Below are positions 1 through 64,000 of a DNA stretch of 64,000 nt, in pieces. The position numbers were made by a program, and so were the translations under genes. Below the pieces are notes generated by a model that saw only the letters and a program-made list of their open reading frames with translations, made no database searches and was not told the origin of the DNA. How positions within the stretch are numbered: the stretch's first letter is position 1; every line of letters begins with the position of its first letter. The stretch is from an uncultured Treponema sp. (GTDB taxonomy: Bacteria; Spirochaetota; Spirochaetia; Treponematales; Treponemataceae): NCBI GenBank assembly GCA_946535985.1, contig CAMNDY010000005.1, positions 4,533-68,532 of the forward strand, written 5' to 3'.

Positions 1-1001
1 ACTTCTACGAGATTATAGATTTTATTTATGACACAATATTTTACAATCAGATCAAACTTGCTGGAAGGCATAAAGGCATAACCCGCACTTGCAAGAAAAT
101 GTTCATATTCATCAAGCGGAAGTTCCAGAGCCAGGCCCAGAGCCATTACAACATGCTTTTTTGGAACATAATCTTTATTACTGATAATCTTGGAGAAAAA
201 CTTTTTGTCTATGTAGGCCTTTTTATAAACCGTTGCATTTTCCAGCTTGCGGTCTGCAATATGCTGCTGTAATGTATTTTGAAAATTAAGAGGTTCCTTT
301 GCATCGCGGATAAAAGAATCAACATCAATTGGAGTGATGAGAGTTTCTTTTTGTTGAACAAGCATCTCGCGTGCTTCTAATATTTTAATTGAGGATGTTT
401 TTAATTCAAGAGGTTCTCCACAGACAAGAGTTCTATTCACCTCATAATTATCAAACTCATCCCCTTCGTAGTTCTCATCAAGAAAGTCCTGGATATCATC
501 AAAAAGCTTTTCAGAAATCATATAAGATTTTTGATCATAAACAACAAGCGTGATATCAATATCATTTTTAAATAAAAAGCTGCTGATTTCTTCGACCGCA
601 ATTTTAAGCCCAAGCTCCTTTGGAAAACCATAAAACCCTGTTGCCAGAAGAGGAATAGCAAGGCTTTTACACTTAAGCTTTCGGGCAAGTTCCAGCGAAG
701 AAGAATAACAGTTTCTAAGATTCTCCACTGTTTCATGTTTTTCAGAATTATAGCGGGTTCCAACTGTGTGAATAATATATTTGATTCCCTTCTCCCTTAA
801 CGCAAATGATTTTGTTGCAACCGAGTGACCCGGCTCAATCATTCCGATTTTTTGTCGTTCACGCAGCAGTTCTTCCCTACCCGCCGCATTGTATACAGCA
901 GTATCCGTTCCTCTTCCAACAGTCGGAAAAGGATTTGCCGTGTTTACAATAGCATCTGTGTGAACCTTCGTAATGTCATTTCGCTCGATTCTGAATGGCA
1001 T
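1..1001 (-). CDS. Macro domain protein with C-terminal XRE-like HTH region (3' end runs off the window; missing from the ORF track)
   Basis: Hand translation from ATG at 1001: MPFRIERNDITKVHTDAIVNTANPFPTVGRGTDTAVYNAAG...KYIIHTVG, matching macrodomain DIT/AIVNxAN/IIHTVG motifs. C-terminus reads ...VYKKAYIDKKFFSKIISNKDYVPKK...LALEL. Confidence 0.85.
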   Translation of the reverse strand, partial: MPFRIERNDITKVHTDAIVNTANPFPTVGRGTDTAVYNAAGREELLRERQKIGMIEPGHSVATKSFALREKGIKYIIHTVGTRYNSEKHETVENLRNCYSSSLELARKLKCKSLAIPLLATGFYGFPKELGLKIAVEEISSFLFKNDIDITLVVYDQKSYMISEKLFDDIQDFLDENYEGDEFDNYEVNRTLVCGEPLELKTSSIKILEAREMLVQQKETLITPIDVDSFIRDAKEPLNFQNTLQQHIADRKLENATVYKKAYIDKKFFSKIISNKDYVPKKHVVMALGLALELPLDEYEHFLASAGYAFMPSSKFDLIVKYCVINKIYNLVE

Positions 1002-1032
1002 AATTATATTATAACAAAAATTTGATTCTTTT

Positions 1033-1554
1033 TTATACCCAGCTTACAAGCTCACTTTCCGGGCGACTCTTTTCGTGGGCTGGAGCAGGAGCGGAGTCTT
1101 CTGCAGGGTAGCCCATAACTAAAAGCGCTGTTGATTCAAGGTTCTCAGGCAAAGCAAACTTCTCTTTCAAAACTTCAGGGCGATAGTGCATCACCCAGCA
1201 GGAGCCTATACCCAAGTTTGCGGCTTCTAACATCATATGAGTTGTAACAATACTTGCATCAATGTCGCCGCTGAGCTTTCCGTCGTAAGGACGTTTCCAG
1301 CATTCATCTTTATTGTAACTGATAATAAAAACAAGAGGCGCATCAAAATGGCAGCGCGTACATTCCTTTATTCTGGAAAGCCCTTCCTGGCTTTCAACAA
1401 CAATAATCCTCTGCGGCTGATTATTACAACCCGTCGGCGCAATCATGCCTGCTTCAAGAATTTTTTCAATAATATCTTTTGGCACCTTCTTGTCCATAAA
1501 TTTCCTGACTGAATATCGAGCTTTTGCAAGATCCATAAAATCTGTGTATGCCAT
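1033..1554 (-). CDS. Nitroreductase family protein
   Basis: RYSVRKF, APTGCNNQP, LEAANLGIGSCWV and MGYP motifs; GGAGG RBS. Confidence 0.92.
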   Translation of the reverse strand: MAYTDFMDLAKARYSVRKFMDKKVPKDIIEKILEAGMIAPTGCNNQPQRIIVVESQEGLSRIKECTRCHFDAPLVFIISYNKDECWKRPYDGKLSGDIDASIVTTHMMLEAANLGIGSCWVMHYRPEVLKEKFALPENLESTALLVMGYPAEDSAPAPAHEKSRPESELVSWV

Positions 1555-1621
1555 AATGCCTCCTGGGATTTATAGTACTACAGAAAGGGGAAATTAGATA
1601 GGGAGGAAATCTTATTAATAA

Positions 1622-1804
1622 TGTATTTCTGATCCTATAACAACTTTTGAAACAAATCAGCTTGGGCAGGCAGCAGCTTGGATCATGTCTTTTGGTGGCG
1701 GCGCCAGGGCACTTAATCCTCCGGAACTTATTGAAGACATAAAGCGTTCAGCAAAGGCAATTCTTGCGGGGTGTAAAGATTCTGGAAAAAAATATTATTT
1801 ATAG
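1622..1804 (+). pseudogene. C-terminal (WCX) remnant of a WYL-domain regulator
   Basis: Startless frame ...TFETNQLGQAAAWIMSFGGGARALNPPELIEDIKRSAKAIL, resembling the WILSFG...PPELRE end of WYL proteins. Confidence 0.6.
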
Positions 1805-1834
1805 AAGAAGTCTTCATGGTACAAATTTACTGTT

Positions 1835-2938
1835 TCATTCACTCAAATCCAAATCCGGCGTAATCTGCAGAGTGTAATCCGGGAAGGCAGTCTGAACTTC
1901 TTTGCAGAGGATTTGTAAGGCTTCGGCAGGTTTTATATCAAAGCTCAAAACTACATCAAAGCGGAGGATTTTTGTTTTGAGTTCAAGATAAAAACCGTGA
2001 AGCTGCAGGGCCCAGTCATGAGAAAGAACAATTTTCTGTACTTCATTCCTGATTCGGGCGGCTTCGTCATCTTGTGTATTAAAGGAATAAACGCCTACAC
2101 CGGTTAGGACAATTCCAGTTTCTTTATAAACCTTTGCTTCGAGTTTTCGGGTAAGAGCGTCTACCTCTTCTACTGTCATTGTGTCAGGAAGCTCTATGTG
2201 AACAGAAGCATAATTTTTGTTGGGGCCGTAATTGTTGATGATTAAATCATAAGCGCCGCGGACTTCTGTTTCTTCGGCTATAAGCTTTTTAATCTGACGG
2301 CTCAAATCAGCATCGGTGCGTTTGCCGATTATGTCATCCAGAGTTTCACACAACATTTCAATTCCAGATTTAATGATAAAACCAGAAATGACAATACCAA
2401 CATAAGCTTCGAGCGAAAGCCCAAAAACCAAAAATACAATTGCCGAAAGTAAAACCGAAGCAGACAAAACTGCATCAAAAAGCGCATCAACTCCAGAAGC
2501 CGTAAGGGCGCCAGACTCTACTTTTTTACCGGTGCGTTTTACATAAAGTCCAAGAAGGATTTTTGCAACAATTGCCACACTCATTATCACAAGCGAAAGA
2601 ACAGAATAATCAGCAGTTTGCGGATGAATTACTTTTTTTATAGACTCAACAAGCGAAGTCAAACCGGCATACAAAACAATTGCCGCAACAATCATGGAGC
2701 TTAAATATTCAATGCGGCCATAACCCAAAGGATGTTTTTTATTAGGAGACTTCCCCGCAAGCTTAGCCCCGATTATAGTAACAACCGACGACAGCGCATC
2801 CGAAAGATTGTTTACCGCATCAAGCGTAATTGCAATTGAATGAGAAACAAGTCCCACAAAAGCCTTAAAGCCAGACAAAAAAATATTTACGATAATTCCA
2901 ACAACACTTGTTCTGACAATGATTTTTTCTCTGTTCAT
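1835..2938 (-). CDS. Cation diffusion facilitator (FieF-like) transporter
   Basis: DAVNNLSD and HPLGYGRIEY motifs, several TM segments, C-terminal ZT-dimer-like region. Confidence 0.92.
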   Translation of the reverse strand: MNREKIIVRTSVVGIIVNIFLSGFKAFVGLVSHSIAITLDAVNNLSDALSSVVTIIGAKLAGKSPNKKHPLGYGRIEYLSSMIVAAIVLYAGLTSLVESIKKVIHPQTADYSVLSLVIMSVAIVAKILLGLYVKRTGKKVESGALTASGVDALFDAVLSASVLLSAIVFLVFGLSLEAYVGIVISGFIIKSGIEMLCETLDDIIGKRTDADLSRQIKKLIAEETEVRGAYDLIINNYGPNKNYASVHIELPDTMTVEEVDALTRKLEAKVYKETGIVLTGVGVYSFNTQDDEAARIRNEVQKIVLSHDWALQLHGFYLELKTKILRFDVVLSFDIKPAEALQILCKEVQTAFPDYTLQITPDLDLSE

Positions 2939-3127
2939 ATTTACTATTATATATGGAAATCAAGAATTTTCATATTCATGGTTTCGTTAAAAATTCATAG
3001 AAAAATGGAGCTCCAAAACCCTCAACTACTTAGAAGGAAAAAAGCTCCTGCTAAAACTCCTTCAAGCCTGCTGCAATAAGGCAAACTAGGCTTGCTGTCT
3101 ATATTTTAGTTTCATTTTTTTATGGAC

Positions 3128-3289
3128 TTACTCTTTTGGTTTTTTAACTTTTCGCTTTCTTGTATAGCTGCATCTAAAGTTACTGCATTTTGAAACAACA
3201 TAAGTTATTTCACCATCAACGCTTTTGTAATAGCGCAAAGGATAAGTACATTCCGGACAAGGTCTGTACTCAAACCTGATTCCCTTCAT
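3128..3289 (-). CDS. Small C4 zinc-ribbon protein, 53 aa (not in the ORF track)
   Basis: GGAGG RBS, then MKGIRFEYRPCPECTYPLRYYKSVDGEITYVVSKCSNFRCSYTRKRKVKKPKE. Confidence 0.65.
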   Translation of the reverse strand: MKGIRFEYRPCPECTYPLRYYKSVDGEITYVVSKCSNFRCSYTRKRKVKKPKE

Positions 3290-3541
3290 TGACAACCTCC
3301 TGATGTGTGTCTATAAATGGATAATCAAAAGATATAAATAATTACCTTCCCTTAATTTTCAAAAAACTATAATCACAAAAAAATTTTTAAAATATTTTTC
3401 TCATATATATATATATACGTGGAATTTTTAAAAAGTTCAAAAATTCAGGGAAAAAAGTGAAAATTTGTTTAAAAAAAAGAGATACCTTATTTAATCCCCC
3501 TGTTTTTGATATAATGGAACCACTTTAGGAGAATCCATTGT

Positions 3542-4855
3542 ATGTCTAATTCTGTTGCAAAAAATGATGAACTAATAAGAGATGAGTTCAGTTCATTCTT
3601 GAACGATACAGCTAATGAAGTTTTTGAAGAGCAGGAAAAAAAGAATCATAAGGAAAAAGAGACCCTAAGAAAATATTATGTCTATGCCCTTTGTGAAATA
3701 GATGAAAACAATAAAAGGCTTATACCTTTTTATATTGGCAAAGGTACTGGCGACCGAGTCTGGAATCATGCAGACGAAACAGCAGATGAAATCAAAGATA
3801 TTGAAGAAGAAGCAAAGAAATATGGTTATAGCGATGAATATAAGCAAGATCTTTTGAACACAGTTTCAGAGAAACATAAAAAAATTACAGAATTAGGAAA
3901 AGATAAAATTTCATACATCATAATCAAATCTGGTCTGACAGAATATGAATCTTTTATGTGTGAGTCTGCATTAATAAATCTACTTACCTTAAAACAAAAT
4001 GATTTGAGTTATTCTGGTAACGACCTGACCAATAAAGTAAACGGACATTCAAACTATTTTGAAAAAGCCGCAGGAATAAATACCTGTGCATTATCTGTAA
4101 ATGACTATTTTGAAAGATATTGCAAAAAACCAATTATTGTAAATGAAATGACAGAAGAACAAAGAAGAGTTTTTGCTAATAAGAAAATCCGTTTGCAGAA
4201 TATTAATATGACTTATGTGGAGTGTACAAATCTTAAGGTATTCCCAACTCCTGAGGAACAGAAAGAAGCTATTCAGAAAGCAGTTTGTGGTTTCTGGCAA
4301 CCGTCTAATATGGACAGAATGGATTATGTCTTTGCAATGTATCAGGGTAGAATAAAAGGTGTATATAAAGTCATAAAAGAAAAATATGCAACAAGTTTTC
4401 ATAAAATCCTTGAAATAGCCAGAGAAGATTATCCACGTTTTGATCAGCTGGAAACTAGAAGAAGAGATTATGAAATTGCTTCAAAAATTATCGAAGAATT
4501 AAAACTTGATATTAATCATCCGTATTTTGGGTTAGACCAGGAACATATTTACGAAAAATTGTCTGAACAAACAAAAACTTATCTTAAAACCGTACATTAT
4601 AGCGGAGGAAAAATTGCGTTTGAGCCTCCAAAAAAAGACGAAGATGAAATTGAACATTACAATAACCTTCTAAAGAATTGGTCAAAAAGACAATATTTTG
4701 TTTTTAAAGAAATCACTGATGAAGACATTAAAAATGGCATACCAGATTTTAATCAATTCTTAAACTGTTCCATCAAGGAAAGACGAAAACTGGGAGAAGC
4801 TCCTGTTAATATCTTCTCTGGATTGCAAGGGAACTGTATTTATTTACCGAAATAA
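3542..4855 (+). CDS. LEM-3-like GIY-YIG nuclease domain protein
   Basis: YYVYAL...PFYIGKGTGDRV..H, ESALIN and LTNKVNGH motifs. Confidence 0.75.
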   Translation: MSNSVAKNDELIRDEFSSFLNDTANEVFEEQEKKNHKEKETLRKYYVYALCEIDENNKRLIPFYIGKGTGDRVWNHADETADEIKDIEEEAKKYGYSDEYKQDLLNTVSEKHKKITELGKDKISYIIIKSGLTEYESFMCESALINLLTLKQNDLSYSGNDLTNKVNGHSNYFEKAAGINTCALSVNDYFERYCKKPIIVNEMTEEQRRVFANKKIRLQNINMTYVECTNLKVFPTPEEQKEAIQKAVCGFWQPSNMDRMDYVFAMYQGRIKGVYKVIKEKYATSFHKILEIAREDYPRFDQLETRRRDYEIASKIIEELKLDINHPYFGLDQEHIYEKLSEQTKTYLKTVHYSGGKIAFEPPKKDEDEIEHYNNLLKNWSKRQYFVFKEITDEDIKNGIPDFNQFLNCSIKERRKLGEAPVNIFSGLQGNCIYLPK

Positions 4856-4881
4856 CAAGTTAGGAATTGTAATAATTCTAT

Positions 4882-5229
4882 CTACTCCACAACCTCTTTA
4901 ATCTTAACTCCAATTTTCTCGTTGAGAAGGCAGAGTTCACCATAGGCAATGATTTTGTTGTCTTTTATGATTTTGACGGGATCGTTCCACCATTCTGTGA
5001 ATTGAAGGATGGAGCCTTCGCCATAGTCTTCGTCGGGAGCGGTGGTGCAGCTGCCAAAAATTACTCTGGTGTTGTAGAAGGTTTCTTCTTCGGGAGTTTC
5101 GACTATTTTGGTAAAACGGACACCAAGATTGTCATCAATTACAACTGTTTCGCCAAAGGCAATGTGGGGACCATTTTTGTAAATTTTTACATACGCTCCC
5201 GCTTCCTGATTTTGTTTTTTTCGATCCAA
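4882..5229 (-). CDS. FliM/FliN (SpoA)-like protein with tandem degenerate SpoA repeats; start uncertain, possibly truncated
   Basis: IAFGETVVIDDNLGVRFTKI and IAYGELCLLNEKIGVKIKEV resemble FliN IAxGEVVVVxxxFGVRITEI. Confidence 0.65.
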   Translation of the reverse strand: MDRKKQNQEAGAYVKIYKNGPHIAFGETVVIDDNLGVRFTKIVETPEEETFYNTRVIFGSCTTAPDEDYGEGSILQFTEWWNDPVKIIKDNKIIAYGELCLLNEKIGVKIKEVVE

Positions 5230-5551
5230 CTTTCCAATGATATCCCATTCGTCTTAATCCACGATATATGTTAACTACAAATTCATAATATTTTCTTTCG
5301 ATCTCTTGATTCCTGCAGATATTCATATAAAGACTTTTCGCCAGAATTTTGTTCTCAATAACTGGAATTCTTAAAATGCCTGCGATTTTTCTAAACCAAC
5401 GTGTCATGCATCCACGATATTTAAACCATACCTTTGGAGCTTCCATCTCATTTTCAATATAAGAAAGAGCAACAAGACAATCATTCCCACAGGCAATTAT
5501 TACATCACAGGCTAAAAGCGGTTTTCTTTTATCTGTAATATTTTCTGTCAT
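5135..5551 (-). CDS. FlhB/EscU C-terminal-domain-like protein
   Basis: VALSY...APKV...RKIA...IPVIENKILAKSLY...EI...YEFV matches the FlhB-C pattern; no NPTH motif. Confidence 0.7.
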   Translation of the reverse strand: MTENITDKRKPLLACDVIIACGNDCLVALSYIENEMEAPKVWFKYRGCMTRWFRKIAGILRIPVIENKILAKSLYMNICRNQEIERKYYEFVVNIYRGLRRMGYHWKVGSKKTKSGSGSVCKNLQKWSPHCLWRNSCN

Positions 5552-6644
5552 AAGGAATAACCTCTTCTACTGTAACAGAAAAGTCTTCACCAGCTTCCCT
5601 TAATTCTTCTTTTGATATACAAACACTATGAAGATTCTTAAAATGATACGCAAAAGCAAACCTAATATCTTCGGAACAAAGAATAACAGGCTGATATCCT
5701 TTTGAAGATATTTCTTGAATAGAATCATAGATTTTATTTCTCAATTTTTTATCCATCTGAGGATCCAGATTAAAGAAGGGTAATTCTACCCTTGGTTTTG
5801 GGATTTCCATATTATTCAACAAATAATCATCCATCTCATCTGAAAGTCTGATTACATGGAGTTGTTTACCTGTTCGTTGTAACAATATCTGTCGTGCAAG
5901 GCGCCTCCTGCATTTTTGAGCAAAGAATTCAAGTCTTTTTTCATATCCATAATAATCTGCCAGCGTCTCAAAAATAGTATTCATATCGCAAATAGGAACT
6001 CTTTCGCTAATAAGGAAAATAAGAATAGTTTTCAATTCCGTAATAGAAAAATATTTATTAATAAGGACATCCTCAACAACATCAGGATTATCTTTTCTAA
6101 CCTTTTCAATTACCATATTAACAATATGTTGATTAATAATTTTATCTGCATTAGTCAAAATTAACTCAGTAAGATGAGTACAAATAACAGTTGAAAAATC
6201 AACAACATGATAAGCTAGATTTTCAGCTTTTTTACTCTCGTCTTTATTTACAATGACCGCATCCATTCCAAAGGCGGGATCCTTTGTATGTTCACCAATA
6301 ATTTTTTCTTTATCAACATTTTCAGTGTCCATAACTAAAACTTTATCAGGAGCTGCCCCTTTAAAACGATCTATTTCTACTCCATTAATTACAATTGCAT
6401 ATTCATTATGGTCAAGAAACATATTGTCAGTAATATGTATTTTTGGACATGGAATTCCATATTCGGCATCAATCCGATTTCGCATGGTTTCTAATTTTTT
6501 TAAGAGTGGCGCACCAGTTTTACTTTTATCCACAAGTGGAATTAACTCATATCCCAATTGAATTTCTATTGGATCAGGTTGCCTGTTAAATTTCCAATAA
6601 TTCTCAGGTTCATACTTAGTCCATCGTGTAATTTTCTTCCTCAT
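5529..6644 (-). CDS. FlhA cytoplasmic (FHIPEP C-terminal) domain-only protein
   Basis: DPIEIQLGYELIPLVD, TKDPAFG, VICTHLTE and ERVPICDMNTIFETLAD motifs; no TM domain. Confidence 0.85.
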   Translation of the reverse strand: MRKKITRWTKYEPENYWKFNRQPDPIEIQLGYELIPLVDKSKTGAPLLKKLETMRNRIDAEYGIPCPKIHITDNMFLDHNEYAIVINGVEIDRFKGAAPDKVLVMDTENVDKEKIIGEHTKDPAFGMDAVIVNKDESKKAENLAYHVVDFSTVICTHLTELILTNADKIINQHIVNMVIEKVRKDNPDVVEDVLINKYFSITELKTILIFLISERVPICDMNTIFETLADYYGYEKRLEFFAQKCRRRLARQILLQRTGKQLHVIRLSDEMDDYLLNNMEIPKPRVELPFFNLDPQMDKKLRNKIYDSIQEISSKGYQPVILCSEDIRFAFAYHFKNLHSVCISKEELREAGEDFSVTVEEVIPYDRKYYR

Positions 6645-6687
6645 ACACTGTCCTCCTATATTTTTTTATTAGTGTACAAAAAGGTTG

Positions 6688-6702
6688 TATCATTTAATGA
6701 GA
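6688..6702 (-). promoter_or_regulatory. Palindromic regulon site (TCTCA-N5-TGATAC-N10-TACACT) upstream of the flhA-C operon
   Basis: Matches the 13-copy motif and its spacing. Confidence 0.7.
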
Positions 6703-6726
6703 GGAAATACAGTTTTCTTTAGAATT

Positions 6727-7083
6727 TTAATTACCCTTCTTCCACATTTCGTAATACTGATTTCGCAGCCCGTTTTCCAGTTCCCAGCTCTGTGGTTTGT
6801 GATACATGCGGCAACGGTAGCGCATTCGGGCAGAGCCACTGTATTTATGGGCATTTTCTAAATACACGTAGGCTTCTTCGTTTAAGCGGGAAGGAGTTTT
6901 CCATGAATGATTTTGAAAAAAACGCATGGAAATATCTTCGAAAGCAAGTCCGCCTCTTCTACAATCCATTTCAAAATTTGATTTGAATTCTTCAGAAGGA
7001 TTATTCAGAATTCCAATTGCACATGTAAGCCACATATTGTCGGAATCTGAGCCAATGAGAATTTCTCTTGGCGTCTTTGTCAT
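6727..7083 (-). CDS. Hypothetical protein
   Basis: ORF; start moved to MTKTPRE after a GAGGGG RBS. Confidence 0.6.
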   Translation of the reverse strand: MTKTPREILIGSDSDNMWLTCAIGILNNPSEEFKSNFEMDCRRGGLAFEDISMRFFQNHSWKTPSRLNEEAYVYLENAHKYSGSARMRYRCRMYHKPQSWELENGLRNQYYEMWKKGN

Positions 7084-7142
7084 AGTTTTAAATGCCCCTC
7101 GCATTGCCTGATTATTCATAATTTTATAATAGCAAAGGACTC

Positions 7143-7157
7143 TATCATCATATGATA
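7143..7157. promoter_or_regulatory. Palindromic regulon site, probably bidirectional
   Basis: TATCA-TCATA-TGATA. Minus strand gives TGATAG-N10-TATTAT; plus strand gives TGATAT-N10-AATAAT. Confidence 0.7.
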
Positions 7158-7197
7158 TTTTCGTATGCAATAATCAAAATACACAAGGAGACAGCTC

Positions 7198-7560
7198 ATG
7201 AAAAAAATAATGATATGCGGTTCACGCTCAATTAATGATGAAAACTTGATCTTTGAAAAATTAAATGCTGTGTTGGTAAACAATCCCGATATGATTTTAG
7301 TTTCAGGTGGTGCAAAAGGAGTAGATTCTATTGGTGAAGCCTGGGCAAAATCACATAATATACAGATTCAGCAATATAAACCCGACTGGAAAAGGTATGG
7401 TCGTGGAGCGGGTATTGTTCGCAATAAAATCATGGTTGAAGCATCTGATTATGTATTTATTTTTTGGGATGGAAGCTCCAAAGGCACAAAATCTGTTATC
7501 GATTTTTGTATAAAATTGAACAAACCATACTTATTGATGGAAATCAAGAATGAGAAGTAA
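7198..7560 (+). CDS. SLOG superfamily protein (YspA-related/DUF2493)
   Basis: ICGSR, VSGGAKGVD, AGIVRNKIM and FWDGSSKGT motifs. Confidence 0.85.
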   Translation: MKKIMICGSRSINDENLIFEKLNAVLVNNPDMILVSGGAKGVDSIGEAWAKSHNIQIQQYKPDWKRYGRGAGIVRNKIMVEASDYVFIFWDGSSKGTKSVIDFCIKLNKPYLLMEIKNEK

Positions 7561-8110
7561 CTGTTTTTTCCAGGCTCTTAAAGCCAAAATAAAGAATCCT
7601 CAGGTACGTTTTTTCAAATTGCCAGAATGCCTTAATGATGCTGTACATTTTATGTGGTGTGATGAGAAGTTTTATTATCATGCATATAACATAAAACACA
7701 ATAATAACTTTTTATTGTATGATTTTAAAATTAAAAAAGTCCCAAGGCATGTATTTGAATCGTTTGTGTTGTCATACCTTGAATGGCATGATGTAAATTT
7801 CAAAATCAAAATTGCCAGAAACTGTTTTATGAAAATTGCTGATTATAAATCTGAATGGGACTGGTCCTTATACAAATACAATCACGACGAGCTTCCTTCA
7901 CAGGAATATTTGGATTTCTTTGAAAAGGTTTTAAAAACCAGTGCTAAGTTCAAATTATGTATTAACGGCCAGATGAAAACAGCAACACTTAAAGAACTCA
8001 AATCTCAAAAATGCAATTTTGAATGGAAAATGATAGACCTCTACGACCCCGATTTTGACAGGGTGTATAGAGGTCATATAAAAAGCGATTACACAGAACT
8101 GGAAGATTAA
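7550..8110 (+). CDS. Hypothetical protein
   Basis: 186-aa ORF overlapping the SLOG gene stop; no family recognised. Confidence 0.65.
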   Translation: MRSNCFFQALKAKIKNPQVRFFKLPECLNDAVHFMWCDEKFYYHAYNIKHNNNFLLYDFKIKKVPRHVFESFVLSYLEWHDVNFKIKIARNCFMKIADYKSEWDWSLYKYNHDELPSQEYLDFFEKVLKTSAKFKLCINGQMKTATLKELKSQKCNFEWKMIDLYDPDFDRVYRGHIKSDYTELED

Positions 8111-8139
8111 ATATAAAAAACCGGATACGTCCGCTTGCA

Positions 8140-9717
8140 TTAAACGTTCGAAAACAACTCCTCCATCCCACACTTAAGCCCCACCTTAGAATACTTTTCC
8201 AGCTTAGCCAGATACTGCTTACGAGTAATATCCCGCGCTCCGTAGCGTTTCATGTTTTCTGTATAGGACTGGCAGTCTATGAGTTTGCCGCCGGCTTTTT
8301 GGAAGGCTCTGGCAAAAAGGACAAAGGCACTTTTGGAACTGTTTGGTTCAATTGTGAACATGGACTCGCCGCAAAAGACGCTGCCAAGTAGGATTCCGTA
8401 AAAACCACCGGCAAGTTTTCCGTCTTTCCAGGCTTCTATGCTGTGGGCGTATCCTGCCTTGTGAAACTTTATGTAGGCGTCAATCATCTTTGGACCAATC
8501 CAAGTTCCGTCCTGATCGGGGCGGTCTTGGGCTGCGCAGTTCTTTATGACATCAGCAAAAGCCTTATCGATTGTGTAAGTGTAGGGATTATGCTTCAAAA
8601 ACTTTTCGATGGATTTTGAAACATGCAGCTGCCTGATTGGAATTACAAAACGCTTCTTTGGAGACTGCCATAAAACAGGTTCGCCCTGGTCTTCATTAAA
8701 CCAGGGGAAAACTCCCTGACTGTAGGCAGAATAAAGCATGCGCAAAGGAATATCTTCTGTGACCAGAGAAATATCGGGAATGCCATAAAGAAGGCCAGGC
8801 TCGGGGAAAGTGAAAATATCAGTCGTGTCAATTTTGGGAGCGGCCTCCTGATCTCCGTTCTCGTTTTCATTCTCATCAACCCTAAGATAATTTTCCAAAA
8901 CCTGTGGACACTGTTCGAGAGCGGGGCTGTCGGTCCATACGTTGTTGAGCAGAAGCTGATATGGCTTGTAATTTGCCTTGTAATTCATTTTGCGGCAGTG
9001 AGGCAGATAAAGGCCAAGGTAATAATAGGGAATCTCATTTTGCAGGCAAAACAAAATTTCATACAGAACGCTAAAAACTCCAATGCTTCGTTTGAGCACA
9101 TCCTCGCTTGTATCATAATAAAAATAATTGGAAGAAATACCTGTGAGTCTGCCCTTTGCATCAATCACATAATCAATAATGCTTACCCCAAGCAGGCGGC
9201 CATCAACCTTATAATCAAGATTAATAATTCCGCTGTAGCCGCTGTTCATGTTCTGCAAATCTTCCTTTGCTTCCTGCAGAGTCAGGGGAGTAAAGTCAGC
9301 TTTTTCTTTATTGTGATAAGCGTTGTAAGTGCGGTACATAAGGGCTTTTTCATCTGTACTGAATTCCTTTGGATCGGTCACAACAGTAACTTCTACATCC
9401 TGATTTTTATTAAGCACCCGCCGCTGACTTTTAGAAGGAACAAAATCTTTTGCGCAAATCCTAATTGGAATACATTCTTTACAGTCCTTACACTGAGTAT
9501 GATAAAGAAGCGAATAATAACGACGAAAGCCCTGGCGCAGGAGCCGGTCATAAAAAATGCAATCCAGCTTTTCAACAGGAAGATTTGAGTCCAGCCAGCT
9601 CATATTTGTAAGAAGATTGTTTGCCTCCCGGTCCTCAAAGTAACCGCATGGGCTTTTATCTTCTCCAAAGGGCATCTCGTTAAAAATTTTTGCAAGGTTG
9701 ATTTGGGCTTGAGGCAT
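8140..9717 (-). CDS. aat: Fusion of an ATE1-like (Bpt) aminoacyl transferase and leucyl/phenylalanyl-tRNA--protein transferase
   Basis: N-half: PCGY, GFRR, CKDCKECIPIR, SIGVFSVL, YYYLG, MNYKANYKP (ATE). C-half: AYSQGVFPWF, GTWI, AHSIEAW, FCGESMF, LIDCQ (Aat). Confidence 0.9.
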   Translation of the reverse strand: MPQAQINLAKIFNEMPFGEDKSPCGYFEDREANNLLTNMSWLDSNLPVEKLDCIFYDRLLRQGFRRYYSLLYHTQCKDCKECIPIRICAKDFVPSKSQRRVLNKNQDVEVTVVTDPKEFSTDEKALMYRTYNAYHNKEKADFTPLTLQEAKEDLQNMNSGYSGIINLDYKVDGRLLGVSIIDYVIDAKGRLTGISSNYFYYDTSEDVLKRSIGVFSVLYEILFCLQNEIPYYYLGLYLPHCRKMNYKANYKPYQLLLNNVWTDSPALEQCPQVLENYLRVDENENENGDQEAAPKIDTTDIFTFPEPGLLYGIPDISLVTEDIPLRMLYSAYSQGVFPWFNEDQGEPVLWQSPKKRFVIPIRQLHVSKSIEKFLKHNPYTYTIDKAFADVIKNCAAQDRPDQDGTWIGPKMIDAYIKFHKAGYAHSIEAWKDGKLAGGFYGILLGSVFCGESMFTIEPNSSKSAFVLFARAFQKAGGKLIDCQSYTENMKRYGARDITRKQYLAKLEKYSKVGLKCGMEELFSNV

Positions 9718-9732
9718 AGGAATTATTATTGA

Positions 9733-10092
9733 TTAAAAGGTATAAGTGCCAAAGGGCAGAAGGGCAACCTGGGCCAATTTAAAATGCTGCTTACCAAAAG
9801 GAATGCCAACAATAGTAATGCAGAAGAGCAGACCAATAATCAGGTGAGCAACTGCAAGTTCAACTCCAGAAATACAAATCCAGAGAATGTTTAAGATAAG
9901 AGACATTGCGCCACCATTGTATGTAACGCTTCTTCCAAAAGGAAACATGGCAACGCCGGCAATCTTAAAGCACTGAATCCCAAGCGGAATGCCAATGATT
10001 GTAATGCACCAGAGAATCCCCGCAATAATCCAGCCAAGTCCAAGAATAAAGCCGCCCAACAAAAACCAGATAAGATTTCCAATAAAACTCAT
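9733..10092 (-). CDS. yccF: YccF domain inner-membrane protein
   Basis: Duplicated CITIIGIPxG...PFG motif. Confidence 0.9.
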   Translation of the reverse strand: MSFIGNLIWFLLGGFILGLGWIIAGILWCITIIGIPLGIQCFKIAGVAMFPFGRSVTYNGGAMSLILNILWICISGVELAVAHLIIGLLFCITIVGIPFGKQHFKLAQVALLPFGTYTF

Positions 10093-10295
10093 TTTGATTG
10101 CTCCTCTAAGATATTATCCTCTTTTAATATAATTCTTTTAAATATAATTATAGTGTATTTTGAAAAAAAATTATTATTTTTTAAAAAAAAATTTGACGAA
10201 TTATTTTTTTATACCTATATTATACAGTATGCCAAAAATCACTTTTGTCTTTTATAACCCCCATTCCCTTGCTTTGGGAATAACTTTGTCCGATA

Positions 10296-10538
10296 TTATA
10301 AATCATAATAATACTGGTTCTGACAGTCTTTTGTTAAAGGGACGTTAAGTTCTTTTTTCATAGCAGTCAGGACTTTGTACAAAACCTTTTCGCTGACACC
10401 ACAAGAAAAACCTTTTTCTTTGTCGTGTCTTTTTACCATAAGGATGATTGAAAGGTCTTTAATGGTGACGCGGTTGCCAGCCCTAAAGAAGTCATCAATC
10501 ATTTTAATTCTTTTATATTCATCAATACCGCAGGACAT
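10296..10538 (-). CDS. Stand-alone winged-HTH protein like the N-terminus of WYL regulators
   Basis: RIKMIDDFFR...TIKDLS...VSEKVLYKVLTAMKKELNVPL...YYY parallels the N-terminus of the WYL protein at 55017-56081. Confidence 0.55.
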   Translation of the reverse strand: MSCGIDEYKRIKMIDDFFRAGNRVTIKDLSIILMVKRHDKEKGFSCGVSEKVLYKVLTAMKKELNVPLTKDCQNQYYYDL

Positions 10539-10589
10539 TCTTGCACCTTAAAAAAATTATAACATTTTTTTGGGGAAAAAGATAGTTTT

Positions 10590-10620
10590 TCTCAAGATGT
10601 GAGAATCTATGTTATATACT
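10590..10620 (+). promoter_or_regulatory. Palindrome TCTCA-N5-TGAGA followed by TATACT, upstream of the sigma factor
   Basis: Variant of the regulon motif with a 9-nt spacer. Confidence 0.55.
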
Positions 10621-10648
10621 GATATTCGAATCAATTTATAGGAGGATT

Positions 10649-11470
10649 ATGTCAAACAAAACTTTTAAGGGCGATTATGTGTCGCTCTATGATGCTTCGC
10701 TTGAGCCTCTTTCAAAGGCAGAAGAACTTGAACTGGCAAAGCAGGCTTCGTTGGGTAATGCGCAGGCACGCGAAACATTAATTCGTGCAAACATCCGTTA
10801 TGCGCTTACTTATGCAAAAAAGTTTTATGGACGCGGCCTTTCAAATGAGGAGGTAAATGAAGAGGCCGTAATTGGGCTTATAAAAGCAATTGACCACTTT
10901 GATTACACAAAGGGCACTAAGGTAATCACTCTTGCCAATATGTACATCATGAACGAAATTGTTTCATCCTGTAACAAAAGCGGCTATATTCAGCGCCAAA
11001 GTGAAGAACGCCTTAGAATGATTTTAAAAATCAATAAGGCCCTTAAAAAAACAAACAGCGACTGCAGCCAGGAAGAGCTCATTGCAAAGCTTTCTGCAAA
11101 AACAGGCTTTGGCAAAAAAATAATTGCAGAACTGTTTGAAGAAAGCCTTCCCTGCCTTAGTCTTGACGATTCAACCGGCAGCGAGTTTGGTGAAACAAGG
11201 CTTTCTATAATTCCAGACACAGCTTCTTTCACTCCGGAAGAAACTGCCTTTTACAGAATCCAGAAGGAACAGCTTTATAAAAATTTAAACAAGCTGGACC
11301 CTCTCGAAAAACAAATCATCTGTATGCTTTACGGCATTGGGCCTTACAAGCATGAATACTCCCTTGCCCAGATTGGCAAAAAGCTTGGTGAATCTAAACA
11401 ATACATTCACTACATCAAGCAGCGTGCCATTGAAAAGCTAAGAACTAACATGGAGGGCATGGCGGCGTAA
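10649..11470 (+). CDS. Sigma-70 family RNA polymerase sigma factor (regions 2-4)
   Basis: LSKAEELELA, ARETLIRANIR, GLIKAIDHFD, region-4 SLAQIGKKLG...RAIEKLR; GGAGG RBS. Confidence 0.9.
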   Translation: MSNKTFKGDYVSLYDASLEPLSKAEELELAKQASLGNAQARETLIRANIRYALTYAKKFYGRGLSNEEVNEEAVIGLIKAIDHFDYTKGTKVITLANMYIMNEIVSSCNKSGYIQRQSEERLRMILKINKALKKTNSDCSQEELIAKLSAKTGFGKKIIAELFEESLPCLSLDDSTGSEFGETRLSIIPDTASFTPEETAFYRIQKEQLYKNLNKLDPLEKQIICMLYGIGPYKHEYSLAQIGKKLGESKQYIHYIKQRAIEKLRTNMEGMAA

Positions 11471-11497
11471 GGCACACAAAGAGAGGTAACCCTTCTC

Positions 11498-11992
11498 CTA
11501 AACAATCCGTCTGTTCGTACTGCTCAGGCGGACTTCCTGTTCAATGACAAGGGCATCCTCCAGCCTGCCGGGAATATCCTGCACAAAGTCAGCCAGAACA
11601 TTAATGTCACAGCGGCAGCAGCGAATCCAGAATTTATATAGTGCATAACAGACAGGAAGGTCATCAATAAAACGATGGCTTTCTTTTATGTCGGATTCAA
11701 TATACTGTCTCAAACCTTCGACACGGCTAACTTTGTGAGGAAATTCCTCCGGAAGAGTTTTGTGAAATAATCTGTAGTTTCTGTAATAAAGACTTACGAT
11801 AGAAACAGCATTTTTCATTCTGGAAAACTTTTTTTGCAGCTCCTTGATTTCTTCATAATTCTTATTTAAGACTTTTTCGCATTCGGTTTCTTTCATTTTA
11901 AAGTATACATCCAGTTCCAAAATCATGTTCTTCTGGCCTTTGGATAAAGACTTTTTCGAATAACCATTTGCAGGAATATCTATTTTTATCAT
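11498..11992 (-). CDS. Hypothetical protein
   Basis: 164-aa ORF with an upstream TATATT; no family recognised. Confidence 0.6.
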   Translation of the reverse strand: MIKIDIPANGYSKKSLSKGQKNMILELDVYFKMKETECEKVLNKNYEEIKELQKKFSRMKNAVSIVSLYYRNYRLFHKTLPEEFPHKVSRVEGLRQYIESDIKESHRFIDDLPVCYALYKFWIRCCRCDINVLADFVQDIPGRLEDALVIEQEVRLSSTNRRIV

Positions 11993-12053
11993 CAGTAAAT
12001 TAATATAGGGGTTCGGCTCAAATCATCAAAAAAATTAAATTTTTTTTCAAAAA

Positions 12054-12085
12054 TATCATTAAATGATAGCCGCGGCACCTATATT
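12054..12085 (+). promoter_or_regulatory. Regulon site TATCA-N5-TGATAG-N10-TATATT
   Basis: Exact motif upstream of the AAA ATPase gene. Confidence 0.75.
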
Positions 12086-12115
12086 TATATATGCATATTT
12101 TAGAGGAGAAATAAT

Positions 12116-14440
12116 ATGGAAAGATTTTCATCAAGACGTTTTAGAAACAGAAGATTTGGAAGAACAAGCAATGCTTCAATTACAAACACAAAAAATGAAC
12201 CTTATGCAATCAGCTATTTACTTTCGGTGCTTTTTGAAAACAAACCTAATTCGGCTGTTATGACTGAATATGATGAAGGTATAAATGCCTTTCTGGAATG
12301 TGTGGAAAAACTTAACAAGAGGGAACGCCTTGAAAAAATCCTTGAAGCAGAAGTAAAGAATCTTGAGAAACAAAAAATTTTAAAGCCGCTTGAATGCGAG
12401 CAAAATGAAGTAATGGCTTATGACGACAGTGATATTCCTTATATCTATGAACAGGATAAAAGAATTGACCGTGCTATGCGTCATTATGATAACATTGATG
12501 AAACCTTAATTAATCTTCACAGAGTTATATTCTGCTCTTCGAAACCTGTTTTCTCCGAAATGATTAAGGCAACTATATTCGGAGAAGAAGACAATTTTTC
12601 CATCACGCAAAAAATTGAATTATCAGCAAAGCTCGCTAAGGCAATCTTTGATATTTCCAAAACAAAGTTTCTTGTAAAGCAGGTGCAGCTCTCGGAAAAA
12701 GAAGCGCTTTATCTTTTAGTACAGTGCCGTCTTAATACAAATGATGACCTGCGTGCATTAAATCGTCATTGCGATAATGAAATCCGTAACTGTATGCCGG
12801 ATATACTTGGAATGACTCAAAAAGACTACAGCTATATGCTCCGAAGCGACCAGAAACTCAGAACCTTTGGCTTTGTTGATAACTCAGGAGACTATGACCT
12901 TTGTATAAATGAATGTATAGAAGCTCAGAGTCTTGAACCATATTTCTGCGACCTTCTTAAGCCGCTTGACTGCTCCAAGGCTTATGCTCTTGATACCTTT
13001 TCTGTAAAACAGGAATCTTTGGAAATCTGCAGCGATTTGTTAAAAGGTAATAATCCGGTTTCTATTCTTTTTTACGGAAAACCCGGCAGTGGAAAAACTG
13101 AACTTGCAAAAGCAGTTTGTAAAGATACAGGCAAAAAGGTTTACATTTTTAAAAACGAAGCCGAGACAGACATGCGTAACAATGTGCTTGGTCGCCTGGT
13201 CTGCCTGCTTTCTATGGAACGTCAGGATTCTATCATCGTTGTTGATGAAGCCGATACCCTTATTAAAACTCTTGAGTTTTCTTTCTTTGGCGTAGTTCCC
13301 TCAAAGAACAAAGGCACCATTAATAAGATGCTCGAAAATAACCGCGACAAAGTAATTTATATCATAAATCATCAGCAGCAGATTGATGAATCTACACGAC
13401 GACGTTTCAATTTTAGTATAAAGTTTGAAATCATGCCTATAAAACAGCTGCGCTCAATTGCCAGAACAAAAATTGAAAAAATGGAGCTTTCGGAAAGTAC
13501 AAAAGACAAAATTGTTCAGATGTTCGACAAATACAAACTCACCGGCCAGAGTGTAGACAACATTGTAAAAATGATTGAAGGCATGGAATGCAAAGAAGAA
13601 GAACCGCTGTTGCATAAAGTTGGGATTGTTATGAAAGAAAACGCCCTGCTCCTTAACGGCAAATCAAAAATGCGCGACACAGTAAAGGCAGAGTATGACC
13701 CCACTGTTTTGAACGCAAGCATGGACCCTCTAAAAATTGTAGAGATGGTTCAGAACGCCACAAAGTTTGCAGAAAAAAATAAGGGAACAGAAAGTGGTGT
13801 AAGAATGCTTTTCTACGGACTTTCCGGAACCGGTAAAACTGAGCTTGCCCGTTATATTGCAGAAGAGCTTGGTAAACCAATTCTCTTAAAACGTGCCAGC
13901 GATATTTTTGGAATGTATGTTGGAGAAAACGAACAGAATATCCGCGACGCCTTTGCCGAAGCCGAAGCCTCTGATTCAATCCTTTTATTTGATGAAGCCG
14001 ACTCTTTCTTTTACAACCGCAACCAGGCCCAAAGAAGCTGGGAACGCACTACCGTAAATGAATTCCTTACTCAGATGGAAGAATTTTCAGGCATCCTCAT
14101 CTGCACAACAAACCTCCGCAACATCATGGACCCTGCAATGCAGCGCCGCTTCCACATCATGGTTGAGTTTAAGCCTATGAAGTTTGACGGCATCAAAACT
14201 ATGCTCGAACGCTACTTCCCGGCCTATCACCTTTCCAACAAAGAAGTTGAAGAACTCGAAGACTGTCAGAGCGTAACCCCGGGAGACTTTGGCGCCCTTT
14301 CAAGCCGCATCCGTTTTATGAACCCTGACGACATAAATGCCCAATATATCCTTGAAGAATTAAAAAAGATGCAGGAAGAAAAGAAAAACCAGTGGGCAGA
14401 AGAAGGCCACAGCGAACATAAAATTGGGTTTAGTGCATAG
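12116..14440 (+). CDS. AAA+ ATPase with two AAA modules
   Basis: Walker A GKPGSGKT and GLSGTGKT, Walker B DEAD twice, SRH DPAMQRRF, C-terminal KIGF. Confidence 0.9.
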   Translation: MERFSSRRFRNRRFGRTSNASITNTKNEPYAISYLLSVLFENKPNSAVMTEYDEGINAFLECVEKLNKRERLEKILEAEVKNLEKQKILKPLECEQNEVMAYDDSDIPYIYEQDKRIDRAMRHYDNIDETLINLHRVIFCSSKPVFSEMIKATIFGEEDNFSITQKIELSAKLAKAIFDISKTKFLVKQVQLSEKEALYLLVQCRLNTNDDLRALNRHCDNEIRNCMPDILGMTQKDYSYMLRSDQKLRTFGFVDNSGDYDLCINECIEAQSLEPYFCDLLKPLDCSKAYALDTFSVKQESLEICSDLLKGNNPVSILFYGKPGSGKTELAKAVCKDTGKKVYIFKNEAETDMRNNVLGRLVCLLSMERQDSIIVVDEADTLIKTLEFSFFGVVPSKNKGTINKMLENNRDKVIYIINHQQQIDESTRRRFNFSIKFEIMPIKQLRSIARTKIEKMELSESTKDKIVQMFDKYKLTGQSVDNIVKMIEGMECKEEEPLLHKVGIVMKENALLLNGKSKMRDTVKAEYDPTVLNASMDPLKIVEMVQNATKFAEKNKGTESGVRMLFYGLSGTGKTELARYIAEELGKPILLKRASDIFGMYVGENEQNIRDAFAEAEASDSILLFDEADSFFYNRNQAQRSWERTTVNEFLTQMEEFSGILICTTNLRNIMDPAMQRRFHIMVEFKPMKFDGIKTMLERYFPAYHLSNKEVEELEDCQSVTPGDFGALSSRIRFMNPDDINAQYILEELKKMQEEKKNQWAEEGHSEHKIGFSA

Positions 14441-14574
14441 GAGTGTATATGACAAAAACAGGTTCAATTACAAACGAAGAAGCAATTGCTCTCTTCATTA
14501 TAAAGCTCTCGAATGTCTCCGGCTGTATTGTGAGCAATACTCGCGTTCGGCTCGCCCTTAACCGCATCCACAAT

Positions 14575-16107
14575 CTAATACCCCCTGCTGATGATATCTG
14601 AGGTATTAATTCCTATACCTCTTTCATAGGCCCATTTTATAATCAACTGACGAATGTCCATGCTGAGCTTACTGTTACAAATGCCCTTTGCCTGAACAAT
14701 GCTCATTGAATCTGTCTCTATTTGAATACAGGCAATAAACATCTGTTCATTTGCAAGACCAACGATTATAGAATTTCGCTTGATTGTAGCTTTTTTGTAA
14801 CAATACCCAACACAGTTATGCATTACTTGTCCAAGGTTATAAAGTTCATCTGTATCTTTTGGAAGAATAAATTTGTATGGCCGTCCATAAACATCAGTTA
14901 TTTCTGTTTCAAGAATTTTGTCTGACTGTAAATATGGGATTTCAACATTTCCTTTAGGACCATCATCCCATAGACCAAAAGTATCCGGGAATACCCGCAC
15001 AAGTTCATCATGAACAGCCTGAGTAAAACATTCCTTTCTAATGCGATCCCTGAGCGCTTCTGGAATTGCAACACCTCTTGAATAATACATCTGAGCGGCA
15101 TCAAAAAAATTATGGTAGCCATCCTTCATCGCTTTTATAAGATGATTCATGGTGATTTTTTCATTCTGAATCATAAGACTTTCTGCAGCCCAGCGGCTCA
15201 CAATTGTGATAACATCTTTAGCTTCATCTCGCAAGGCATAAAACAAGCGGCCTGTATGACTTTCATCTTTTGCCACAATTCGTTTAGACTTCCAGTCATA
15301 TTCAATATCGCGAAAATAAGTTTTACAAAGCTCATCATCCTCCAGAAACTTTGTCATTACATTTACATCTCTAAAGCCCCAGCTTCTTAGAACTGCATAA
15401 AGCGGAAGCGCAAGAGGATTTTTGTCAAAGATTCTGCGCATTCTTTTAAAAGGCTTAACATGAATTGCATTGCACACAGCCTGATAGGGATTTTGACTTT
15501 TACGATCTACAATCCTTGTAAATGCATTACCAAGAAAATGCCTTAAATCTGACATTTGAGGACAGGCAGGACATGTAACATAATCACTAAGAGCTTCAAT
15601 TCCAGTCTTAGGAGAAGAGTTTGAATATCCGGTGCCAAAATTCTTTTTTGCGTAAAACTGAAGCTTTGCCTGAATATCTTTTGTGACGGCAGCAGGAAGA
15701 TTGATATTTACTTTTTTTAAAGCTTCGCTTGATTCATAAGAAACAACTGCTCCCGTCTTCATAAAAAACGAAAAAATCCTGTACTCGTAATAATACCTCT
15801 TGCTGCCGTCCTCAAAGGTAGTAAAAACAAGATTAACTTTTAATCGGACCAATTCTCTTAAATCATTTATTTCAGTTTCGACTGATGAGATTGTCCATTT
15901 TTCTATAGTGGCAAACTGAGAACGGATTGGCTTTCCGCACAAAAAATATAATTTACCTTTGGCTGTCCTTATGCATGGCTCCCACTTTTTATGAACAGAG
16001 CACCACCCCATTCTGCTTGCCGGCAAAAAAGGTATAAAAAGCGGCTGATACACATCCTGTTTCAAACAAAGCCAGTTCTGACTCTGATAGTCATAAGTAT
16101 AAAACAC
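14575..16107 (-). CDS. PcfJ-like domain protein
   Basis: C-terminal PKDTDELYNLGQVMHNCVG...IVQAKGICN; GGAGG RBS before a GTG start. Confidence 0.75.
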   Translation of the reverse strand: MFYTYDYQSQNWLCLKQDVYQPLFIPFLPASRMGWCSVHKKWEPCIRTAKGKLYFLCGKPIRSQFATIEKWTISSVETEINDLRELVRLKVNLVFTTFEDGSKRYYYEYRIFSFFMKTGAVVSYESSEALKKVNINLPAAVTKDIQAKLQFYAKKNFGTGYSNSSPKTGIEALSDYVTCPACPQMSDLRHFLGNAFTRIVDRKSQNPYQAVCNAIHVKPFKRMRRIFDKNPLALPLYAVLRSWGFRDVNVMTKFLEDDELCKTYFRDIEYDWKSKRIVAKDESHTGRLFYALRDEAKDVITIVSRWAAESLMIQNEKITMNHLIKAMKDGYHNFFDAAQMYYSRGVAIPEALRDRIRKECFTQAVHDELVRVFPDTFGLWDDGPKGNVEIPYLQSDKILETEITDVYGRPYKFILPKDTDELYNLGQVMHNCVGYCYKKATIKRNSIIVGLANEQMFIACIQIETDSMSIVQAKGICNSKLSMDIRQLIIKWAYERGIGINTSDIISRGY

Positions 16108-16242
16108 TTCTCCTCCTTTTCTCCGTATTAATATAGTTGGTTAATCCCTGCCGGCAAGACGATGGGTGTAAAAAAGACGGAAAAACAGGAAAGTCTTGTT
16201 GAAGAAAACAAATTTTACCTTTTTGTAGCTCATACCGGTCAC

Positions 16243-16503
16243 CTATCGCTTTGCCCTTACAAAAAAGGCTTCGGGCTGCTTGTTCAGGGCTTCGGCAAGG
16301 GCACAGATTCCGCGGATGGAAAGATGCTCACCGGCTTTAAGACGATTGATTGTTGCAACAGAAAGGTTAGAGCGGTAACTGATTTCCTGTGCAGTAAAAC
16401 CAGATTCAAAAACAAAACGCTTAACGTTGTCCGAAACAATTTCACCAAGCTGAAATTCAAGAAACTCGGAATAATTGTTTCTTGCTACATTGTTCATATT
16501 CAT
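16243..16503 (-). CDS. XRE-family HTH transcriptional regulator
   Basis: TAQEISYRSNLSVATINRLKAG...ICALAEALN; GGAGG RBS before MNMNN. Confidence 0.75.
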   Translation of the reverse strand: MNMNNVARNNYSEFLEFQLGEIVSDNVKRFVFESGFTAQEISYRSNLSVATINRLKAGEHLSIRGICALAEALNKQPEAFFVRAKR

Positions 16504-16616
16504 ACGCAACCTCCTGTGGTCTGTAGAGACGACACTTCCCCTAGCCCTGCTTATGCAGCGCAAAAAATTGAGAGAAAATCGACTTTGTTTTTAAAGAAAA
16601 ACCGTTTTAATAAAGC

Positions 16617-18299
16617 CTACGGCTCAGGCTCCGTCAGTTCATCAAGAATCCTGGCCTTTTGCTGGGCTAGCGATTCAAGTTCATTTTTGAGCTGCTCGCG
16701 TTTAGCCTCAATTCCTGCATATTTTTTGGCAAACTTTTTCTGAACTTCTAGCGGCGGCAATGGAAGCTGCAGCTTATTCAGAAACTCTGCACTTATGGCA
16801 CGCAGCACAGTTCCACCACTGAAAGCGGTAAAAAGCGGTACTGCCTCTTTTGTTTCAAATAACATTTTTAAGTAAAGGGCTTCAAGCTTAGACTTATCCG
16901 GCCTGATGATATACAAGTTTCCTGCAGGGATAATTTTTTTGTTACCAATATTTTCAATATAAGCAAGCTTGATCGTTTCTGTCATTGCCATTACAAGAAG
17001 AATATCCCCTTCTTTAAGCACAAGATTTTCAAATTTTTTATCAATCTGTTTTATTGGCTTAAGATCTTCAACCAGACAGTTATCTACAATATCTTTTGCC
17101 GAAGCATAGAAAAATCCTGTGTCCTTATTGCTCTGAAGTTCTTCAAGTTCCTGTGCCTTTATCTGAGCCCCGCGAACAATTTTCGATTCCACAAGGTCGC
17201 TGAGCTTTGCGTAATTTTTTACACCAGACAGGGTAATTTTTTCTTCAAGAAGATATGATCCCGGATTCAAAACATAATCCTGGGCTTTGATTTCTTTTAT
17301 ATCAACCGACTTTGAATTACTGCCTTCTTTATGAAGCATTTCAAAAATCTTTTTTGCTCCATCTTCAGTAAGAACACTTTGCCCACGACGGGTGTTTTCC
17401 GAAATTGAAGTTGCATTTACAAACTGAACCTTCTTATTATTGTGACTCAGAACAAGCATGGCTGTCTGCATTGCAGCAAAAGGATAAAACACGCCTCCAG
17501 CAAATTCTATTACAGCTTCTAATAATCCGTTTTCTAAAAGAAACCGACGAATTTCTTTGTATCCTTCTTTTTCGTTATTCAAAAATCCTCTTGAAAGAAA
17601 AAGAATAGCACGACCAGACTGCGACATAAGAGCAACTGCCTTTTTTATAAAAGGAACCGTCACAACCGCATTCACCGGCGGAAAGGACAAAAGCTTTTCA
17701 ACCTTATTTTTTTCTGAAAAGTTGAGGACGTTATCACAAATAAGATTTATTGAAACTCCTTTAATGTATGAAAGCATGCTTCCCAAAAGACATTCACGTT
17801 TGCTAATTTCAATACCTGTGATTTTTTTGCATTTGTAATTTTCTGCAATATGAATCAAGAATGCTCCATGCCCTGCTCCCAAATCCATAACTGAATCATC
17901 TTTTTTAATATCAAGAATCTTAGCAGTCAAACCATTAAGAGATTCCGGAAATGTTAAATCTCCATCAGACATTCCGTATCTGGAATTCCATTCTTCAATT
18001 CTTTCTATAAGAAAAGCACAGATGTCTTCAAGCTTCACATTTTCAAAGCTTTCAAGAGTACAGTTTCTCCAGATAAAAATCTCCTGATTTACATAATCTG
18101 CTACAGCTGCAGGGGCCCCCTTTGTTTTAACAACTTCGTTAATTGTAAGCGAAAGACCAATTTCATTTTTTCTGGCAACAAAAGCTGCAAAAGGAATAAT
18201 AAGTTCTGCAATTTTGGATACTTCCTTATATTCCTTTCCAAGGGGGAAATTGAATTTTTCCATTGCCCGGTCTACATGTAAATGTTTTGCATATGACAT
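16617..18299 (-). CDS. N6-adenine MTase-fold protein fused to a type I HsdS-like TRD (degenerate motif IV)
   Basis: DLGAGHGAF SAM motif, SFPP in place of NPPY, EIRRFLLE, YVLNPGSY, and TRD-like LKEGDILL...LPLPPLEVQ. Confidence 0.8.
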   Translation of the reverse strand: MSYAKHLHVDRAMEKFNFPLGKEYKEVSKIAELIIPFAAFVARKNEIGLSLTINEVVKTKGAPAAVADYVNQEIFIWRNCTLESFENVKLEDICAFLIERIEEWNSRYGMSDGDLTFPESLNGLTAKILDIKKDDSVMDLGAGHGAFLIHIAENYKCKKITGIEISKRECLLGSMLSYIKGVSINLICDNVLNFSEKNKVEKLLSFPPVNAVVTVPFIKKAVALMSQSGRAILFLSRGFLNNEKEGYKEIRRFLLENGLLEAVIEFAGGVFYPFAAMQTAMLVLSHNNKKVQFVNATSISENTRRGQSVLTEDGAKKIFEMLHKEGSNSKSVDIKEIKAQDYVLNPGSYLLEEKITLSGVKNYAKLSDLVESKIVRGAQIKAQELEELQSNKDTGFFYASAKDIVDNCLVEDLKPIKQIDKKFENLVLKEGDILLVMAMTETIKLAYIENIGNKKIIPAGNLYIIRPDKSKLEALYLKMLFETKEAVPLFTAFSGGTVLRAISAEFLNKLQLPLPPLEVQKKFAKKYAGIEAKREQLKNELESLAQQKARILDELTEPEP

Positions 18300-18343
18300 A
18301 TAAGTCCTCCGCAAGGCCTTGTTGTTGGAGCGCGGCACGCTTT

Positions 18344-18426
18344 TGTATAGTCTTATACAAGCCCTATAATTAAAATATACACCCTTTTTTTTCAAAAGTC
18401 AAGGGTTTCCTGTATAATCTTATACA
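18344..18426 (-). promoter_or_regulatory. Sigma-70 promoter (TTGACT-17-TATATT) bracketed by two TGTATA(G/A)TCTTATACA palindromes
   Basis: Palindrome copies at 18344 and 18411 flank the -35/-10 of the MTase-TRD gene. Confidence 0.65.
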
Positions 18427-18470
18427 AAAGCTATTATTTTATTTTGTTTCCTTGAGAATCTATTCCTCCC

Positions 18471-19667
18471 CTACCCCTTATTCACACTCGGAATCCAGGT
18501 GGCCTTATTCAACTTCAAATTCTTAATCCAGCGGTAAGCATCGTCGTATTCCTGTTTGCCTGTCAGAATCCAGAGGATTTGTTTTCTCAGGCGGATTTTT
18601 GGTACACAGGCATATCCGTCTGTAAAAATTATAAGTCCCTGATATTCCGGATGGTTTTCGTAATAGTCGATGGCACACTGAAAATCTGTTCCGCCGCGGC
18701 CGGTAATCTGAATGTTGCGGGTTGCTTTTTTAAGTTCAAACTCCTGCTTGATTTGGGTATCAAAGGCGAGTACCTGAACTGCCTCAACACCATAAGTAAA
18801 AAAACGGTTGATGATAGAGAAAAAGTGAACAAGGTCGTCGGATCCGATAGAGCCGCTTACATCAACAGCAACCAGCAGATGGGTTTTTGGTTCAAACTGG
18901 CTGCCCATAAATTCAAAACCATAACGGCGGTTGGGCTTCATACGGGTGAGCTTGCGGCGCTGGCTTATGATGCTTGCACGAAACTGAGAAAGGATTCTGC
19001 GATAGTCCATGGGGATTTTGAGAGAAGCCGTAATTGTTTCCTGAAAGCTTCCACTCACACTACCCCACTGATTTGTTTTCTGAGCTTTTTGAATCTGCTG
19101 GTTTACAGAGTCTGTCATTTCTTCATCTTCATCCCAAAGTTCAGAAGCTGCAGCAGCAGACTCGTAGTCCCAGGTTTGGTCTTCTCCAAGTGCGGGTCTT
19201 GTAGACATCGGAAACTGCTCCTCTCCCTGCCCGTTTGGATTTATATCAGGACAGATATAATAAAGCTTTTTGTAATACTCTTCATAACTCAAGCCGCTTT
19301 CAAAATTGTACCAGGCTGCGTCCTTTAGTTTAGCGTCACTGTAACAATGCTCGCTTATTGTAACGTCACTGGCAGTCGTTAAAGCCGTACGGTTAGGATT
19401 CTGCGGTACGCGCTGGTAGGGATGCTTGAGCAGAATACGGGTAACTTCGTTTTTAAGACCACGCGCAATATCATCTTCACTGCAACCTTTGAGAAGATTC
19501 GGATTATATTCGATGCGCCGTTTACCGGTTCTAAAGGGGCACTTCATTTCTTTGTTTTCTTCAAGCTTGTGAGTACAGTACACATTAAAAAGAAGCGGCT
19601 CGTACAAAAACCAGTTGTCAACGACATGACTGATTTGTTCTTTTACAGACATGTTAACCTCCGACAT
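18471..19667 (-). CDS. vWA-domain / putative metallopeptidase protein (DUF2201-like)
   Basis: MIDAS DVSGS, FDT, GRGGTDF and IIFTDG motifs; N-terminal EVTRILLKHP. Confidence 0.85.
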   Translation of the reverse strand: MSEVNMSVKEQISHVVDNWFLYEPLLFNVYCTHKLEENKEMKCPFRTGKRRIEYNPNLLKGCSEDDIARGLKNEVTRILLKHPYQRVPQNPNRTALTTASDVTISEHCYSDAKLKDAAWYNFESGLSYEEYYKKLYYICPDINPNGQGEEQFPMSTRPALGEDQTWDYESAAAASELWDEDEEMTDSVNQQIQKAQKTNQWGSVSGSFQETITASLKIPMDYRRILSQFRASIISQRRKLTRMKPNRRYGFEFMGSQFEPKTHLLVAVDVSGSIGSDDLVHFFSIINRFFTYGVEAVQVLAFDTQIKQEFELKKATRNIQITGRGGTDFQCAIDYYENHPEYQGLIIFTDGYACVPKIRLRKQILWILTGKQEYDDAYRWIKNLKLNKATWIPSVNKG

Positions 19668-19671
19668 ACAG

Positions 19672-19699
19672 TGTCATCCTCGGGCTTGACCCGGGAATC
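19672..19699. repeat. REP/dRS3-like palindromic element
   Basis: TGTCATCCTCGGGCTTGACCCGGGAATC; related copies at 24565-24633 and 38178-38235. Confidence 0.7.
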
Positions 19700-20775
19700 T
19701 ACTTTATCTCCGCAACAAACCTGGTCATCCTTGTGTACAAGTCCGGGCACTCGCCAATGATAAATACAAGGGCATTTGGATACATGGTTCCGCTGAACAT
19801 ATTTGCAAAATGAGCCATGGCTTCGCGCAGCTTCTTTTCTTCAAGGAAGTTGAAATATGCAGCCAGGTTCTTAGCCATAAGACCTTTTTCATTGTCTCCG
19901 TATTTGTCGCTTTCGAGGTAAACAAAAACTGCATCGTTGATTGTTGCAAACTGAGGAGTCTTGTAGGTCTCCAGCTTGAGTCTGTTAATTTCGTAGTTAC
20001 CTAGCAAGAGTTCCTTTGCTGTCAAAAGATGATTCTGATCCAGAAACTCAATGAATCGGTTTGCCGCAACACTACCGACAATTCCCGCAATTATACTTTT
20101 GTGCGCCTGAGTCAAAACATCTTTGCCGCTAATAATTTCTGAAACACGAACCCAGGCACGACGGTCCGGAGTTTTTTCAAGGTTTTCCATATCTTCAATG
20201 GCCATCTGGTTATCAAGAGCCTTAGGGTTTGCTGCAATGTAACTTGTAATGCGTTCATCGACCCCATTCTTGTTTGCCCACAAAAGCCAGTCCTGAACAC
20301 TTGGAACAAACTCGTAAATATTAAAACGACTTACGAGCGCCGGGTCCAAATCCGTCAACTGATATTCCTCACCATTGTTTACTGCAGAAATAATCCGGCT
20401 GCCTTCAGGAAGAGAACGGCCTGCAAGCTTTCGGTTCAACGCAAGATCCATGATTGTCTGCAATACTTCCGGACGCGCACGGTTCAATTCATCTAAGAAA
20501 AGTACAACCGGAGTATCATCAGTCGGGAACCAGTAAGGCGGCATAAATTCTGTGTGCCCGGTTTCTTCGTTTTTATGAGGAATACCAATAAGGTCTCCCG
20601 GATCACTCATCTGCCCCAAAAACAGCGACACAACCTTGCAGCCCTTTGAGCTATAAAATTTTTCAAGAATCTGAGACTTTCCAATTCCATGCTTTCCCAT
20701 GAGCATGATGTTTTGAGTTGCCGGAGTTTCCTCCAGGATTTGTAATAATAAATTTCCATCAATTCTTACTGCCAT
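19699..20775 (-). CDS. MoxR-like AAA ATPase
   Basis: GKHGIGKS, LFLDELNRA and LDPALVSRF motifs; adjacent to the vWA gene. Confidence 0.9.
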   Translation of the reverse strand: MAVRIDGNLLLQILEETPATQNIMLMGKHGIGKSQILEKFYSSKGCKVVSLFLGQMSDPGDLIGIPHKNEETGHTEFMPPYWFPTDDTPVVLFLDELNRARPEVLQTIMDLALNRKLAGRSLPEGSRIISAVNNGEEYQLTDLDPALVSRFNIYEFVPSVQDWLLWANKNGVDERITSYIAANPKALDNQMAIEDMENLEKTPDRRAWVRVSEIISGKDVLTQAHKSIIAGIVGSVAANRFIEFLDQNHLLTAKELLLGNYEINRLKLETYKTPQFATINDAVFVYLESDKYGDNEKGLMAKNLAAYFNFLEEKKLREAMAHFANMFSGTMYPNALVFIIGECPDLYTRMTRFVAEIK

Positions 20776-20791
20776 AATATTCCTCCTTCCT

Positions 20792-20836
20792 GGCCCTTTA
20801 CTTCGACAAGCTCAGTACAAGCTAGCTCAGGGACCG
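20792..20836. repeat. REP-like element (CTTCGACAAGCTCAG / GCTCAGGGACC family)
   Basis: Same family as the three copies inside CDS 26006-26488. Confidence 0.6.
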
Positions 20837-20839
20837 CAT

Positions 20840-21535
20840 CTATTTCAATTGACTTAACAAAACGTCCGGGTTCTCAAGAAAATCACTGTGCAAAACACTG
20901 ACTGTTTTTCCCTTATACACCATGGACGAATAAATATTCCACTGTTTTATACTTTTAAACTTTTCATCAGTTGCCTGATAAATTGTTTTGATTGAATTCT
21001 TTGCAATTTCAATTGTTTTAAATGTAAGCTTTTTACCACTCTTCTCTACCCTTCTGAGATTCTCAAGATATGCAACATAATCTTCCAGCTTATCTCCAAA
21101 AACTTTTTCACAAAGACTTTGAAAAATCTTGCCCACAAGCTGATAGTCATCAAGAGAATACATCTTAATAAGCGGCGAATGCGGAAGCATCCTCATTGTT
21201 ATATCCTCCTTACAAATCACTATCGAAAGCTCATCGTACATAGTTTTTAAAATCCCATAATTGTGAAGCCTCACTTTCAATTCTGTTCTATTCGGTCTGT
21301 TAACCTCACCTAACTCCAATTTGAATTTCCGGCACTCATCTTTTATAAGATTCTGCAGGTACAGGACAACCTCCGTAAAATCCACATCCTGCCTTACCAG
21401 AAAAAAATCTGCCTGAAAGGTATGCTCCTTCAAAATATCCCGGAACAAAGCCTGCCAGAATTCTGTCTGAATTTTTGAATACAAATCCGTTTGTTCAGCC
21501 TTAATAGCCTGAGCAAGTTGTTTCGCATTCATCAT
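20840..21535 (-). CDS. Hypothetical protein
   Basis: 231-aa ORF; distant resemblance to the upstream ORF. Confidence 0.7.
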   Translation of the reverse strand: MMNAKQLAQAIKAEQTDLYSKIQTEFWQALFRDILKEHTFQADFFLVRQDVDFTEVVLYLQNLIKDECRKFKLELGEVNRPNRTELKVRLHNYGILKTMYDELSIVICKEDITMRMLPHSPLIKMYSLDDYQLVGKIFQSLCEKVFGDKLEDYVAYLENLRRVEKSGKKLTFKTIEIAKNSIKTIYQATDEKFKSIKQWNIYSSMVYKGKTVSVLHSDFLENPDVLLSQLK

Positions 21536-22251
21536 ACCGCTTCCTCTGTATTCAAAAGCTCTTCTTCTGAACGAGTGCAGCTTATTACATCTTCCACTTT
21601 TAATTCACGCGGATTATTCAAAAGATCAATCAAAAGCAAAGTATCTTTTATAAATGGCTTATGATACAGCTCAATTTGATAAACCTTCTTGTCTGAAGCC
21701 TGGAAAATAATTTCACTTGTGAGTCGGTTCTGGTTGAGTTTGTAGGGTAACTCCTTTTTTCCAAGAACCGAAACACAAAGAGAATTAATTGAAGTTTTTA
21801 CAATCTGCGCAGATTTTGTATTTAAATAGAATTTCTGCCTCACCTGCTCTACTTTTTTACTGAGTGGTTTTACATCAATTGCAAGGTAATCCCGAATCCA
21901 CTTGAGCCCACCTTTAAATTGCAAGCACGTAAAATTCTTTGTACTTATGTGTGGTGCCGAAATTGAAAAATCGCCCGTATCTTTTTCCAGACCAATGTAA
22001 ATTGGATACGGAGTAAGCGAAATATAAAAATGTTCATTATGAGAAAACGCCGAACACTTAAGTCCATTCTCGTTAGCAATCTTTTTGACTTCTTTACGAA
22101 AATCACTGATTGCCTGGGATGCAGAAACATCAGGAAAAAGCTCACATCCAGTCTGCTTACGCATAAGCTCCTGATAAGCCTGCTTCCAGAACTCTCCTGA
22201 GATACGATAAATGATTTCATTCAATTCAACACATGGTTCATTATCATTCAT
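21532..22251 (-). CDS. Hypothetical protein
   Basis: 239-aa ORF with a 4-nt overlap; first gene after the regulon site at 22276. Confidence 0.7.
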   Translation of the reverse strand: MNDNEPCVELNEIIYRISGEFWKQAYQELMRKQTGCELFPDVSASQAISDFRKEVKKIANENGLKCSAFSHNEHFYISLTPYPIYIGLEKDTGDFSISAPHISTKNFTCLQFKGGLKWIRDYLAIDVKPLSKKVEQVRQKFYLNTKSAQIVKTSINSLCVSVLGKKELPYKLNQNRLTSEIIFQASDKKVYQIELYHKPFIKDTLLLIDLLNNPRELKVEDVISCTRSEEELLNTEEAV

Positions 22252-22275
22252 ACGTATTAATATAGTTTGTTACAC

Positions 22276-22290
22276 TCTCATTTAATGATA
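22276..22290 (-). promoter_or_regulatory. Regulon site TATCA-N5-TGAGAG-N10-TATATT (minus strand)
   Basis: Exact motif; ATG lies 7 nt after the -10. Confidence 0.75.
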
Positions 22291-22329
22291 TTCAGAAAAA
22301 TTTTTTCACTTTTTTTTACTTTTTAGATC

Positions 22330-22410
22330 TGCAAAAATGTGTAAAAACACTTTAATTTCGTTGCAAAAATGTGTAAAAATACTTGTTAAAACATTGCAAA
22401 AATGTGTAAA
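22330..22410 (+). repeat. Three direct repeats TGCAAAAATGTGTAAA, period 32-33 nt
   Basis: Copies at 22330, 22362 and 22395, directly upstream of the DUF4143 ATPase. Confidence 0.85.
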
Positions 22411-22430
22411 TATGGTATAAAATAATATCT

Positions 22431-23720
22431 ATGGAACGTAATGCCATACAAAAACTCTTAGAATGGAAGACATCTTCTCGAAGAAAACCTCTTGTATTAA
22501 AAGGTGCACGTCAGGTGGGAAAAACCTGGCTTATGAAAGAATTTGGAAAAAGATATTATACAAAAACTTTTTATTTTTCTTTTGACGCAGAAACAAGCCT
22601 TCATGAAGTTTTTAAAGTAAACAAAGATCCTCGTAGAATTGTTGAAATACTTGGTACCATCAGGGGCGATAAAATTCTTCCGGGAGAACATCTGATTATA
22701 TTTGATGAAATTCAGGAATGTGCAGAAGCTTTGAATTCACTTAAATATTTTAATGAAGATGCTAACGAATATCATATAATTGCAGCAGGAAGTCTTTTAG
22801 GCACTCTACTTGCAAAACCCATGTCATATCCTGTAGGAAAAGTAAATCTTCTTGAAATATATCCTATGAATTTCGATGAATTTTTAAATGCCACAGATTC
22901 AGATTTGTATAAATATTTAGAAAAGACCCCTCCGGCAGAAATTTTAAAAATACAGCATGATAAACTTATCGAACAGTATCGGAATTATCTTATTATTGGA
23001 GGTATGCCAGATTGTGTTTCTTCCTGGATACAGGATAGAAACTCCGGAACTGTTTTACAAATTCAAAAAGATCTTCTTGAATTATATGAAAATGATATAT
23101 CTAAGCATAATGGAAAAATTGATGCAGGAAGAATCCTGCTTGTTTTCCGAAGTCTTGTAACTCAGCTTTCTAAAGAAAATGAAAAATTTATTTACGGATG
23201 TGTAAAACAAGGAGCTCGTGCCCGCGAATTTGAAGTGGCTATAGAATGGCTCGTAAGTGCAGGTCTTGTTCTTCGTGTTTATGATGTAAAAAAGCCTGAA
23301 CACCCGTTAAAAGCTTTTGAGGATCTTTCAAGTTTTAAACTCTTCTTTTTTGATGTTGGATTGGCAAAGTGTGCAGCAGGTGTAAGTAACGAAGCAATCA
23401 TATTGAATACAGACTTTCAGTTTAAAGGTCCTCTCACAGAAAATTATTGTCTTGAGCAGTTTCAGGGGCTTTTTGAAGTCTTCCCTCATTATTTTTCACC
23501 ATTAAGAAATTACGAAGTAGATTTTCTTTTACAGAATGAAACACAGATAATCCCGGTTGAATGTAAGGCAGGAGGAAATGTAACTTCTGCAAGTTTTAAA
23601 CGCTACAGAAACGAAGAAAACCCGGCTTTGGCAATAAGGCTTTCTACCCTTGAATACAAAAAACAGGAAAACATGTTAAACCTTCCCCTTTATCTGGCAT
23701 GTCGAATTAGCAGAATATAA
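22431..23720 (+). CDS. AAA_14 ATPase with DUF4143 domain
   Basis: GARQVGKT, FDEIQ, IGGMP and EVDFLL...IPVECK motifs. Confidence 0.9.
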   Translation: MERNAIQKLLEWKTSSRRKPLVLKGARQVGKTWLMKEFGKRYYTKTFYFSFDAETSLHEVFKVNKDPRRIVEILGTIRGDKILPGEHLIIFDEIQECAEALNSLKYFNEDANEYHIIAAGSLLGTLLAKPMSYPVGKVNLLEIYPMNFDEFLNATDSDLYKYLEKTPPAEILKIQHDKLIEQYRNYLIIGGMPDCVSSWIQDRNSGTVLQIQKDLLELYENDISKHNGKIDAGRILLVFRSLVTQLSKENEKFIYGCVKQGARAREFEVAIEWLVSAGLVLRVYDVKKPEHPLKAFEDLSSFKLFFFDVGLAKCAAGVSNEAIILNTDFQFKGPLTENYCLEQFQGLFEVFPHYFSPLRNYEVDFLLQNETQIIPVECKAGGNVTSASFKRYRNEENPALAIRLSTLEYKKQENMLNLPLYLACRISRI

Positions 23721-23735
23721 AAAATATTTAACAAA

Positions 23736-23767
23736 TCTCATCACATGACACACTCCTTTGCTACACT
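23736..23767 (+). promoter_or_regulatory. Regulon site TCTCA-N5-TGACAC-N10-TACACT
   Basis: Motif variant with conserved spacing. Confidence 0.6.
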
Positions 23768-23798
23768 ATATTAGTAAAAGAAGCACAAGGAGAATTAC

Positions 23799-24539
23799 AT
23801 GACAATTATCAATTCCGAAAAATGCACCATAATCCAAGGGAGCGAATTTGGGCTGCCTTGCAATCTGCTTGGAGGGTCTGGGGTAAGACCATTTGGAACA
23901 ATCCATTTAGAAAACCGCAGAAATCATACAAGCGAATATGATTCTTCTGCAGAGCTTTGTATGAAAATCAGCAATTCAAAGCTTTTAGACACAGATGATA
24001 AATGTATTTTTTCGACGGAAGAATTAAATAAGATAAAAAAATTTGTTTCCCAGAATAAAGAGCTCCTCAAAGATTTTAATAAAGGATATTTAACCGGAAA
24101 AGGATTTCTTCATACTATAAGGAAAAAATACGCTCGCCAGGGAAATTCAATCAGCTGGAAAGAGCTTGTTTTTGTACAATATGATATTCCCTTAAATGTG
24201 AGCTACTGGGCAAAGGATTACACTATAAAATACAAATCAAAATTTGGGATTCTAAAATACGGCATGCACATGCTATACATGATGCCAAAAGCTTACACCC
24301 AGGAAAGTATAATTGAAATTTGTAAAGCTCAATGGCCTTGTTTAATTAAAGCAGAAAATTATATAGAAAAAAACTATGCTCTTCTTGAAACAGAGATTCT
24401 AAAACTTAAGGAATCAAACCCCGATTCAATTTTTTCTCTAACTCATGAATGGGTAACCAAACATGTTACCGAAGACCATATTTCACAAATTATAAAAAAC
24501 TATCTGACCGACAGGACAAATAATCAGCTGGAAAAATGA
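23799..24539 (+). CDS. Hypothetical protein
   Basis: 246-aa ORF with an AGGAG RBS. Confidence 0.65.
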   Translation: MTIINSEKCTIIQGSEFGLPCNLLGGSGVRPFGTIHLENRRNHTSEYDSSAELCMKISNSKLLDTDDKCIFSTEELNKIKKFVSQNKELLKDFNKGYLTGKGFLHTIRKKYARQGNSISWKELVFVQYDIPLNVSYWAKDYTIKYKSKFGILKYGMHMLYMMPKAYTQESIIEICKAQWPCLIKAENYIEKNYALLETEILKLKESNPDSIFSLTHEWVTKHVTEDHISQIIKNYLTDRTNNQLEK

Positions 24540-24885
24540 TGTAACAGTTTTGTTATCTAAAACCTGTCATTCCCGTGCTTGACACGGGAATCTCTTTTTA
24601 GTACGGATTGTCGGGTCAAGCCCGACAATGACATATGACATCAGATGTAACACTTCTGTTATCTGATTCAAATTATGTAACAGTTCTGTTATCTAAAAAC
24701 CTCGTCATTGCGAGCGCAGAGCGGTAATCCAGGTACATACAGGCCTTTTTATTTGTGGATTGCCGCATCGTTCCACTCCTCCTAATGACGGGGGTAGGGG
24801 TTATGTAACACTTCTGTTATCCAACACTTGTTTATGTAACAGTTTTGTTATCCAGGCACAAATATGTAACACTTCTGTTATCCAA
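24539..24885 (+). repeat. Iteron cluster 1: six copies of ATGTAACA(G/C)TT(T/C)TGTTATC
   Basis: Copies near 24539, 24645, 24675, 24803, 24833 and 24864, interspersed with REP-like hairpins. Confidence 0.85.
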
Positions 24886-25009
24886 AGGCCTTTTTCCCGC
24901 TAACCCCAAATCCGCAAATAACGCCAAAAAACAGGGGGTAATGGGGCAGGGTGACATATTACTCAAAAAAAAATTTTCGACGCGTCTACGCGAATCCTAG
25001 AGCGGGTTC

Positions 25010-25195
25010 AAAAAGATTAGATTTTTTCTAATCTTTCTAATCTATTTTCTAACTTTTCTAATCTTTTAGCCTTGCTTTTTTCTTATTTTTTCTCTATACT
25101 TTTTTCTAATCTTGCTAAACAATATTTTTAGAAAGTTTAGAAAAATAACATTTTTTATTTGCTTTTTTCTAAAAAATATGATTAGATATTAGAAG
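25010..25195. repeat. TTTCTAA(T)CT / AGATTAG short-repeat tract, candidate parS-like centromere or par promoter operator
   Basis: Many TTCTAA units in both orientations directly upstream of parA. Confidence 0.55.
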
Positions 25196-25229
25196 GGACA
25201 AAAAAACATACATTTTTGAGGTGGGACAT

Positions 25230-25982
25230 ATGAAAAAAATCGCTGTAGCTATCCAGAAGGGTGGTGTAGGTAAAACTACAATGAGCCTTTCTCTTGCAGC
25301 AGAACTTGCAAATCAGAAGAAGAAGGTACTGCTTGTAGATGCAGATCCACAGGGCAACTCTACAGGAACTCTTCTTGAATCCTTTGAACATGACTTAGCA
25401 GAAGCTCTTTATGGGGATGTAACCGTAGACGAGGTTATCTGCCCAACTTCTGTTGATAATCTTTATATCATTCCAACCAATTCCATTGACCGCAAAGGTA
25501 GCCGCTCTCTTAAAACCTACAGAGCAAGCGAAGCTTCTAAAGAGCCATTTATCTTTGTCGACCTTTGCGAAGAAGTTGAAAAGCTTGGCTTTGATTATTG
25601 TATTTTTGATACATCCCCTGCTTTTGACGCCTTTGAAGAAAACATCATGACCGCCAGCGACGAAGTAATCGTAGTTATAAAGGCAGATGCTTATTCCCAG
25701 GACGGACTTCAGATTTTCAAAGAAAACCTTGACGGCTTTAAAAAACGCAAGCGTGTACAAAATCCAAAGTTCGAAATTATCGTCCTCAACGAAATAAACA
25801 AAACAATCAAGCTTACAGACATCATTCAAAAAGGTCTTAAAGCCGGAGACTTTAAGGTTGTATATGTTCCTGTAGATCAGGATTTTAAGTATGCAACAAT
25901 CGCCCGTCAGACAATTCAGCAGCGCGGTGGAAAACCAGAAACCCGCGAAGCCCTCAAAAAGCTTGCCAAGCTTGTTAAATAA
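25230..25982 (+). CDS. parA: ParA family partition ATPase (type Ib, no N-terminal HTH)
   Basis: [17 protein letters not shown] and IFDTSP motifs. Confidence 0.93.
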
Positions 25983-26005
25983 ACAAAGGATCAGGAGGTT
26001 TTACT

Positions 26006-26488
26006 ATGCCAATAGCAAGAAAAATTGATAAGGATATTCCAAAAGACTTTCTTAACCAGATGAAAACTAATCTTAAGAAATCACCAGTAGTTGTAGAAGA
26101 AGAACCACCGGTGCAGGTTGTGGCAACCAGTGCGGCCCTTCGACAAGCTCAGGAACCGCAGGCCTCTGTGGTCCCTGAGGCTCTCGAAGGGCCACAATCA
26201 CCAACCAGCACTATGCAATCAACCAGGGCCCCTTCGACAGGCTCAGGGACCACGGTTACAGCAGGGACCCCAATAGCAAACATCCTTCCCGTAAAAACCG
26301 ACAAATATGCCGATGTAATGAATATCCGCCTGTCCAAAGGCCGCAGAAACGAAATAAAGGCCTTTTGTTCAAGCAACGGCGTAACAGTAACTCAGTACAT
26401 AGAATCCTCCTTTGAGTTTTTATCGCGGGAAGTAGCCGCAGGAAACATTTCGCTTTCTAAAGGCGGAATCACAAAGAAACAGATATAA
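26006..26488 (+). CDS. Small ParG/ribbon-helix-helix-like partition partner with in-frame REP insertions
   Basis: Follows parA. C-terminal VMNIRLSKGRRNEIKAFCSSNGVTVTQYIE resembles an RHH domain; the low-complexity middle is encoded by REP copies. Confidence 0.65.
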   Translation: MPIARKIDKDIPKDFLNQMKTNLKKSPVVVEEEPPVQVVATSAALRQAQEPQASVVPEALEGPQSPTSTMQSTRAPSTGSGTTVTAGTPIANILPVKTDKYADVMNIRLSKGRRNEIKAFCSSNGVTVTQYIESSFEFLSREVAAGNISLSKGGITKKQI

Positions 26489-26508
26489 AAAGTATCCGGG
26501 TGGGAATC

Positions 26509-27510
26509 ATGGGAAAAAAAATAAAACAGGAAAATGCTTTAATTCCATTAGACGACTACGAAAATCAGCTTTTCGAATCTCTGGAAAAAAGTAAAGGAAA
26601 CAATCAGCTGTCGCTAAGCTATATACCAAGCTTTTTTACAACAGCCTCCTTGCCTTTTAAAAATCTAAATAAAACAGAATTTATCCGCAAGGCCAGCAAC
26701 GGCATTTCGCTCTTTTTAAACTCGCCTACAAACGTTCCCTATGGCCGCTACGGACGCCTTTTGCTCAGCGTATTCACAACCCACGCCGTAGTATCAAAAG
26801 AAAAAAACGCCCCCGTAATAATAGAGTTCGACTCCATGTCCGACCTATTAAAAGAAATGCAGCTTCCCCGCCAGAGAGGCAAAGACATAAAAGAGCAGCT
26901 CGAATGTTTTAAACGCGCAACTTTCTCATTTGAACTCAAGGTAGAAGAACAGCAGCAGGCCCATCTTTTCGAAAATCTCTATGCCCCCGGCGAAAAACTC
27001 CCCAAAGGCGAAGTAACCGTGCGCACAACCTCAACCGGAACAATCCTTTTTACCGAAGGAGTTCAGTTTCAGGAAATAATAGACGACAAAACAACCCGCA
27101 TAGGTAAATTCAAAGTAGTGCTTTCTGCCAATTTTGCAGGCTTCTGTCAGCAGCATGCCGTACCAATCAATTACACCGTTTATAAAGACATAGCAAGTCC
27201 CGCCGGCAAAGACATTTACGCCTGGCTCGTTTACCGCAACAACGGCATCAAAAAAGACAAACCCGTTTTTGTTCCAAGAAACAAACTAATTGAACAGTTC
27301 ATGCCGGTAGGGGAGGATTCCGATCCAAAAATCGCCAACGTAAATTATTCAAGAATCATAGAACAGATAAAGGAGATAAAGAAAAAGTACTATCCGGAAC
27401 TCAAGGTAGACATAGATTCATCAGGCGCCGGAATTACCCTGCACAAAAGTCCAACACCTGTATTAAAAGAAGATGTAAGATATGCCCTTATTTCTTCTCC
27501 AACAATGTAA
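26509..27510 (+). CDS. repA: Plasmid replication initiator protein RepA (RepA_C-like)
   Basis: SLPFK, VPYGRYGRLLL and DIYAWLVYR resemble RepA_C-type initiators; flanked by iterons and downstream of par genes. Confidence 0.8.
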   Translation: MGKKIKQENALIPLDDYENQLFESLEKSKGNNQLSLSYIPSFFTTASLPFKNLNKTEFIRKASNGISLFLNSPTNVPYGRYGRLLLSVFTTHAVVSKEKNAPVIIEFDSMSDLLKEMQLPRQRGKDIKEQLECFKRATFSFELKVEEQQQAHLFENLYAPGEKLPKGEVTVRTTSTGTILFTEGVQFQEIIDDKTTRIGKFKVVLSANFAGFCQQHAVPINYTVYKDIASPAGKDIYAWLVYRNNGIKKDKPVFVPRNKLIEQFMPVGEDSDPKIANVNYSRIIEQIKEIKKKYYPELKVDIDSSGAGITLHKSPTPVLKEDVRYALISSPTM

Positions 27511-27838
27511 CAGTTTTGTTATCCAAATTTCCCCCAAATTTATGTAACAGAACTGTTATCTATTCTTAGTTTTTACACAGTTTCCACAGTACTATTATTA
27601 GTTAATATATTATTAGTATAATTATTAGATATAATAGAAGAAATAACAAAAGTGTGACAGGTAGATAACAAGACTGTTACAAGCCCCATTTGCCGTGCAT
27701 TTTTCTTCTATATATTACAGAATTTCCCAAATTCAGCCAATATAACAAAACTGTTACATAAAACAAGCCTTATCCACCGCCCCCTGTGGACAAATATAAC
27801 CAAACTGTTACATATTTAGATAACAGAAGTGTTACATA
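27504..27838. other. Putative replication origin: 2 forward and 5 reverse iterons around an AT-rich segment and DnaA-box-like sites
   Basis: Forward iterons near 27505 and 27542; reverse near 27642, 27664, 27741, 27795 and 27819. AT-rich at 27590-27640; TTTCCACA, TTATCCACC and TGTGGACAA boxes. Confidence 0.8.
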
Positions 27839-27842
27839 ATTT

Positions 27843-28005
27843 GAAGGGCGTTCCCTTCGCTTTGCTCAGGTCGCTACGTTCTACGTAACCTTTGGTTACT
27901 AACGAGTTTGCTTCGCAAACATCGCGGGGTTCCGCTTTCGCTCCAGCCTCCTCAGTCGCCAGGCTCCTTGCGGTGGCCACTTCGTGCCCTGCACATCGCT
28001 AACGT
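27843..28005. repeat. GC-rich multi-hairpin intergenic element (MITE/REP-like)
   Basis: Nested hairpins such as GTAACC-TTT-GGTTAC and GTTTGC-TTC-GCAAAC; GC-rich in an AT-rich context. Confidence 0.5.
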
Positions 28006-28062
28006 TTAAAATCATCTTTTAAAGAGCTGGTCCTTTTTGTAAATTCCTGGTAAGCTGCATAT

Positions 28063-31000
28063 ATGATTAGAAATTTTTCTATAGAGAATTTAAAAGAAAC
28101 TCTTCGTTATAATTTAATAAATTCAAATCAATATAATAATTTTGATTGTGGTCCTGATTTTATAAAAAATAATGCAGAAACTGGAGAAAAAGTTCTTTCT
28201 GCTCTTATAGATGAGCTCAAAACATGTGAAGCATTTGATTTTTCTGTTGCATTTATTACGCAGGGTGGAATTGCATGTTTGCAAAATACACTTCGATTTT
28301 TATCTAAAAATGTAAAAGGGAGAATCTTGACATCCGATTATCTTCATTTTACAGATCCAGATGCCTTACAAAAAATACTAACAAATTTTCCAAATATTGA
28401 ATTAAAAATCTATACAAGAGATGCTTTTCATACAAAAGGATATATATTCAAACATTCTAATTACTATTCAATGTTGATAGGAAGTTCGAATTTAACTGAG
28501 ACAGCGCTTACAGAAAATCAGGAATGGAATCTTCGAGTTATTTCAGCTGAACACGGCTATTTATTAGATAAAGTTCGATTTGAGTTTGATAAGGTTTGGA
28601 AAGAGGCTATACCAGTAACACCAGAATTTCTCAATGAATATATTCCCAAGTATAATCATGCATTGAAGAATAGTAAAAGAGTTCCTATCGAATTAGTGGA
28701 TGATTCTTCTCTTAATGAAAGTATTGAAAATTGCGAAGTAATAAAAACTGCAAATTTAATGCAGGAAAAAACATTGATTAATCTGAAGGCATTTCGGGAT
28801 GCTGACAAGAAAAGAGCTATCTGTGTTGCTGCTACAGGAACAGGAAAAACATATCTTGCAGCAATGGATGTAAAACAAGAAAAACCCAAAAAGGTTTTAT
28901 ATCTTGTTAATAGAGAAACTATTCTAAGGAAGAGTGCAGACAGTTTTAAACAAATTCTTGGAAGTGATATTGATGTTGGTTTTTTGACAGGAAATGAAAA
29001 AAGTTTTTCTCATCAATATTTATTTGCAAGTGTTTGGACTATTGCAAAAAAAGAAAACTTAAAGAAGTTTGATAAGAAAGAATTTAGTTACATTATTGTA
29101 GATGAGGTTCATCATGGTGGAGCAAAAACCTACAGAACCCTAATCGATTATTTTGATCCTGATTTTATGCTGGGACTAACTGCAACTCCAGAAAGAACAG
29201 ACAAATTTAATATTTTCGAATTATTTGATTATAATCAAGCTTGTAATATTCGTTTACAACAAGCGTTAGAAGACAAATTGTTGTGTCCTTTTCATTATTA
29301 TGGTATTGCAGATTTAACAATAAATGATGTTGAAAAAGATGAGCATTCATTAGTTGCAAAGCTTACAACCGAAGAACGCGTAAAGCATATTATTAATAAT
29401 ATTAATTTTTATAGAAATACAAGCGAACCTAATCGAGGCTTGATTTTTTGTAGCAGATATGGGGAAGCTGATAAGATATCAGAAGCATTAAATAAGCATG
29501 GTTTTCATACTATATCGTTACATTCGAAAAATGCAAAAAAGGATGAATTAAGAGAACAAAGAATTGCAGAACTTGAAGATCCAAATAATCCCCTGGAATA
29601 TATTGTTACTGTGGATATATTTAATGAAGGAATAGATATTCCTTCTCTAAATCAAATAATTATGTTACGTCCAACAAAATCATCAATTGTATACATCCAG
29701 CAATTAGGACGTGGTTTACGTAAGAATGAAAATAAAAGTTATTTAACCGTTTTAGATTTTATTGGAAATTATGAAAATAATTATATGATCCCAATTGCTC
29801 TATACGGTGACAACTCAATGAACAAAGATGATTTAAGAAAAAAACTTTCAAGACGTAGTGAATATATACCAGGAAGTTCTACAATTGATTTGGATCCAAT
29901 ATCTGAAAAAAGAATTTTAAAAGCCATTACGGATACAAATTTCCAGCGTCATCAACTACTAGTAGAAAAATACAGATATCTAAGAAATCAATTAAACCGA
30001 ATTCCAACACTAATGGAGTTTGCGAAATCTGATTCAATAGATCCAATTAATTTTATGTTTCATGTAGTTTCCAAGAAGAATAAAGAGACAGGAGCTTTTG
30101 AAAAGTCTTTTACTTTTAATCAAACATATATAGAATTCGCCTATAAAATTGAGAAGAAGACTATAGATTTTTCTACAGATGAAATGACGATTATAAAGTT
30201 TGTTTCCAAAGAATTATCAAATGGTATAAGGCTTCATGAGACATTACTTCTTTCTGAATTAATAAAATCAAAGAAATTAACAAGAAAAAGATTTACAGAA
30301 TTACTTCATGAAAAAAATATTGAGGTTTCCGAGAGGGATCTTTCAGGGATGCTTAATATAATAAATGGGGATTTCTATAAAAAAGCAGAAAAGAAAGGTG
30401 AAGATAAGAAACGTCAATATACAAACTTTGATTTAATTGATTATATTGATGAAGAATATTCATTATCAACAAATTTCACTAAATTATTAAATCATAATTC
30501 TATATTTAAGGAGAATTTATTAGATCTTCTAGAATATTGTAATTTTAGATGGCAAAATAATTATTCAAAAGATATTACTAATAATAATCTTGCTCTATAT
30601 CAAAAATATACACGTAAAGATGTATGTCGTCTGCTGAATTGGGAAGCAAACGCAGAATCTGTAATTTATGGTTATAAAAGAGATTCAAAAACAAATACTT
30701 GTCCAATTTTCGTTACTTATCAAAAGGTAAAACTTGAAGGTTCAACAACAGATTATAAAGATAGATTTATTGATAATTATCAATTTGGATGGCAATCAAA
30801 GGATGGAAAAATTCTAAGTAAAGATAAGACTCTAAAGGATATACAAAATTCAGATTCAAATGGTTTATTAATTCCTCTTTTTATACAGAAGAGTGATAAT
30901 GAAGGTGGAAATTTTTACTATGTAGGGAATTGCTCCGTTGCTGAAATTTCACAAAGTGAACATCAAACAAAAAAGGGAATTAGACCAATAGTTAATGTTG

Positions 31001-31074
31001 TTTTCAATATGGACACACCCATAAAAGATGAAATCTTAAATTATTTAGAACAAGATTTTTCTGAGGAGATATAA
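28063..31074 (+). CDS. PLD nuclease-SF2 helicase-DUF3427 protein (SauUSI-like type IV restriction enzyme)
   Basis: HTKGYIF..GSSNLT (PLD HxK), ATGTGKT, DEVHH, GLTATPER and QQLGRGLR; C-terminal YTRKDVCRLLNW...YKDRF...W.S. Confidence 0.88.
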   Translation: MIRNFSIENLKETLRYNLINSNQYNNFDCGPDFIKNNAETGEKVLSALIDELKTCEAFDFSVAFITQGGIACLQNTLRFLSKNVKGRILTSDYLHFTDPDALQKILTNFPNIELKIYTRDAFHTKGYIFKHSNYYSMLIGSSNLTETALTENQEWNLRVISAEHGYLLDKVRFEFDKVWKEAIPVTPEFLNEYIPKYNHALKNSKRVPIELVDDSSLNESIENCEVIKTANLMQEKTLINLKAFRDADKKRAICVAATGTGKTYLAAMDVKQEKPKKVLYLVNRETILRKSADSFKQILGSDIDVGFLTGNEKSFSHQYLFASVWTIAKKENLKKFDKKEFSYIIVDEVHHGGAKTYRTLIDYFDPDFMLGLTATPERTDKFNIFELFDYNQACNIRLQQALEDKLLCPFHYYGIADLTINDVEKDEHSLVAKLTTEERVKHIINNINFYRNTSEPNRGLIFCSRYGEADKISEALNKHGFHTISLHSKNAKKDELREQRIAELEDPNNPLEYIVTVDIFNEGIDIPSLNQIIMLRPTKSSIVYIQQLGRGLRKNENKSYLTVLDFIGNYENNYMIPIALYGDNSMNKDDLRKKLSRRSEYIPGSSTIDLDPISEKRILKAITDTNFQRHQLLVEKYRYLRNQLNRIPTLMEFAKSDSIDPINFMFHVVSKKNKETGAFEKSFTFNQTYIEFAYKIEKKTIDFSTDEMTIIKFVSKELSNGIRLHETLLLSELIKSKKLTRKRFTELLHEKNIEVSERDLSGMLNIINGDFYKKAEKKGEDKKRQYTNFDLIDYIDEEYSLSTNFTKLLNHNSIFKENLLDLLEYCNFRWQNNYSKDITNNNLALYQKYTRKDVCRLLNWEANAESVIYGYKRDSKTNTCPIFVTYQKVKLEGSTTDYKDRFIDNYQFGWQSKDGKILSKDKTLKDIQNSDSNGLLIPLFIQKSDNEGGNFYYVGNCSVAEISQSEHQTKKGIRPIVNVVFNMDTPIKDEILNYLEQDFSEEI

Positions 31075-31076
31075 CA

Positions 31077-31481
31077 ATGAAACAAATAACAGTTAGTGGT
31101 GCAGTCATACTAAGAACAAACCCACAAACCAATAAAAAAGAAATTTTTGCAACTCAGCGCGGTTATGGCGACTACAAGGATGGTTGGGAAATCCCTGGAG
31201 GAAAGCTTGAACCAGGAGAAACTCCAGAAGCGTGCATTGTACGAGAAATCCGCGAAGAACTTGCCACAGAAATAAAAGCAGAAAAAATTCTTGGAGTAGT
31301 GGACTACGATTATCCAAACTTTCATCTGACTATGCATTGTATTTTGTGTACTATTGTTTCTGGCGAGCTAAAATTACTTGAACATGAAGCTGCGCGATGG
31401 CTTACAAAAGAGACGTTGAGGTCGGTGGATTGGTTACCGGCGGATCAGTTGATTTTGGATAAGATTGAAGAAATTTTATAG
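31077..31481 (+). CDS. Nudix hydrolase (MutT-like)
   Basis: Nudix box GGKLEPGETPEACIVREIREEL; WLPAD. Confidence 0.92.
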   Translation: MKQITVSGAVILRTNPQTNKKEIFATQRGYGDYKDGWEIPGGKLEPGETPEACIVREIREELATEIKAEKILGVVDYDYPNFHLTMHCILCTIVSGELKLLEHEAARWLTKETLRSVDWLPADQLILDKIEEIL

Positions 31482-31680
31482 AAAATCATAAAATAATATC
31501 ATAACAAAATTATTCAATAAAGATCTTTATAAATAATGTATTTAGCAATTCATTATACAATACTTATATATTTTTTTATTGATGATATTAAAAAATAAAA
31601 ATTCCTTGTTACTAGTAATATTGATTTTCATTAATCTATAGCATATTATTAAATAAAGATTATAGAACAAGGAGTTTACT

Positions 31681-33192
31681 ATGAGTAATAATATAGAAAT
31701 GTTAGATAATACCCCTGATTCTGACTTATTATGGAAAGGAATAGGAGGATACTTTGATTCTCTTGGAGAAATATTATGCGAATTCATAGATAATAGTATT
31801 TCAAATATCCGAAAACATAAATTAACAATAAGAGCTATAACAATAAATATCCAAGAAACACAAAAAGATATAAAAATAACTGTAGAAGATTCTGGTACAG
31901 GAATTCTTAAACTTGCTGAATCATTTACCTTGGGATCACAATCTTGTGGTGAAAGTCCATTAAATGAACATGGTTTTGGTTTCAAACACGCATTGGCTTC
32001 TGCAAATCCTGATAATAATGATTGGACTATCATTACCCAAACATTAGAAGATAGGCAACAGGGGTTTTATAGAAAGATTACTGCCCCATATAAACTTTCG
32101 AACCAATTAGTTGAACGAGTTTATGAGCCATGGAAAGGCTCTTTGGGCCAAACAGGAACAATTATTAGTTTTTCTTGTTCAAAAGATATGTTTTATACGA
32201 TTAGACGAGGAATATCAGGGGGGAGAACTTTTAATAATACTATACCAGTATTATTAGAAGATTTGGGATTTATTTATTCAGGTGTTCTCAAACAAGATGC
32301 TATTTCAATCACTATTAAAGGTGTTGATGAAAATGGAGTTCCTTCCTTTAATATTTTGAAACCTATTGAACCCCGTTGGAGTAAATATGTTGGTGGTGCA
32401 AAAGATAGTAGTGAGAAGGTTGATTTAGGAAACGGAAATGTGGATATTCAATATACATTTGGAAGAATAGATGCACATCCTGACACCTATAAATATTATA
32501 AAAAAAATATGGGATCTTCTGGAGTAGAAATTAGGATAAATGGACGTATTTTAGCCTATAATTTATTCAAAGAAATTTGGGGTTTGGAAAATCATCCTTC
32601 ATATAATGAATTTCTTGCAGTAATTAATGTAGTCTCAGATGATGGGAAAAAATTACCTAAAACTAAAACTTCAAAAAATGGATTACGCGAAGGAGATTCT
32701 TCATTAGAAGAATTAATAGCATGGATTAGCAAAAAACTTCCAAGTGATTCTATTCCAAAAAACAATAAACTCCCAGATGAAGATAGAGATGAAGTAGATT
32801 TATTTGAAGAGTTAAAAAAGGCTAAAGAAATCCATATTCCTGGTAATCCCATTGTTGAAACTCAACTATATGCCTATAAGAATTTAAATGAAAAGATTCG
32901 TATGGATTTATATATTGATAATAATAATGAGGTAACAATATACGAGGGTAAAAAAGAAAAGACAAGATTGCTTGATTTGTACCAGTTATTAATGTACTGG
33001 GATGGATTTGTTTATGATAATCCTCATTCAAAAAACTCTGTTAAGGAAGGTATTCTAATAGCATCGGAACATCCAGATTCTTTGCGTGAGATTATACCAT
33101 ATATCAATCAAATGAAAGACCAGAAAGGAAATAACTATAATATTGTGTTAAAAACCTGGAAAGAAGAAGGTATCGACTATCCAAGAGATTAA
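31681..33192 (+). CDS. GHKL (MORC/HATPase_c_3) ATPase fused to a C-terminal PD-(D/E)xK nuclease
   Basis: EFIDNS, DSGTG, HGFGFK and GT motifs; C-terminal RMDLY...IYEGKK...QLLMY. Confidence 0.75.
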   Translation: MSNNIEMLDNTPDSDLLWKGIGGYFDSLGEILCEFIDNSISNIRKHKLTIRAITINIQETQKDIKITVEDSGTGILKLAESFTLGSQSCGESPLNEHGFGFKHALASANPDNNDWTIITQTLEDRQQGFYRKITAPYKLSNQLVERVYEPWKGSLGQTGTIISFSCSKDMFYTIRRGISGGRTFNNTIPVLLEDLGFIYSGVLKQDAISITIKGVDENGVPSFNILKPIEPRWSKYVGGAKDSSEKVDLGNGNVDIQYTFGRIDAHPDTYKYYKKNMGSSGVEIRINGRILAYNLFKEIWGLENHPSYNEFLAVINVVSDDGKKLPKTKTSKNGLREGDSSLEELIAWISKKLPSDSIPKNNKLPDEDRDEVDLFEELKKAKEIHIPGNPIVETQLYAYKNLNEKIRMDLYIDNNNEVTIYEGKKEKTRLLDLYQLLMYWDGFVYDNPHSKNSVKEGILIASEHPDSLREIIPYINQMKDQKGNNYNIVLKTWKEEGIDYPRD

Positions 33193-33224
33193 TTTCTAAT
33201 TAATTCAATTTTTTTAATGAATAA

Positions 33225-34253
33225 TCAAACTTTCCACCCCGCTTCAAACCCATTAAAAATTGCAGAATGCTGCATTTCTATCAGGCGGGAATATGAGTAG
33301 GTTTTGAAATCCTGATGAACGATTTCTAGGTCCATGTTGCATAATTTGGAATTACGTTCCTTGATGTTTTCAAAATAATGCTGGTCCGGGAGCTTGTTGC
33401 TTTTGGATGTGTTGCAGTGAGGGCAGGCCAGGACAAAGTTCCAGAGCTTGTCATCTTTTACAAAGCTCCATGGAATAAAATGATCAACCGGTGAGTTTTT
33501 GTCGGAATCCTGATGCAAAGGTTTGCCACAGTAGAAACATCTTGTCTGATTAAATTCAACCAGAACCTTGTAATATTGGTTTAAGTTGCTGCGCTCTGTA
33601 GAAGCATCAAGTTTATTTGCAAGTCTGTAGGAATCTTCTTCTAAGTTTGCTTTTTCAAGGTATTTTATCCACTGATAATAATTTTGTTTTTCAAAAACGG
33701 ATTTGTATTTTACTAAGGCAGTATAAACATCTGGATTCAAAAAGATTCCGTCGGATTTGTCTTTTTTGTCAAAATGGTAGAACTGGTCATCGGTATCTCC
33801 GCAAAAGGCTGCGACAACATTCTTGAGCATTTGCTTTTTTATATTTTTTACTATTTCAAGTTGTAAATCTGTCCGCAAAACTTCAAAGCGGAAGATTGTC
33901 ATTTTTTCTGAATAATCAAAATTATATTTCTGACAAAAGGCAAACAATTCTTTTTCTACGCTTGTATGCTCATGGTGTGAAGTTTTTATTTCCTGCCGGA
34001 GATGATAATTTAAAACAAGATTCCAGTAAATTTCGGTAAACCGAGTGGCAAGATTATCAAATGAAAGATAGTGTGTATCAAGATCAACGTTAAAAACATT
34101 ATCAATTATCGATTTGAAAAATGCATATTTATAGGTTGTTGAGTGCTGGGCATTTCCAGATAAAGCGTGGTTAATTAATTCAATAACTTCTGCTTCTGAA
34201 AGAGAACGGAATGGAACTGTATTACTAATAGAATCCCAGCGAGTAACAGACAT
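33225..34253 (-). CDS. HNH endonuclease with N-terminal recognition domain
   Basis: CFYCG...VDHFIPWS...NFVLACPHCNTSKSN; N-terminal STTYKYAF. Confidence 0.88.
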   Translation of the reverse strand: MSVTRWDSISNTVPFRSLSEAEVIELINHALSGNAQHSTTYKYAFFKSIIDNVFNVDLDTHYLSFDNLATRFTEIYWNLVLNYHLRQEIKTSHHEHTSVEKELFAFCQKYNFDYSEKMTIFRFEVLRTDLQLEIVKNIKKQMLKNVVAAFCGDTDDQFYHFDKKDKSDGIFLNPDVYTALVKYKSVFEKQNYYQWIKYLEKANLEEDSYRLANKLDASTERSNLNQYYKVLVEFNQTRCFYCGKPLHQDSDKNSPVDHFIPWSFVKDDKLWNFVLACPHCNTSKSNKLPDQHYFENIKERNSKLCNMDLEIVHQDFKTYSYSRLIEMQHSAIFNGFEAGWKV

Positions 34254-34309
34254 TTCTATTTTATTATACCAGAGGAAGTATCATAATACAAATTCTTAAG
34301 ATCCAACCA

Positions 34310-34398
34310 GGGCGTTGCGGGCCTTGGAACAGAAGGCATTGCCCGCTCGAAGGGGTAGGGCGCAACGCAGTGCGACCGAGGGGAAGGCTTTCCCCTCC
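34310..34398. repeat. GC-rich hairpin-forming intergenic element
   Basis: GC-rich segment ending in GAGGGGAAGGCTTTCCCCTC. Confidence 0.45.
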
Positions 34399-34423
34399 TT
34401 CTTTCATAAAAAAATCATCAAAC

Positions 34424-34455
34424 TCTCACCAAATGATAGTCTTCCACACTATATT
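34424..34455 (+). promoter_or_regulatory. Regulon site TCTCA-CCAAA-TGATAG-N10-TATATT
   Basis: Exact motif; core identical to the 38139 site. Confidence 0.78.
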
Positions 34456-34479
34456 ATTATATAGAACAGGAGGCACAGT

Positions 34480-34707
34480 ATGTCTAAATGGAGTGAAGAA
34501 CTTAAAGAGAAAACTCGAAAGGAGATTTTCCTTGGAGCTGTGGTAAAGAACGAAGAGCATGAGTATGGGCTTGTTATGCGCAAGGATCCAAAGGTTGTTA
34601 TTTATGGAATCCAAAGCGGGGGTGTTATACCTCTTCCTAGTGGTGATGTTATTGCAACCTTTGATTCTGTTAATGCTATGGTCGATGCCGGCTGGGTCTT
34701 GGATTAG
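34480..34707 (+). CDS. Small hypothetical protein
   Basis: AGGAGG RBS; ends in MVDAGWVLD. Confidence 0.75.
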   Translation: MSKWSEELKEKTRKEIFLGAVVKNEEHEYGLVMRKDPKVVIYGIQSGGVIPLPSGDVIATFDSVNAMVDAGWVLD

Positions 34708-34883
34708 ACATTTCTATTTTATAATATCATAGGCCATGTTATAATAAAATCCAACAAAAACAACGGCGGGAACTTTTAAACCGTAAGCCGCCGCATTATT
34801 AATGGAATAAATTTATCGGCAAAATAAGCTGTAGTTTTCTATGTGGATTTCTCTTTATATTTTGCCGATAGCGTGCTACAATA

Positions 34884-35801
34884 TTGCCTGTGAGTAAAGT
34901 AAAATATATTGGTGTAGAAAAGGTGGCTCAAAACTGGCAGATTAGCGAACGCAGTGTACGAAATTATTGTGCACAGGGACGTGTCCAAGGCGCTCTTCTG
35001 GAAGGAAAAACCTGGAAGATTCCATCAACAGCGCAAAAGCCCGACCGAAAGCCCCGTCATTCAACCTCATCACCAGAAACTCTCCTTACAGTTCTCAAGC
35101 GCGAAAAGGAAGCCGGTCTTAAGGGTGGCATCTATCATAAAATCCAGATTGATCTTACTTATAATTCTAATCACATCGAAGGCTCAAAACTTACACATGA
35201 CCAGACCCGTTTCATCTTTGAAACAAAAACTCTTGGCGTCACTAAAAAGGCTGTAAAGGTTGATGATATTGTAGAAACTGTAAATCACTTCCGCTGCATT
35301 GATCTTATAATCGAAGGTGCCCACACAAAACTCACAGAAAGCTTTATAAAGCAGCTTCATTTCATTTTAAAATCCGGGACTACAGACAGCCAGAAATCCT
35401 GGTTCAAAGTTGGGGATTATAAAGGCCTGGAAAACGAAGTCGGCGGCTCAGAAACAACAAAACCAGAAGAAGTAGCCGGCGCAATCAAGGCACTGCTAAA
35501 AGAATATAATTCAAAATCAAAAATCACCTTTGATGATATTCTTGATTTTCATGTATGCTTTGAATCTATTCACCCATTCCAAGATGGCAATGGTCGCGTA
35601 GGCCGGCTGATCATGTTTAAGGAATGTCTTAAGCATAATATTGTTCCGTTTATAATTACAGAAGAACTTAAAATGTACTATTACCGTGGCCTTGCCAACT
35701 GGAAGCGCACCCGTGGATTTTTGCGTGATACCTGCCTTACCGCCCAGGATGAAATGAAAGCTGCACTTGATTATTTTGGTGTGAAGTATGAAGCCCTCTA
35801 A
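34884..35801 (+). CDS. Fic family protein with N-terminal HTH
   Basis: Fic motif HPFQDGNGRVGR; YNSNHIEG; N-terminal SERSVRNYCAQGR. Confidence 0.92.
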   Translation: MPVSKVKYIGVEKVAQNWQISERSVRNYCAQGRVQGALLEGKTWKIPSTAQKPDRKPRHSTSSPETLLTVLKREKEAGLKGGIYHKIQIDLTYNSNHIEGSKLTHDQTRFIFETKTLGVTKKAVKVDDIVETVNHFRCIDLIIEGAHTKLTESFIKQLHFILKSGTTDSQKSWFKVGDYKGLENEVGGSETTKPEEVAGAIKALLKEYNSKSKITFDDILDFHVCFESIHPFQDGNGRVGRLIMFKECLKHNIVPFIITEELKMYYYRGLANWKRTRGFLRDTCLTAQDEMKAALDYFGVKYEAL

Positions 35802-35882
35802 ACCTATTTGATTTTTCTAAAGAAAGTACCGTTACATCGATTGACAAATTATAAAGTGCTGATACACTTTAAAGTGAACATC

Positions 35883-36464
35883 ATGAAAAAGAACGCATTA
35901 TACATTCACGGCTTTATGGGAAACCCAAAAGGTGGAACTTTTGAAACATTACAAAAGACACTTACAGACTGGAATATTCATTCAATTCCATTTAAACATT
36001 TACATACAAATATTAAAAAAACTCAGCGTCTCATAAAAATCTATTGTAAAGTTAAAAAGATTGACATATTAATTGGAGCCTCCCTTGGTGCATTTTATGT
36101 TCTGCAGTATAAAGGTTTAATAGATAAACTGGTAATAAATCCATGTATGTATCCGTCTATAGAAATTCCAAAATTAAAAGACAGAACAACAGGTGAACCA
36201 ATCATTCTTCCCCAAAAAGTCTTAAAAGGATTTGGCCAGATGGAAAAATACGAAAGCATCTCCCAAGAACAAAAACTCCGTACCTTTGGCATTTTTGCAA
36301 AGGATGATGAATTATTTCATTTCAAAGATTCCTTTGATAAATTATTTGGCGGTCAGAATAATCAAATCCCTTCAAGCATTTTAATTAATGGGCATCATAG
36401 TATTGAAGAGGAATATTTGAAAGAGGGGTTACTGCAGGCGGAGAAATTTTTTATGAGAGGGTAA
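35883..36464 (+). CDS. YqiA-like alpha/beta hydrolase (esterase)
   Basis: YIHGF, GASLG nucleophile elbow, INP, and a C-terminal GHH. Confidence 0.85.
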   Translation: MKKNALYIHGFMGNPKGGTFETLQKTLTDWNIHSIPFKHLHTNIKKTQRLIKIYCKVKKIDILIGASLGAFYVLQYKGLIDKLVINPCMYPSIEIPKLKDRTTGEPIILPQKVLKGFGQMEKYESISQEQKLRTFGIFAKDDELFHFKDSFDKLFGGQNNQIPSSILINGHHSIEEEYLKEGLLQAEKFFMRG

Positions 36465-36528
36465 ATTGGGTGTTCCATTAAAAAAACATAAAAGTATACT
36501 ATTACTATTGACGTAAAGGACAATAACC

Positions 36529-37056
36529 ATGGATGAAATAATCAAACAAATAAAAGCGCAAATAGAAATTAACTTTCAAAACATCAAAGACCAGATTGAA
36601 GTTGCAGACCTGGAAGCTGTATTTGATGGCGTAAATGGCTCTCGCTATATTTTTCATAACCTTCATTCAATGGACAGGTTTTTTATTAACCCCGCAAATT
36701 ATGTTTATGAAGGCGAAAAGCTTTTTGGAATACCAGAAAACCTCAGCGTTATCTCAACTGCCCGTGAAGGTTTTGTAGAAGATACTTCCATTGTAATTCC
36801 TCGCGAAAAGCTCATGGCATATTTTGAGTTTGTAACAAATAAGATTGAACACTACATGGAAAATCTTACTGTCGAGGAACTTGTTCAGAAACCTCAGGGC
36901 AGTGAGTATACCCGCCTTGAACTCATTCTTGGCCAAATGCGTCACCAGATGTGGCATGTTGGTCTTTCATCTGCAATTACTTTTGAAAATAAGAATATCT
37001 GGAATACTTTTACCGGGCTTAATGGGTTGAGAAAGATGATTAAGATGAAAGAGTGA
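36529..37056 (+). CDS. DinB/YfiT-like protein
   Basis: YIFH and TRLELILGQMRHQMWHVG motifs. Confidence 0.7.
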   Translation: MDEIIKQIKAQIEINFQNIKDQIEVADLEAVFDGVNGSRYIFHNLHSMDRFFINPANYVYEGEKLFGIPENLSVISTAREGFVEDTSIVIPREKLMAYFEFVTNKIEHYMENLTVEELVQKPQGSEYTRLELILGQMRHQMWHVGLSSAITFENKNIWNTFTGLNGLRKMIKMKE

Positions 37057-37235
37057 AATATTAGTTATGTATCATTTTTCATGATATAATTATATATATA
37101 ATATATGTTACACGGGCACCGTACAGGGGTACTTGCGAGGAGACAAAATGAGTTTTTTAAATACTTTCATTGAATTAAGTCTTTTGGATGAAGCTGAAGA
37201 ACAAATCGCAAGTCGCTGTATTATTAAGGAGTAGG

Positions 37236-37283
37236 TTTCAACGAAATGCGGAATAATTAAAAATACTCCGTATTACGTTGAAA
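37236..37283. promoter_or_regulatory. Imperfect inverted repeat overlapping the AbiEi promoter (probable autoregulatory operator)
   Basis: TTCAACGAAATGCGGAAT...ACTCCGTATTACGTTGAA overlapping TTGAAA-17-TATATT. Confidence 0.6.
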
Positions 37284-37312
37284 TATTGCATTTAATCTGT
37301 TATATTTATTGT

Positions 37313-37900
37313 ATGGATATGACCAGATCGCTATCTAAGACAAAACAAATTTACTCTATGGAAGAACTTAAAGCTCTGGGTTTTTCTTACTACCAGATAA
37401 ACAAGATGGTAGAAAACAAGAGCCTTTCGCGTCTGAATAAATCATTTTACGAGAATCTTACTTTTACCGGTGATTCGAATGATTTTTATTTTATTCCGGC
37501 TTTTGTTCCTGATGGAATAATCTGTCTGATGAGTGCCGCTGTTTATTATAATCTTTCAACCTTTCGCCCCAGTGCAATAGATGTTGCTGTTCCGGCGAAG
37601 AAAAAAATAACAACACAGCCTGAATTTTTTGATCTTAGCCTTCATTACTTTTCTGAAGAGAAACTGAATCTTGGTGTAAAGCTTATAACAGAAGGGCAAA
37701 ACTCTTTTAAGATTTTTGATATTGAAAAAACTGTTGCCGATATTATTTGCGCGAGAAACAAAATTGGAATTGAAGAAACCAAAGAAGTGCTTGTAAATTA
37801 TCTTTCGCGTTCGACAAAAAACATAAATGCTCTGTATAGATATGCAGAAAAACTGAAATGCCTTAAAACACTAAAGTTATATCTGGAGGTACTGATTTGA
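37313..37900 (+). CDS. Type IV toxin-antitoxin AbiEi-family antitoxin
   Basis: GIICLMSAAVYYNLS, EKTVADI..RNKIG and YLEVL motifs. Confidence 0.82.
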   Translation: MDMTRSLSKTKQIYSMEELKALGFSYYQINKMVENKSLSRLNKSFYENLTFTGDSNDFYFIPAFVPDGIICLMSAAVYYNLSTFRPSAIDVAVPAKKKITTQPEFFDLSLHYFSEEKLNLGVKLITEGQNSFKIFDIEKTVADIICARNKIGIEETKEVLVNYLSRSTKNINALYRYAEKLKCLKTLKLYLEVLI

Positions 37901-38121
37901 ATGTGCAATCGATAAAAGAAACCGATGACCGAATAACTGCAATAGAAATGAAGCTTGCCTACATGGAAGATTTTGTAAACCAGATTCAGAATGTTGCGGT
38001 TGAGCAGACTAAAACTATTGATAAGCTGCAAAAAGAAATAAAATTGATGTCTGACAAAATCCGCGAACTTTCGGATACTGCAGAAGGGGATATTCCTAAC
38101 CGCAAGCCGCCGCATTATTAA
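37897..38121 (+). CDS. slyX: SlyX family protein
   Basis: RITAIEMKLAYMED coiled coil; C-terminal PPHY. Confidence 0.85.
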   Translation: MNVQSIKETDDRITAIEMKLAYMEDFVNQIQNVAVEQTKTIDKLQKEIKLMSDKIRELSDTAEGDIPNRKPPHY

Positions 38122-38138
38122 TAAAAAAAATTCCACAC

Positions 38139-38170
38139 TCTCACCAAATGATAGTTTCCTGCGCTATATT
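38139..38170 (+). promoter_or_regulatory. Regulon site TCTCA-CCAAA-TGATAG-N10-TATATT upstream of addB-addA
   Basis: Exact motif. Confidence 0.78.
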
Positions 38171-38177
38171 ATTATTT

Positions 38178-38235
38178 AGATTCCCGGGTTAAGCCCGAGA
38201 ATGACATATCCTTGGGGTCAAGTCCGAGGATGACA
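38178..38235. repeat. Two REP/dRS3-like palindromes
   Basis: AGATTCCCGGGTTAAGCCCGAGAATGACA and TCCTTGGGGTCAAGTCCGAGGATGACA. Confidence 0.65.
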
Positions 38236-38281
38236 ATGGTTTTTTCATATATTAGTGCTATAATATCAGCAGGAGTTATTT

Positions 38282-41032
38282 ATGAAATTGTTCTATAATC
38301 CGGCTTTTACGGGTGGGGCTTATGTGGATTTTTCGCAAAGTCCGGTTTTGTTTGATGCTAAGCTTGTTAATACGGCGGGGCTTTGTAAGGTTTTGAGGCT
38401 GCATGCAGGCCTAAGATCTTGTGAAAAGGATTATGGAGCACGATTTGTAGATTACTTCGCTGCCATGAAAAAGTTCATGGAAAAAAATCCGGGGAACCTC
38501 TTTGCGGCTTCGTTTGAAATTGACAAATTAAACACTGCAAAAAAATGTCTTGAATGGCGTGATACTCTGGCTGCGGCGGGATGGACTAAGGAAGCTCCGG
38601 CGCCTACTGAACGCACTAAGGCCCTGTGCGGTATTGAAGAATTTTTTGATGACAAATGTGCGGGTCAGGAGCTTTGGGAGCTTGTTGAGGCGGTTCGTGG
38701 TGGATGCCCGCTGCCTGAGCTTGAGCTTATTGTTCCTTCTTATTACGAGGATTTTTGTCCTGCAGAAGTTGCTCTGATTAAAGCTCTTATTGAGCGTGGT
38801 GTTGATTTTACGGCAGAGGAAGTAGAGCCGGGTCAGAATAATATTGCAAAAATCTATTCCGTGCTGCAAGGCAAGACCGGCATTGAACTGGATACTTCCG
38901 ATGATTCTTTTGAAATCTGGAACTTTGCCGAGCGTGATGAAGCTGTAAAATACTTGAGTCTTCTTGATGCTGCAGATTTTGATGTATGGATAAACGCCGA
39001 CAGCAAGGAGTTTGATAACTGGCAGAAGCTCGAAGGCAAACGTCTTAGTGGTTCAAAGATCAGCGGCATTCCCCACACTGCCCAGCTTTTAAATATTGCC
39101 CTTACAATTTTTGAACGCCCGCTTAATGTTTATAATATTGTTGAGTGGTTGAATACGAGTCCCAATCCTCTGACGCCAGGCTTTAGAAATGCGCTTGCTT
39201 ATAAAATCTGTTCTTCTGGCGGATATTACAATGATACATGCCGTGGCTATATTGAAAAATATGTGACAGAATATCCCGACAGCGCAGAAAAGATTCAGAA
39301 GTTTCTGCCAGATATTAATAATCCTGTGTTTGATGAAGGCGAGGTTGAAGTTGCGGCTATAAGGGAGTTTGTTGAAAACCTGAGCGCCTGGTGTTTGCAG
39401 AGGCTTTCGCAGAATAAAGAGGGGGACCCTGCGGTTGGGCAGCTGGGGTTTGTTGTAACTCAAGGACAGAATCTGCTGCTGCTACTGGATGAACTTGGTA
39501 CTGATACAATTCCTTACGAAGACATTGCAAGAATTACTTCTGCCTTTACTAGTGATCAGACTATGACACAGTATGAAGCGCAGGCCGGTTCTAAAAAAGT
39601 TATTACTTCTTATGCCGACTTTTGCGACCCTGCCGAAAAAACTGTCTGGTGTGATTTTTACAACTGCGGTGACAGCGGAAAGCTTACATATTCCTTCCTT
39701 GTTCCTGCAGAGTACGAAGCCTTTAAGGATAATTTGCAGCTTTGGGATACCGGGCGGGAACGAGCCTACCTTAAAAATCTTTTGCTTACCCCCTTTGTCA
39801 AAACCCGCAAAAAGCTTGTACTTGTAACGCTGGATAAGATTGGTTCCGAAGCGGCTCCCAAAAGTCCTGTCTTTATTCAGCTCGAAAAATATTTTGCAGA
39901 CAAGGAAAAGCCAAATGAGTTTGAAAAGAATAAGCTCAAGCCGTTTGTAAAACAGATTAAGCTTGATGACTCCCTATACAAAGAAGTTCGTAAAGTCGAC
40001 AACCGCATGGAAAGTGAGCAGGAGTATGTAGACATAAAAAATACGGACTATATTAAAAAGAACTGGCCGGATCATCAGAGTTCCTCTCATCTTGAAAGCT
40101 TAATGCCGTGGCCGCTTGAATATGTTATTAATAATTTTGCGGGCTTTACTGCTAATGCAGTTTCTTCTTTAAATGATTTATTCACTGTAAAAGGAAACGT
40201 AGCTCATAAGGTTATCCAGATTCTTTTTGGGCCGGTAGAAGGGGTTGCTCAAAGTGGAACCCCGGATTATATCAAAAAACAGATAGAAGAACGCTTTGAA
40301 CAGGTTTTTGAACAGACTTTGCAGGCAGAGGGTGCTATTCTTCTTACAAAGGATAACAAAGCAGAATTAAGGCAATACAAAAAAGATTTGAAAAACTGTC
40401 TTGATGAACTTTTAAAAGGAATTGCTGCAAATAATCTTGTAGTGTATGCCTGCGAAAATGAGATGGGTTATTTACAAGAAAACGACCAGATTGTACGTCA
40501 TGGAAAAATTGATAATCTTGATATAAAAGCCTTTGTGGATATGATTCTAAAGGACAAGGATGGAAATCTTTTTATCTTTGATTTTAAATGGTCATCCGTA
40601 AAAAAATATACAAAGAAACTCAAAGAAAACAAATCGGTTCAGCTCACCTTGTATAAAAAACTCATAGAAAATGAGCTTAAGGCTAATGTAAAAGGTGCTG
40701 CTTACTTTATTATGCCTGATGCAAAATTTCTTTCATGCTATCAATTTGCAGGTGACTTTAACTTTCAGCAGATATTTATTGAACCGGAACGAAAACCCGC
40801 AAATCTTCTAAAAGAAGTACAGAATACCTACGAGTTCCGTAAAGGGCAGATTTTTGACGGACATCTGGAAGAAACAAGTAACTGGGACGAAGGTACCATG
40901 GAATACGAAGGGCTTATTACAGATAAAGGCCTCATTCCTGTGGATTTTTATGAAAACAAAACGGAACATGTGTTTAGAAAAAACGGGGCGTATCCAGATC
41001 CAAATATGGATCTTTTAAAGGACAGAAAGTAG
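38282..41032 (+). CDS. AddB-like protein with a C-terminal PD-(D/E)xK nuclease
   Basis: GNVAH, VDMIL...IFDFKWS and VQLTLY motifs; directly precedes the AddA-like gene. Confidence 0.78.
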   Translation: MKLFYNPAFTGGAYVDFSQSPVLFDAKLVNTAGLCKVLRLHAGLRSCEKDYGARFVDYFAAMKKFMEKNPGNLFAASFEIDKLNTAKKCLEWRDTLAAAGWTKEAPAPTERTKALCGIEEFFDDKCAGQELWELVEAVRGGCPLPELELIVPSYYEDFCPAEVALIKALIERGVDFTAEEVEPGQNNIAKIYSVLQGKTGIELDTSDDSFEIWNFAERDEAVKYLSLLDAADFDVWINADSKEFDNWQKLEGKRLSGSKISGIPHTAQLLNIALTIFERPLNVYNIVEWLNTSPNPLTPGFRNALAYKICSSGGYYNDTCRGYIEKYVTEYPDSAEKIQKFLPDINNPVFDEGEVEVAAIREFVENLSAWCLQRLSQNKEGDPAVGQLGFVVTQGQNLLLLLDELGTDTIPYEDIARITSAFTSDQTMTQYEAQAGSKKVITSYADFCDPAEKTVWCDFYNCGDSGKLTYSFLVPAEYEAFKDNLQLWDTGRERAYLKNLLLTPFVKTRKKLVLVTLDKIGSEAAPKSPVFIQLEKYFADKEKPNEFEKNKLKPFVKQIKLDDSLYKEVRKVDNRMESEQEYVDIKNTDYIKKNWPDHQSSSHLESLMPWPLEYVINNFAGFTANAVSSLNDLFTVKGNVAHKVIQILFGPVEGVAQSGTPDYIKKQIEERFEQVFEQTLQAEGAILLTKDNKAELRQYKKDLKNCLDELLKGIAANNLVVYACENEMGYLQENDQIVRHGKIDNLDIKAFVDMILKDKDGNLFIFDFKWSSVKKYTKKLKENKSVQLTLYKKLIENELKANVKGAAYFIMPDAKFLSCYQFAGDFNFQQIFIEPERKPANLLKEVQNTYEFRKGQIFDGHLEETSNWDEGTMEYEGLITDKGLIPVDFYENKTEHVFRKNGAYPDPNMDLLKDRK

Positions 41033-41044
41033 GGGGGAGCAAAA

Positions 41045-44000
41045 ATGAAAAATGTAAAATATATTAGTGCCAGTGCAGGTAGCGGAAAAACTTACACTCT
41101 TACCTTAGCTCTTACAGACGCGGTTAGGAATGGCGATGTTGAACCCGAAAATGTAATTCTTACAACCTTTACAAAAGCCGCCGCTGCAGAGTTTAAAGCA
41201 AAAGCAAAAGCAATGTTTTATGAAAACGGACTTTTGGAACAGGCAGACCGTCTGGATCAGGCCTTGATTGGAACAATCCATAGTGTTGCTCAGGCTATGA
41301 TTATTAAGTACTGGTATGTACTTGGCATAAGTCCTCAGATTAATCCTATGGCAGAAGAAAATCAGCAGTTTTATAAAAATCAGTCGCTGATAAATCTGCT
41401 TGATGAAGAAGACCAGACTTTTATTACTGATTTTGCAAAAGAGTTTTCTTTGCCGGATTGGGATTTCTGGAAAGGTGATTTATCTAAAATTACTGATTAT
41501 GCAACAAACTACGGTATTACAGATTTTACTAACAGTATCAAATATTCAAAAGACGTTACAAAGAAATTTCTTCATGGCGAACATCACATTAAAGTTAATA
41601 AGGATGCCCTGAAAGATTTGCTTGATAAGGCCCAGACAATTAATGAAGCTACCGAGTCTGATGAGCAGGAAGAACTGCGTTTTTTGATAAACACTCACAA
41701 AAGATATCTTAGTCAAAGAGATGCTTCTTCGTTTGCATATGCCAAAGAAGTTCTTGAATTACTTGGACAGATTAACTTTACAGAAACAGAAGATGATGTA
41801 AATGATATTGCCGCCAGCCTGAGTGATTTATATGCAACAGAAGAAGTACACTCAAAAGTTGACGCTTATATCGACTGGATTTTTAAGCTTGCGCAGAAAT
41901 GGGCCGGACTTTATAAAGATTATAAAAAAGAAAATCAGCTTATTGACTTTAATGATATGGAGCAGATGTTCTACGAATTACTGCAGAATGACAAGGTTGC
42001 AGCAGATATAAAAGCAACTTACAAATATGCTTTTGTAGATGAATTCCAGGACTGTTCTCCAATGCAGGTTAAGATTTTTGACAAACTGTCGCAGATTGTA
42101 GAACACAATATCTGGGTGGGCGACAAGAAGCAGGCTATTTACGGCTTCCGCGGTTCCGATGCAGCCCTTACAGAATCTGTTATGAATATTATTCAAGACA
42201 ATAAAAACAAGGGTTTGGATGGATGTTCTACAGATATTTTGGGTAACAGCTGGCGCTCTGTTCCGGAAATTGTAAATTTTACGAATGCGGTTTATGAAAA
42301 GATTTTTAACAAAACGACCAAAGAAGAGAAGGATGAAGTTCATCTTGAGCCGGTAAGAAAGGATCATGGAAAAGTTGGATTCTGGTGGCTTACAGAAGGC
42401 CGGGCAGAAGACCGCGCAGTTAGTATTGCTGCAAACATTATTGATTTATTGAACAAGGGAGAAAAAACATGTGATATTGCGGTGTTGGGAAGAAACAAAG
42501 ATCATTTCACAGGGATTGCAAATGTGCTGCGGGAACATGATGTTCCTGTTTACATTAATGAAGACCAGATGTCTGGTACTTACACAGTCAGGCTTGTAAT
42601 TGCAATTTTGCAGCTTATAGAAGATGAAAGCGCAGAATATCCAAAAGCACATATTGCTTTTTTGACAGAGCCCGGCCACAAGCTTGAAGACCTTATTGAT
42701 GACAAGCTGGCCTTTAATTCCAAGGGTGATAAAGACGCCGGCTTCTATGATGACATTCCGCTTGTAAAAAAAGTACTTGAAATTCGGGAGCAGTACAAAC
42801 TTCAGTCTATTTCGGCAATGGTGCAGGGACTCATTATTGAACTTGATTTATTCAATGTTGCAAAAAAACTTAATGATGCTGCCGATTCTTCAAAGCTTCT
42901 TCATGCAATTATTGATTCTGCGGCTGCCTACGAAGATAACTGCGTAATGATGAATCTGCCTTCTTCAATTACTGGCTTTATTGAATATATCAATCAGAAT
43001 GAAATTTCGGTTTCGGGGGCAACAGAGGGAGTTCAGTTTTATACCTTCCATAAGTCAAAGGGCCTGGAATGGAAAACTGTTATTGTTTTGAGCTGTGATT
43101 ATAATTATTGGGATGAGCACAGAATGCTTAAACGCGAATACTTTGGAGTTGATTTTGTAAGACTTGCGGCTCCTACAAAAGAAAACCTGTTCCCGGAAGT
43201 TGTTATAAGTGTGCTTCCAAATATCTTTGGTCTAAAAAAAGCTTCTCCAGAATGGCTTATACCAATTCAGAATACAGACCGATATTCTTTTATCAATACA
43301 AGGCTCAAAGAAGAAATGAAGCGCCTTTTTTATGTTGCCATGACCCGACCAAGAGACAACCTTATTCTTGCTCTTAATGGAAAGGGCAAAAATCCTAAGC
43401 CTATCGAATCGTTTGTAAGAATGGGCTTTCAGTTTACTGGTGATTATTCCGGTGACTTCTGTGATTTGTTTGACGCTGGAGCTCCAGCAGAACGCTTTCC
43501 CAATGTTGATCCTGATATTGAATACGAGCATGATAAACCAAAAAAACTGTTGATAAAACTGGAAGGCAAACAGGAAAAAGATGTTCCATCCCGAGAGCTA
43601 CAGCCAAGCGGTATGCCTGGTGGAGATGTTCAGGCAGAATTGATTGACTGCGGGGACCCTATTTCTGTTACTGGCTCTTGTGATACCTCCGTTCTTGGTA
43701 CCTGTGTTCACGACATCTTCTGTGTTGCAGATAACAAGACTGATGAAGAGATTGCTGATATGGTTAAGGTTTATGGTTTTGAAGAAAATCTTCCTGCATG
43801 TGGTGAAATCAAGGCCTCGTGGTGTGCTCTTACCCATTGGTTGCAGTCGTCTTTTGGCCCCGCCCAAAAACAATACCACGAATTACCATTCAAACACCAG
43901 TTGGAAAACGGTCAGATAGTAACCGGAAGCATAGACTTTGTCTGGGAGACTGCTGAGGGTTGCCTTGTAGTGGATTACAAAACAACAAAGACCAACCGCG

Positions 44001-44149
44001 ATGCCCTGCTAAATAAAGGCACAGACGTTTACGTTGGTAAGTACAAGGGCCAGATTGAATGCTATGAGCAGGCATTGGTGGCTGCAGGTAAAAAAGTTCT
44101 TGGTAAATACTTGTACTATCCGATGGTGGGCGTGCTGGTGAAGATGTAA
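41045..44149 (+). CDS. AddA-like UvrD helicase-nuclease
   Basis: ASAGSGKT, VDEFQD, GDKKQAIYGFRG, TFHKSKGLEW and YVAMTR; C-terminal GSID...VDYKT. Confidence 0.9.
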   Translation: MKNVKYISASAGSGKTYTLTLALTDAVRNGDVEPENVILTTFTKAAAAEFKAKAKAMFYENGLLEQADRLDQALIGTIHSVAQAMIIKYWYVLGISPQINPMAEENQQFYKNQSLINLLDEEDQTFITDFAKEFSLPDWDFWKGDLSKITDYATNYGITDFTNSIKYSKDVTKKFLHGEHHIKVNKDALKDLLDKAQTINEATESDEQEELRFLINTHKRYLSQRDASSFAYAKEVLELLGQINFTETEDDVNDIAASLSDLYATEEVHSKVDAYIDWIFKLAQKWAGLYKDYKKENQLIDFNDMEQMFYELLQNDKVAADIKATYKYAFVDEFQDCSPMQVKIFDKLSQIVEHNIWVGDKKQAIYGFRGSDAALTESVMNIIQDNKNKGLDGCSTDILGNSWRSVPEIVNFTNAVYEKIFNKTTKEEKDEVHLEPVRKDHGKVGFWWLTEGRAEDRAVSIAANIIDLLNKGEKTCDIAVLGRNKDHFTGIANVLREHDVPVYINEDQMSGTYTVRLVIAILQLIEDESAEYPKAHIAFLTEPGHKLEDLIDDKLAFNSKGDKDAGFYDDIPLVKKVLEIREQYKLQSISAMVQGLIIELDLFNVAKKLNDAADSSKLLHAIIDSAAAYEDNCVMMNLPSSITGFIEYINQNEISVSGATEGVQFYTFHKSKGLEWKTVIVLSCDYNYWDEHRMLKREYFGVDFVRLAAPTKENLFPEVVISVLPNIFGLKKASPEWLIPIQNTDRYSFINTRLKEEMKRLFYVAMTRPRDNLILALNGKGKNPKPIESFVRMGFQFTGDYSGDFCDLFDAGAPAERFPNVDPDIEYEHDKPKKLLIKLEGKQEKDVPSRELQPSGMPGGDVQAELIDCGDPISVTGSCDTSVLGTCVHDIFCVADNKTDEEIADMVKVYGFEENLPACGEIKASWCALTHWLQSSFGPAQKQYHELPFKHQLENGQIVTGSIDFVWETAEGCLVVDYKTTKTNRDALLNKGTDVYVGKYKGQIECYEQALVAAGKKVLGKYLYYPMVGVLVKM

Positions 44150-44162
44150 TTTTTTTTATAAT

Positions 44163-44194
44163 TATCACCAAATGAGAGTCTTAACACCTATATT
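44163..44194 (+). promoter_or_regulatory. Regulon site TATCA-CCAAA-TGAGAG-N10-TATATT
   Basis: Exact motif upstream of the SNF2 helicase. Confidence 0.78.
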
Positions 44195-44211
44195 ATATAT
44201 AGAGGTATTTT

Positions 44212-46929
44212 TTGGTGCTAAAACCCTTTCCCGACATACATTTTTCAATTCATTCTATTCTCATAAAAAAGCTGGCAGAAGCCGGGCTTGATTTGAAAAA
44301 GGCATTTTTTCATTGGATTTGCAGGGGGGCGGCAGAAGCAGAGGAAACTGAGAGTGATAGTTATGATCAGATTTTCTGGCTGGAATCTCCAATTTCTAAG
44401 ACAGATTTTCCTGAAGGAATTGAATGGCGCGATGTTCGCGATTATGCAGAAGCTTTGCCGCTAAAAAAGAAATCACTCAGTCAGACAGAAAACGAAGAAT
44501 ATAAAATCCTGCGTATGGAAACTGCGGAAACTTTGTTTGACCGCTTTTTGCACGAGGGGCTTAACAATGAGCAGAAGACCCTGGTGGAGGATGTCTGGAA
44601 TCAAACCTACAATTCATTCCCTCAGGTCGATTATAAAAATTTTGATTATTCGCTTTACGGATTTTCTGAAACTTATAACGGCAAGCCTTTTGTTTTTCAT
44701 GAACAGCAGACAAAAGGAATGGCCTTTCTTTGTACAAAAGAAAACGGGCTTCTGGCTTATGATGTAGGAGTTGGAAAAACTGCAACAGGAATTGCTTCTG
44801 TAATTTATCAGATGCAGCATGGCAAGTGTGAGCGTCCGCTTATAATTGTGCCAAAGGCTGTTTATTCAAAATGGGTGCATGACATTAAAGAACTGTTTCC
44901 GTGCATTCCGCTTAATGAACTTGAAAACTTGAATAATGATGTTATTGACCGGCTTCGCATGGATTCGGTTTTTGCTGATGACAACGAAGGATTTTTACTG
45001 CCAAAGAATTCTATTTCTGTCTGCACTGCCGAAGGAACAGAAAAGATTCTTTTTAATGAAAACAGTTGTGATTATTTGCGTCAGAGTTTTCGTCATATTC
45101 TTACAAAAGAAAAAGTTGAAGAAGCTTTGATTCCGCCAAAAGAACTTTCGCTGGAGCAGTTTGTTTATGCAGAAAAACTTGGAATAGATCTTTTGCTGGT
45201 TGATGAAGCTCATCGATATAAAAATCTCATAAAAAGGGTAACAGGCTGCGGGCATTCTGAATTTACAAAGCTTGGTTATGGAGAGCCGTCTGTAAGGGCA
45301 GTAAAGATGTTTGCACTTACGGAATATATTCATCATGTGAGCAATGGGAAAAATGTATTTTTTCTTTCTGCAACGCCTTTTACAAATTCTCCTATGGAAA
45401 TTTATTCAACGCTGCTTTTTATTGGTGGGGAAGAGCTCAGAAAAATTGGTTATGAAAATATCAACGACTTTTTGAATGAGTTTGCAGAAATAAAAATTGA
45501 ATGGTCGGTGAATAATAAAAATCAGGTTGTGCGTAAAACCGTGATGAAAAATTTCCGGTCGCTTGATGCCCTGCAGCATCTTATTCAACATTATATTGAT
45601 AAGGTAGATGCCGAAGAAGCAAAAATCAACAGACCGCAGAAAGAAACTCATGTTGTAAAAATTGAAATGACAGATTTACAAAAAGAGATGTACGATTATG
45701 AGATTGAACAGATTTCCGAAACAAATCAACTTGGAAAAATCTTTGCCGGAATGAATGCCATGCGCATGCTCATGATTTCTCCTGTGTTGGTAACAGGTCC
45801 TGCCGGTAAAATCAAAATTCCTCCTATGGACAAATTTGTTACTTCATCTCCAAAGCTAATGCTTGTATCCGCTGTGATTTTAAACGTGTACAAAGCAAGA
45901 CCCGAATGTGGGCAGATTATTTATCTTCCTCGCGGTGTAAAGGAATCTTCATTGCTAAAGCAGTATCTGGAGCGGCAGGGAATCCCGGGAGAAGCAATTG
46001 CAATGATAAATTCCGGCACAACAGAAAAACGAAAACTCAAAATCACACAGGCCTTTAATGATCCTGATGCTTTACTAAAAATCCTCATTGGTTCAGAAAC
46101 AATAAGCGAAGGTGTTGATTTAAACGGAAACACTCTTGTCTTGTACAACTGTATGCTCGGCTGGAATCCTACGGAACCTGTGCAGGTCGAAGGCCGTTTA
46201 TGGAGACAGGGAAACCGTCAGAAGAAGGTACATATTGTTTATCCGCTTATGTATAATTCCCTGGATTCTTTGATTTACCAGAAGCACGACGAAAAGGCCA
46301 GCCGCATTGATGCTGTGTGGAGCTATCGTGGAGACAGAATCAATGTGGAAGAAATAAATCCCGAAGAGCTAAAGTTTGATTTAATAAAATCTCCGGAAAT
46401 GAAGGCTAGCCTTGTCATAGAGCATGAGGCTATCCCTGTAAAACGCAAACTCAGAATCATAGAAGAAACCCGGGCTTTGATTACTCAGGCTCAGGGAAGA
46501 TATTCAAGCATTGTAAAAGAAAATGCCGCATTGCAAAAGCAGATTGAAAAAAACGAAAATGATATTAAGGCCGTCGTTGCAATGAACAAAGACAAGCCCG
46601 AAGTCTTTAATTTTTTTGCACAGACTTTAAAAGATATGGCGACCAAAGAAATTGAAGAGCTCCAAAAGAAAATCGATTCCAACAACAAGAAAAAGGCCCG
46701 CATGGAAGCCAACATCGAAAACAAAATCAAGCTTGCCGGTGGCACTACAATTGAACAGCTTGATGAAGAGGAAGCCTCCTTAAAAAACCAGCTCCTGATT
46801 ATCCAGGGCAAAAAAGACAAACTGGTCCAGTTGTACACCGCCCAATACCAGGCCGAAAGTCAGACAAAGCTTCACAGCGTAGATGCTGTTGTTGAGGAAT
46901 TGACGGGGAAGATTTTGGGATGTGATTAA
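44212..46929 (+). CDS. SNF2-like SF2 helicase (DarB-type helicase module) with a coiled-coil tail
   Basis: LAYDVGVGKT, DEAHRYKN, SATPFTNS, EGVDL and QVEGRLWRQGN motifs. Confidence 0.85.
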   Translation: MVLKPFPDIHFSIHSILIKKLAEAGLDLKKAFFHWICRGAAEAEETESDSYDQIFWLESPISKTDFPEGIEWRDVRDYAEALPLKKKSLSQTENEEYKILRMETAETLFDRFLHEGLNNEQKTLVEDVWNQTYNSFPQVDYKNFDYSLYGFSETYNGKPFVFHEQQTKGMAFLCTKENGLLAYDVGVGKTATGIASVIYQMQHGKCERPLIIVPKAVYSKWVHDIKELFPCIPLNELENLNNDVIDRLRMDSVFADDNEGFLLPKNSISVCTAEGTEKILFNENSCDYLRQSFRHILTKEKVEEALIPPKELSLEQFVYAEKLGIDLLLVDEAHRYKNLIKRVTGCGHSEFTKLGYGEPSVRAVKMFALTEYIHHVSNGKNVFFLSATPFTNSPMEIYSTLLFIGGEELRKIGYENINDFLNEFAEIKIEWSVNNKNQVVRKTVMKNFRSLDALQHLIQHYIDKVDAEEAKINRPQKETHVVKIEMTDLQKEMYDYEIEQISETNQLGKIFAGMNAMRMLMISPVLVTGPAGKIKIPPMDKFVTSSPKLMLVSAVILNVYKARPECGQIIYLPRGVKESSLLKQYLERQGIPGEAIAMINSGTTEKRKLKITQAFNDPDALLKILIGSETISEGVDLNGNTLVLYNCMLGWNPTEPVQVEGRLWRQGNRQKKVHIVYPLMYNSLDSLIYQKHDEKASRIDAVWSYRGDRINVEEINPEELKFDLIKSPEMKASLVIEHEAIPVKRKLRIIEETRALITQAQGRYSSIVKENAALQKQIEKNENDIKAVVAMNKDKPEVFNFFAQTLKDMATKEIEELQKKIDSNNKKKARMEANIENKIKLAGGTTIEQLDEEEASLKNQLLIIQGKKDKLVQLYTAQYQAESQTKLHSVDAVVEELTGKILGCD

Positions 46930-46931
46930 AT

Positions 46932-46963
46932 TATCATGAAATGAGAGCGCGGAATTGTATTGT
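46932..46963 (+). promoter_or_regulatory. Regulon site TATCA-N5-TGAGAG-N10-TATTGT
   Basis: Motif upstream of the flhA-N gene. Confidence 0.72.
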
Positions 46964-46993
46964 TATAGGTAATTGATTTTTGTGGAGGTCAAT

Positions 46994-47716
46994 ATGAAGT
47001 TTTATTTACCCGTAGGATTAGTTATATTGGTTTTGTTGTTCGTACCAATTCCTGCGCTTGCAGTTGATATTTTTTATTTGCTCACATGGATGTTTGCTGC
47101 GTTCATTCTTTTTACAGAAATTAAATATGGAAACGAGTTGAGGTCACTACCCAGATTATTGCTTTTTGCCGGTCTAGTGATTCTTGCGGTTTCAATATCA
47201 TTTACAAGAGCAATCCTAAATGACGACAGGAGCGTTCTCTACAAATATATATCCGTATTAAACTATAATTTCATCGTAAATATTTTTACAGCAGTTGCAA
47301 TCATGAGTACGTTGTTTGTCTTGACAAACATGGGTGTCAGTAGAATAGTCGTAGTCGCTTTGAATTTTTCTTTGGATACTATGTCTCAGCGATTATTTGA
47401 TGTAGATAATGAACTTAGCAAAGGAGTCATTTCCCCTGAAGAAGCTGCCCAAAAGAAAAAAGAGATCCAGCAGGATATTGATTATTGCAACAGTATGGAA
47501 GGCGCCGCAAAGTTTCTGACAGGTACAGCAAAGGCTCTGATTTTTGTATATGTTGTCTCTTTGTCTGGAGGCACCCTTTTCGGAATTATTTACAACGCGC
47601 AACCCTGGCAGGAAGCTTTACTGCAGTATTCTTTCCTGGCACTTTTGAATGTAATTCTTTATACAGTTCCACTGATTATTCTGGATATTACAGCTATTCA
47701 TGATATTCAACATTAA
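46994..47716 (+). CDS. FlhA transmembrane (FHIPEP N-terminal) domain-only protein
   Basis: LPRLLL, ISFTRAIL, FSLDTM...VDNELSKGVIS.EEA..KK and SMEGAAKF follow the FlhA TM signature. Confidence 0.8.
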   Translation: MKFYLPVGLVILVLLFVPIPALAVDIFYLLTWMFAAFILFTEIKYGNELRSLPRLLLFAGLVILAVSISFTRAILNDDRSVLYKYISVLNYNFIVNIFTAVAIMSTLFVLTNMGVSRIVVVALNFSLDTMSQRLFDVDNELSKGVISPEEAAQKKKEIQQDIDYCNSMEGAAKFLTGTAKALIFVYVVSLSGGTLFGIIYNAQPWQEALLQYSFLALLNVILYTVPLIILDITAIHDIQH

Positions 47717-47783
47717 AAAAGAGGAAATTGATATTACAAGTAAAACAACAGTCTCTAGAGATATAACTATGGAAAAATCTTTA

Positions 47784-48971
47784 TTATTCTATTCCCCACC
47801 AAGAATGTAAAATATGGGATGAAAGTTTGTAACCCACACCGTCCTCCCAATATTTATCTTTTCCTTCATCTCTTATTGCTCTTAAAAACCAAGAATCAAC
47901 ACAGACTACTGATTTATAACCATCTTGGTTCACGGGATTTCCATAAACTTTAGAGAGATTTTCTTTTTTAGAGGAACCATATATAAATGTATTTGTGGAC
48001 AAATCTTGTACATATAGATCTCTCGTTACACACTCATCTTTATATCTGACTCCAAAATTTTTTGGTGTTTTTAATACATCATTTTTCCATTGATCAATAT
48101 CTTTATAATCAGCTTTTCCATCATATAGAAGTTTTACTTTCTCTTTTCCACCTTTATATATATCAATAAACAAATTCATAAAAAGAGTAAGATTAATATT
48201 ATCCATGAATTCTTGTGCTGCAAGCGTTCTCTTTCTTAATTCTTCTCTTGTAAGGTTGCCATATTGAGCAAAATATTCTAATGAAGTTTCTTGAGTCATA
48301 TTAAATACCTCTTTTCTTTGATTCGTTATTCCCTTTACTACGTCTATATATTGTATTAATCCAGATTTTAATTCTGGTTCAAATTCCCTTGTATGTAATT
48401 GCTGAAGCCAAAACAAAATATCCTCTTTATAAGAAAGAGATATATATCTTTTATTTTTTATAAGGTTATTTAATTCTTGTTTTGAAATAGAGTTTTCGGA
48501 GGGTTTTCTGCCATCAGGAGTTAGATAAACTACTAATATTTTCTTAATATTTGAATAATTGTTTTCAACAAAAGAAATATAATCAGATATTTGTTTAAAT
48601 AAATCTTTAGCATTGATTTTGTTTTCAAGTATTATCAGATCGCTCTCGGTTTCAATAAATAAATCCATGCGACGGGCTTCATCTGTTGATGTTTCTCTTT
48701 TTACAGAAACAATTGAGGATCCTATTACCCCTAAATGTTTTTCTTTTAAGATAGATAGAAACTTCTCTCCATATTCTGGGTGATGATGTTTTTCCGATGA
48801 ATCAAGGAGAAATCCTAAAATGTTACTATGTTGATTCTCAAGATGATGACGATTCATAATTTCTGCAATATTCATCGTTCCAGGTGATTCTTTTCTTTTT
48901 GTTTTTACATTTGAATTTATCTTTTGCACGGAAAAACAAATTTCTTCAAATATTTTATGATTATTATTCAT
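47784..48971 (-). CDS. PD-(D/E)xK nuclease family protein (PDDEXK_4-like)
   Basis: ENQHSNILGFLLD, RRMDLFIE...IILENKINA and VYLTPDG motifs. Confidence 0.82.
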   Translation of the reverse strand: MNNNHKIFEEICFSVQKINSNVKTKRKESPGTMNIAEIMNRHHLENQHSNILGFLLDSSEKHHHPEYGEKFLSILKEKHLGVIGSSIVSVKRETSTDEARRMDLFIETESDLIILENKINAKDLFKQISDYISFVENNYSNIKKILVVYLTPDGRKPSENSISKQELNNLIKNKRYISLSYKEDILFWLQQLHTREFEPELKSGLIQYIDVVKGITNQRKEVFNMTQETSLEYFAQYGNLTREELRKRTLAAQEFMDNINLTLFMNLFIDIYKGGKEKVKLLYDGKADYKDIDQWKNDVLKTPKNFGVRYKDECVTRDLYVQDLSTNTFIYGSSKKENLSKVYGNPVNQDGYKSVVCVDSWFLRAIRDEGKDKYWEDGVGYKLSSHILHSWWGIE

Positions 48972-49032
48972 ATTTAAATATAATAACACATAATAATTGG
49001 TTTTGTGGGAAAAAAATAACGGCAAAGATTAC

Positions 49033-49064
49033 TATCATGAAATGAGAGAGATGGAATGTATATT
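49033..49064 (+). promoter_or_regulatory. Regulon site TATCA-N5-TGAGAG-N10-TATATT
   Basis: Exact motif. Confidence 0.75.
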
Positions 49065-49117
49065 GTATGTTATGAACTATTCAATTCACAAAATAATCAA
49101 GGAGGAAAAATCCCAAA

Positions 49118-49459
49118 ATGAAACGTCTTTTATGGCTCGATGATTTCCGAAACCCAAAGAACTATCTTACTGGCGATTATGATATCGCTTGGGTAAAAAG
49201 CTATGAGGAATTTTGTAGTTATATTATTGCCAACGGTCTGCCAGATATTATCTGTTTTGATCACGATCTGGGGCAGGGAAAATCTGGATACGACTGCGCT
49301 AAGTTTGTAGTCTCCTACTGCCAAGCCCACAATCTTGATATACCGGAATTTGATATTCAAAGTTCAAATACAGTTGGCAAGGTGAATATCCGAAGCCTTT
49401 TGAATAACTGGCATAGGGTGTTTATTTCACAGGAGGAACATAATGGCAAATCCAATTGA
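49118..49459 (+). CDS. Receiver-like domain protein (cyclic-phosphate-processing receiver family)
   Basis: LWLDDFRNP, ICFDHDLG, SGYDCAKF and SSNTVG motifs. Confidence 0.78.
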   Translation: MKRLLWLDDFRNPKNYLTGDYDIAWVKSYEEFCSYIIANGLPDIICFDHDLGQGKSGYDCAKFVVSYCQAHNLDIPEFDIQSSNTVGKVNIRSLLNNWHRVFISQEEHNGKSN

Positions 49460-49580
49460 AAAAAAGCAAATGCTTTTGGATGCTCTTAAGAGTACATTCA
49501 CACAGCCCGAAGACATTGTAAAAAAATATATTAAAAATCTCGATGAACATGAAATTATAAAAGCATTCAGAGAATTTTAA
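49443..49580 (+). CDS. Small hypothetical protein or truncated gene, 45 aa
   Basis: GGAGG RBS; MANPIEKKQMLLDALKSTF...AFREF. Confidence 0.45.
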   Translation: MANPIEKKQMLLDALKSTFTQPEDIVKKYIKNLDEHEIIKAFREF

Positions 49581-49677
49581 ATACTGGGGAGCGAGCTGCA
49601 ATTAAACCACAACTTTAATGCGCTGCCATCCATATCACATTATAATCAAATAAAATTTCTCAAAAAAATCACAAGAA

Positions 49678-49709
49678 TATCACGAAATGATAGCGCAGCC
49701 AACTATATT
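49678..49709 (+). promoter_or_regulatory. Regulon site TATCA-N5-TGATAG-N10-TATATT
   Basis: Exact motif upstream of the AAA ATPase. Confidence 0.78.
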
Positions 49710-49736
49710 TATATGGGTAGAATGCGAGGTGAAATT

Positions 49737-51425
49737 ATGAAAGAACAGATGAAAGAAGAACAGAACGAACTTAAGAATCCTAAGAAAATCAGATGGAACA
49801 TTTCGATGGCTATGTCATGTGTTTTTGGGGCACTGTGGAAATCTAAACTCAAAATTAAAAAATCAAAGAAGTATGAAACAGCCATGGAACGCCTGAAGGA
49901 CCTTTATAAACTCACCCAAACTCAGGTCTGGATTTTGTGTCTTGTTTGCGAGCATTTTGTGGAATGTGATGACACTACTTCTCTTTCTGATATTTCAGAG
50001 GCGCTAAATGTTCCGGCAATGACTATTATGAGCTGGAAAAAAGATATAGAGAAAATGGCAGAAGACGGCTTTTTTGAATGGCGACGAAACCGCAAGGATG
50101 TTATACCGGTAACAGAGTTCAATGATTCTCTTTATTCTAATACCCAGTTCATTCCTCAAAAGAAAAAGGAAATGGACGAAATTGACTTCCTTAAATATTT
50201 TGCCGACCGTTATGAATCTCGCCGTGGAGAAGACATGAGCGAGCATATGATTTTCCGTGAGCTTATGGGCTATGAAAGAAGAAGCAGAAATCTTGAAATG
50301 ATAAAACGCGTAAAAGCCGAACTTGATGATGCCCATAATCGCTTCTTTCTTTATGATGTCGCAAGTGATGTTATAGATGGCGGGCTTTCAAATCTTAATG
50401 AAACCATCTCTGATCTCTACGATGGCGGAAGACGATACACAGTTGCAACCCAGATGATGGAAGAGACTCATGAACTTTTTAAGAAAGGACTCCTTGAATT
50501 TGAAACAAAGGGAAATCTTTCTGATGCCGCAGTCACTCTCACCGATAAAGCCAAAAAGCTCGTGTTTGGGGAGAAGGCTTTTTTGTTCGAAGAAAAAATC
50601 AACGAAAAAGACCTCATCAAAGTTGGCGACATCAAAGAAAAGCGCCTCTTTTACAGCCAGCAAAACCAGAAGGAAATTGACCGCCTCAAGAATGCCCTGC
50701 AGGAAGATAAGCTCAAGGGCATCCAGAAGCGCCTCAAGGAAGATGGGTTGCCTGTTGGTGTGGCTGTGCTTTTATATGGGGCACCCGGTACCGGCAAAAC
50801 TGAATCCGTAATGCAGATTGCCAAGGAAACCGGACGTGCCATTGTTCACGTTGATATCTCCGAAGCAAAATCAGCCTGGTTTGGCGAAAGCGAAAAGCGC
50901 ATCAAAAAGATTTTCACCAGCTACAAAAATGCTTGCGAAATTGCAAAAAAGAAGGGCGAACTCATGCCAATTTTGTTGTTCAACGAAGCCGACGCCCTCA
51001 TCTCAAAACGAAAGGACGCAAACTCCGGTAACTGCGCCCAGACAGAAAATGCAATCCAGAACATCATCCTCGAAGAACTTGAAAACCTTCAGGGTATTTT
51101 CATTGCCACTACAAACCTTGCAACCAACATGGATACCGCTTTTGAACGTCGCTTCCTTTTCAAAATCAAGTTTGAAAATCCGTCTGTGGAATCAAAAACT
51201 TCCATCTGGATGAACAAGCTCTCCTGGCTCAACAAAGATCAGGCCACACAGTTTGCAAAGGATTACGACTTTTCCGGCGGCCAGATAGACAACATCGTCC
51301 GCAAGGTCGCCATGAACGAAGTTATTACAGGCGAACGCCCTGCCATCTCCGAGATTCACGATATGTGTATGACCGAAAAAATCGAAAATCCGGACGGGGC
51401 CAGGAAGATGGGATTTTGTTTGTAG
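49737..51425 (+). CDS. AAA+ ATPase (single AAA module; paralog of 62093-63754)
   Basis: GAPGTGKT, LLFNEAD, MDTAFERRF; C-terminal KMGF. Confidence 0.9.
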   Translation: MKEQMKEEQNELKNPKKIRWNISMAMSCVFGALWKSKLKIKKSKKYETAMERLKDLYKLTQTQVWILCLVCEHFVECDDTTSLSDISEALNVPAMTIMSWKKDIEKMAEDGFFEWRRNRKDVIPVTEFNDSLYSNTQFIPQKKKEMDEIDFLKYFADRYESRRGEDMSEHMIFRELMGYERRSRNLEMIKRVKAELDDAHNRFFLYDVASDVIDGGLSNLNETISDLYDGGRRYTVATQMMEETHELFKKGLLEFETKGNLSDAAVTLTDKAKKLVFGEKAFLFEEKINEKDLIKVGDIKEKRLFYSQQNQKEIDRLKNALQEDKLKGIQKRLKEDGLPVGVAVLLYGAPGTGKTESVMQIAKETGRAIVHVDISEAKSAWFGESEKRIKKIFTSYKNACEIAKKKGELMPILLFNEADALISKRKDANSGNCAQTENAIQNIILEELENLQGIFIATTNLATNMDTAFERRFLFKIKFENPSVESKTSIWMNKLSWLNKDQATQFAKDYDFSGGQIDNIVRKVAMNEVITGERPAISEIHDMCMTEKIENPDGARKMGFCL

Positions 51426-51440
51426 GGGGAGGGGTGAAGT

Positions 51441-51524
51441 GCCAAAACGCCGAATGAAAAACGGCCAAAACGCCAGGTAAAAATACGCCAAATCGCCAAA
51501 TAAAAACTTGCCAAAACGCCAAAT
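51441..51524 (+). repeat. Four direct repeats GCCAAA(A/T)CGCC, period 23 nt
   Basis: Copies at 51441, 51464, 51487 and 51510, upstream of the DUF4143 ATPase. Confidence 0.85.
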
Positions 51525-51542
51525 GGAGTATAGAATATAATT

Positions 51543-52814
51543 ATGTATAGACCAAGACTTGCAGATAATATTCTAGCCCGTAAATTGAAAGGGAAGGGTG
51601 CTGTTCTCATTCAAGGCCCTAAATGGTGTGGTAAAACAACAACCGCAGAACAAATGGCAAAAAGTATTTTATATATGTCGAAGCCCGAGGATGTTAAAGC
51701 AAATCTTGTAGCTGCAGATATACAACCCTCAACACTTCTTGAAGGAAAAACTCCACGACTTATAGATGAATGGCAGATTGCTCCAAAGCTTTGGGATGCA
51801 GTTCGATTTGAAGTTGATCACAGAAACAAACAGGGACAATTTATTCTTACTGGTTCTGCAGTTCCTCCGGATAACGATGAGATATTTCATACCGGGACAG
51901 GCCGTTTTGCCTGGATAAAAATGCGTCCAATGACATTGTTTGAGTCTGGTGAATCAACGGGCGAAATCAGTTTAAAGGAATTGTTCAAGCAGCCAAAACA
52001 AATCCTTGCCCAAAACAAACTTGATGACTTAAGTAGACTTGCTTTTTTGATTTGTCGTGGTGGCTGGCCTGGCGCTCTTGATATGGAAGATGATATTGCT
52101 CTGGAACAGGCTTTTGATTATTTTGATGCCATTGTTAATTCAGATATATCAAGAGTCGATAATGTTCAGCGAGATTCAGAAAGAGCAAAGCGGCTTATGA
52201 AATCTTATGCACGTCATCAAGGAACTCAGACTGCAAACACAGTTATTAGAGATGATATACTTGCTAATGATGCCGAATCTCTTACCGAAGATACTGTTTA
52301 TGCATACACAACCGCCTTGCGAAAAATATTTGTAATAGAAGATATGCCCGCCTGGAATCCAAACCTCCGCTCTAAGACAGCAATCCGAACTTCCGATACC
52401 CGCTATTTTATTGACCCGTCAATTGCAACTGCAAGCTTAGGTCTTGGTCCTGAGGATCTTATAAAAGATTTAAACACAATGGGTTTATTTTTTGAAACCT
52501 TGTGTGTTCGTGACCTTAGAGTTTATGCTGAAAGTCTTGATGGTCAGGTGTATCATTATCGTGATAAATCAGGGCTCGAATGCGATACTGTAATTCATTT
52601 ACGAAACGGATCCTTTGGTTTAATTGAAATAAAACTTGGCGGCGACACCCTTATAGAAGAAGGTGCCCAAAATCTAAAAAAGTTCAGCACCAAAATCGAC
52701 ACCAAAAAAATGAAGGAACCGTCTTTCTTAATGGTTCTCACCGGAACTGGCAAGTTTGCATACCGCAGAGAAGATGGCGTTTATGTTGTGCCGGTGGGAT
52801 GTTTGAGAGATTAA
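51543..52814 (+). CDS. AAA_14 ATPase with DUF4143 domain
   Basis: GPKWCGKTT, IDEWQ, FILTGS, RGGWP and ECD...IEIKLG motifs. Confidence 0.9.
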   Translation: MYRPRLADNILARKLKGKGAVLIQGPKWCGKTTTAEQMAKSILYMSKPEDVKANLVAADIQPSTLLEGKTPRLIDEWQIAPKLWDAVRFEVDHRNKQGQFILTGSAVPPDNDEIFHTGTGRFAWIKMRPMTLFESGESTGEISLKELFKQPKQILAQNKLDDLSRLAFLICRGGWPGALDMEDDIALEQAFDYFDAIVNSDISRVDNVQRDSERAKRLMKSYARHQGTQTANTVIRDDILANDAESLTEDTVYAYTTALRKIFVIEDMPAWNPNLRSKTAIRTSDTRYFIDPSIATASLGLGPEDLIKDLNTMGLFFETLCVRDLRVYAESLDGQVYHYRDKSGLECDTVIHLRNGSFGLIEIKLGGDTLIEEGAQNLKKFSTKIDTKKMKEPSFLMVLTGTGKFAYRREDGVYVVPVGCLRD

Positions 52815-52818
52815 GCGA

Positions 52819-53527
52819 ATGATTTACATAACCGGCGACACGCACAACACAACAGACATGTCTAATCTTTCAAGCCGAACTATGAAACTCTGCTGCATGG
52901 AGCAAGGCGTTGGTTTTCATGATATTACATATGCAATTGTTCTAGGAGATTTTGGTCTGCCCTGGAGCTCTGATTGTGAAATTGATGAGCGCGGTATTCA
53001 TCCTGCCGATCATACAGACAGATATCTTCTCAAATGGTATAACCAGAAGCCTTTCAAGGTGCTGGCAGTTATGGGTAATCATGATAATTATTATGTAATC
53101 GAAAAGCTGCCGGAAACGCGGTGAGATTTATGAAATTGAAGGCAATCGCTTCCTTGTTCTAGGCGGTGCAATGAGTGAAGATAAGGCGTGGCGTGTCCCA
53201 CATGAATCCTGGTGGCCCCAGGAAGAGTGGAATGAAGAAGAGAAGACCTCTTGCCTGGAGAAGATTGCGGAGTGTGGTGGCAAGTTTGATTATGTACTGT
53301 CGCATACTGGACCTAGTAAAGGCATAGCAGAAACAGATGATTTTTTCAAAAATGAAAAGAACATGAAGGAACTATTGAAAGATTCAACTGTGGGGTTCAA
53401 TGATAAAGTTGATGAGATGATTGAATACAAGAAATGGTTCTTTGGGCACTGGCATAGTGATTGGGGATGGGAGAACTTTTCAGGAAGCAAATATGTAGCG
53501 TTGTATCATCAGGGGATGATGATTTAA
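52819..53527 (+). pseudogene. Metallophosphoesterase split by an internal deletion or frameshift
   Basis: GDTH, GDFG and GNHD in the first frame; the second frame resumes near 53115 as KRGEIYEIEG..LGGAMSED...SHT...FFGHWH. Confidence 0.78.
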
Positions 53528-53637
53528 TGCAAAAAAAATAAAAGTTAAAGGATATAAAAATACAAGTTCTTTCATTTTATTTTCTTTTTTTACCCTTCTT
53601 ATGATATAATTATATTATATTTTTGGAGGTCATAAAT

Positions 53638-53817
53638 ATGTTTGTTTTAGAAGATGCAACTATTGAAACATTAGAAAGATTAGTTCCCAATTATGAAACT
53701 GTGGAAATTCCAGATACAATAGAAATTGTTATGTGTGGAAGCGGTTGTATGGATTGTTCTGCAATGTGTGAAAATGATTGTTCAGATTCTTGTTCTGGTT
53801 GCAAGGAAGATTCTTAG
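53638..53817 (+). CDS. Cys-rich RiPP precursor candidate (59 aa, seven Cys)
   Basis: GGAGG RBS; acidic leader plus core CGSGCMDCSAMCENDCSDSCSGC; directly upstream of the radical SAM gene. Confidence 0.78.
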   Translation: MFVLEDATIETLERLVPNYETVEIPDTIEIVMCGSGCMDCSAMCENDCSDSCSGCKEDS

Positions 53818-53850
53818 GATTTGCTTTACTAAGTATTAAAAATCAGATTT

Positions 53851-54987
53851 ATGGGTTCAAATAAAAAACGTTTTCATCCAGTATTATGTGTAACACATAG
53901 GTGTAATTTAAATTGTCTTTATTGCTATCAGAAACATGATAATTCAGATATGTCTTTTGAAACTGCTAGAAAATGTATAGATTCGATTTTTAAGAATTCC
54001 CTAGAAAAATATGATGAGATAGAAATCGGTTTAATAGGAGGTGAACCCCTTCTGAGATTTGATCTAATACAAGAAATCTTTAATTATACACAGCAATATA
54101 ATAATATTTGTAATTATTATTTCTTTGCTACAACAAATGGAACTTTTTTGACTGATGATATGAAAGAATGGTTTCAAACAAGGAAGAATAAATTTGTTTT
54201 AGGATTAAGTCTTGATGGTACTCCAGAGACACATAATCATAATAGATCCAATTCTTTTTCTAAAATAGATATTAATTTTTTCACTAAAAACTGGCCATTT
54301 CAAGGTGTAAAAATGACTCTAACAGACTTTTCTCTTGAGAATCTGGCAGAGAATATAAAATATTTACATTCACAAGGTATCAAAAATATTACTGGGGCTA
54401 ATCTCTATGAAGGAGCATTTAATTGGAATCAAGAAAAATACATAGAATTATTAATTCCCCAATTAGAAGACTTAGTTCAATTTTATGTAGAAAATGATAA
54501 TCTTCCAATAGTCCAGATGTTAAACAAACATATAGATTCTTGTGAAAATACAAAGAAAATTAAACATAAATATTGTGGAATAGGAACTGGTACCATCTTT
54601 TATGATACTGATGGAACCAAATGTCCATGTGGTTTTTTTACTCCAATGACTTTTAATAAGGAAACATTAGAAGAAGTCAAGAAAATAGATTTCTCCATTG
54701 ATGATGATTTTGTAGATAATGATTGCTTTGAAAACTGTTATATTCAACCAATTTGTCCAAATTGTGCTGGGAATAATTATCTTACTTATCATTCTTTCAA
54801 TAAGAAAGATAAATCAAAATGTCGAATTCAGAAACTGATATCTCTTTATGCTTCAGATTTACTAATAAAACGAATGATTAAAAATCCTGAAAAGTATTCT
54901 GAGATACAAAAAATAAAAACTCTCAAAGCGGCTCGAAAAATTAAGGAATTATATCTTCCAGAATTTGATCAATACCGAAATAATTAA
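53851..54987 (+). CDS. Radical SAM/SPASM domain peptide maturase
   Basis: CNLNCLYC, GGEPLL and SLDG motifs; SPASM CGIG...CPC...CFENC...ICPNC...C. Confidence 0.9.
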   Translation: MGSNKKRFHPVLCVTHRCNLNCLYCYQKHDNSDMSFETARKCIDSIFKNSLEKYDEIEIGLIGGEPLLRFDLIQEIFNYTQQYNNICNYYFFATTNGTFLTDDMKEWFQTRKNKFVLGLSLDGTPETHNHNRSNSFSKIDINFFTKNWPFQGVKMTLTDFSLENLAENIKYLHSQGIKNITGANLYEGAFNWNQEKYIELLIPQLEDLVQFYVENDNLPIVQMLNKHIDSCENTKKIKHKYCGIGTGTIFYDTDGTKCPCGFFTPMTFNKETLEEVKKIDFSIDDDFVDNDCFENCYIQPICPNCAGNNYLTYHSFNKKDKSKCRIQKLISLYASDLLIKRMIKNPEKYSEIQKIKTLKAARKIKELYLPEFDQYRNN

Positions 54988-55016
54988 AACTCTTGAATAG
55001 TATTTGAGATCCTTCA

Positions 55017-56081
55017 TTACTTTCCCGTACGTTCGAGTTTATCAGCTTTATCAAGAAGACTGTAATCAACTTTGACTCTATACCCAGCCATTTTTGCCAT
55101 AACAGAGACATTGTATTTCCATCGTGTAACAAGCGATTCAGGTGCTAGAGGTTTTGCATAAGCCTTATTTTTGAAAACCCAATCAAGAACTCTCATATCC
55201 TGTGCAGATGAAAAAGTAACAACAGTTCTTTCATAGCCCTGCTCATCAACATCATCAATAAACTCTTGATCATCAGCCCAGTTTCCTAATTTGACATCTG
55301 GTACAGCATCTTCATAGAAAGCAATTTTGTATTTTCTTTCTGCATAGCGGGTAAATGCTCCAAAATGACTTTTCCCGGTATGGTTTTTGAATTCGTAATT
55401 TTCTGGTAATTTAAAAGGAATATTTGTATCAATAATGTCATACATATCATTAATATCATAAAGCCGAACTGCTTTCTTTTCACGAAGATATCCAAATAAT
55501 AGGCTTTTCCCTTCATCAATCAATAACTGATAGGGTTCAACATGCAAAGAACTTTTTTCTAAATCTGGATCCCAATGATTATTTTGATAACGAAATCTTA
55601 TAACATGATTCTTTGTAATTACATTACATATTTGGCTCCAGATTGTTGTATTAATTGGTCTTGTTGTATTTGTAGTTGGAGCTAAAGCTATTCTAGATAA
55701 AAGAGGAGAGTCTGCCTGAATCTTACAAACATTATTCAGAACCTTTTCTATCTCTTCATAAAAAGGTGTGTTATCAAAATATGTAAGTAAAAGTTTTGCG
55801 GCGGAAAGCATTTGTAAATTATTTGCAAGCATATCATCTACATAAGGGAATCTCCATGGGGCAGCATCTGGACTATAGAAATAACCTCCATAACGTCCCT
55901 CATACGTAAGAGGAGCACCCATGTTATATAATTCTTGGATGTCCTTATAAACCGTTCTTATACCACATTTTAATTCTTTGGCTATTTCGTCTGCTTTTGG
56001 TCGATTGTTATTTAGAATCATTTGATGAATCTTAAATAAACGTTGAATTTTATTTAATGAAGTTGTTGCATTTCCAAACAT
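55017..56081 (-). CDS. HTH-WYL-WCX transcriptional regulator
   Basis: wHTH IAKELKCGIRTVYKDI; WYL-region VEPYQL...RLY; WCX WV...PLAPESL. Confidence 0.88.
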   Translation of the reverse strand: MFGNATTSLNKIQRLFKIHQMILNNNRPKADEIAKELKCGIRTVYKDIQELYNMGAPLTYEGRYGGYFYSPDAAPWRFPYVDDMLANNLQMLSAAKLLLTYFDNTPFYEEIEKVLNNVCKIQADSPLLSRIALAPTTNTTRPINTTIWSQICNVITKNHVIRFRYQNNHWDPDLEKSSLHVEPYQLLIDEGKSLLFGYLREKKAVRLYDINDMYDIIDTNIPFKLPENYEFKNHTGKSHFGAFTRYAERKYKIAFYEDAVPDVKLGNWADDQEFIDDVDEQGYERTVVTFSSAQDMRVLDWVFKNKAYAKPLAPESLVTRWKYNVSVMAKMAGYRVKVDYSLLDKADKLERTGK

Positions 56082-56123
56082 ATCACACCATAAAATATTG
56101 GATTTTTTTTAAAATTTTTTTTT

Positions 56124-56160
56124 AGAACTGCACGTAGTATGCAGTTCTATATTATATACT
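56124..56160 (+). promoter_or_regulatory. Palindrome AGAACTGCA-N7-TGCAGTTCT followed by TATACT; candidate WYL operator
   Basis: Perfect 9-bp arms between the divergent WYL gene and the downstream operon. Confidence 0.7.
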
Positions 56161-56215
56161 CAAATCATACATTCGTAAATGTATGAATGTAAATATTTTT
56201 TTCAGGAGGCTGTTT

Positions 56216-56398
56216 ATGAAGAAACAGTTTAGAAAGGTCGGTATTAGTTTTAAGTATCGAAATAAGAATTCAGATTTCGATGGGCTTGAGTTAAACATTA
56301 ATTTTGATGGTAGTACATTGGAAGATGATAATACTAGTAATCAACAATTATCTTACGATGAACCAGATTTAATCGAGGAGGATACAAATGATGAGTAA
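56216..56398 (+). CDS. Small protein with an acidic C-terminus
   Basis: AGGAGG RBS; overlaps the start of the next gene. Confidence 0.6.
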   Translation: MKKQFRKVGISFKYRNKNSDFDGLELNINFDGSTLEDDNTSNQQLSYDEPDLIEEDTNDE

Positions 56399-57131
56399 AA
56401 TCAACAAGGAATTCGACCGCATAGAGATGTACCAGAAAATCAAATACCCAATGTTGAGAGGCTGTATTGAAGATGGAGTTCTTATTCCGGAAGCTTATGA
56501 AAAATCTCCATTAAAGATGATGGTAATCTTAAAAGAACCATTTGATGCATGGGATGAAGAAACACAATCGCCAATTGGAGGAGATTTTTGTTTTGCAGAT
56601 ATTATACGTAATCTTGAAGATGAATATAAAAAGGGTTTGAATAAAACCTGGCTTAAGGTTGCAGCAATGGCTTATGCAATAAAGCATGGGATTCCTTATT
56701 CTGAGAATCTAACTTTAGAAATGGTTAGGGAAGGGCTATCTTGCATCTGCTGGATAAATCTCAGTAAGACTCCATGGAAAACCCAATCGGATGTTAAAGA
56801 TAAAAACTATCTTTCTCGAGTAAAAGATTGGGAACCTGTTGTAAAGGAGCAGTTAAAATCTATTGATTATAATCTAATCCTTTATGGATATACCTGGGAT
56901 TGTTCCTTATTAAATCCGATTGAACCTGATAAATGCTGGGATTATACCAAAGTTCACGATAAACAAGATTATACTTATTGTTCTGAATCTGGAAAAAAAT
57001 ATGGTATTCAAATCTTCAGGTATCAGGGTTCAAATAAAATTATCGTAAATGGTTATCACCCAGAATTGGGTAATAGTGCTGGTTGGCAAACTGATTTTAT
57101 TCAGAACTATATAAATATGTATGGATTATAA
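56388..57131 (+). CDS. Hypothetical protein, possibly uracil-DNA glycosylase superfamily fold
   Basis: KMMVILKEP, CWINLSK and GYHP resemble UDG-like motif A, Asn and motif B. Confidence 0.5.
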   Translation: MMSKINKEFDRIEMYQKIKYPMLRGCIEDGVLIPEAYEKSPLKMMVILKEPFDAWDEETQSPIGGDFCFADIIRNLEDEYKKGLNKTWLKVAAMAYAIKHGIPYSENLTLEMVREGLSCICWINLSKTPWKTQSDVKDKNYLSRVKDWEPVVKEQLKSIDYNLILYGYTWDCSLLNPIEPDKCWDYTKVHDKQDYTYCSESGKKYGIQIFRYQGSNKIIVNGYHPELGNSAGWQTDFIQNYINMYGL

Positions 57132-57161
57132 ATAAGCCATTTCGATAGATAGGAGATTATT

Positions 57162-57359
57162 ATGTCAAACGAAAATTCTGGAATTTTAATTGTATTAGGT
57201 GCTATAGGAATTGCTGCTTTTGGCGCAATTGGAGCTGCTCTTTTTATGAACACAGAAACTGGAAGAAAGACAGATGCTAATCTATCAAATGCTTATAAGA
57301 CTGTGAAAGAGAGTTTACCACAAACTAAAAGCTGTAAGAATGAACTCAGTACAAAGTGA
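57162..57359 (+). CDS. Small single-TM membrane protein
   Basis: AGGAG RBS; hydrophobic N-terminal helix. Confidence 0.6.
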   Translation: MSNENSGILIVLGAIGIAAFGAIGAALFMNTETGRKTDANLSNAYKTVKESLPQTKSCKNELSTK

Positions 57360-57362
57360 ATG

Positions 57363-57391
57363 AATTCTGGGGAAAAGTTTTTCCCCAGAAT
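57363..57391 (+). terminator. Stem-loop (probable terminator)
   Basis: Inverted repeat ATTCTGGGGAAAA...TTTTCCCCAGAAT right after the stop codon. Confidence 0.65.
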
Positions 57392-57423
57392 TATCACAGA
57401 ATGATAGTATCCATGATTATCAT
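57392..57423 (+). promoter_or_regulatory. Regulon site TATCA-N5-TGATAG-N10-TATCAT
   Basis: Motif upstream of the gene at 57455. Confidence 0.72.
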
Positions 57424-57454
57424 AAAACAAGACAATTAATTAGGAGACAATCAT

Positions 57455-57670
57455 ATGTCAAAAAAAAGAAAAACCGAAGTTATTTTCATCAGAACAACAT
57501 TCATGATTCTTTTGACTCTTATGGGTTTTATGGTTGGATTTGCAGTTGGCCGGACAATAAGTTCGGTTGAAGCGAATGGAAAAACTGTTGTTCCGCAAAT
57601 ACGAATTGTTCCAAAAGAATCGCAGAAAAGACAGAAACAATATGCAAGCTTTCTTCTAAACGAGCTATAA
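57455..57670 (+). CDS. Small single-TM membrane protein
   Basis: AGGAG RBS; basic N-terminus followed by a TM helix. Confidence 0.6.
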   Translation: MSKKRKTEVIFIRTTFMILLTLMGFMVGFAVGRTISSVEANGKTVVPQIRIVPKESQKRQKQYASFLLNEL

Positions 57671-57693
57671 ATCTGCAAACCAGAGGTATAATC

Positions 57694-58035
57694 ATGTGTG
57701 TTTCATCAGTAAGTATGTTTGGCGGAGGGGGTATTGATCCCATCCTTGCCCAGCGATATGCAGTTCTTAATGAACAGCTCAGACGTAAGCGAATTGAAAA
57801 ACAGAGAGGTGTTGATCCCCTAATAGGTGCTGACCATCCAAGAGTCGAGACTGTTGAACAGCCCGCGATGTCTCTGGAAGAGCTTCGTAAAATGTATGCA
57901 AATCCAATTCTGCAGCAGATTCCTATTCATGTTGCTTACAAGATTCTACAGCAGCTTTGTGATTCGGATGAGTCCTGGTATTTTCCTTATCGGCCGGTGG
58001 GGTGGTGGAGGGATAAGTCTAAGCTTTATGAATAA
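57694..58035 (+). CDS. Hypothetical protein
   Basis: GAGGT RBS; 113-aa ORF. Confidence 0.55.
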   Translation: MCVSSVSMFGGGGIDPILAQRYAVLNEQLRRKRIEKQRGVDPLIGADHPRVETVEQPAMSLEELRKMYANPILQQIPIHVAYKILQQLCDSDESWYFPYRPVGWWRDKSKLYE

Positions 58036-58087
58036 TAATCCAGCCGCAACGCCAAATATGAAAGTGCCAAAACGCCAAATGTTAACT

Positions 58088-59578
58088 TTACAAATCAGTC
58101 GTTTTCTTCTCTTGCAGATTGTTCCTGATAACATTCTTATCTACAGCAAGTTTTTCTGCAGCCGCATTTACAGAACCATAAATTCTCACACCCTGTTCGG
58201 CAACCCAGGATTTGAACATTTTGTTTAAGTTTTTCCATGTCTGTTTTTTTATAAAATCATCGGAGAAAGTTTCTGGAGCATTATTTATTTCTTCTGTGAG
58301 ATTTCTTTCCGTTATATAGTCCTGCCATTTTTCGATTGCGACATTTATATTCTTGTTTATTGTCTCATTGTCTGGGGACTGCCTGAAAACATTAACGTTA
58401 AAAGCATACAATTCTAAAAATCCTAATAGCTTGATAATATCTCTATAATTTCCATTGAGCGTATTATTCATAAGAACATCAATCAATCTTTTTTTGATAG
58501 AATCTTTTTGAGACGGAATATCATATTCTTCAAGCCAATTATATCCTGGAAATGCTTCTTTACTGGAACACTTCTGTTTATAATTTAACCAGATAATTGG
58601 CAAGCATTTAGAAATGAAATAAACATCTTCAGTTTTTCGTTCTTCAAAAGATTTTACTTTATGAGGCAAAAAACAAATTCTATCATAAAAATCGTCATAC
58701 AAAGATTGCCTCAGTTCAGATATTGGTCTATTGCTGGAGCAGACCAAAACAAAATTTGATTCATAGGATTCTGTACTGCCAACTCTACAAAACTTATGAT
58801 CCTCAATTCCTTTGATAAGCATTCGCTGAACTTCCTTACTTAAATCCTGAACTTCATCAAGAAACAAGCAGCCATTGTTTGCTTTCTTTATTTTGCCTTC
58901 GGTTGTTTTGTTAGCTCCTGTAAACGCACCTTTTTCATAACCAAATAATTCACTTTTTGCTAGTGCGGGTTCAAGAGTTCCGCAAGCAATAGAAACAAAA
59001 TTTTTATCTGAAATATTAAGACATTTTTTAATATATTTTTCGACTATTGTTGTTTTTCCAGTTCCTCGTTCTCCAATTAAGAAAATTGGTCTTTTCATTG
59101 CTATCATATTACGGATGGTATCAAGTTCTTCCTGTGTGGAGAATACATACAAATCATCACATTTTGCTCTTGTATGTATTTTATCTTCATCTGTAAGAAT
59201 CTCATTCTCGGCCCAATATGGGATTTCTTTATTCCCCTTTATATCAAAAGTTCTTATTACATACTGTTCAGGAGATCTTTCAAAATAAATATGAATTTCT
59301 TCTTCGGCTGTTTTATCGTTTTCAAAATAATAAATGTGTACAGGATTTTTTATAATGTCTCTAAATCTATCTTCTGTAATATAATCAAATTTTATTTCCG
59401 TATTCTCAGGAGGCAAGATATTCATTGTTTTAGTATAAATATAAAGCTGTTCTATTTCTTTGTATTTTCCTATTGATTTTAATGCAATATTTAGTTTAAC
59501 TGTATCCGTTAGATTTCTATTGTTACCAGTTATGTTTTCGGGTTTATAAATTATTACAGAAGGTAAAGTATCAGCCAT
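58088..59578 (-). CDS. Sigma-54-dependent enhancer-binding transcriptional activator
   Basis: GERGTGKT, SELFGYEKGAFTGA, LFLDEV and GNYRD motifs; C-terminal Fis-like HTH SVNAAAEKLAV. Confidence 0.9.
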   Translation of the reverse strand: MADTLPSVIIYKPENITGNNRNLTDTVKLNIALKSIGKYKEIEQLYIYTKTMNILPPENTEIKFDYITEDRFRDIIKNPVHIYYFENDKTAEEEIHIYFERSPEQYVIRTFDIKGNKEIPYWAENEILTDEDKIHTRAKCDDLYVFSTQEELDTIRNMIAMKRPIFLIGERGTGKTTIVEKYIKKCLNISDKNFVSIACGTLEPALAKSELFGYEKGAFTGANKTTEGKIKKANNGCLFLDEVQDLSKEVQRMLIKGIEDHKFCRVGSTESYESNFVLVCSSNRPISELRQSLYDDFYDRICFLPHKVKSFEERKTEDVYFISKCLPIIWLNYKQKCSSKEAFPGYNWLEEYDIPSQKDSIKKRLIDVLMNNTLNGNYRDIIKLLGFLELYAFNVNVFRQSPDNETINKNINVAIEKWQDYITERNLTEEINNAPETFSDDFIKKQTWKNLNKMFKSWVAEQGVRIYGSVNAAAEKLAVDKNVIRNNLQEKKTTDL

Positions 59579-59732
59579 ATAAATAATTATAAATCGTATG
59601 TGGAAAAGAATCAATATTTAGGTGTGTTAAAAAGCACTTTTTAGTGAATATTCTCACCTTGCAAATTTTCAAATTTTACACCTAACCCCTGTTTTAACCC
59701 CAAAAAATGCCCATTTTTCACAAATTTTCACT

Positions 59733-59748
59733 TGGCACGGAGCTTGCT
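59733..59748 (+). promoter_or_regulatory. Sigma-54 (-24/-12) promoter
   Basis: TGGCAC-GGAGC-TTGCT matches the consensus and is divergent from the bEBP gene. Confidence 0.85.
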
Positions 59749-59855
59749 ATAGATTTGGTGTGGCAGAGATCACAAGAAGCTCAGGATGACGGAACTTCGT
59801 TCCACCTGTCGTTGGCGGGCCAAATCATCCGGCAAAAAACAATAAGAGGTACGAA

Positions 59856-60938
59856 ATGGAAAATTTCGATTTAGGCAAAATTATGAAGGACGCTTGTGAA
59901 AAGGTTGAGAAGGAAACAGGACACATCAACATCATCATTGCGGGAAGAACCGGTGTTGGTAAAAGCACTTTGATCAATTCGGTTTTTCAGGGAAACATGG
60001 CTGAAACTGGACAGGGTAAACCTGTAACAAAGACTACTCGGGAAATTACAAAAGAAGGAATCCCTCTATCAATTTTTGATACCAGGGGCTTGGAAACAAT
60101 TGAATACAAGGAAACAATCAGCGAGTTAAAGACTTTGATTTCTGAAAGACGAAATGAAACTGACTTGAACCGTCAGCTCCACGTGGCTTGGGTTTGCATT
60201 ACCGAAGATTCAAGACGCGTTGAAGATGCAGAAATTGAACTCGTTGATATGCTTGCAGAATACATGCCTGTAATTGTTATCATCACAAAAGCAAGAGCTG
60301 ATAACGGTTTCCAGAACGATGTAAAAAATTTGCTTCCAAAGGCAAAGAATGTAATCCGCATCAGATCGATTGGAGAAACCTTTGACGATGGAATAGAGCT
60401 TCAGCCTATGAATCTTGAAAAACTGATTGACTTAACACAAGAAGTAATTCCAGAAGGAAGAAGGAATGCTTTTGCTGCAGCGCAAAAGGCTTCTCTCAAA
60501 CAAAAGGTTTCCAGGGCTCAGGGAATCATTGCAGGGGCAGCAACAGCAGCTATAACTGCAGGTGCAAGCCCAATCCCTTTTTCTGATGCTGCCGTACTTA
60601 TCCCAATTGAAATTGGGATGCTTGCAGGAATCTCCAAAGTTTTTGGTTTAGATTTGTCAAAAGGACTTTTAGGCACCCTTGTATCTTCAATGCTTGGAAC
60701 TTCGGCAGCTACTCTTGGAGGTAAAGCGATTGTTAGTGGAATCTTAAAATGCATCCCTGGAGCAGGAACAGTAATCGGAGCAGTGGTATCTGGTGCAACA
60801 GCAGGAACTCTTACGACAGCGTTAGGGGAACTGTATGTGGGAACTTTAAAGGCTGTTTTCAATGCTACAAAAGGTGAAGTTCCAACAGCAGAGCAGGTTG
60901 TTGCAGAATTCAAAAATCAGCTTGCAAAAAATAACTAA
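59856..60938 (+). CDS. GTPase domain protein with a C-terminal Gly/Ala-rich membrane region (YcjF/DUF697-like)
   Basis: GRTGVGKS, DTRG, TKA; PIPFSDA followed by glycine-zipper-like helices. Confidence 0.82.
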   Translation: MENFDLGKIMKDACEKVEKETGHINIIIAGRTGVGKSTLINSVFQGNMAETGQGKPVTKTTREITKEGIPLSIFDTRGLETIEYKETISELKTLISERRNETDLNRQLHVAWVCITEDSRRVEDAEIELVDMLAEYMPVIVIITKARADNGFQNDVKNLLPKAKNVIRIRSIGETFDDGIELQPMNLEKLIDLTQEVIPEGRRNAFAAAQKASLKQKVSRAQGIIAGAATAAITAGASPIPFSDAAVLIPIEIGMLAGISKVFGLDLSKGLLGTLVSSMLGTSAATLGGKAIVSGILKCIPGAGTVIGAVVSGATAGTLTTALGELYVGTLKAVFNATKGEVPTAEQVVAEFKNQLAKNN

Positions 60939-61031
60939 CATTTCTGAGCCAGAGGGTCTATCCTCTGGTTTAGAATAGTTATAGAATGTAGGTAATGAGG
61001 ACATTTTAGTTTTAGCAAAACGAGGTTAATT

Positions 61032-61448
61032 ATGGCAAAGAATAAATTGACAGACGAAGAAAAGAAAGAAGCCGAAAATTATTTTAACAGTTTTAAATAT
61101 CAGTCCTATTCAAAAGAAAACGAAGAGAAAGTCATAGAAAACGAAGAGCAAATAATGGCCAAAATGAAAGACTCTGCTCTTTCTAAATTCATGAAAGAGG
61201 TAAAAACTTTTTTCAGAATGATTAAAGCTTATTCAAAACGAGAGTATAAAGAAGTTCCTGTTTCAACTATTGTATCGATAATCATGACTTTGCTGTATGT
61301 TTTTTCACCGATTGATTTGATTCCAGATTTTCTTCCAGTTGTTGGGTTATTAGATGATGCAGCAGTTCTTAGTGCATGTGTAGCAACTTTTGCAAGTGCA
61401 ACAAAAAAATTCGAAGAGTGGGAAGCTGCACAAGGCAAGGAATCTTAG
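61032..61448 (+). CDS. YkvA / DUF1232 family membrane protein
   Basis: YVFSPIDLIPDFLPVVGLLDD motif. Confidence 0.9.
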   Translation: MAKNKLTDEEKKEAENYFNSFKYQSYSKENEEKVIENEEQIMAKMKDSALSKFMKEVKTFFRMIKAYSKREYKEVPVSTIVSIIMTLLYVFSPIDLIPDFLPVVGLLDDAAVLSACVATFASATKKFEEWEAAQGKES

Positions 61449-61450
61449 AC

Positions 61451-62080
61451 GTGAGTTCTAACAAATCCGGCTATTGGAAAGGGGTTGCATCAAGGCTGGC
61501 TTCTTTGGGTAAAATGGCCTTTAATATTGCGGCTCCTCTTGCTGTTGAAGCTGGCGTAGATGCCCTCATTTCCAAAGCTTGTGAAAAAATTGAATTACAA
61601 TTAAAACAGCTGTACAGAAAAACAGCAATTAATTCCGGCATCACTTTTCTGATTAACCTAGTTGGAATTTTGATTCTGGCGCTGCGACCTTTTGGAGAAA
61701 AAGCATCTGCTATTGTTTCACTTGTTTGTTTTGCAGGGGCCACAATGTTCTTTTTAGTCAGGGTGATTTTGTGGTGCAGGTCTTATGGTTCGCAGACAGT
61801 TGGTGTTACAAAAAGTATCTGGCAAGAAAAAAGCCTCCAGAAAGGAATCGAAAAATATGTTCTTTCAAGCTTTCCATACATTGCGCTTACCTATACTGGT
61901 ATTGATGTTGGGGCGGCCTATGTCCCAGCGTTGAAGAAAGTGCCGCGCATTCCTCAATTGATTGATTATTTTGTGAGGTATTTTTGGAAGAGGGTGGTGT
62001 TGTTTGCGGGGATTGTTGGTACTTATACAATTGTTGTTCTATGGATTGTTAAACCAGTTTTAATTCACAAGTACTGGTAA
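61451..62080 (+). CDS. Hypothetical membrane protein
   Basis: Several TM segments; GTG start directly after the ykvA-like stop. Confidence 0.7.
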   Translation: MSSNKSGYWKGVASRLASLGKMAFNIAAPLAVEAGVDALISKACEKIELQLKQLYRKTAINSGITFLINLVGILILALRPFGEKASAIVSLVCFAGATMFFLVRVILWCRSYGSQTVGVTKSIWQEKSLQKGIEKYVLSSFPYIALTYTGIDVGAAYVPALKKVPRIPQLIDYFVRYFWKRVVLFAGIVGTYTIVVLWIVKPVLIHKYW

Positions 62081-62092
62081 TCTTTTCTTCAA

Positions 62093-63754
62093 TCACACAA
62101 ATCCCATGCGTCTTTCAGCAGGAGCGGTGTGGAGCTTTTCAACCTGACACATTTCGACGATGTCCTGGTAGGCGGGGCGAGTGCCGGAAATGATTTCTTT
62201 CATCTGGGCTTTGCGGACTATGTTGTCAATTTCGCCACCGGAAAAGTTGTAGGAGGCGGCAAGCTTTGAGGCTTTGTCTGGGGTGAGCCATGGAATCTTG
62301 TTTTTCCAGATGGCTTTTTTGGCTTCGACCGATGGCATTTCAAACTGGATCTTAAAGAGGAAACGGCGCTCAAAAGCAGGGTCAAGGTTGTCCACTAAGT
62401 TTGTGGTGGCTATGAGAATGCCGTCAAGATTTTCCATTTCTTCCAGGAGGATGTTCTGGAGGGCATTTTCCATCTGGGTTGTGTTACGATGACCAAGTTC
62501 CTGGCGCTTACTGAAGACTGCATCGCATTCGTTGAACAGGAGAATTGGGATACGGCCGTTTTTCATTTTGGCAGTCTGTTCGCAAAGAGTTTTGTAATCG
62601 GTAAAGATTTTCTTTACAAGTTTTTCGCTTTCACCAACCCAGCAGCTTTTTGTCTGCGAAATGTCCACATGCATAATTGCACGACCTGTCTTTTTTGCAA
62701 GCTGGTACACCGACTCTGTTTTGCCGCAACCAGGCTCTCCGTAAAGCATAACTGCAATTCCGCATGGAAGACCTTTTGCTTTGAGGCTTTTCTTGATGCG
62801 GTTGTAGCTGCTTTGTGTGAGAGACTTTGTGAGCTCGTCCATCTGCTTCTGGTTCTGCGCACTGTAGAACAGTTTTTTTGCCCTGATGTCTTCTGGCTTT
62901 TTGAGCTTGCTTTCGTCAATTCTGCAGGCATACAGCTCGTAATCTTCATCAAGGAAGAATTTTTTGCCTTCCTCTGTCAGTTTGATTTTGGCTTCTAACA
63001 TGTTCCCTTTTTGATTGAATTCCACAAACTTGTGCTGCATGAAGCAGTGCTTTTCGTCAAGAAATTGTCTTGCAATTCTAAAGCGTTCATTGCCATCGTA
63101 GATATCCTCAATTGTAGAAAGCAGGTAAGAAGGCATGCCGCTTAGGCTGTCGTTACAAAGATCGTAGAACATAAAGCGGGTTTTGTCGTCCGCAAATTTT
63201 TCTTTGCATCTGATAACAAGGGGAAGAGACTCATTGCGTTGTTCGATCTGAAGAAGCTGTTCTACCAGTTCATCACAAGAGTCTTCGGTATACTTGCGAC
63301 CTTCGTAACGGTTTGCCATTTTTGCCAGGAAATCAAAGTAGTTCTTTTCCAGCTGAATGGTATATGGAACCGGTTCATTCTGAAGAACATGTGCAATTAC
63401 TTCGGCTGTAACGGAAAAAGTGGAATTGCTGTGAGAATATTCAATCAGATTTCGACTTTCCAGATCGAGGAAATCAGAATGCATTGCGGCAACCTTAAGG
63501 ACATTCACATCCAGGAAATTTGCGAATTCGCTGATGGGGATCTTGTCGTTGTAGTTGTCATTGAAATGCTGGTAGATGCCAAAGCACATAATCCAGCTCT
63601 GAGTTTCGGTGGTGCCGAAATATTCGTTAAGACGCAAGAGCGTTGTCTGATACAGAGTTGTGTGTTGTGGTTTCATACGGCAGTTTACAATAGAGTCTCC
63701 CAGCCCGTTGATGTGGTTGAGTACGTTCCAGCGGATTGTGTTTTTCTTGTCCAT
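62093..63754 (-). CDS. AAA+ ATPase (paralog of 49737-51425)
   Basis: GEPGCGKT, LLFNECD, LDPAFERRF; C-terminal RRMGF; AAGGAGG RBS. Confidence 0.9.
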   Translation of the reverse strand: MDKKNTIRWNVLNHINGLGDSIVNCRMKPQHTTLYQTTLLRLNEYFGTTETQSWIMCFGIYQHFNDNYNDKIPISEFANFLDVNVLKVAAMHSDFLDLESRNLIEYSHSNSTFSVTAEVIAHVLQNEPVPYTIQLEKNYFDFLAKMANRYEGRKYTEDSCDELVEQLLQIEQRNESLPLVIRCKEKFADDKTRFMFYDLCNDSLSGMPSYLLSTIEDIYDGNERFRIARQFLDEKHCFMQHKFVEFNQKGNMLEAKIKLTEEGKKFFLDEDYELYACRIDESKLKKPEDIRAKKLFYSAQNQKQMDELTKSLTQSSYNRIKKSLKAKGLPCGIAVMLYGEPGCGKTESVYQLAKKTGRAIMHVDISQTKSCWVGESEKLVKKIFTDYKTLCEQTAKMKNGRIPILLFNECDAVFSKRQELGHRNTTQMENALQNILLEEMENLDGILIATTNLVDNLDPAFERRFLFKIQFEMPSVEAKKAIWKNKIPWLTPDKASKLAASYNFSGGEIDNIVRKAQMKEIISGTRPAYQDIVEMCQVEKLHTAPAERRMGFV

Positions 63755-64000
63755 GTCCGATCCTCCTTAATGCGATCAACATTGTCAGTGTTCCTCGCTG
63801 ACACCTGAATTTTATACCCACATTATTTTTTAAATGTGACCCTGTGGATGTTTTTTGAGAAAAATATACAATACGGATTTATAGCCGCCATGTAAATTTG
63901 AATTCGGTAAAGATTTGAACGATTTCTGCAAAAGAAAGATTATCTGGAATGCGCTTCCATTTTTCAATTGCATTTTGCATTAGCTTTTCATCAGTGCAGT

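Follow-up and report, generated by a model that had tools for sequence, protein, structure and literature searches.

A palindromic, fixed-gap promoter element on a plasmid-like element of Treponema as the predicted site of a DriD-type WYL activator

Several WYL regulators are known whose sites resemble the promoters described here. DriD of Caulobacter crescentus (PMC12340889; PDB 8tp8, 9pfv) has a wHTH-WYL-WCX fold and binds CGAC-N7-GTCG, a palindrome that overlaps a poor -35 at a constant distance from the -10 and is also present at the regulator's own locus. In mycobacterial PafBC (PMC8635444, PMC11804915) a single -26 element precedes N10-TANNNT, its GTC triplet is read by R46 and R50, and chromosomal repair genes such as recA are controlled. 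DdaA of Moraxellaceae (PMC12392091) recognises CGWCA-N5-TGWCG about 50 bp upstream of the start and runs a chromosomal response (recA, uvrA, ssb) that replaces SOS; it keeps both helix arginines, while the first of its two WYL ssDNA arginines is replaced. BrxR (PMC9122601) and CapW (PMC11662680) are described as WYL repressors of mobile defence regions with one or two operators, which are inverted repeats with a 5-bp spacer.

The system analysed here is a variant of DriD/PafBC/DdaA-type regulation with unusual targets. It was found in a window of 64,000 nucleotides (the whole stretch of DNA that was analysed), and its sites are carried by a plasmid-like element whose host is a Treponema, likely from the gut. 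As with DriD, the palindrome TMTCA-N5-TGAKA lies over a poor -35 at a set distance from the -10 and also occurs at the locus of candidate regulators, but the operator sequence is different and the regulon is on mobile DNA. The right arm occupies positions -28 to -23, which are those covered by the PafBC -26 element (PMC8635444), and TGATAG-N10-TANNNT has the same spacing; on the other hand, here the element is a two-armed palindrome, the GTC triplet is missing, and no obligate gene pair is evident. The CA-N5-TG core is shared with DdaA, whereas the flanks differ and the centre is near -31. Unlike the operators of BrxR and CapW, the sites form a dispersed regulon. No published description of this palindrome, WYL and element system was found in the open-access literature searched.

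All 13 palindromes of the original prediction were found at the expected positions, and 12 of them fit the full pattern T(A/C)TCA-N5-TGA(T/G/C)AN-N10-TANNNT, i.e. the 6-base right arm is followed by exactly ten bases and a -10 hexamer (12054, 23736, 34424, 38139, 44163, 46932, 49033, 49678 and 57392 on the plus strand, 6688, 7143 and 22276 on the minus strand); the exception is 10590. Both arms are conserved in the consensus (C)TATCA-YNAAA-TGATA(G). Another palindrome, at 60067, is inside an ORF and has no -10. The sites precede genes, as had been predicted, although the one at 7143 is two-sided rather than facing a single neighbour, since it can be read towards a 131-aa ORF and towards a SLOG gene. 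The sites and the features near them are the following.

5135..5551, minus strand: 138-aa FlhB C-domain paralogue standing alone, lacking the NPTH motif of the host FlhB
5529..6644, minus strand: 371-aa paralogue of the FlhA cytoplasmic domain, stand-alone, with 39% identity to the host FlhA
6671..6702, minus strand: site TCTCA-N5-TGATAC-N10-TACACT, upstream of the genes for the FlhA and FlhB C-domains
7126..7157, minus strand: site with TATTAT; an in-frame ATG 6 nt on starts the 131-aa ORF (7119-6727), likely leaderless
7143..7174, plus strand: the 7143 palindrome read towards the SLOG gene 7198-7560, with the weaker hexamer AATAAT
10296..10538, minus strand: winged-HTH gene of 80 aa, stand-alone and divergently oriented to the sigma gene, with the helix SEKVLYKVL
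10590..10620, plus strand: variant site (TTCTCA-N5-TGAGAA, gap of 9 nt) upstream of the sigma-70-family gene 10649-11470
12054..12085, plus strand: site before an AAA+ ATPase gene (12116-14440)
18455..18475, minus strand: break point of the operon in the next line; a ribosome-binding site remains after the vWA stop
22259..22290, minus strand: site at the head of an operon with genes for a 239-aa and a 231-aa protein, MoxR and vWA (22251-18471)
23736..23767, plus strand: site with one mismatch (TGACAC) before a 246-aa gene of no assigned family (23799-24539)
24534..27562, plus strand: replicon with 8 iteron-like repeats, ParA (25221-25982), a 160-aa ORF and RepA (26500-27510), without a site of its own
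34424..34455, plus strand: site before a 75-aa gene of no assigned family (34480-34707), a gene that the relative G284 has as well
38139..38170, plus strand: site before an AddB/AddA-like pair (38282-44149)
44163..44194, plus strand: site before an SNF2-type helicase gene (44212-46929)
46932..46963, plus strand: site before an FlhA membrane-domain paralogue (46994-47716)
49033..49064, plus strand: site before a cREC receiver-like gene (49118-49459)
49678..49709, plus strand: site before an AAA+ ATPase gene (49737-51425)
55017..56081, minus strand: intact HTH-WYL gene, helix GIRTVYKDI, with its own palindrome GAACTGCA-N7-TGCAGTTC
57392..57423, plus strand: site before a 71-aa ORF at 57455 and a 113-aa ORF (57694-58035)

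The pattern is far above chance level. When the window was simulated 150 times with an order-3 Markov model, the strict palindrome occurred 0.46 times on average (maximum 3, 13 observed), and the palindrome with N10 and TANNNT 0.03 times (maximum 1, 12 observed). Genome-wide, 15 out of 23 palindromes with an N5 spacer are intergenic, as compared to 0-2 for each of the other spacers from 2 to 9, and the single contig of the window holds 14 of the 23. The gap recurs elsewhere: among 41 palindromes from loci that were picked by protein alone, 29 have a 5/6 match to TATAAT at gap 10, while the other gaps from 6 to 16 have 0-8 each. The hexamers behave as real -10 boxes, because an in-frame ATG follows exactly 6 nt after the hexamer in 16 out of 25 site-preceded WYL genes versus 5 out of 94 other targets. 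The lack of a clear -35 noted originally held as well: 88 of 136 non-WYL target promoters are devoid of both a TGn extension and a 4/6 -35. A TGn extension is found in 24 of 31 WYL self-promoters versus 40 of 136 other target promoters, so about 30% of the latter could fire unaided. Two ordinary TTGAC promoters, by contrast, are present in the window. A MerR-type long spacer was rejected, because at spacers 19-21 all 119 sites had no better than a 4/6 match to TTGACA. In the RNA runs, contigs shared a small portion of words only, and run X16, with poor cover of both promoters looked at, shows no starts. Joints with short sides were left out of account.

The element that carries the sites has relatives. 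Its RepA is 79% identical to the pTRESU01 protein and the gene order of the replicon is the same as in pTRESU01; the three named Treponema plasmids pTRESU01, pTS2 and pTB1 contain no site. Related site-bearing elements were found in 47 out of 163 congeneric genomes, where the site is confined to mobile or accessory DNA and reaches a density of 26 pattern matches in 240 kb. The relative G284 has the same replicon as the window and 13 sites, G061 has 20 sites in the 200 kb examined, and the cultured T. bryantii NK4A124 has 18. In a phylum-wide draw of 300, 11 genomes outside the order had a match, which is close to the background given by the reversed control (10 hits), although two of the matching loci adjoin a WYL gene. 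Conjugation is evident only in the relative G027, as a tblastn search of the present assembly gave nothing for TrbF, TrbG or VirB10. Beyond the window, this genome has a site before a DnaQ-like exonuclease gene (G000:C138:1971) and one before a WYL gene, 18 nt from that gene's -10 (G000:C5:71841).

The targets include DNA-processing enzymes, AAA+/MoxR-vWA proteins and nucleotide-signalling domains, together with truncated copies of the host's FlhA, FlhB, FliG, DnaB and GyrA. The two FlhA pieces had been taken for halves of one gene. This does not hold, nor does a host flhA split by inversion, since the host flhA is intact on another contig, C15 (710 aa), and the pieces are only 39% and, in the case of the 240-aa membrane-domain paralogue, 33% identical to it. 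It is a doubtful idea that a large conjugative element runs an ssDNA-triggered programme in which repair enzymes would be accompanied by crippled flagellar (FlhA halves, FlhB-C without NPTH, FliG, FliM/N, FliI), DnaB and GyrA copies, acting as dominant-negative brakes or phage-inhibitor decoys that reversibly stop motility and replication whenever there is damage or infection or the element undergoes conjugative transfer. As far as the literature was searched, such truncated copies have seemingly not been tied to a stress programme before. The motif is also a marker that picks out co-regulated genes of no assigned function, these repeated copies included.

The regulon is the mobile element's and not the cell's DNA-damage regulon, since the promoters of recA (5 out of 5 genomes) and uvrA (4 out of 4 with upstream sequence) have no site and LexA scores above the cut-off in 5 out of 5 genomes. 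PafBC, in contrast, controls recA, and DdaA stands in for SOS. One relative has a site before its dnaE. A phage regulon was also rejected, as the 41 viral contigs with a match have a single one each and no WYL gene adjoins any of them. Of the original prediction, the activator-type promoter is therefore retained, and the general damage response of the host is not.

Which protein reads the site? The palindrome is upstream of 37 out of 56 WYL genes whose helix departs from R-T-x-x-R-D (leaving 19 without it) and of 2 out of 48 other WYL genes; these counts overstate independence, because the genomes are related to one another and the motif itself served to select the first ten regions. A held-out top match (G001:C6) has the site directly upstream. 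The linked helix lacks the first of the two arginines (A, P or T at the R46 position) and keeps the second, the R50-equivalent, as opposed to PafBC and DdaA, which have both; the lack of the first arginine also sets it apart from DriD, as does its being common to at least three paralogous WYL clades. The regulator is likely a WYL clade with this helix, and those clades are all candidates for the true partner. Candidate members are a protein of T. bryantii NK4A124 (clade A), G284:C5:29388-30392 (clade H) and G027:C5:163908-164972 (clade G). An AlphaFold model of the G027 candidate (pLDDT 83) is predicted to be wHTH-WYL-WCX, and its best match is DriD 8tp8 (Foldseek TM 0.62, E 2e-16), which is closer than PafBC; sequence identity to DriD is 14-16%, and the best sequence-profile matches of the candidates in the PDB are PafBC. 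The full two-armed palindrome and the modelled fold favour a homodimer like DriD over sigma adaptation as in PafBC. The predicted geometry of WYL-activated promoters stands, and a WYL clade is tied to the site. As to the residues that PafB needs for ssDNA (PMC11804915), clade A mostly keeps R181, R204, R208 and R214 but not R211, and clade H keeps R208 only; as in DdaA, the WYL domain has a replacement at the first of its two ssDNA arginines. The WYL clade syntenic with the window's element has lost most of these residues, and the trigger may thus be other than ssDNA.

No WYL gene of the linked helix type was found in this assembly (86% complete), nor in G131, which yet has 3 strict sites. In G284, which has the closest related element, the MoxR-vWA operon continues, at the point where it breaks off in the window, into an FlhB-C fusion and ends with a candidate WYL regulator. 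As the present assembly has no regulator-clade gene, the regulon must either have its driver on unassembled or co-resident DNA or be orphaned here. The window was predicted to hold one intact WYL gene and two fragments. The intact gene (55017-56081) is confirmed but is probably not the cognate regulator, because it has another helix and its own, different palindrome, which is retained in the G027 orthologue. The fragments turned out to be a C-terminal remnant (around 1640-1770) and the 80-aa HTH; neither has the linked helix.

Our main reading, to which we give a probability of about 0.72, is that the palindrome is a promoter element to which a dimeric HTH-WYL activator of the DriD type is predicted to bind; this protein would switch on about a dozen element-borne transcription units at once, probably on sensing ssDNA. 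We infer both the activation and the ssDNA trigger. The WYL dimer would straddle -38 to -24 and hold housekeeping RNA polymerase on promoters that are unable to fire alone, while the regulator, self-primed from a leaderless extended -10 promoter with the same site, would be under positive feedback. Loss of the first of PafB's two base-reading arginines would explain why TGATA is found in place of TGTCG. Helix and recognised sequence would so be linked, and WYL-activator control would be extended to spirochaetes and to large mobile elements, alongside an intact LexA.

The same WYL clade might instead bind as a BrxR/CapW-like repressor, ssDNA lifting the repression of extended -10 promoters. A site before the regulator's own gene is usual for autorepressors, the TGn promoters mentioned above need no -35, and defence genes are also present in the window. 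We consider this improbable, as the gap to the -10 is invariant, most targets lack both -35 and TGn, and the window's RM, AbiEi and type IV restriction genes have no site before any of them. In addition, the fold match of the G027 model to CapW/BrxR is weaker (TM 0.31-0.35), and the BrxR operator is downstream of its -10 (PMC9122601), as opposed to upstream at a set gap.

A second alternative gives the site to another element-encoded factor, i.e. the WYL protein G000:C5:70750-71808, the 80-aa HTH or the sigma factor at 10649, and is in line with the absence of a linked-clade gene from this assembly. Among the 8 WYL genes of the genome, C5:70750 alone is preceded by the palindrome, and it keeps the second helix arginine, but its site 18 nt from the -10, the N6 variant of its G027 orthologue, the missing ssDNA arginines and the lack of a close orthologue in the 200 kb of G061 make this rather improbable. 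Sigma factors recognise non-palindromic boxes, which counts against the one at 10649. Finally, the palindromes might be recombination sites that shuffle promoter-gene modules, a possibility raised with the original prediction. Gene content between sites does vary among relatives, and contigs from 3 DNA runs leave out a 5-kb block with two sites (3122-8151); however, neither the ends of this block nor the break after vWA are at palindromes, a scan of 53 window proteins revealed no integrase, and such a site would not need a set-gap -10 or a leaderless ATG. This alternative is largely refuted and we regard it as hardly credible.

The variant site at 10590 is located between the sigma factor gene and the 80-aa HTH gene. 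It may be part of a separate circuit, because a matrix built from other genomes gives it less than 13 bits, as it does for the site at 23736; its 9-nt gap is retained in the orthologous G027 locus.

All 13 palindromes of the form T(A/C)TCA-N5-TGA(T/G/C)A claimed for the window by the original prediction were recovered, as compared to a mean of 0.46 and a maximum of 3 in 150 simulations. Equally, in 12 of the 13 sites the 6-base right arm is followed by exactly 10 nt and then by TANNNT, an arrangement that simulation of the window yields 0.03 times on average. Genome-wide (2.78 Mb), 14 of the 23 strict palindromes lie on the contig of the window, and intergenic enrichment is restricted to the N5 spacer. 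With a scoring matrix trained on 106 sites, all from other genomes, the top scores (at least 19.8 bits) were obtained for 12 hits at 11 sites of the window and for a single site on contig C138, whereas in five locally shuffled genomes between 0 and 5 hits reached 18 bits. Two sites, at window positions 10590 and 23736, score below 13 bits with this matrix. The 9-nt gap reported for site 10590 is real and is kept in the related genome G027, and a small helix-turn-helix (HTH) gene adjoins the site, so this site may be a separate circuit:

Window 10296-11470: gene for a stand-alone 80-aa HTH protein and a divergent RpoD-like sigma gene; the variant palindrome between the two is conserved.

The 80-aa protein has 12 close homologues of 70-107 aa.

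The gap was also analysed in 44 loci chosen by protein similarity alone. Among the 41 palindromes outside ORF interiors, 29 have a 5/6 match to TATAAT at gap 10, and no other gap has more than 8. An ATG lies exactly 6 nt past the hexamer in 16 of 25 site-preceded WYL genes, as opposed to 5 of the 94 remaining targets. Leaderless mRNAs have this spacing, which argues that the hexamer is a real -10 and therefore that the palindrome covers positions -38 to -24. The lack of a clear -35 noted at first holds as well (4/6 matches in 12 of 167 sites). TGn occurs in 24 of the 31 WYL self-promoters but in 40 of 136 other target promoters, and 88 of these 136 have neither TGn nor a 4/6 -35. Our reading of these promoter sequences is that the regulator gene would have basal expression while the target promoters would need help.

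WYL genes were found in 10 of the first 10 motif regions, with up to seven paralogues per element. The palindrome stands upstream of 37 of 56 WYL genes whose recognition helix reads T-x-x-R-D after a first residue other than arginine, and of 2 of 48 others, a contrast inflated by kinship and motif-based selection; among these others it precedes none of the 20 genes with both helix arginines. The sorting covered 104 distinct WYL genes for which an upstream sequence was available (three rows had none) and omitted proteins below 290 aa and rows gapped in the helix. In PafB, GTC is read by R46 and R50 (PMC8635444). The kept arginine of the linked helix, i.e. the one lacking the first of the two arginines, aligns to R50 by profile alignment, and we infer that the loss of R46 may go with TGATA instead of TGTCG. 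Most close homologues of the linked regulator belong to Treponema or other spirochaetes. Two proteins that consist of the HTH alone and have the linked helix (G284:C76:8836-9078; L082:1068-1409) could be competitors of the proposed activator.

The AlphaFold model of a G027 protein from clade H, one of the paralogous groups A, G and H, has a TM score of 0.62 to DriD, 0.38 to PafBC and 0.31-0.35 to CapW/BrxR. At DriD promoters the dimers lie on either side of a poor -35, at a constant distance from the -10 (PMC12340889); the proposed mode of working in Treponema is alike, but the operator differs. The promoter had been called PafBC-like, which is true of its geometry; the Treponema site, however, differs from the PafBC operator and the modelled fold is nearer to DriD. 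DdaA has the same CA-N5-TG core (PMC12392091), yet its operator differs too. Against the DriD-type reading, most PafB ssDNA residues (PMC11804915) are lost in clade H, while several are kept in clades A and G, so any of these paralogues may be the activator and its signal may be another one. The same WYL clade might instead bind as a repressor, which would agree with autoregulation and with the TGn promoter subset; we consider this rather unlikely, as it is at odds with the invariant gap to the -10, and the BrxR operator sits downstream of its -10 (PMC9122601). The recombination-site alternative is highly improbable, for known break points, including a 3121-8152 join in three DNA runs, lie away from the palindromes.

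It is likewise rather unlikely that another factor of the source genome (G000, 86% complete) reads the site, even though the linked helix is absent from all eight of its WYL genes. The intact WYL gene noted in the window is present but is unlikely to be the cognate regulator, having its own conserved palindrome and not the linked helix. That palindrome is GAACTGCA-N7-TGCAGTTC (window 56100-56130), and another WYL clade likewise has its own, TGTCGCA-N5-TGCGACA (G000:C25, upstream of 21674). As for the putative linked activator, genome G284 shares the replicon (RepA 78%, ParA 89%), carries 13 sites, and has a MoxR-vWA operon that continues with an FlhB-C fusion and a WYL gene of clade H. The match to the window ends at the ribosome-binding site after vWA, past which the window instead carries a methylase unit under an ordinary TTGACT promoter. 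By this comparison the regulator is apparently gone from its syntenic place; it may reside in the 14% missing from the assembly, be provided in trans or be lost. G061 would be a parallel for provision in trans: its clade-A gene lies on a different contig from most of its sites.

As predicted, sites precede an AddAB-like pair, an SNF2 helicase, two AAA+ ATPases, the MoxR-vWA operon, SLOG, the receiver-like protein (cREC) and FlhA pieces; further window targets are FlhB-C (with FlhA-C; FlhA-N is separate) and ORFs without known function. Recurrent first genes across relatives are WYL (31), AAA+ (18), DnaQ-like (7), FliG pieces (7), and DnaB-C, AddB, FlhA-N and SNF2 (5 each), with RtcB, GyrA pieces and TPR proteins likewise among the targets; 74 of 167 sites precede unlabelled genes. 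FlhB pieces lack NPTH, and Walker A is broken in 4 of 9 DnaB-C copies; hypothetically, such host-protein copies would act as brakes or decoys. No site stands before the window restriction and AbiEi genes or before the transfer genes, so the regulon is no classic defence-gene switch. Truncated flagellar paralogues (FliG, FliI, FlhA-N, FlhA-C, FlhB-C fusions, FliM/N) form clusters on large elements, together with DnaB-C and GyrA pieces:

G027:C5:1-20000, 88558-105341 and 167608-168786: truncated-paralogue clusters.
G061:C6:56445-78966: truncated-paralogue cluster.

The window also encodes an arginyl-tRNA-protein transferase fused to a Leu/Phe-tRNA-protein transferase domain (8140-9717), a relative of which stands after a site in G076:C48.

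Contrary to the original suggestion, this is not a DNA-damage regulon of the host: the 500 nt upstream of recA (5/5 genomes) and uvrA (4/4; the G000 uvrA is at a contig edge and outside the count) score below zero with the matrix. LexA is above the family cut-off in 5/5 genomes. In G017 a site lies in front of a replicative dnaE (L069:7830-11546; 68% identical to the only dnaE of G000), so recruitment of chromosomal genes is possible.

Literature searches of main texts found no published account of this Treponema palindrome regulon; what sets it apart is the spirochaete mobile element, the regulon size, the changed helix and the presence of truncated host machinery among the targets. The element has an iteron-type replicon, a close relative of that of pTRESU01:

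Window 24534-27562: ParA, a small ORF and RepA among eight iteron-like repeats.

This RepA shares 79% identity with a T. succinifaciens pTRESU01 protein, with the same gene order, and RepA relatives are present in 11 of 36 congeneric genomes. The site itself was absent from the three named Treponema plasmids searched. Among 163 congeneric genomes, 47 carry the strict pattern (reversed control, 0 hits), which is near background outside the order. Contig G027:C5 (240 kb) has 26 relaxed matches, where 30 shuffles average 2, has many genes in common with the window element, maps to at least nine small G000 contigs and encodes VirD4, VirB4, VirB6, VirB10, VirB11, TrbF and TrbG; searches for TrbF, TrbG and VirB10 found no match in the G000 assembly. 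G002 and G051 carry a chromosomal island with a smaller site set. Metagenome runs containing the stretch are from gut, sheep gut and bovine gut, and in three DNA runs there are contigs from which a 5-kb block (window 3122-8151; GIY-YIG, FlhB-C, FlhA-C, SLOG, two ORFs) is cleanly missing. A short, apparently SlyX-like gene has its 3' end (window 38087-38132) duplicated 3.3 kb upstream (34768-34813); the repeats flank Fic, hydrolase and AbiEi genes and are possibly an insertion scar. Finally, 23-nt tandem repeats (GCCAAAACGCCAAAT-like) lie before or after genes at window 51441-51525 and 58043-58104.
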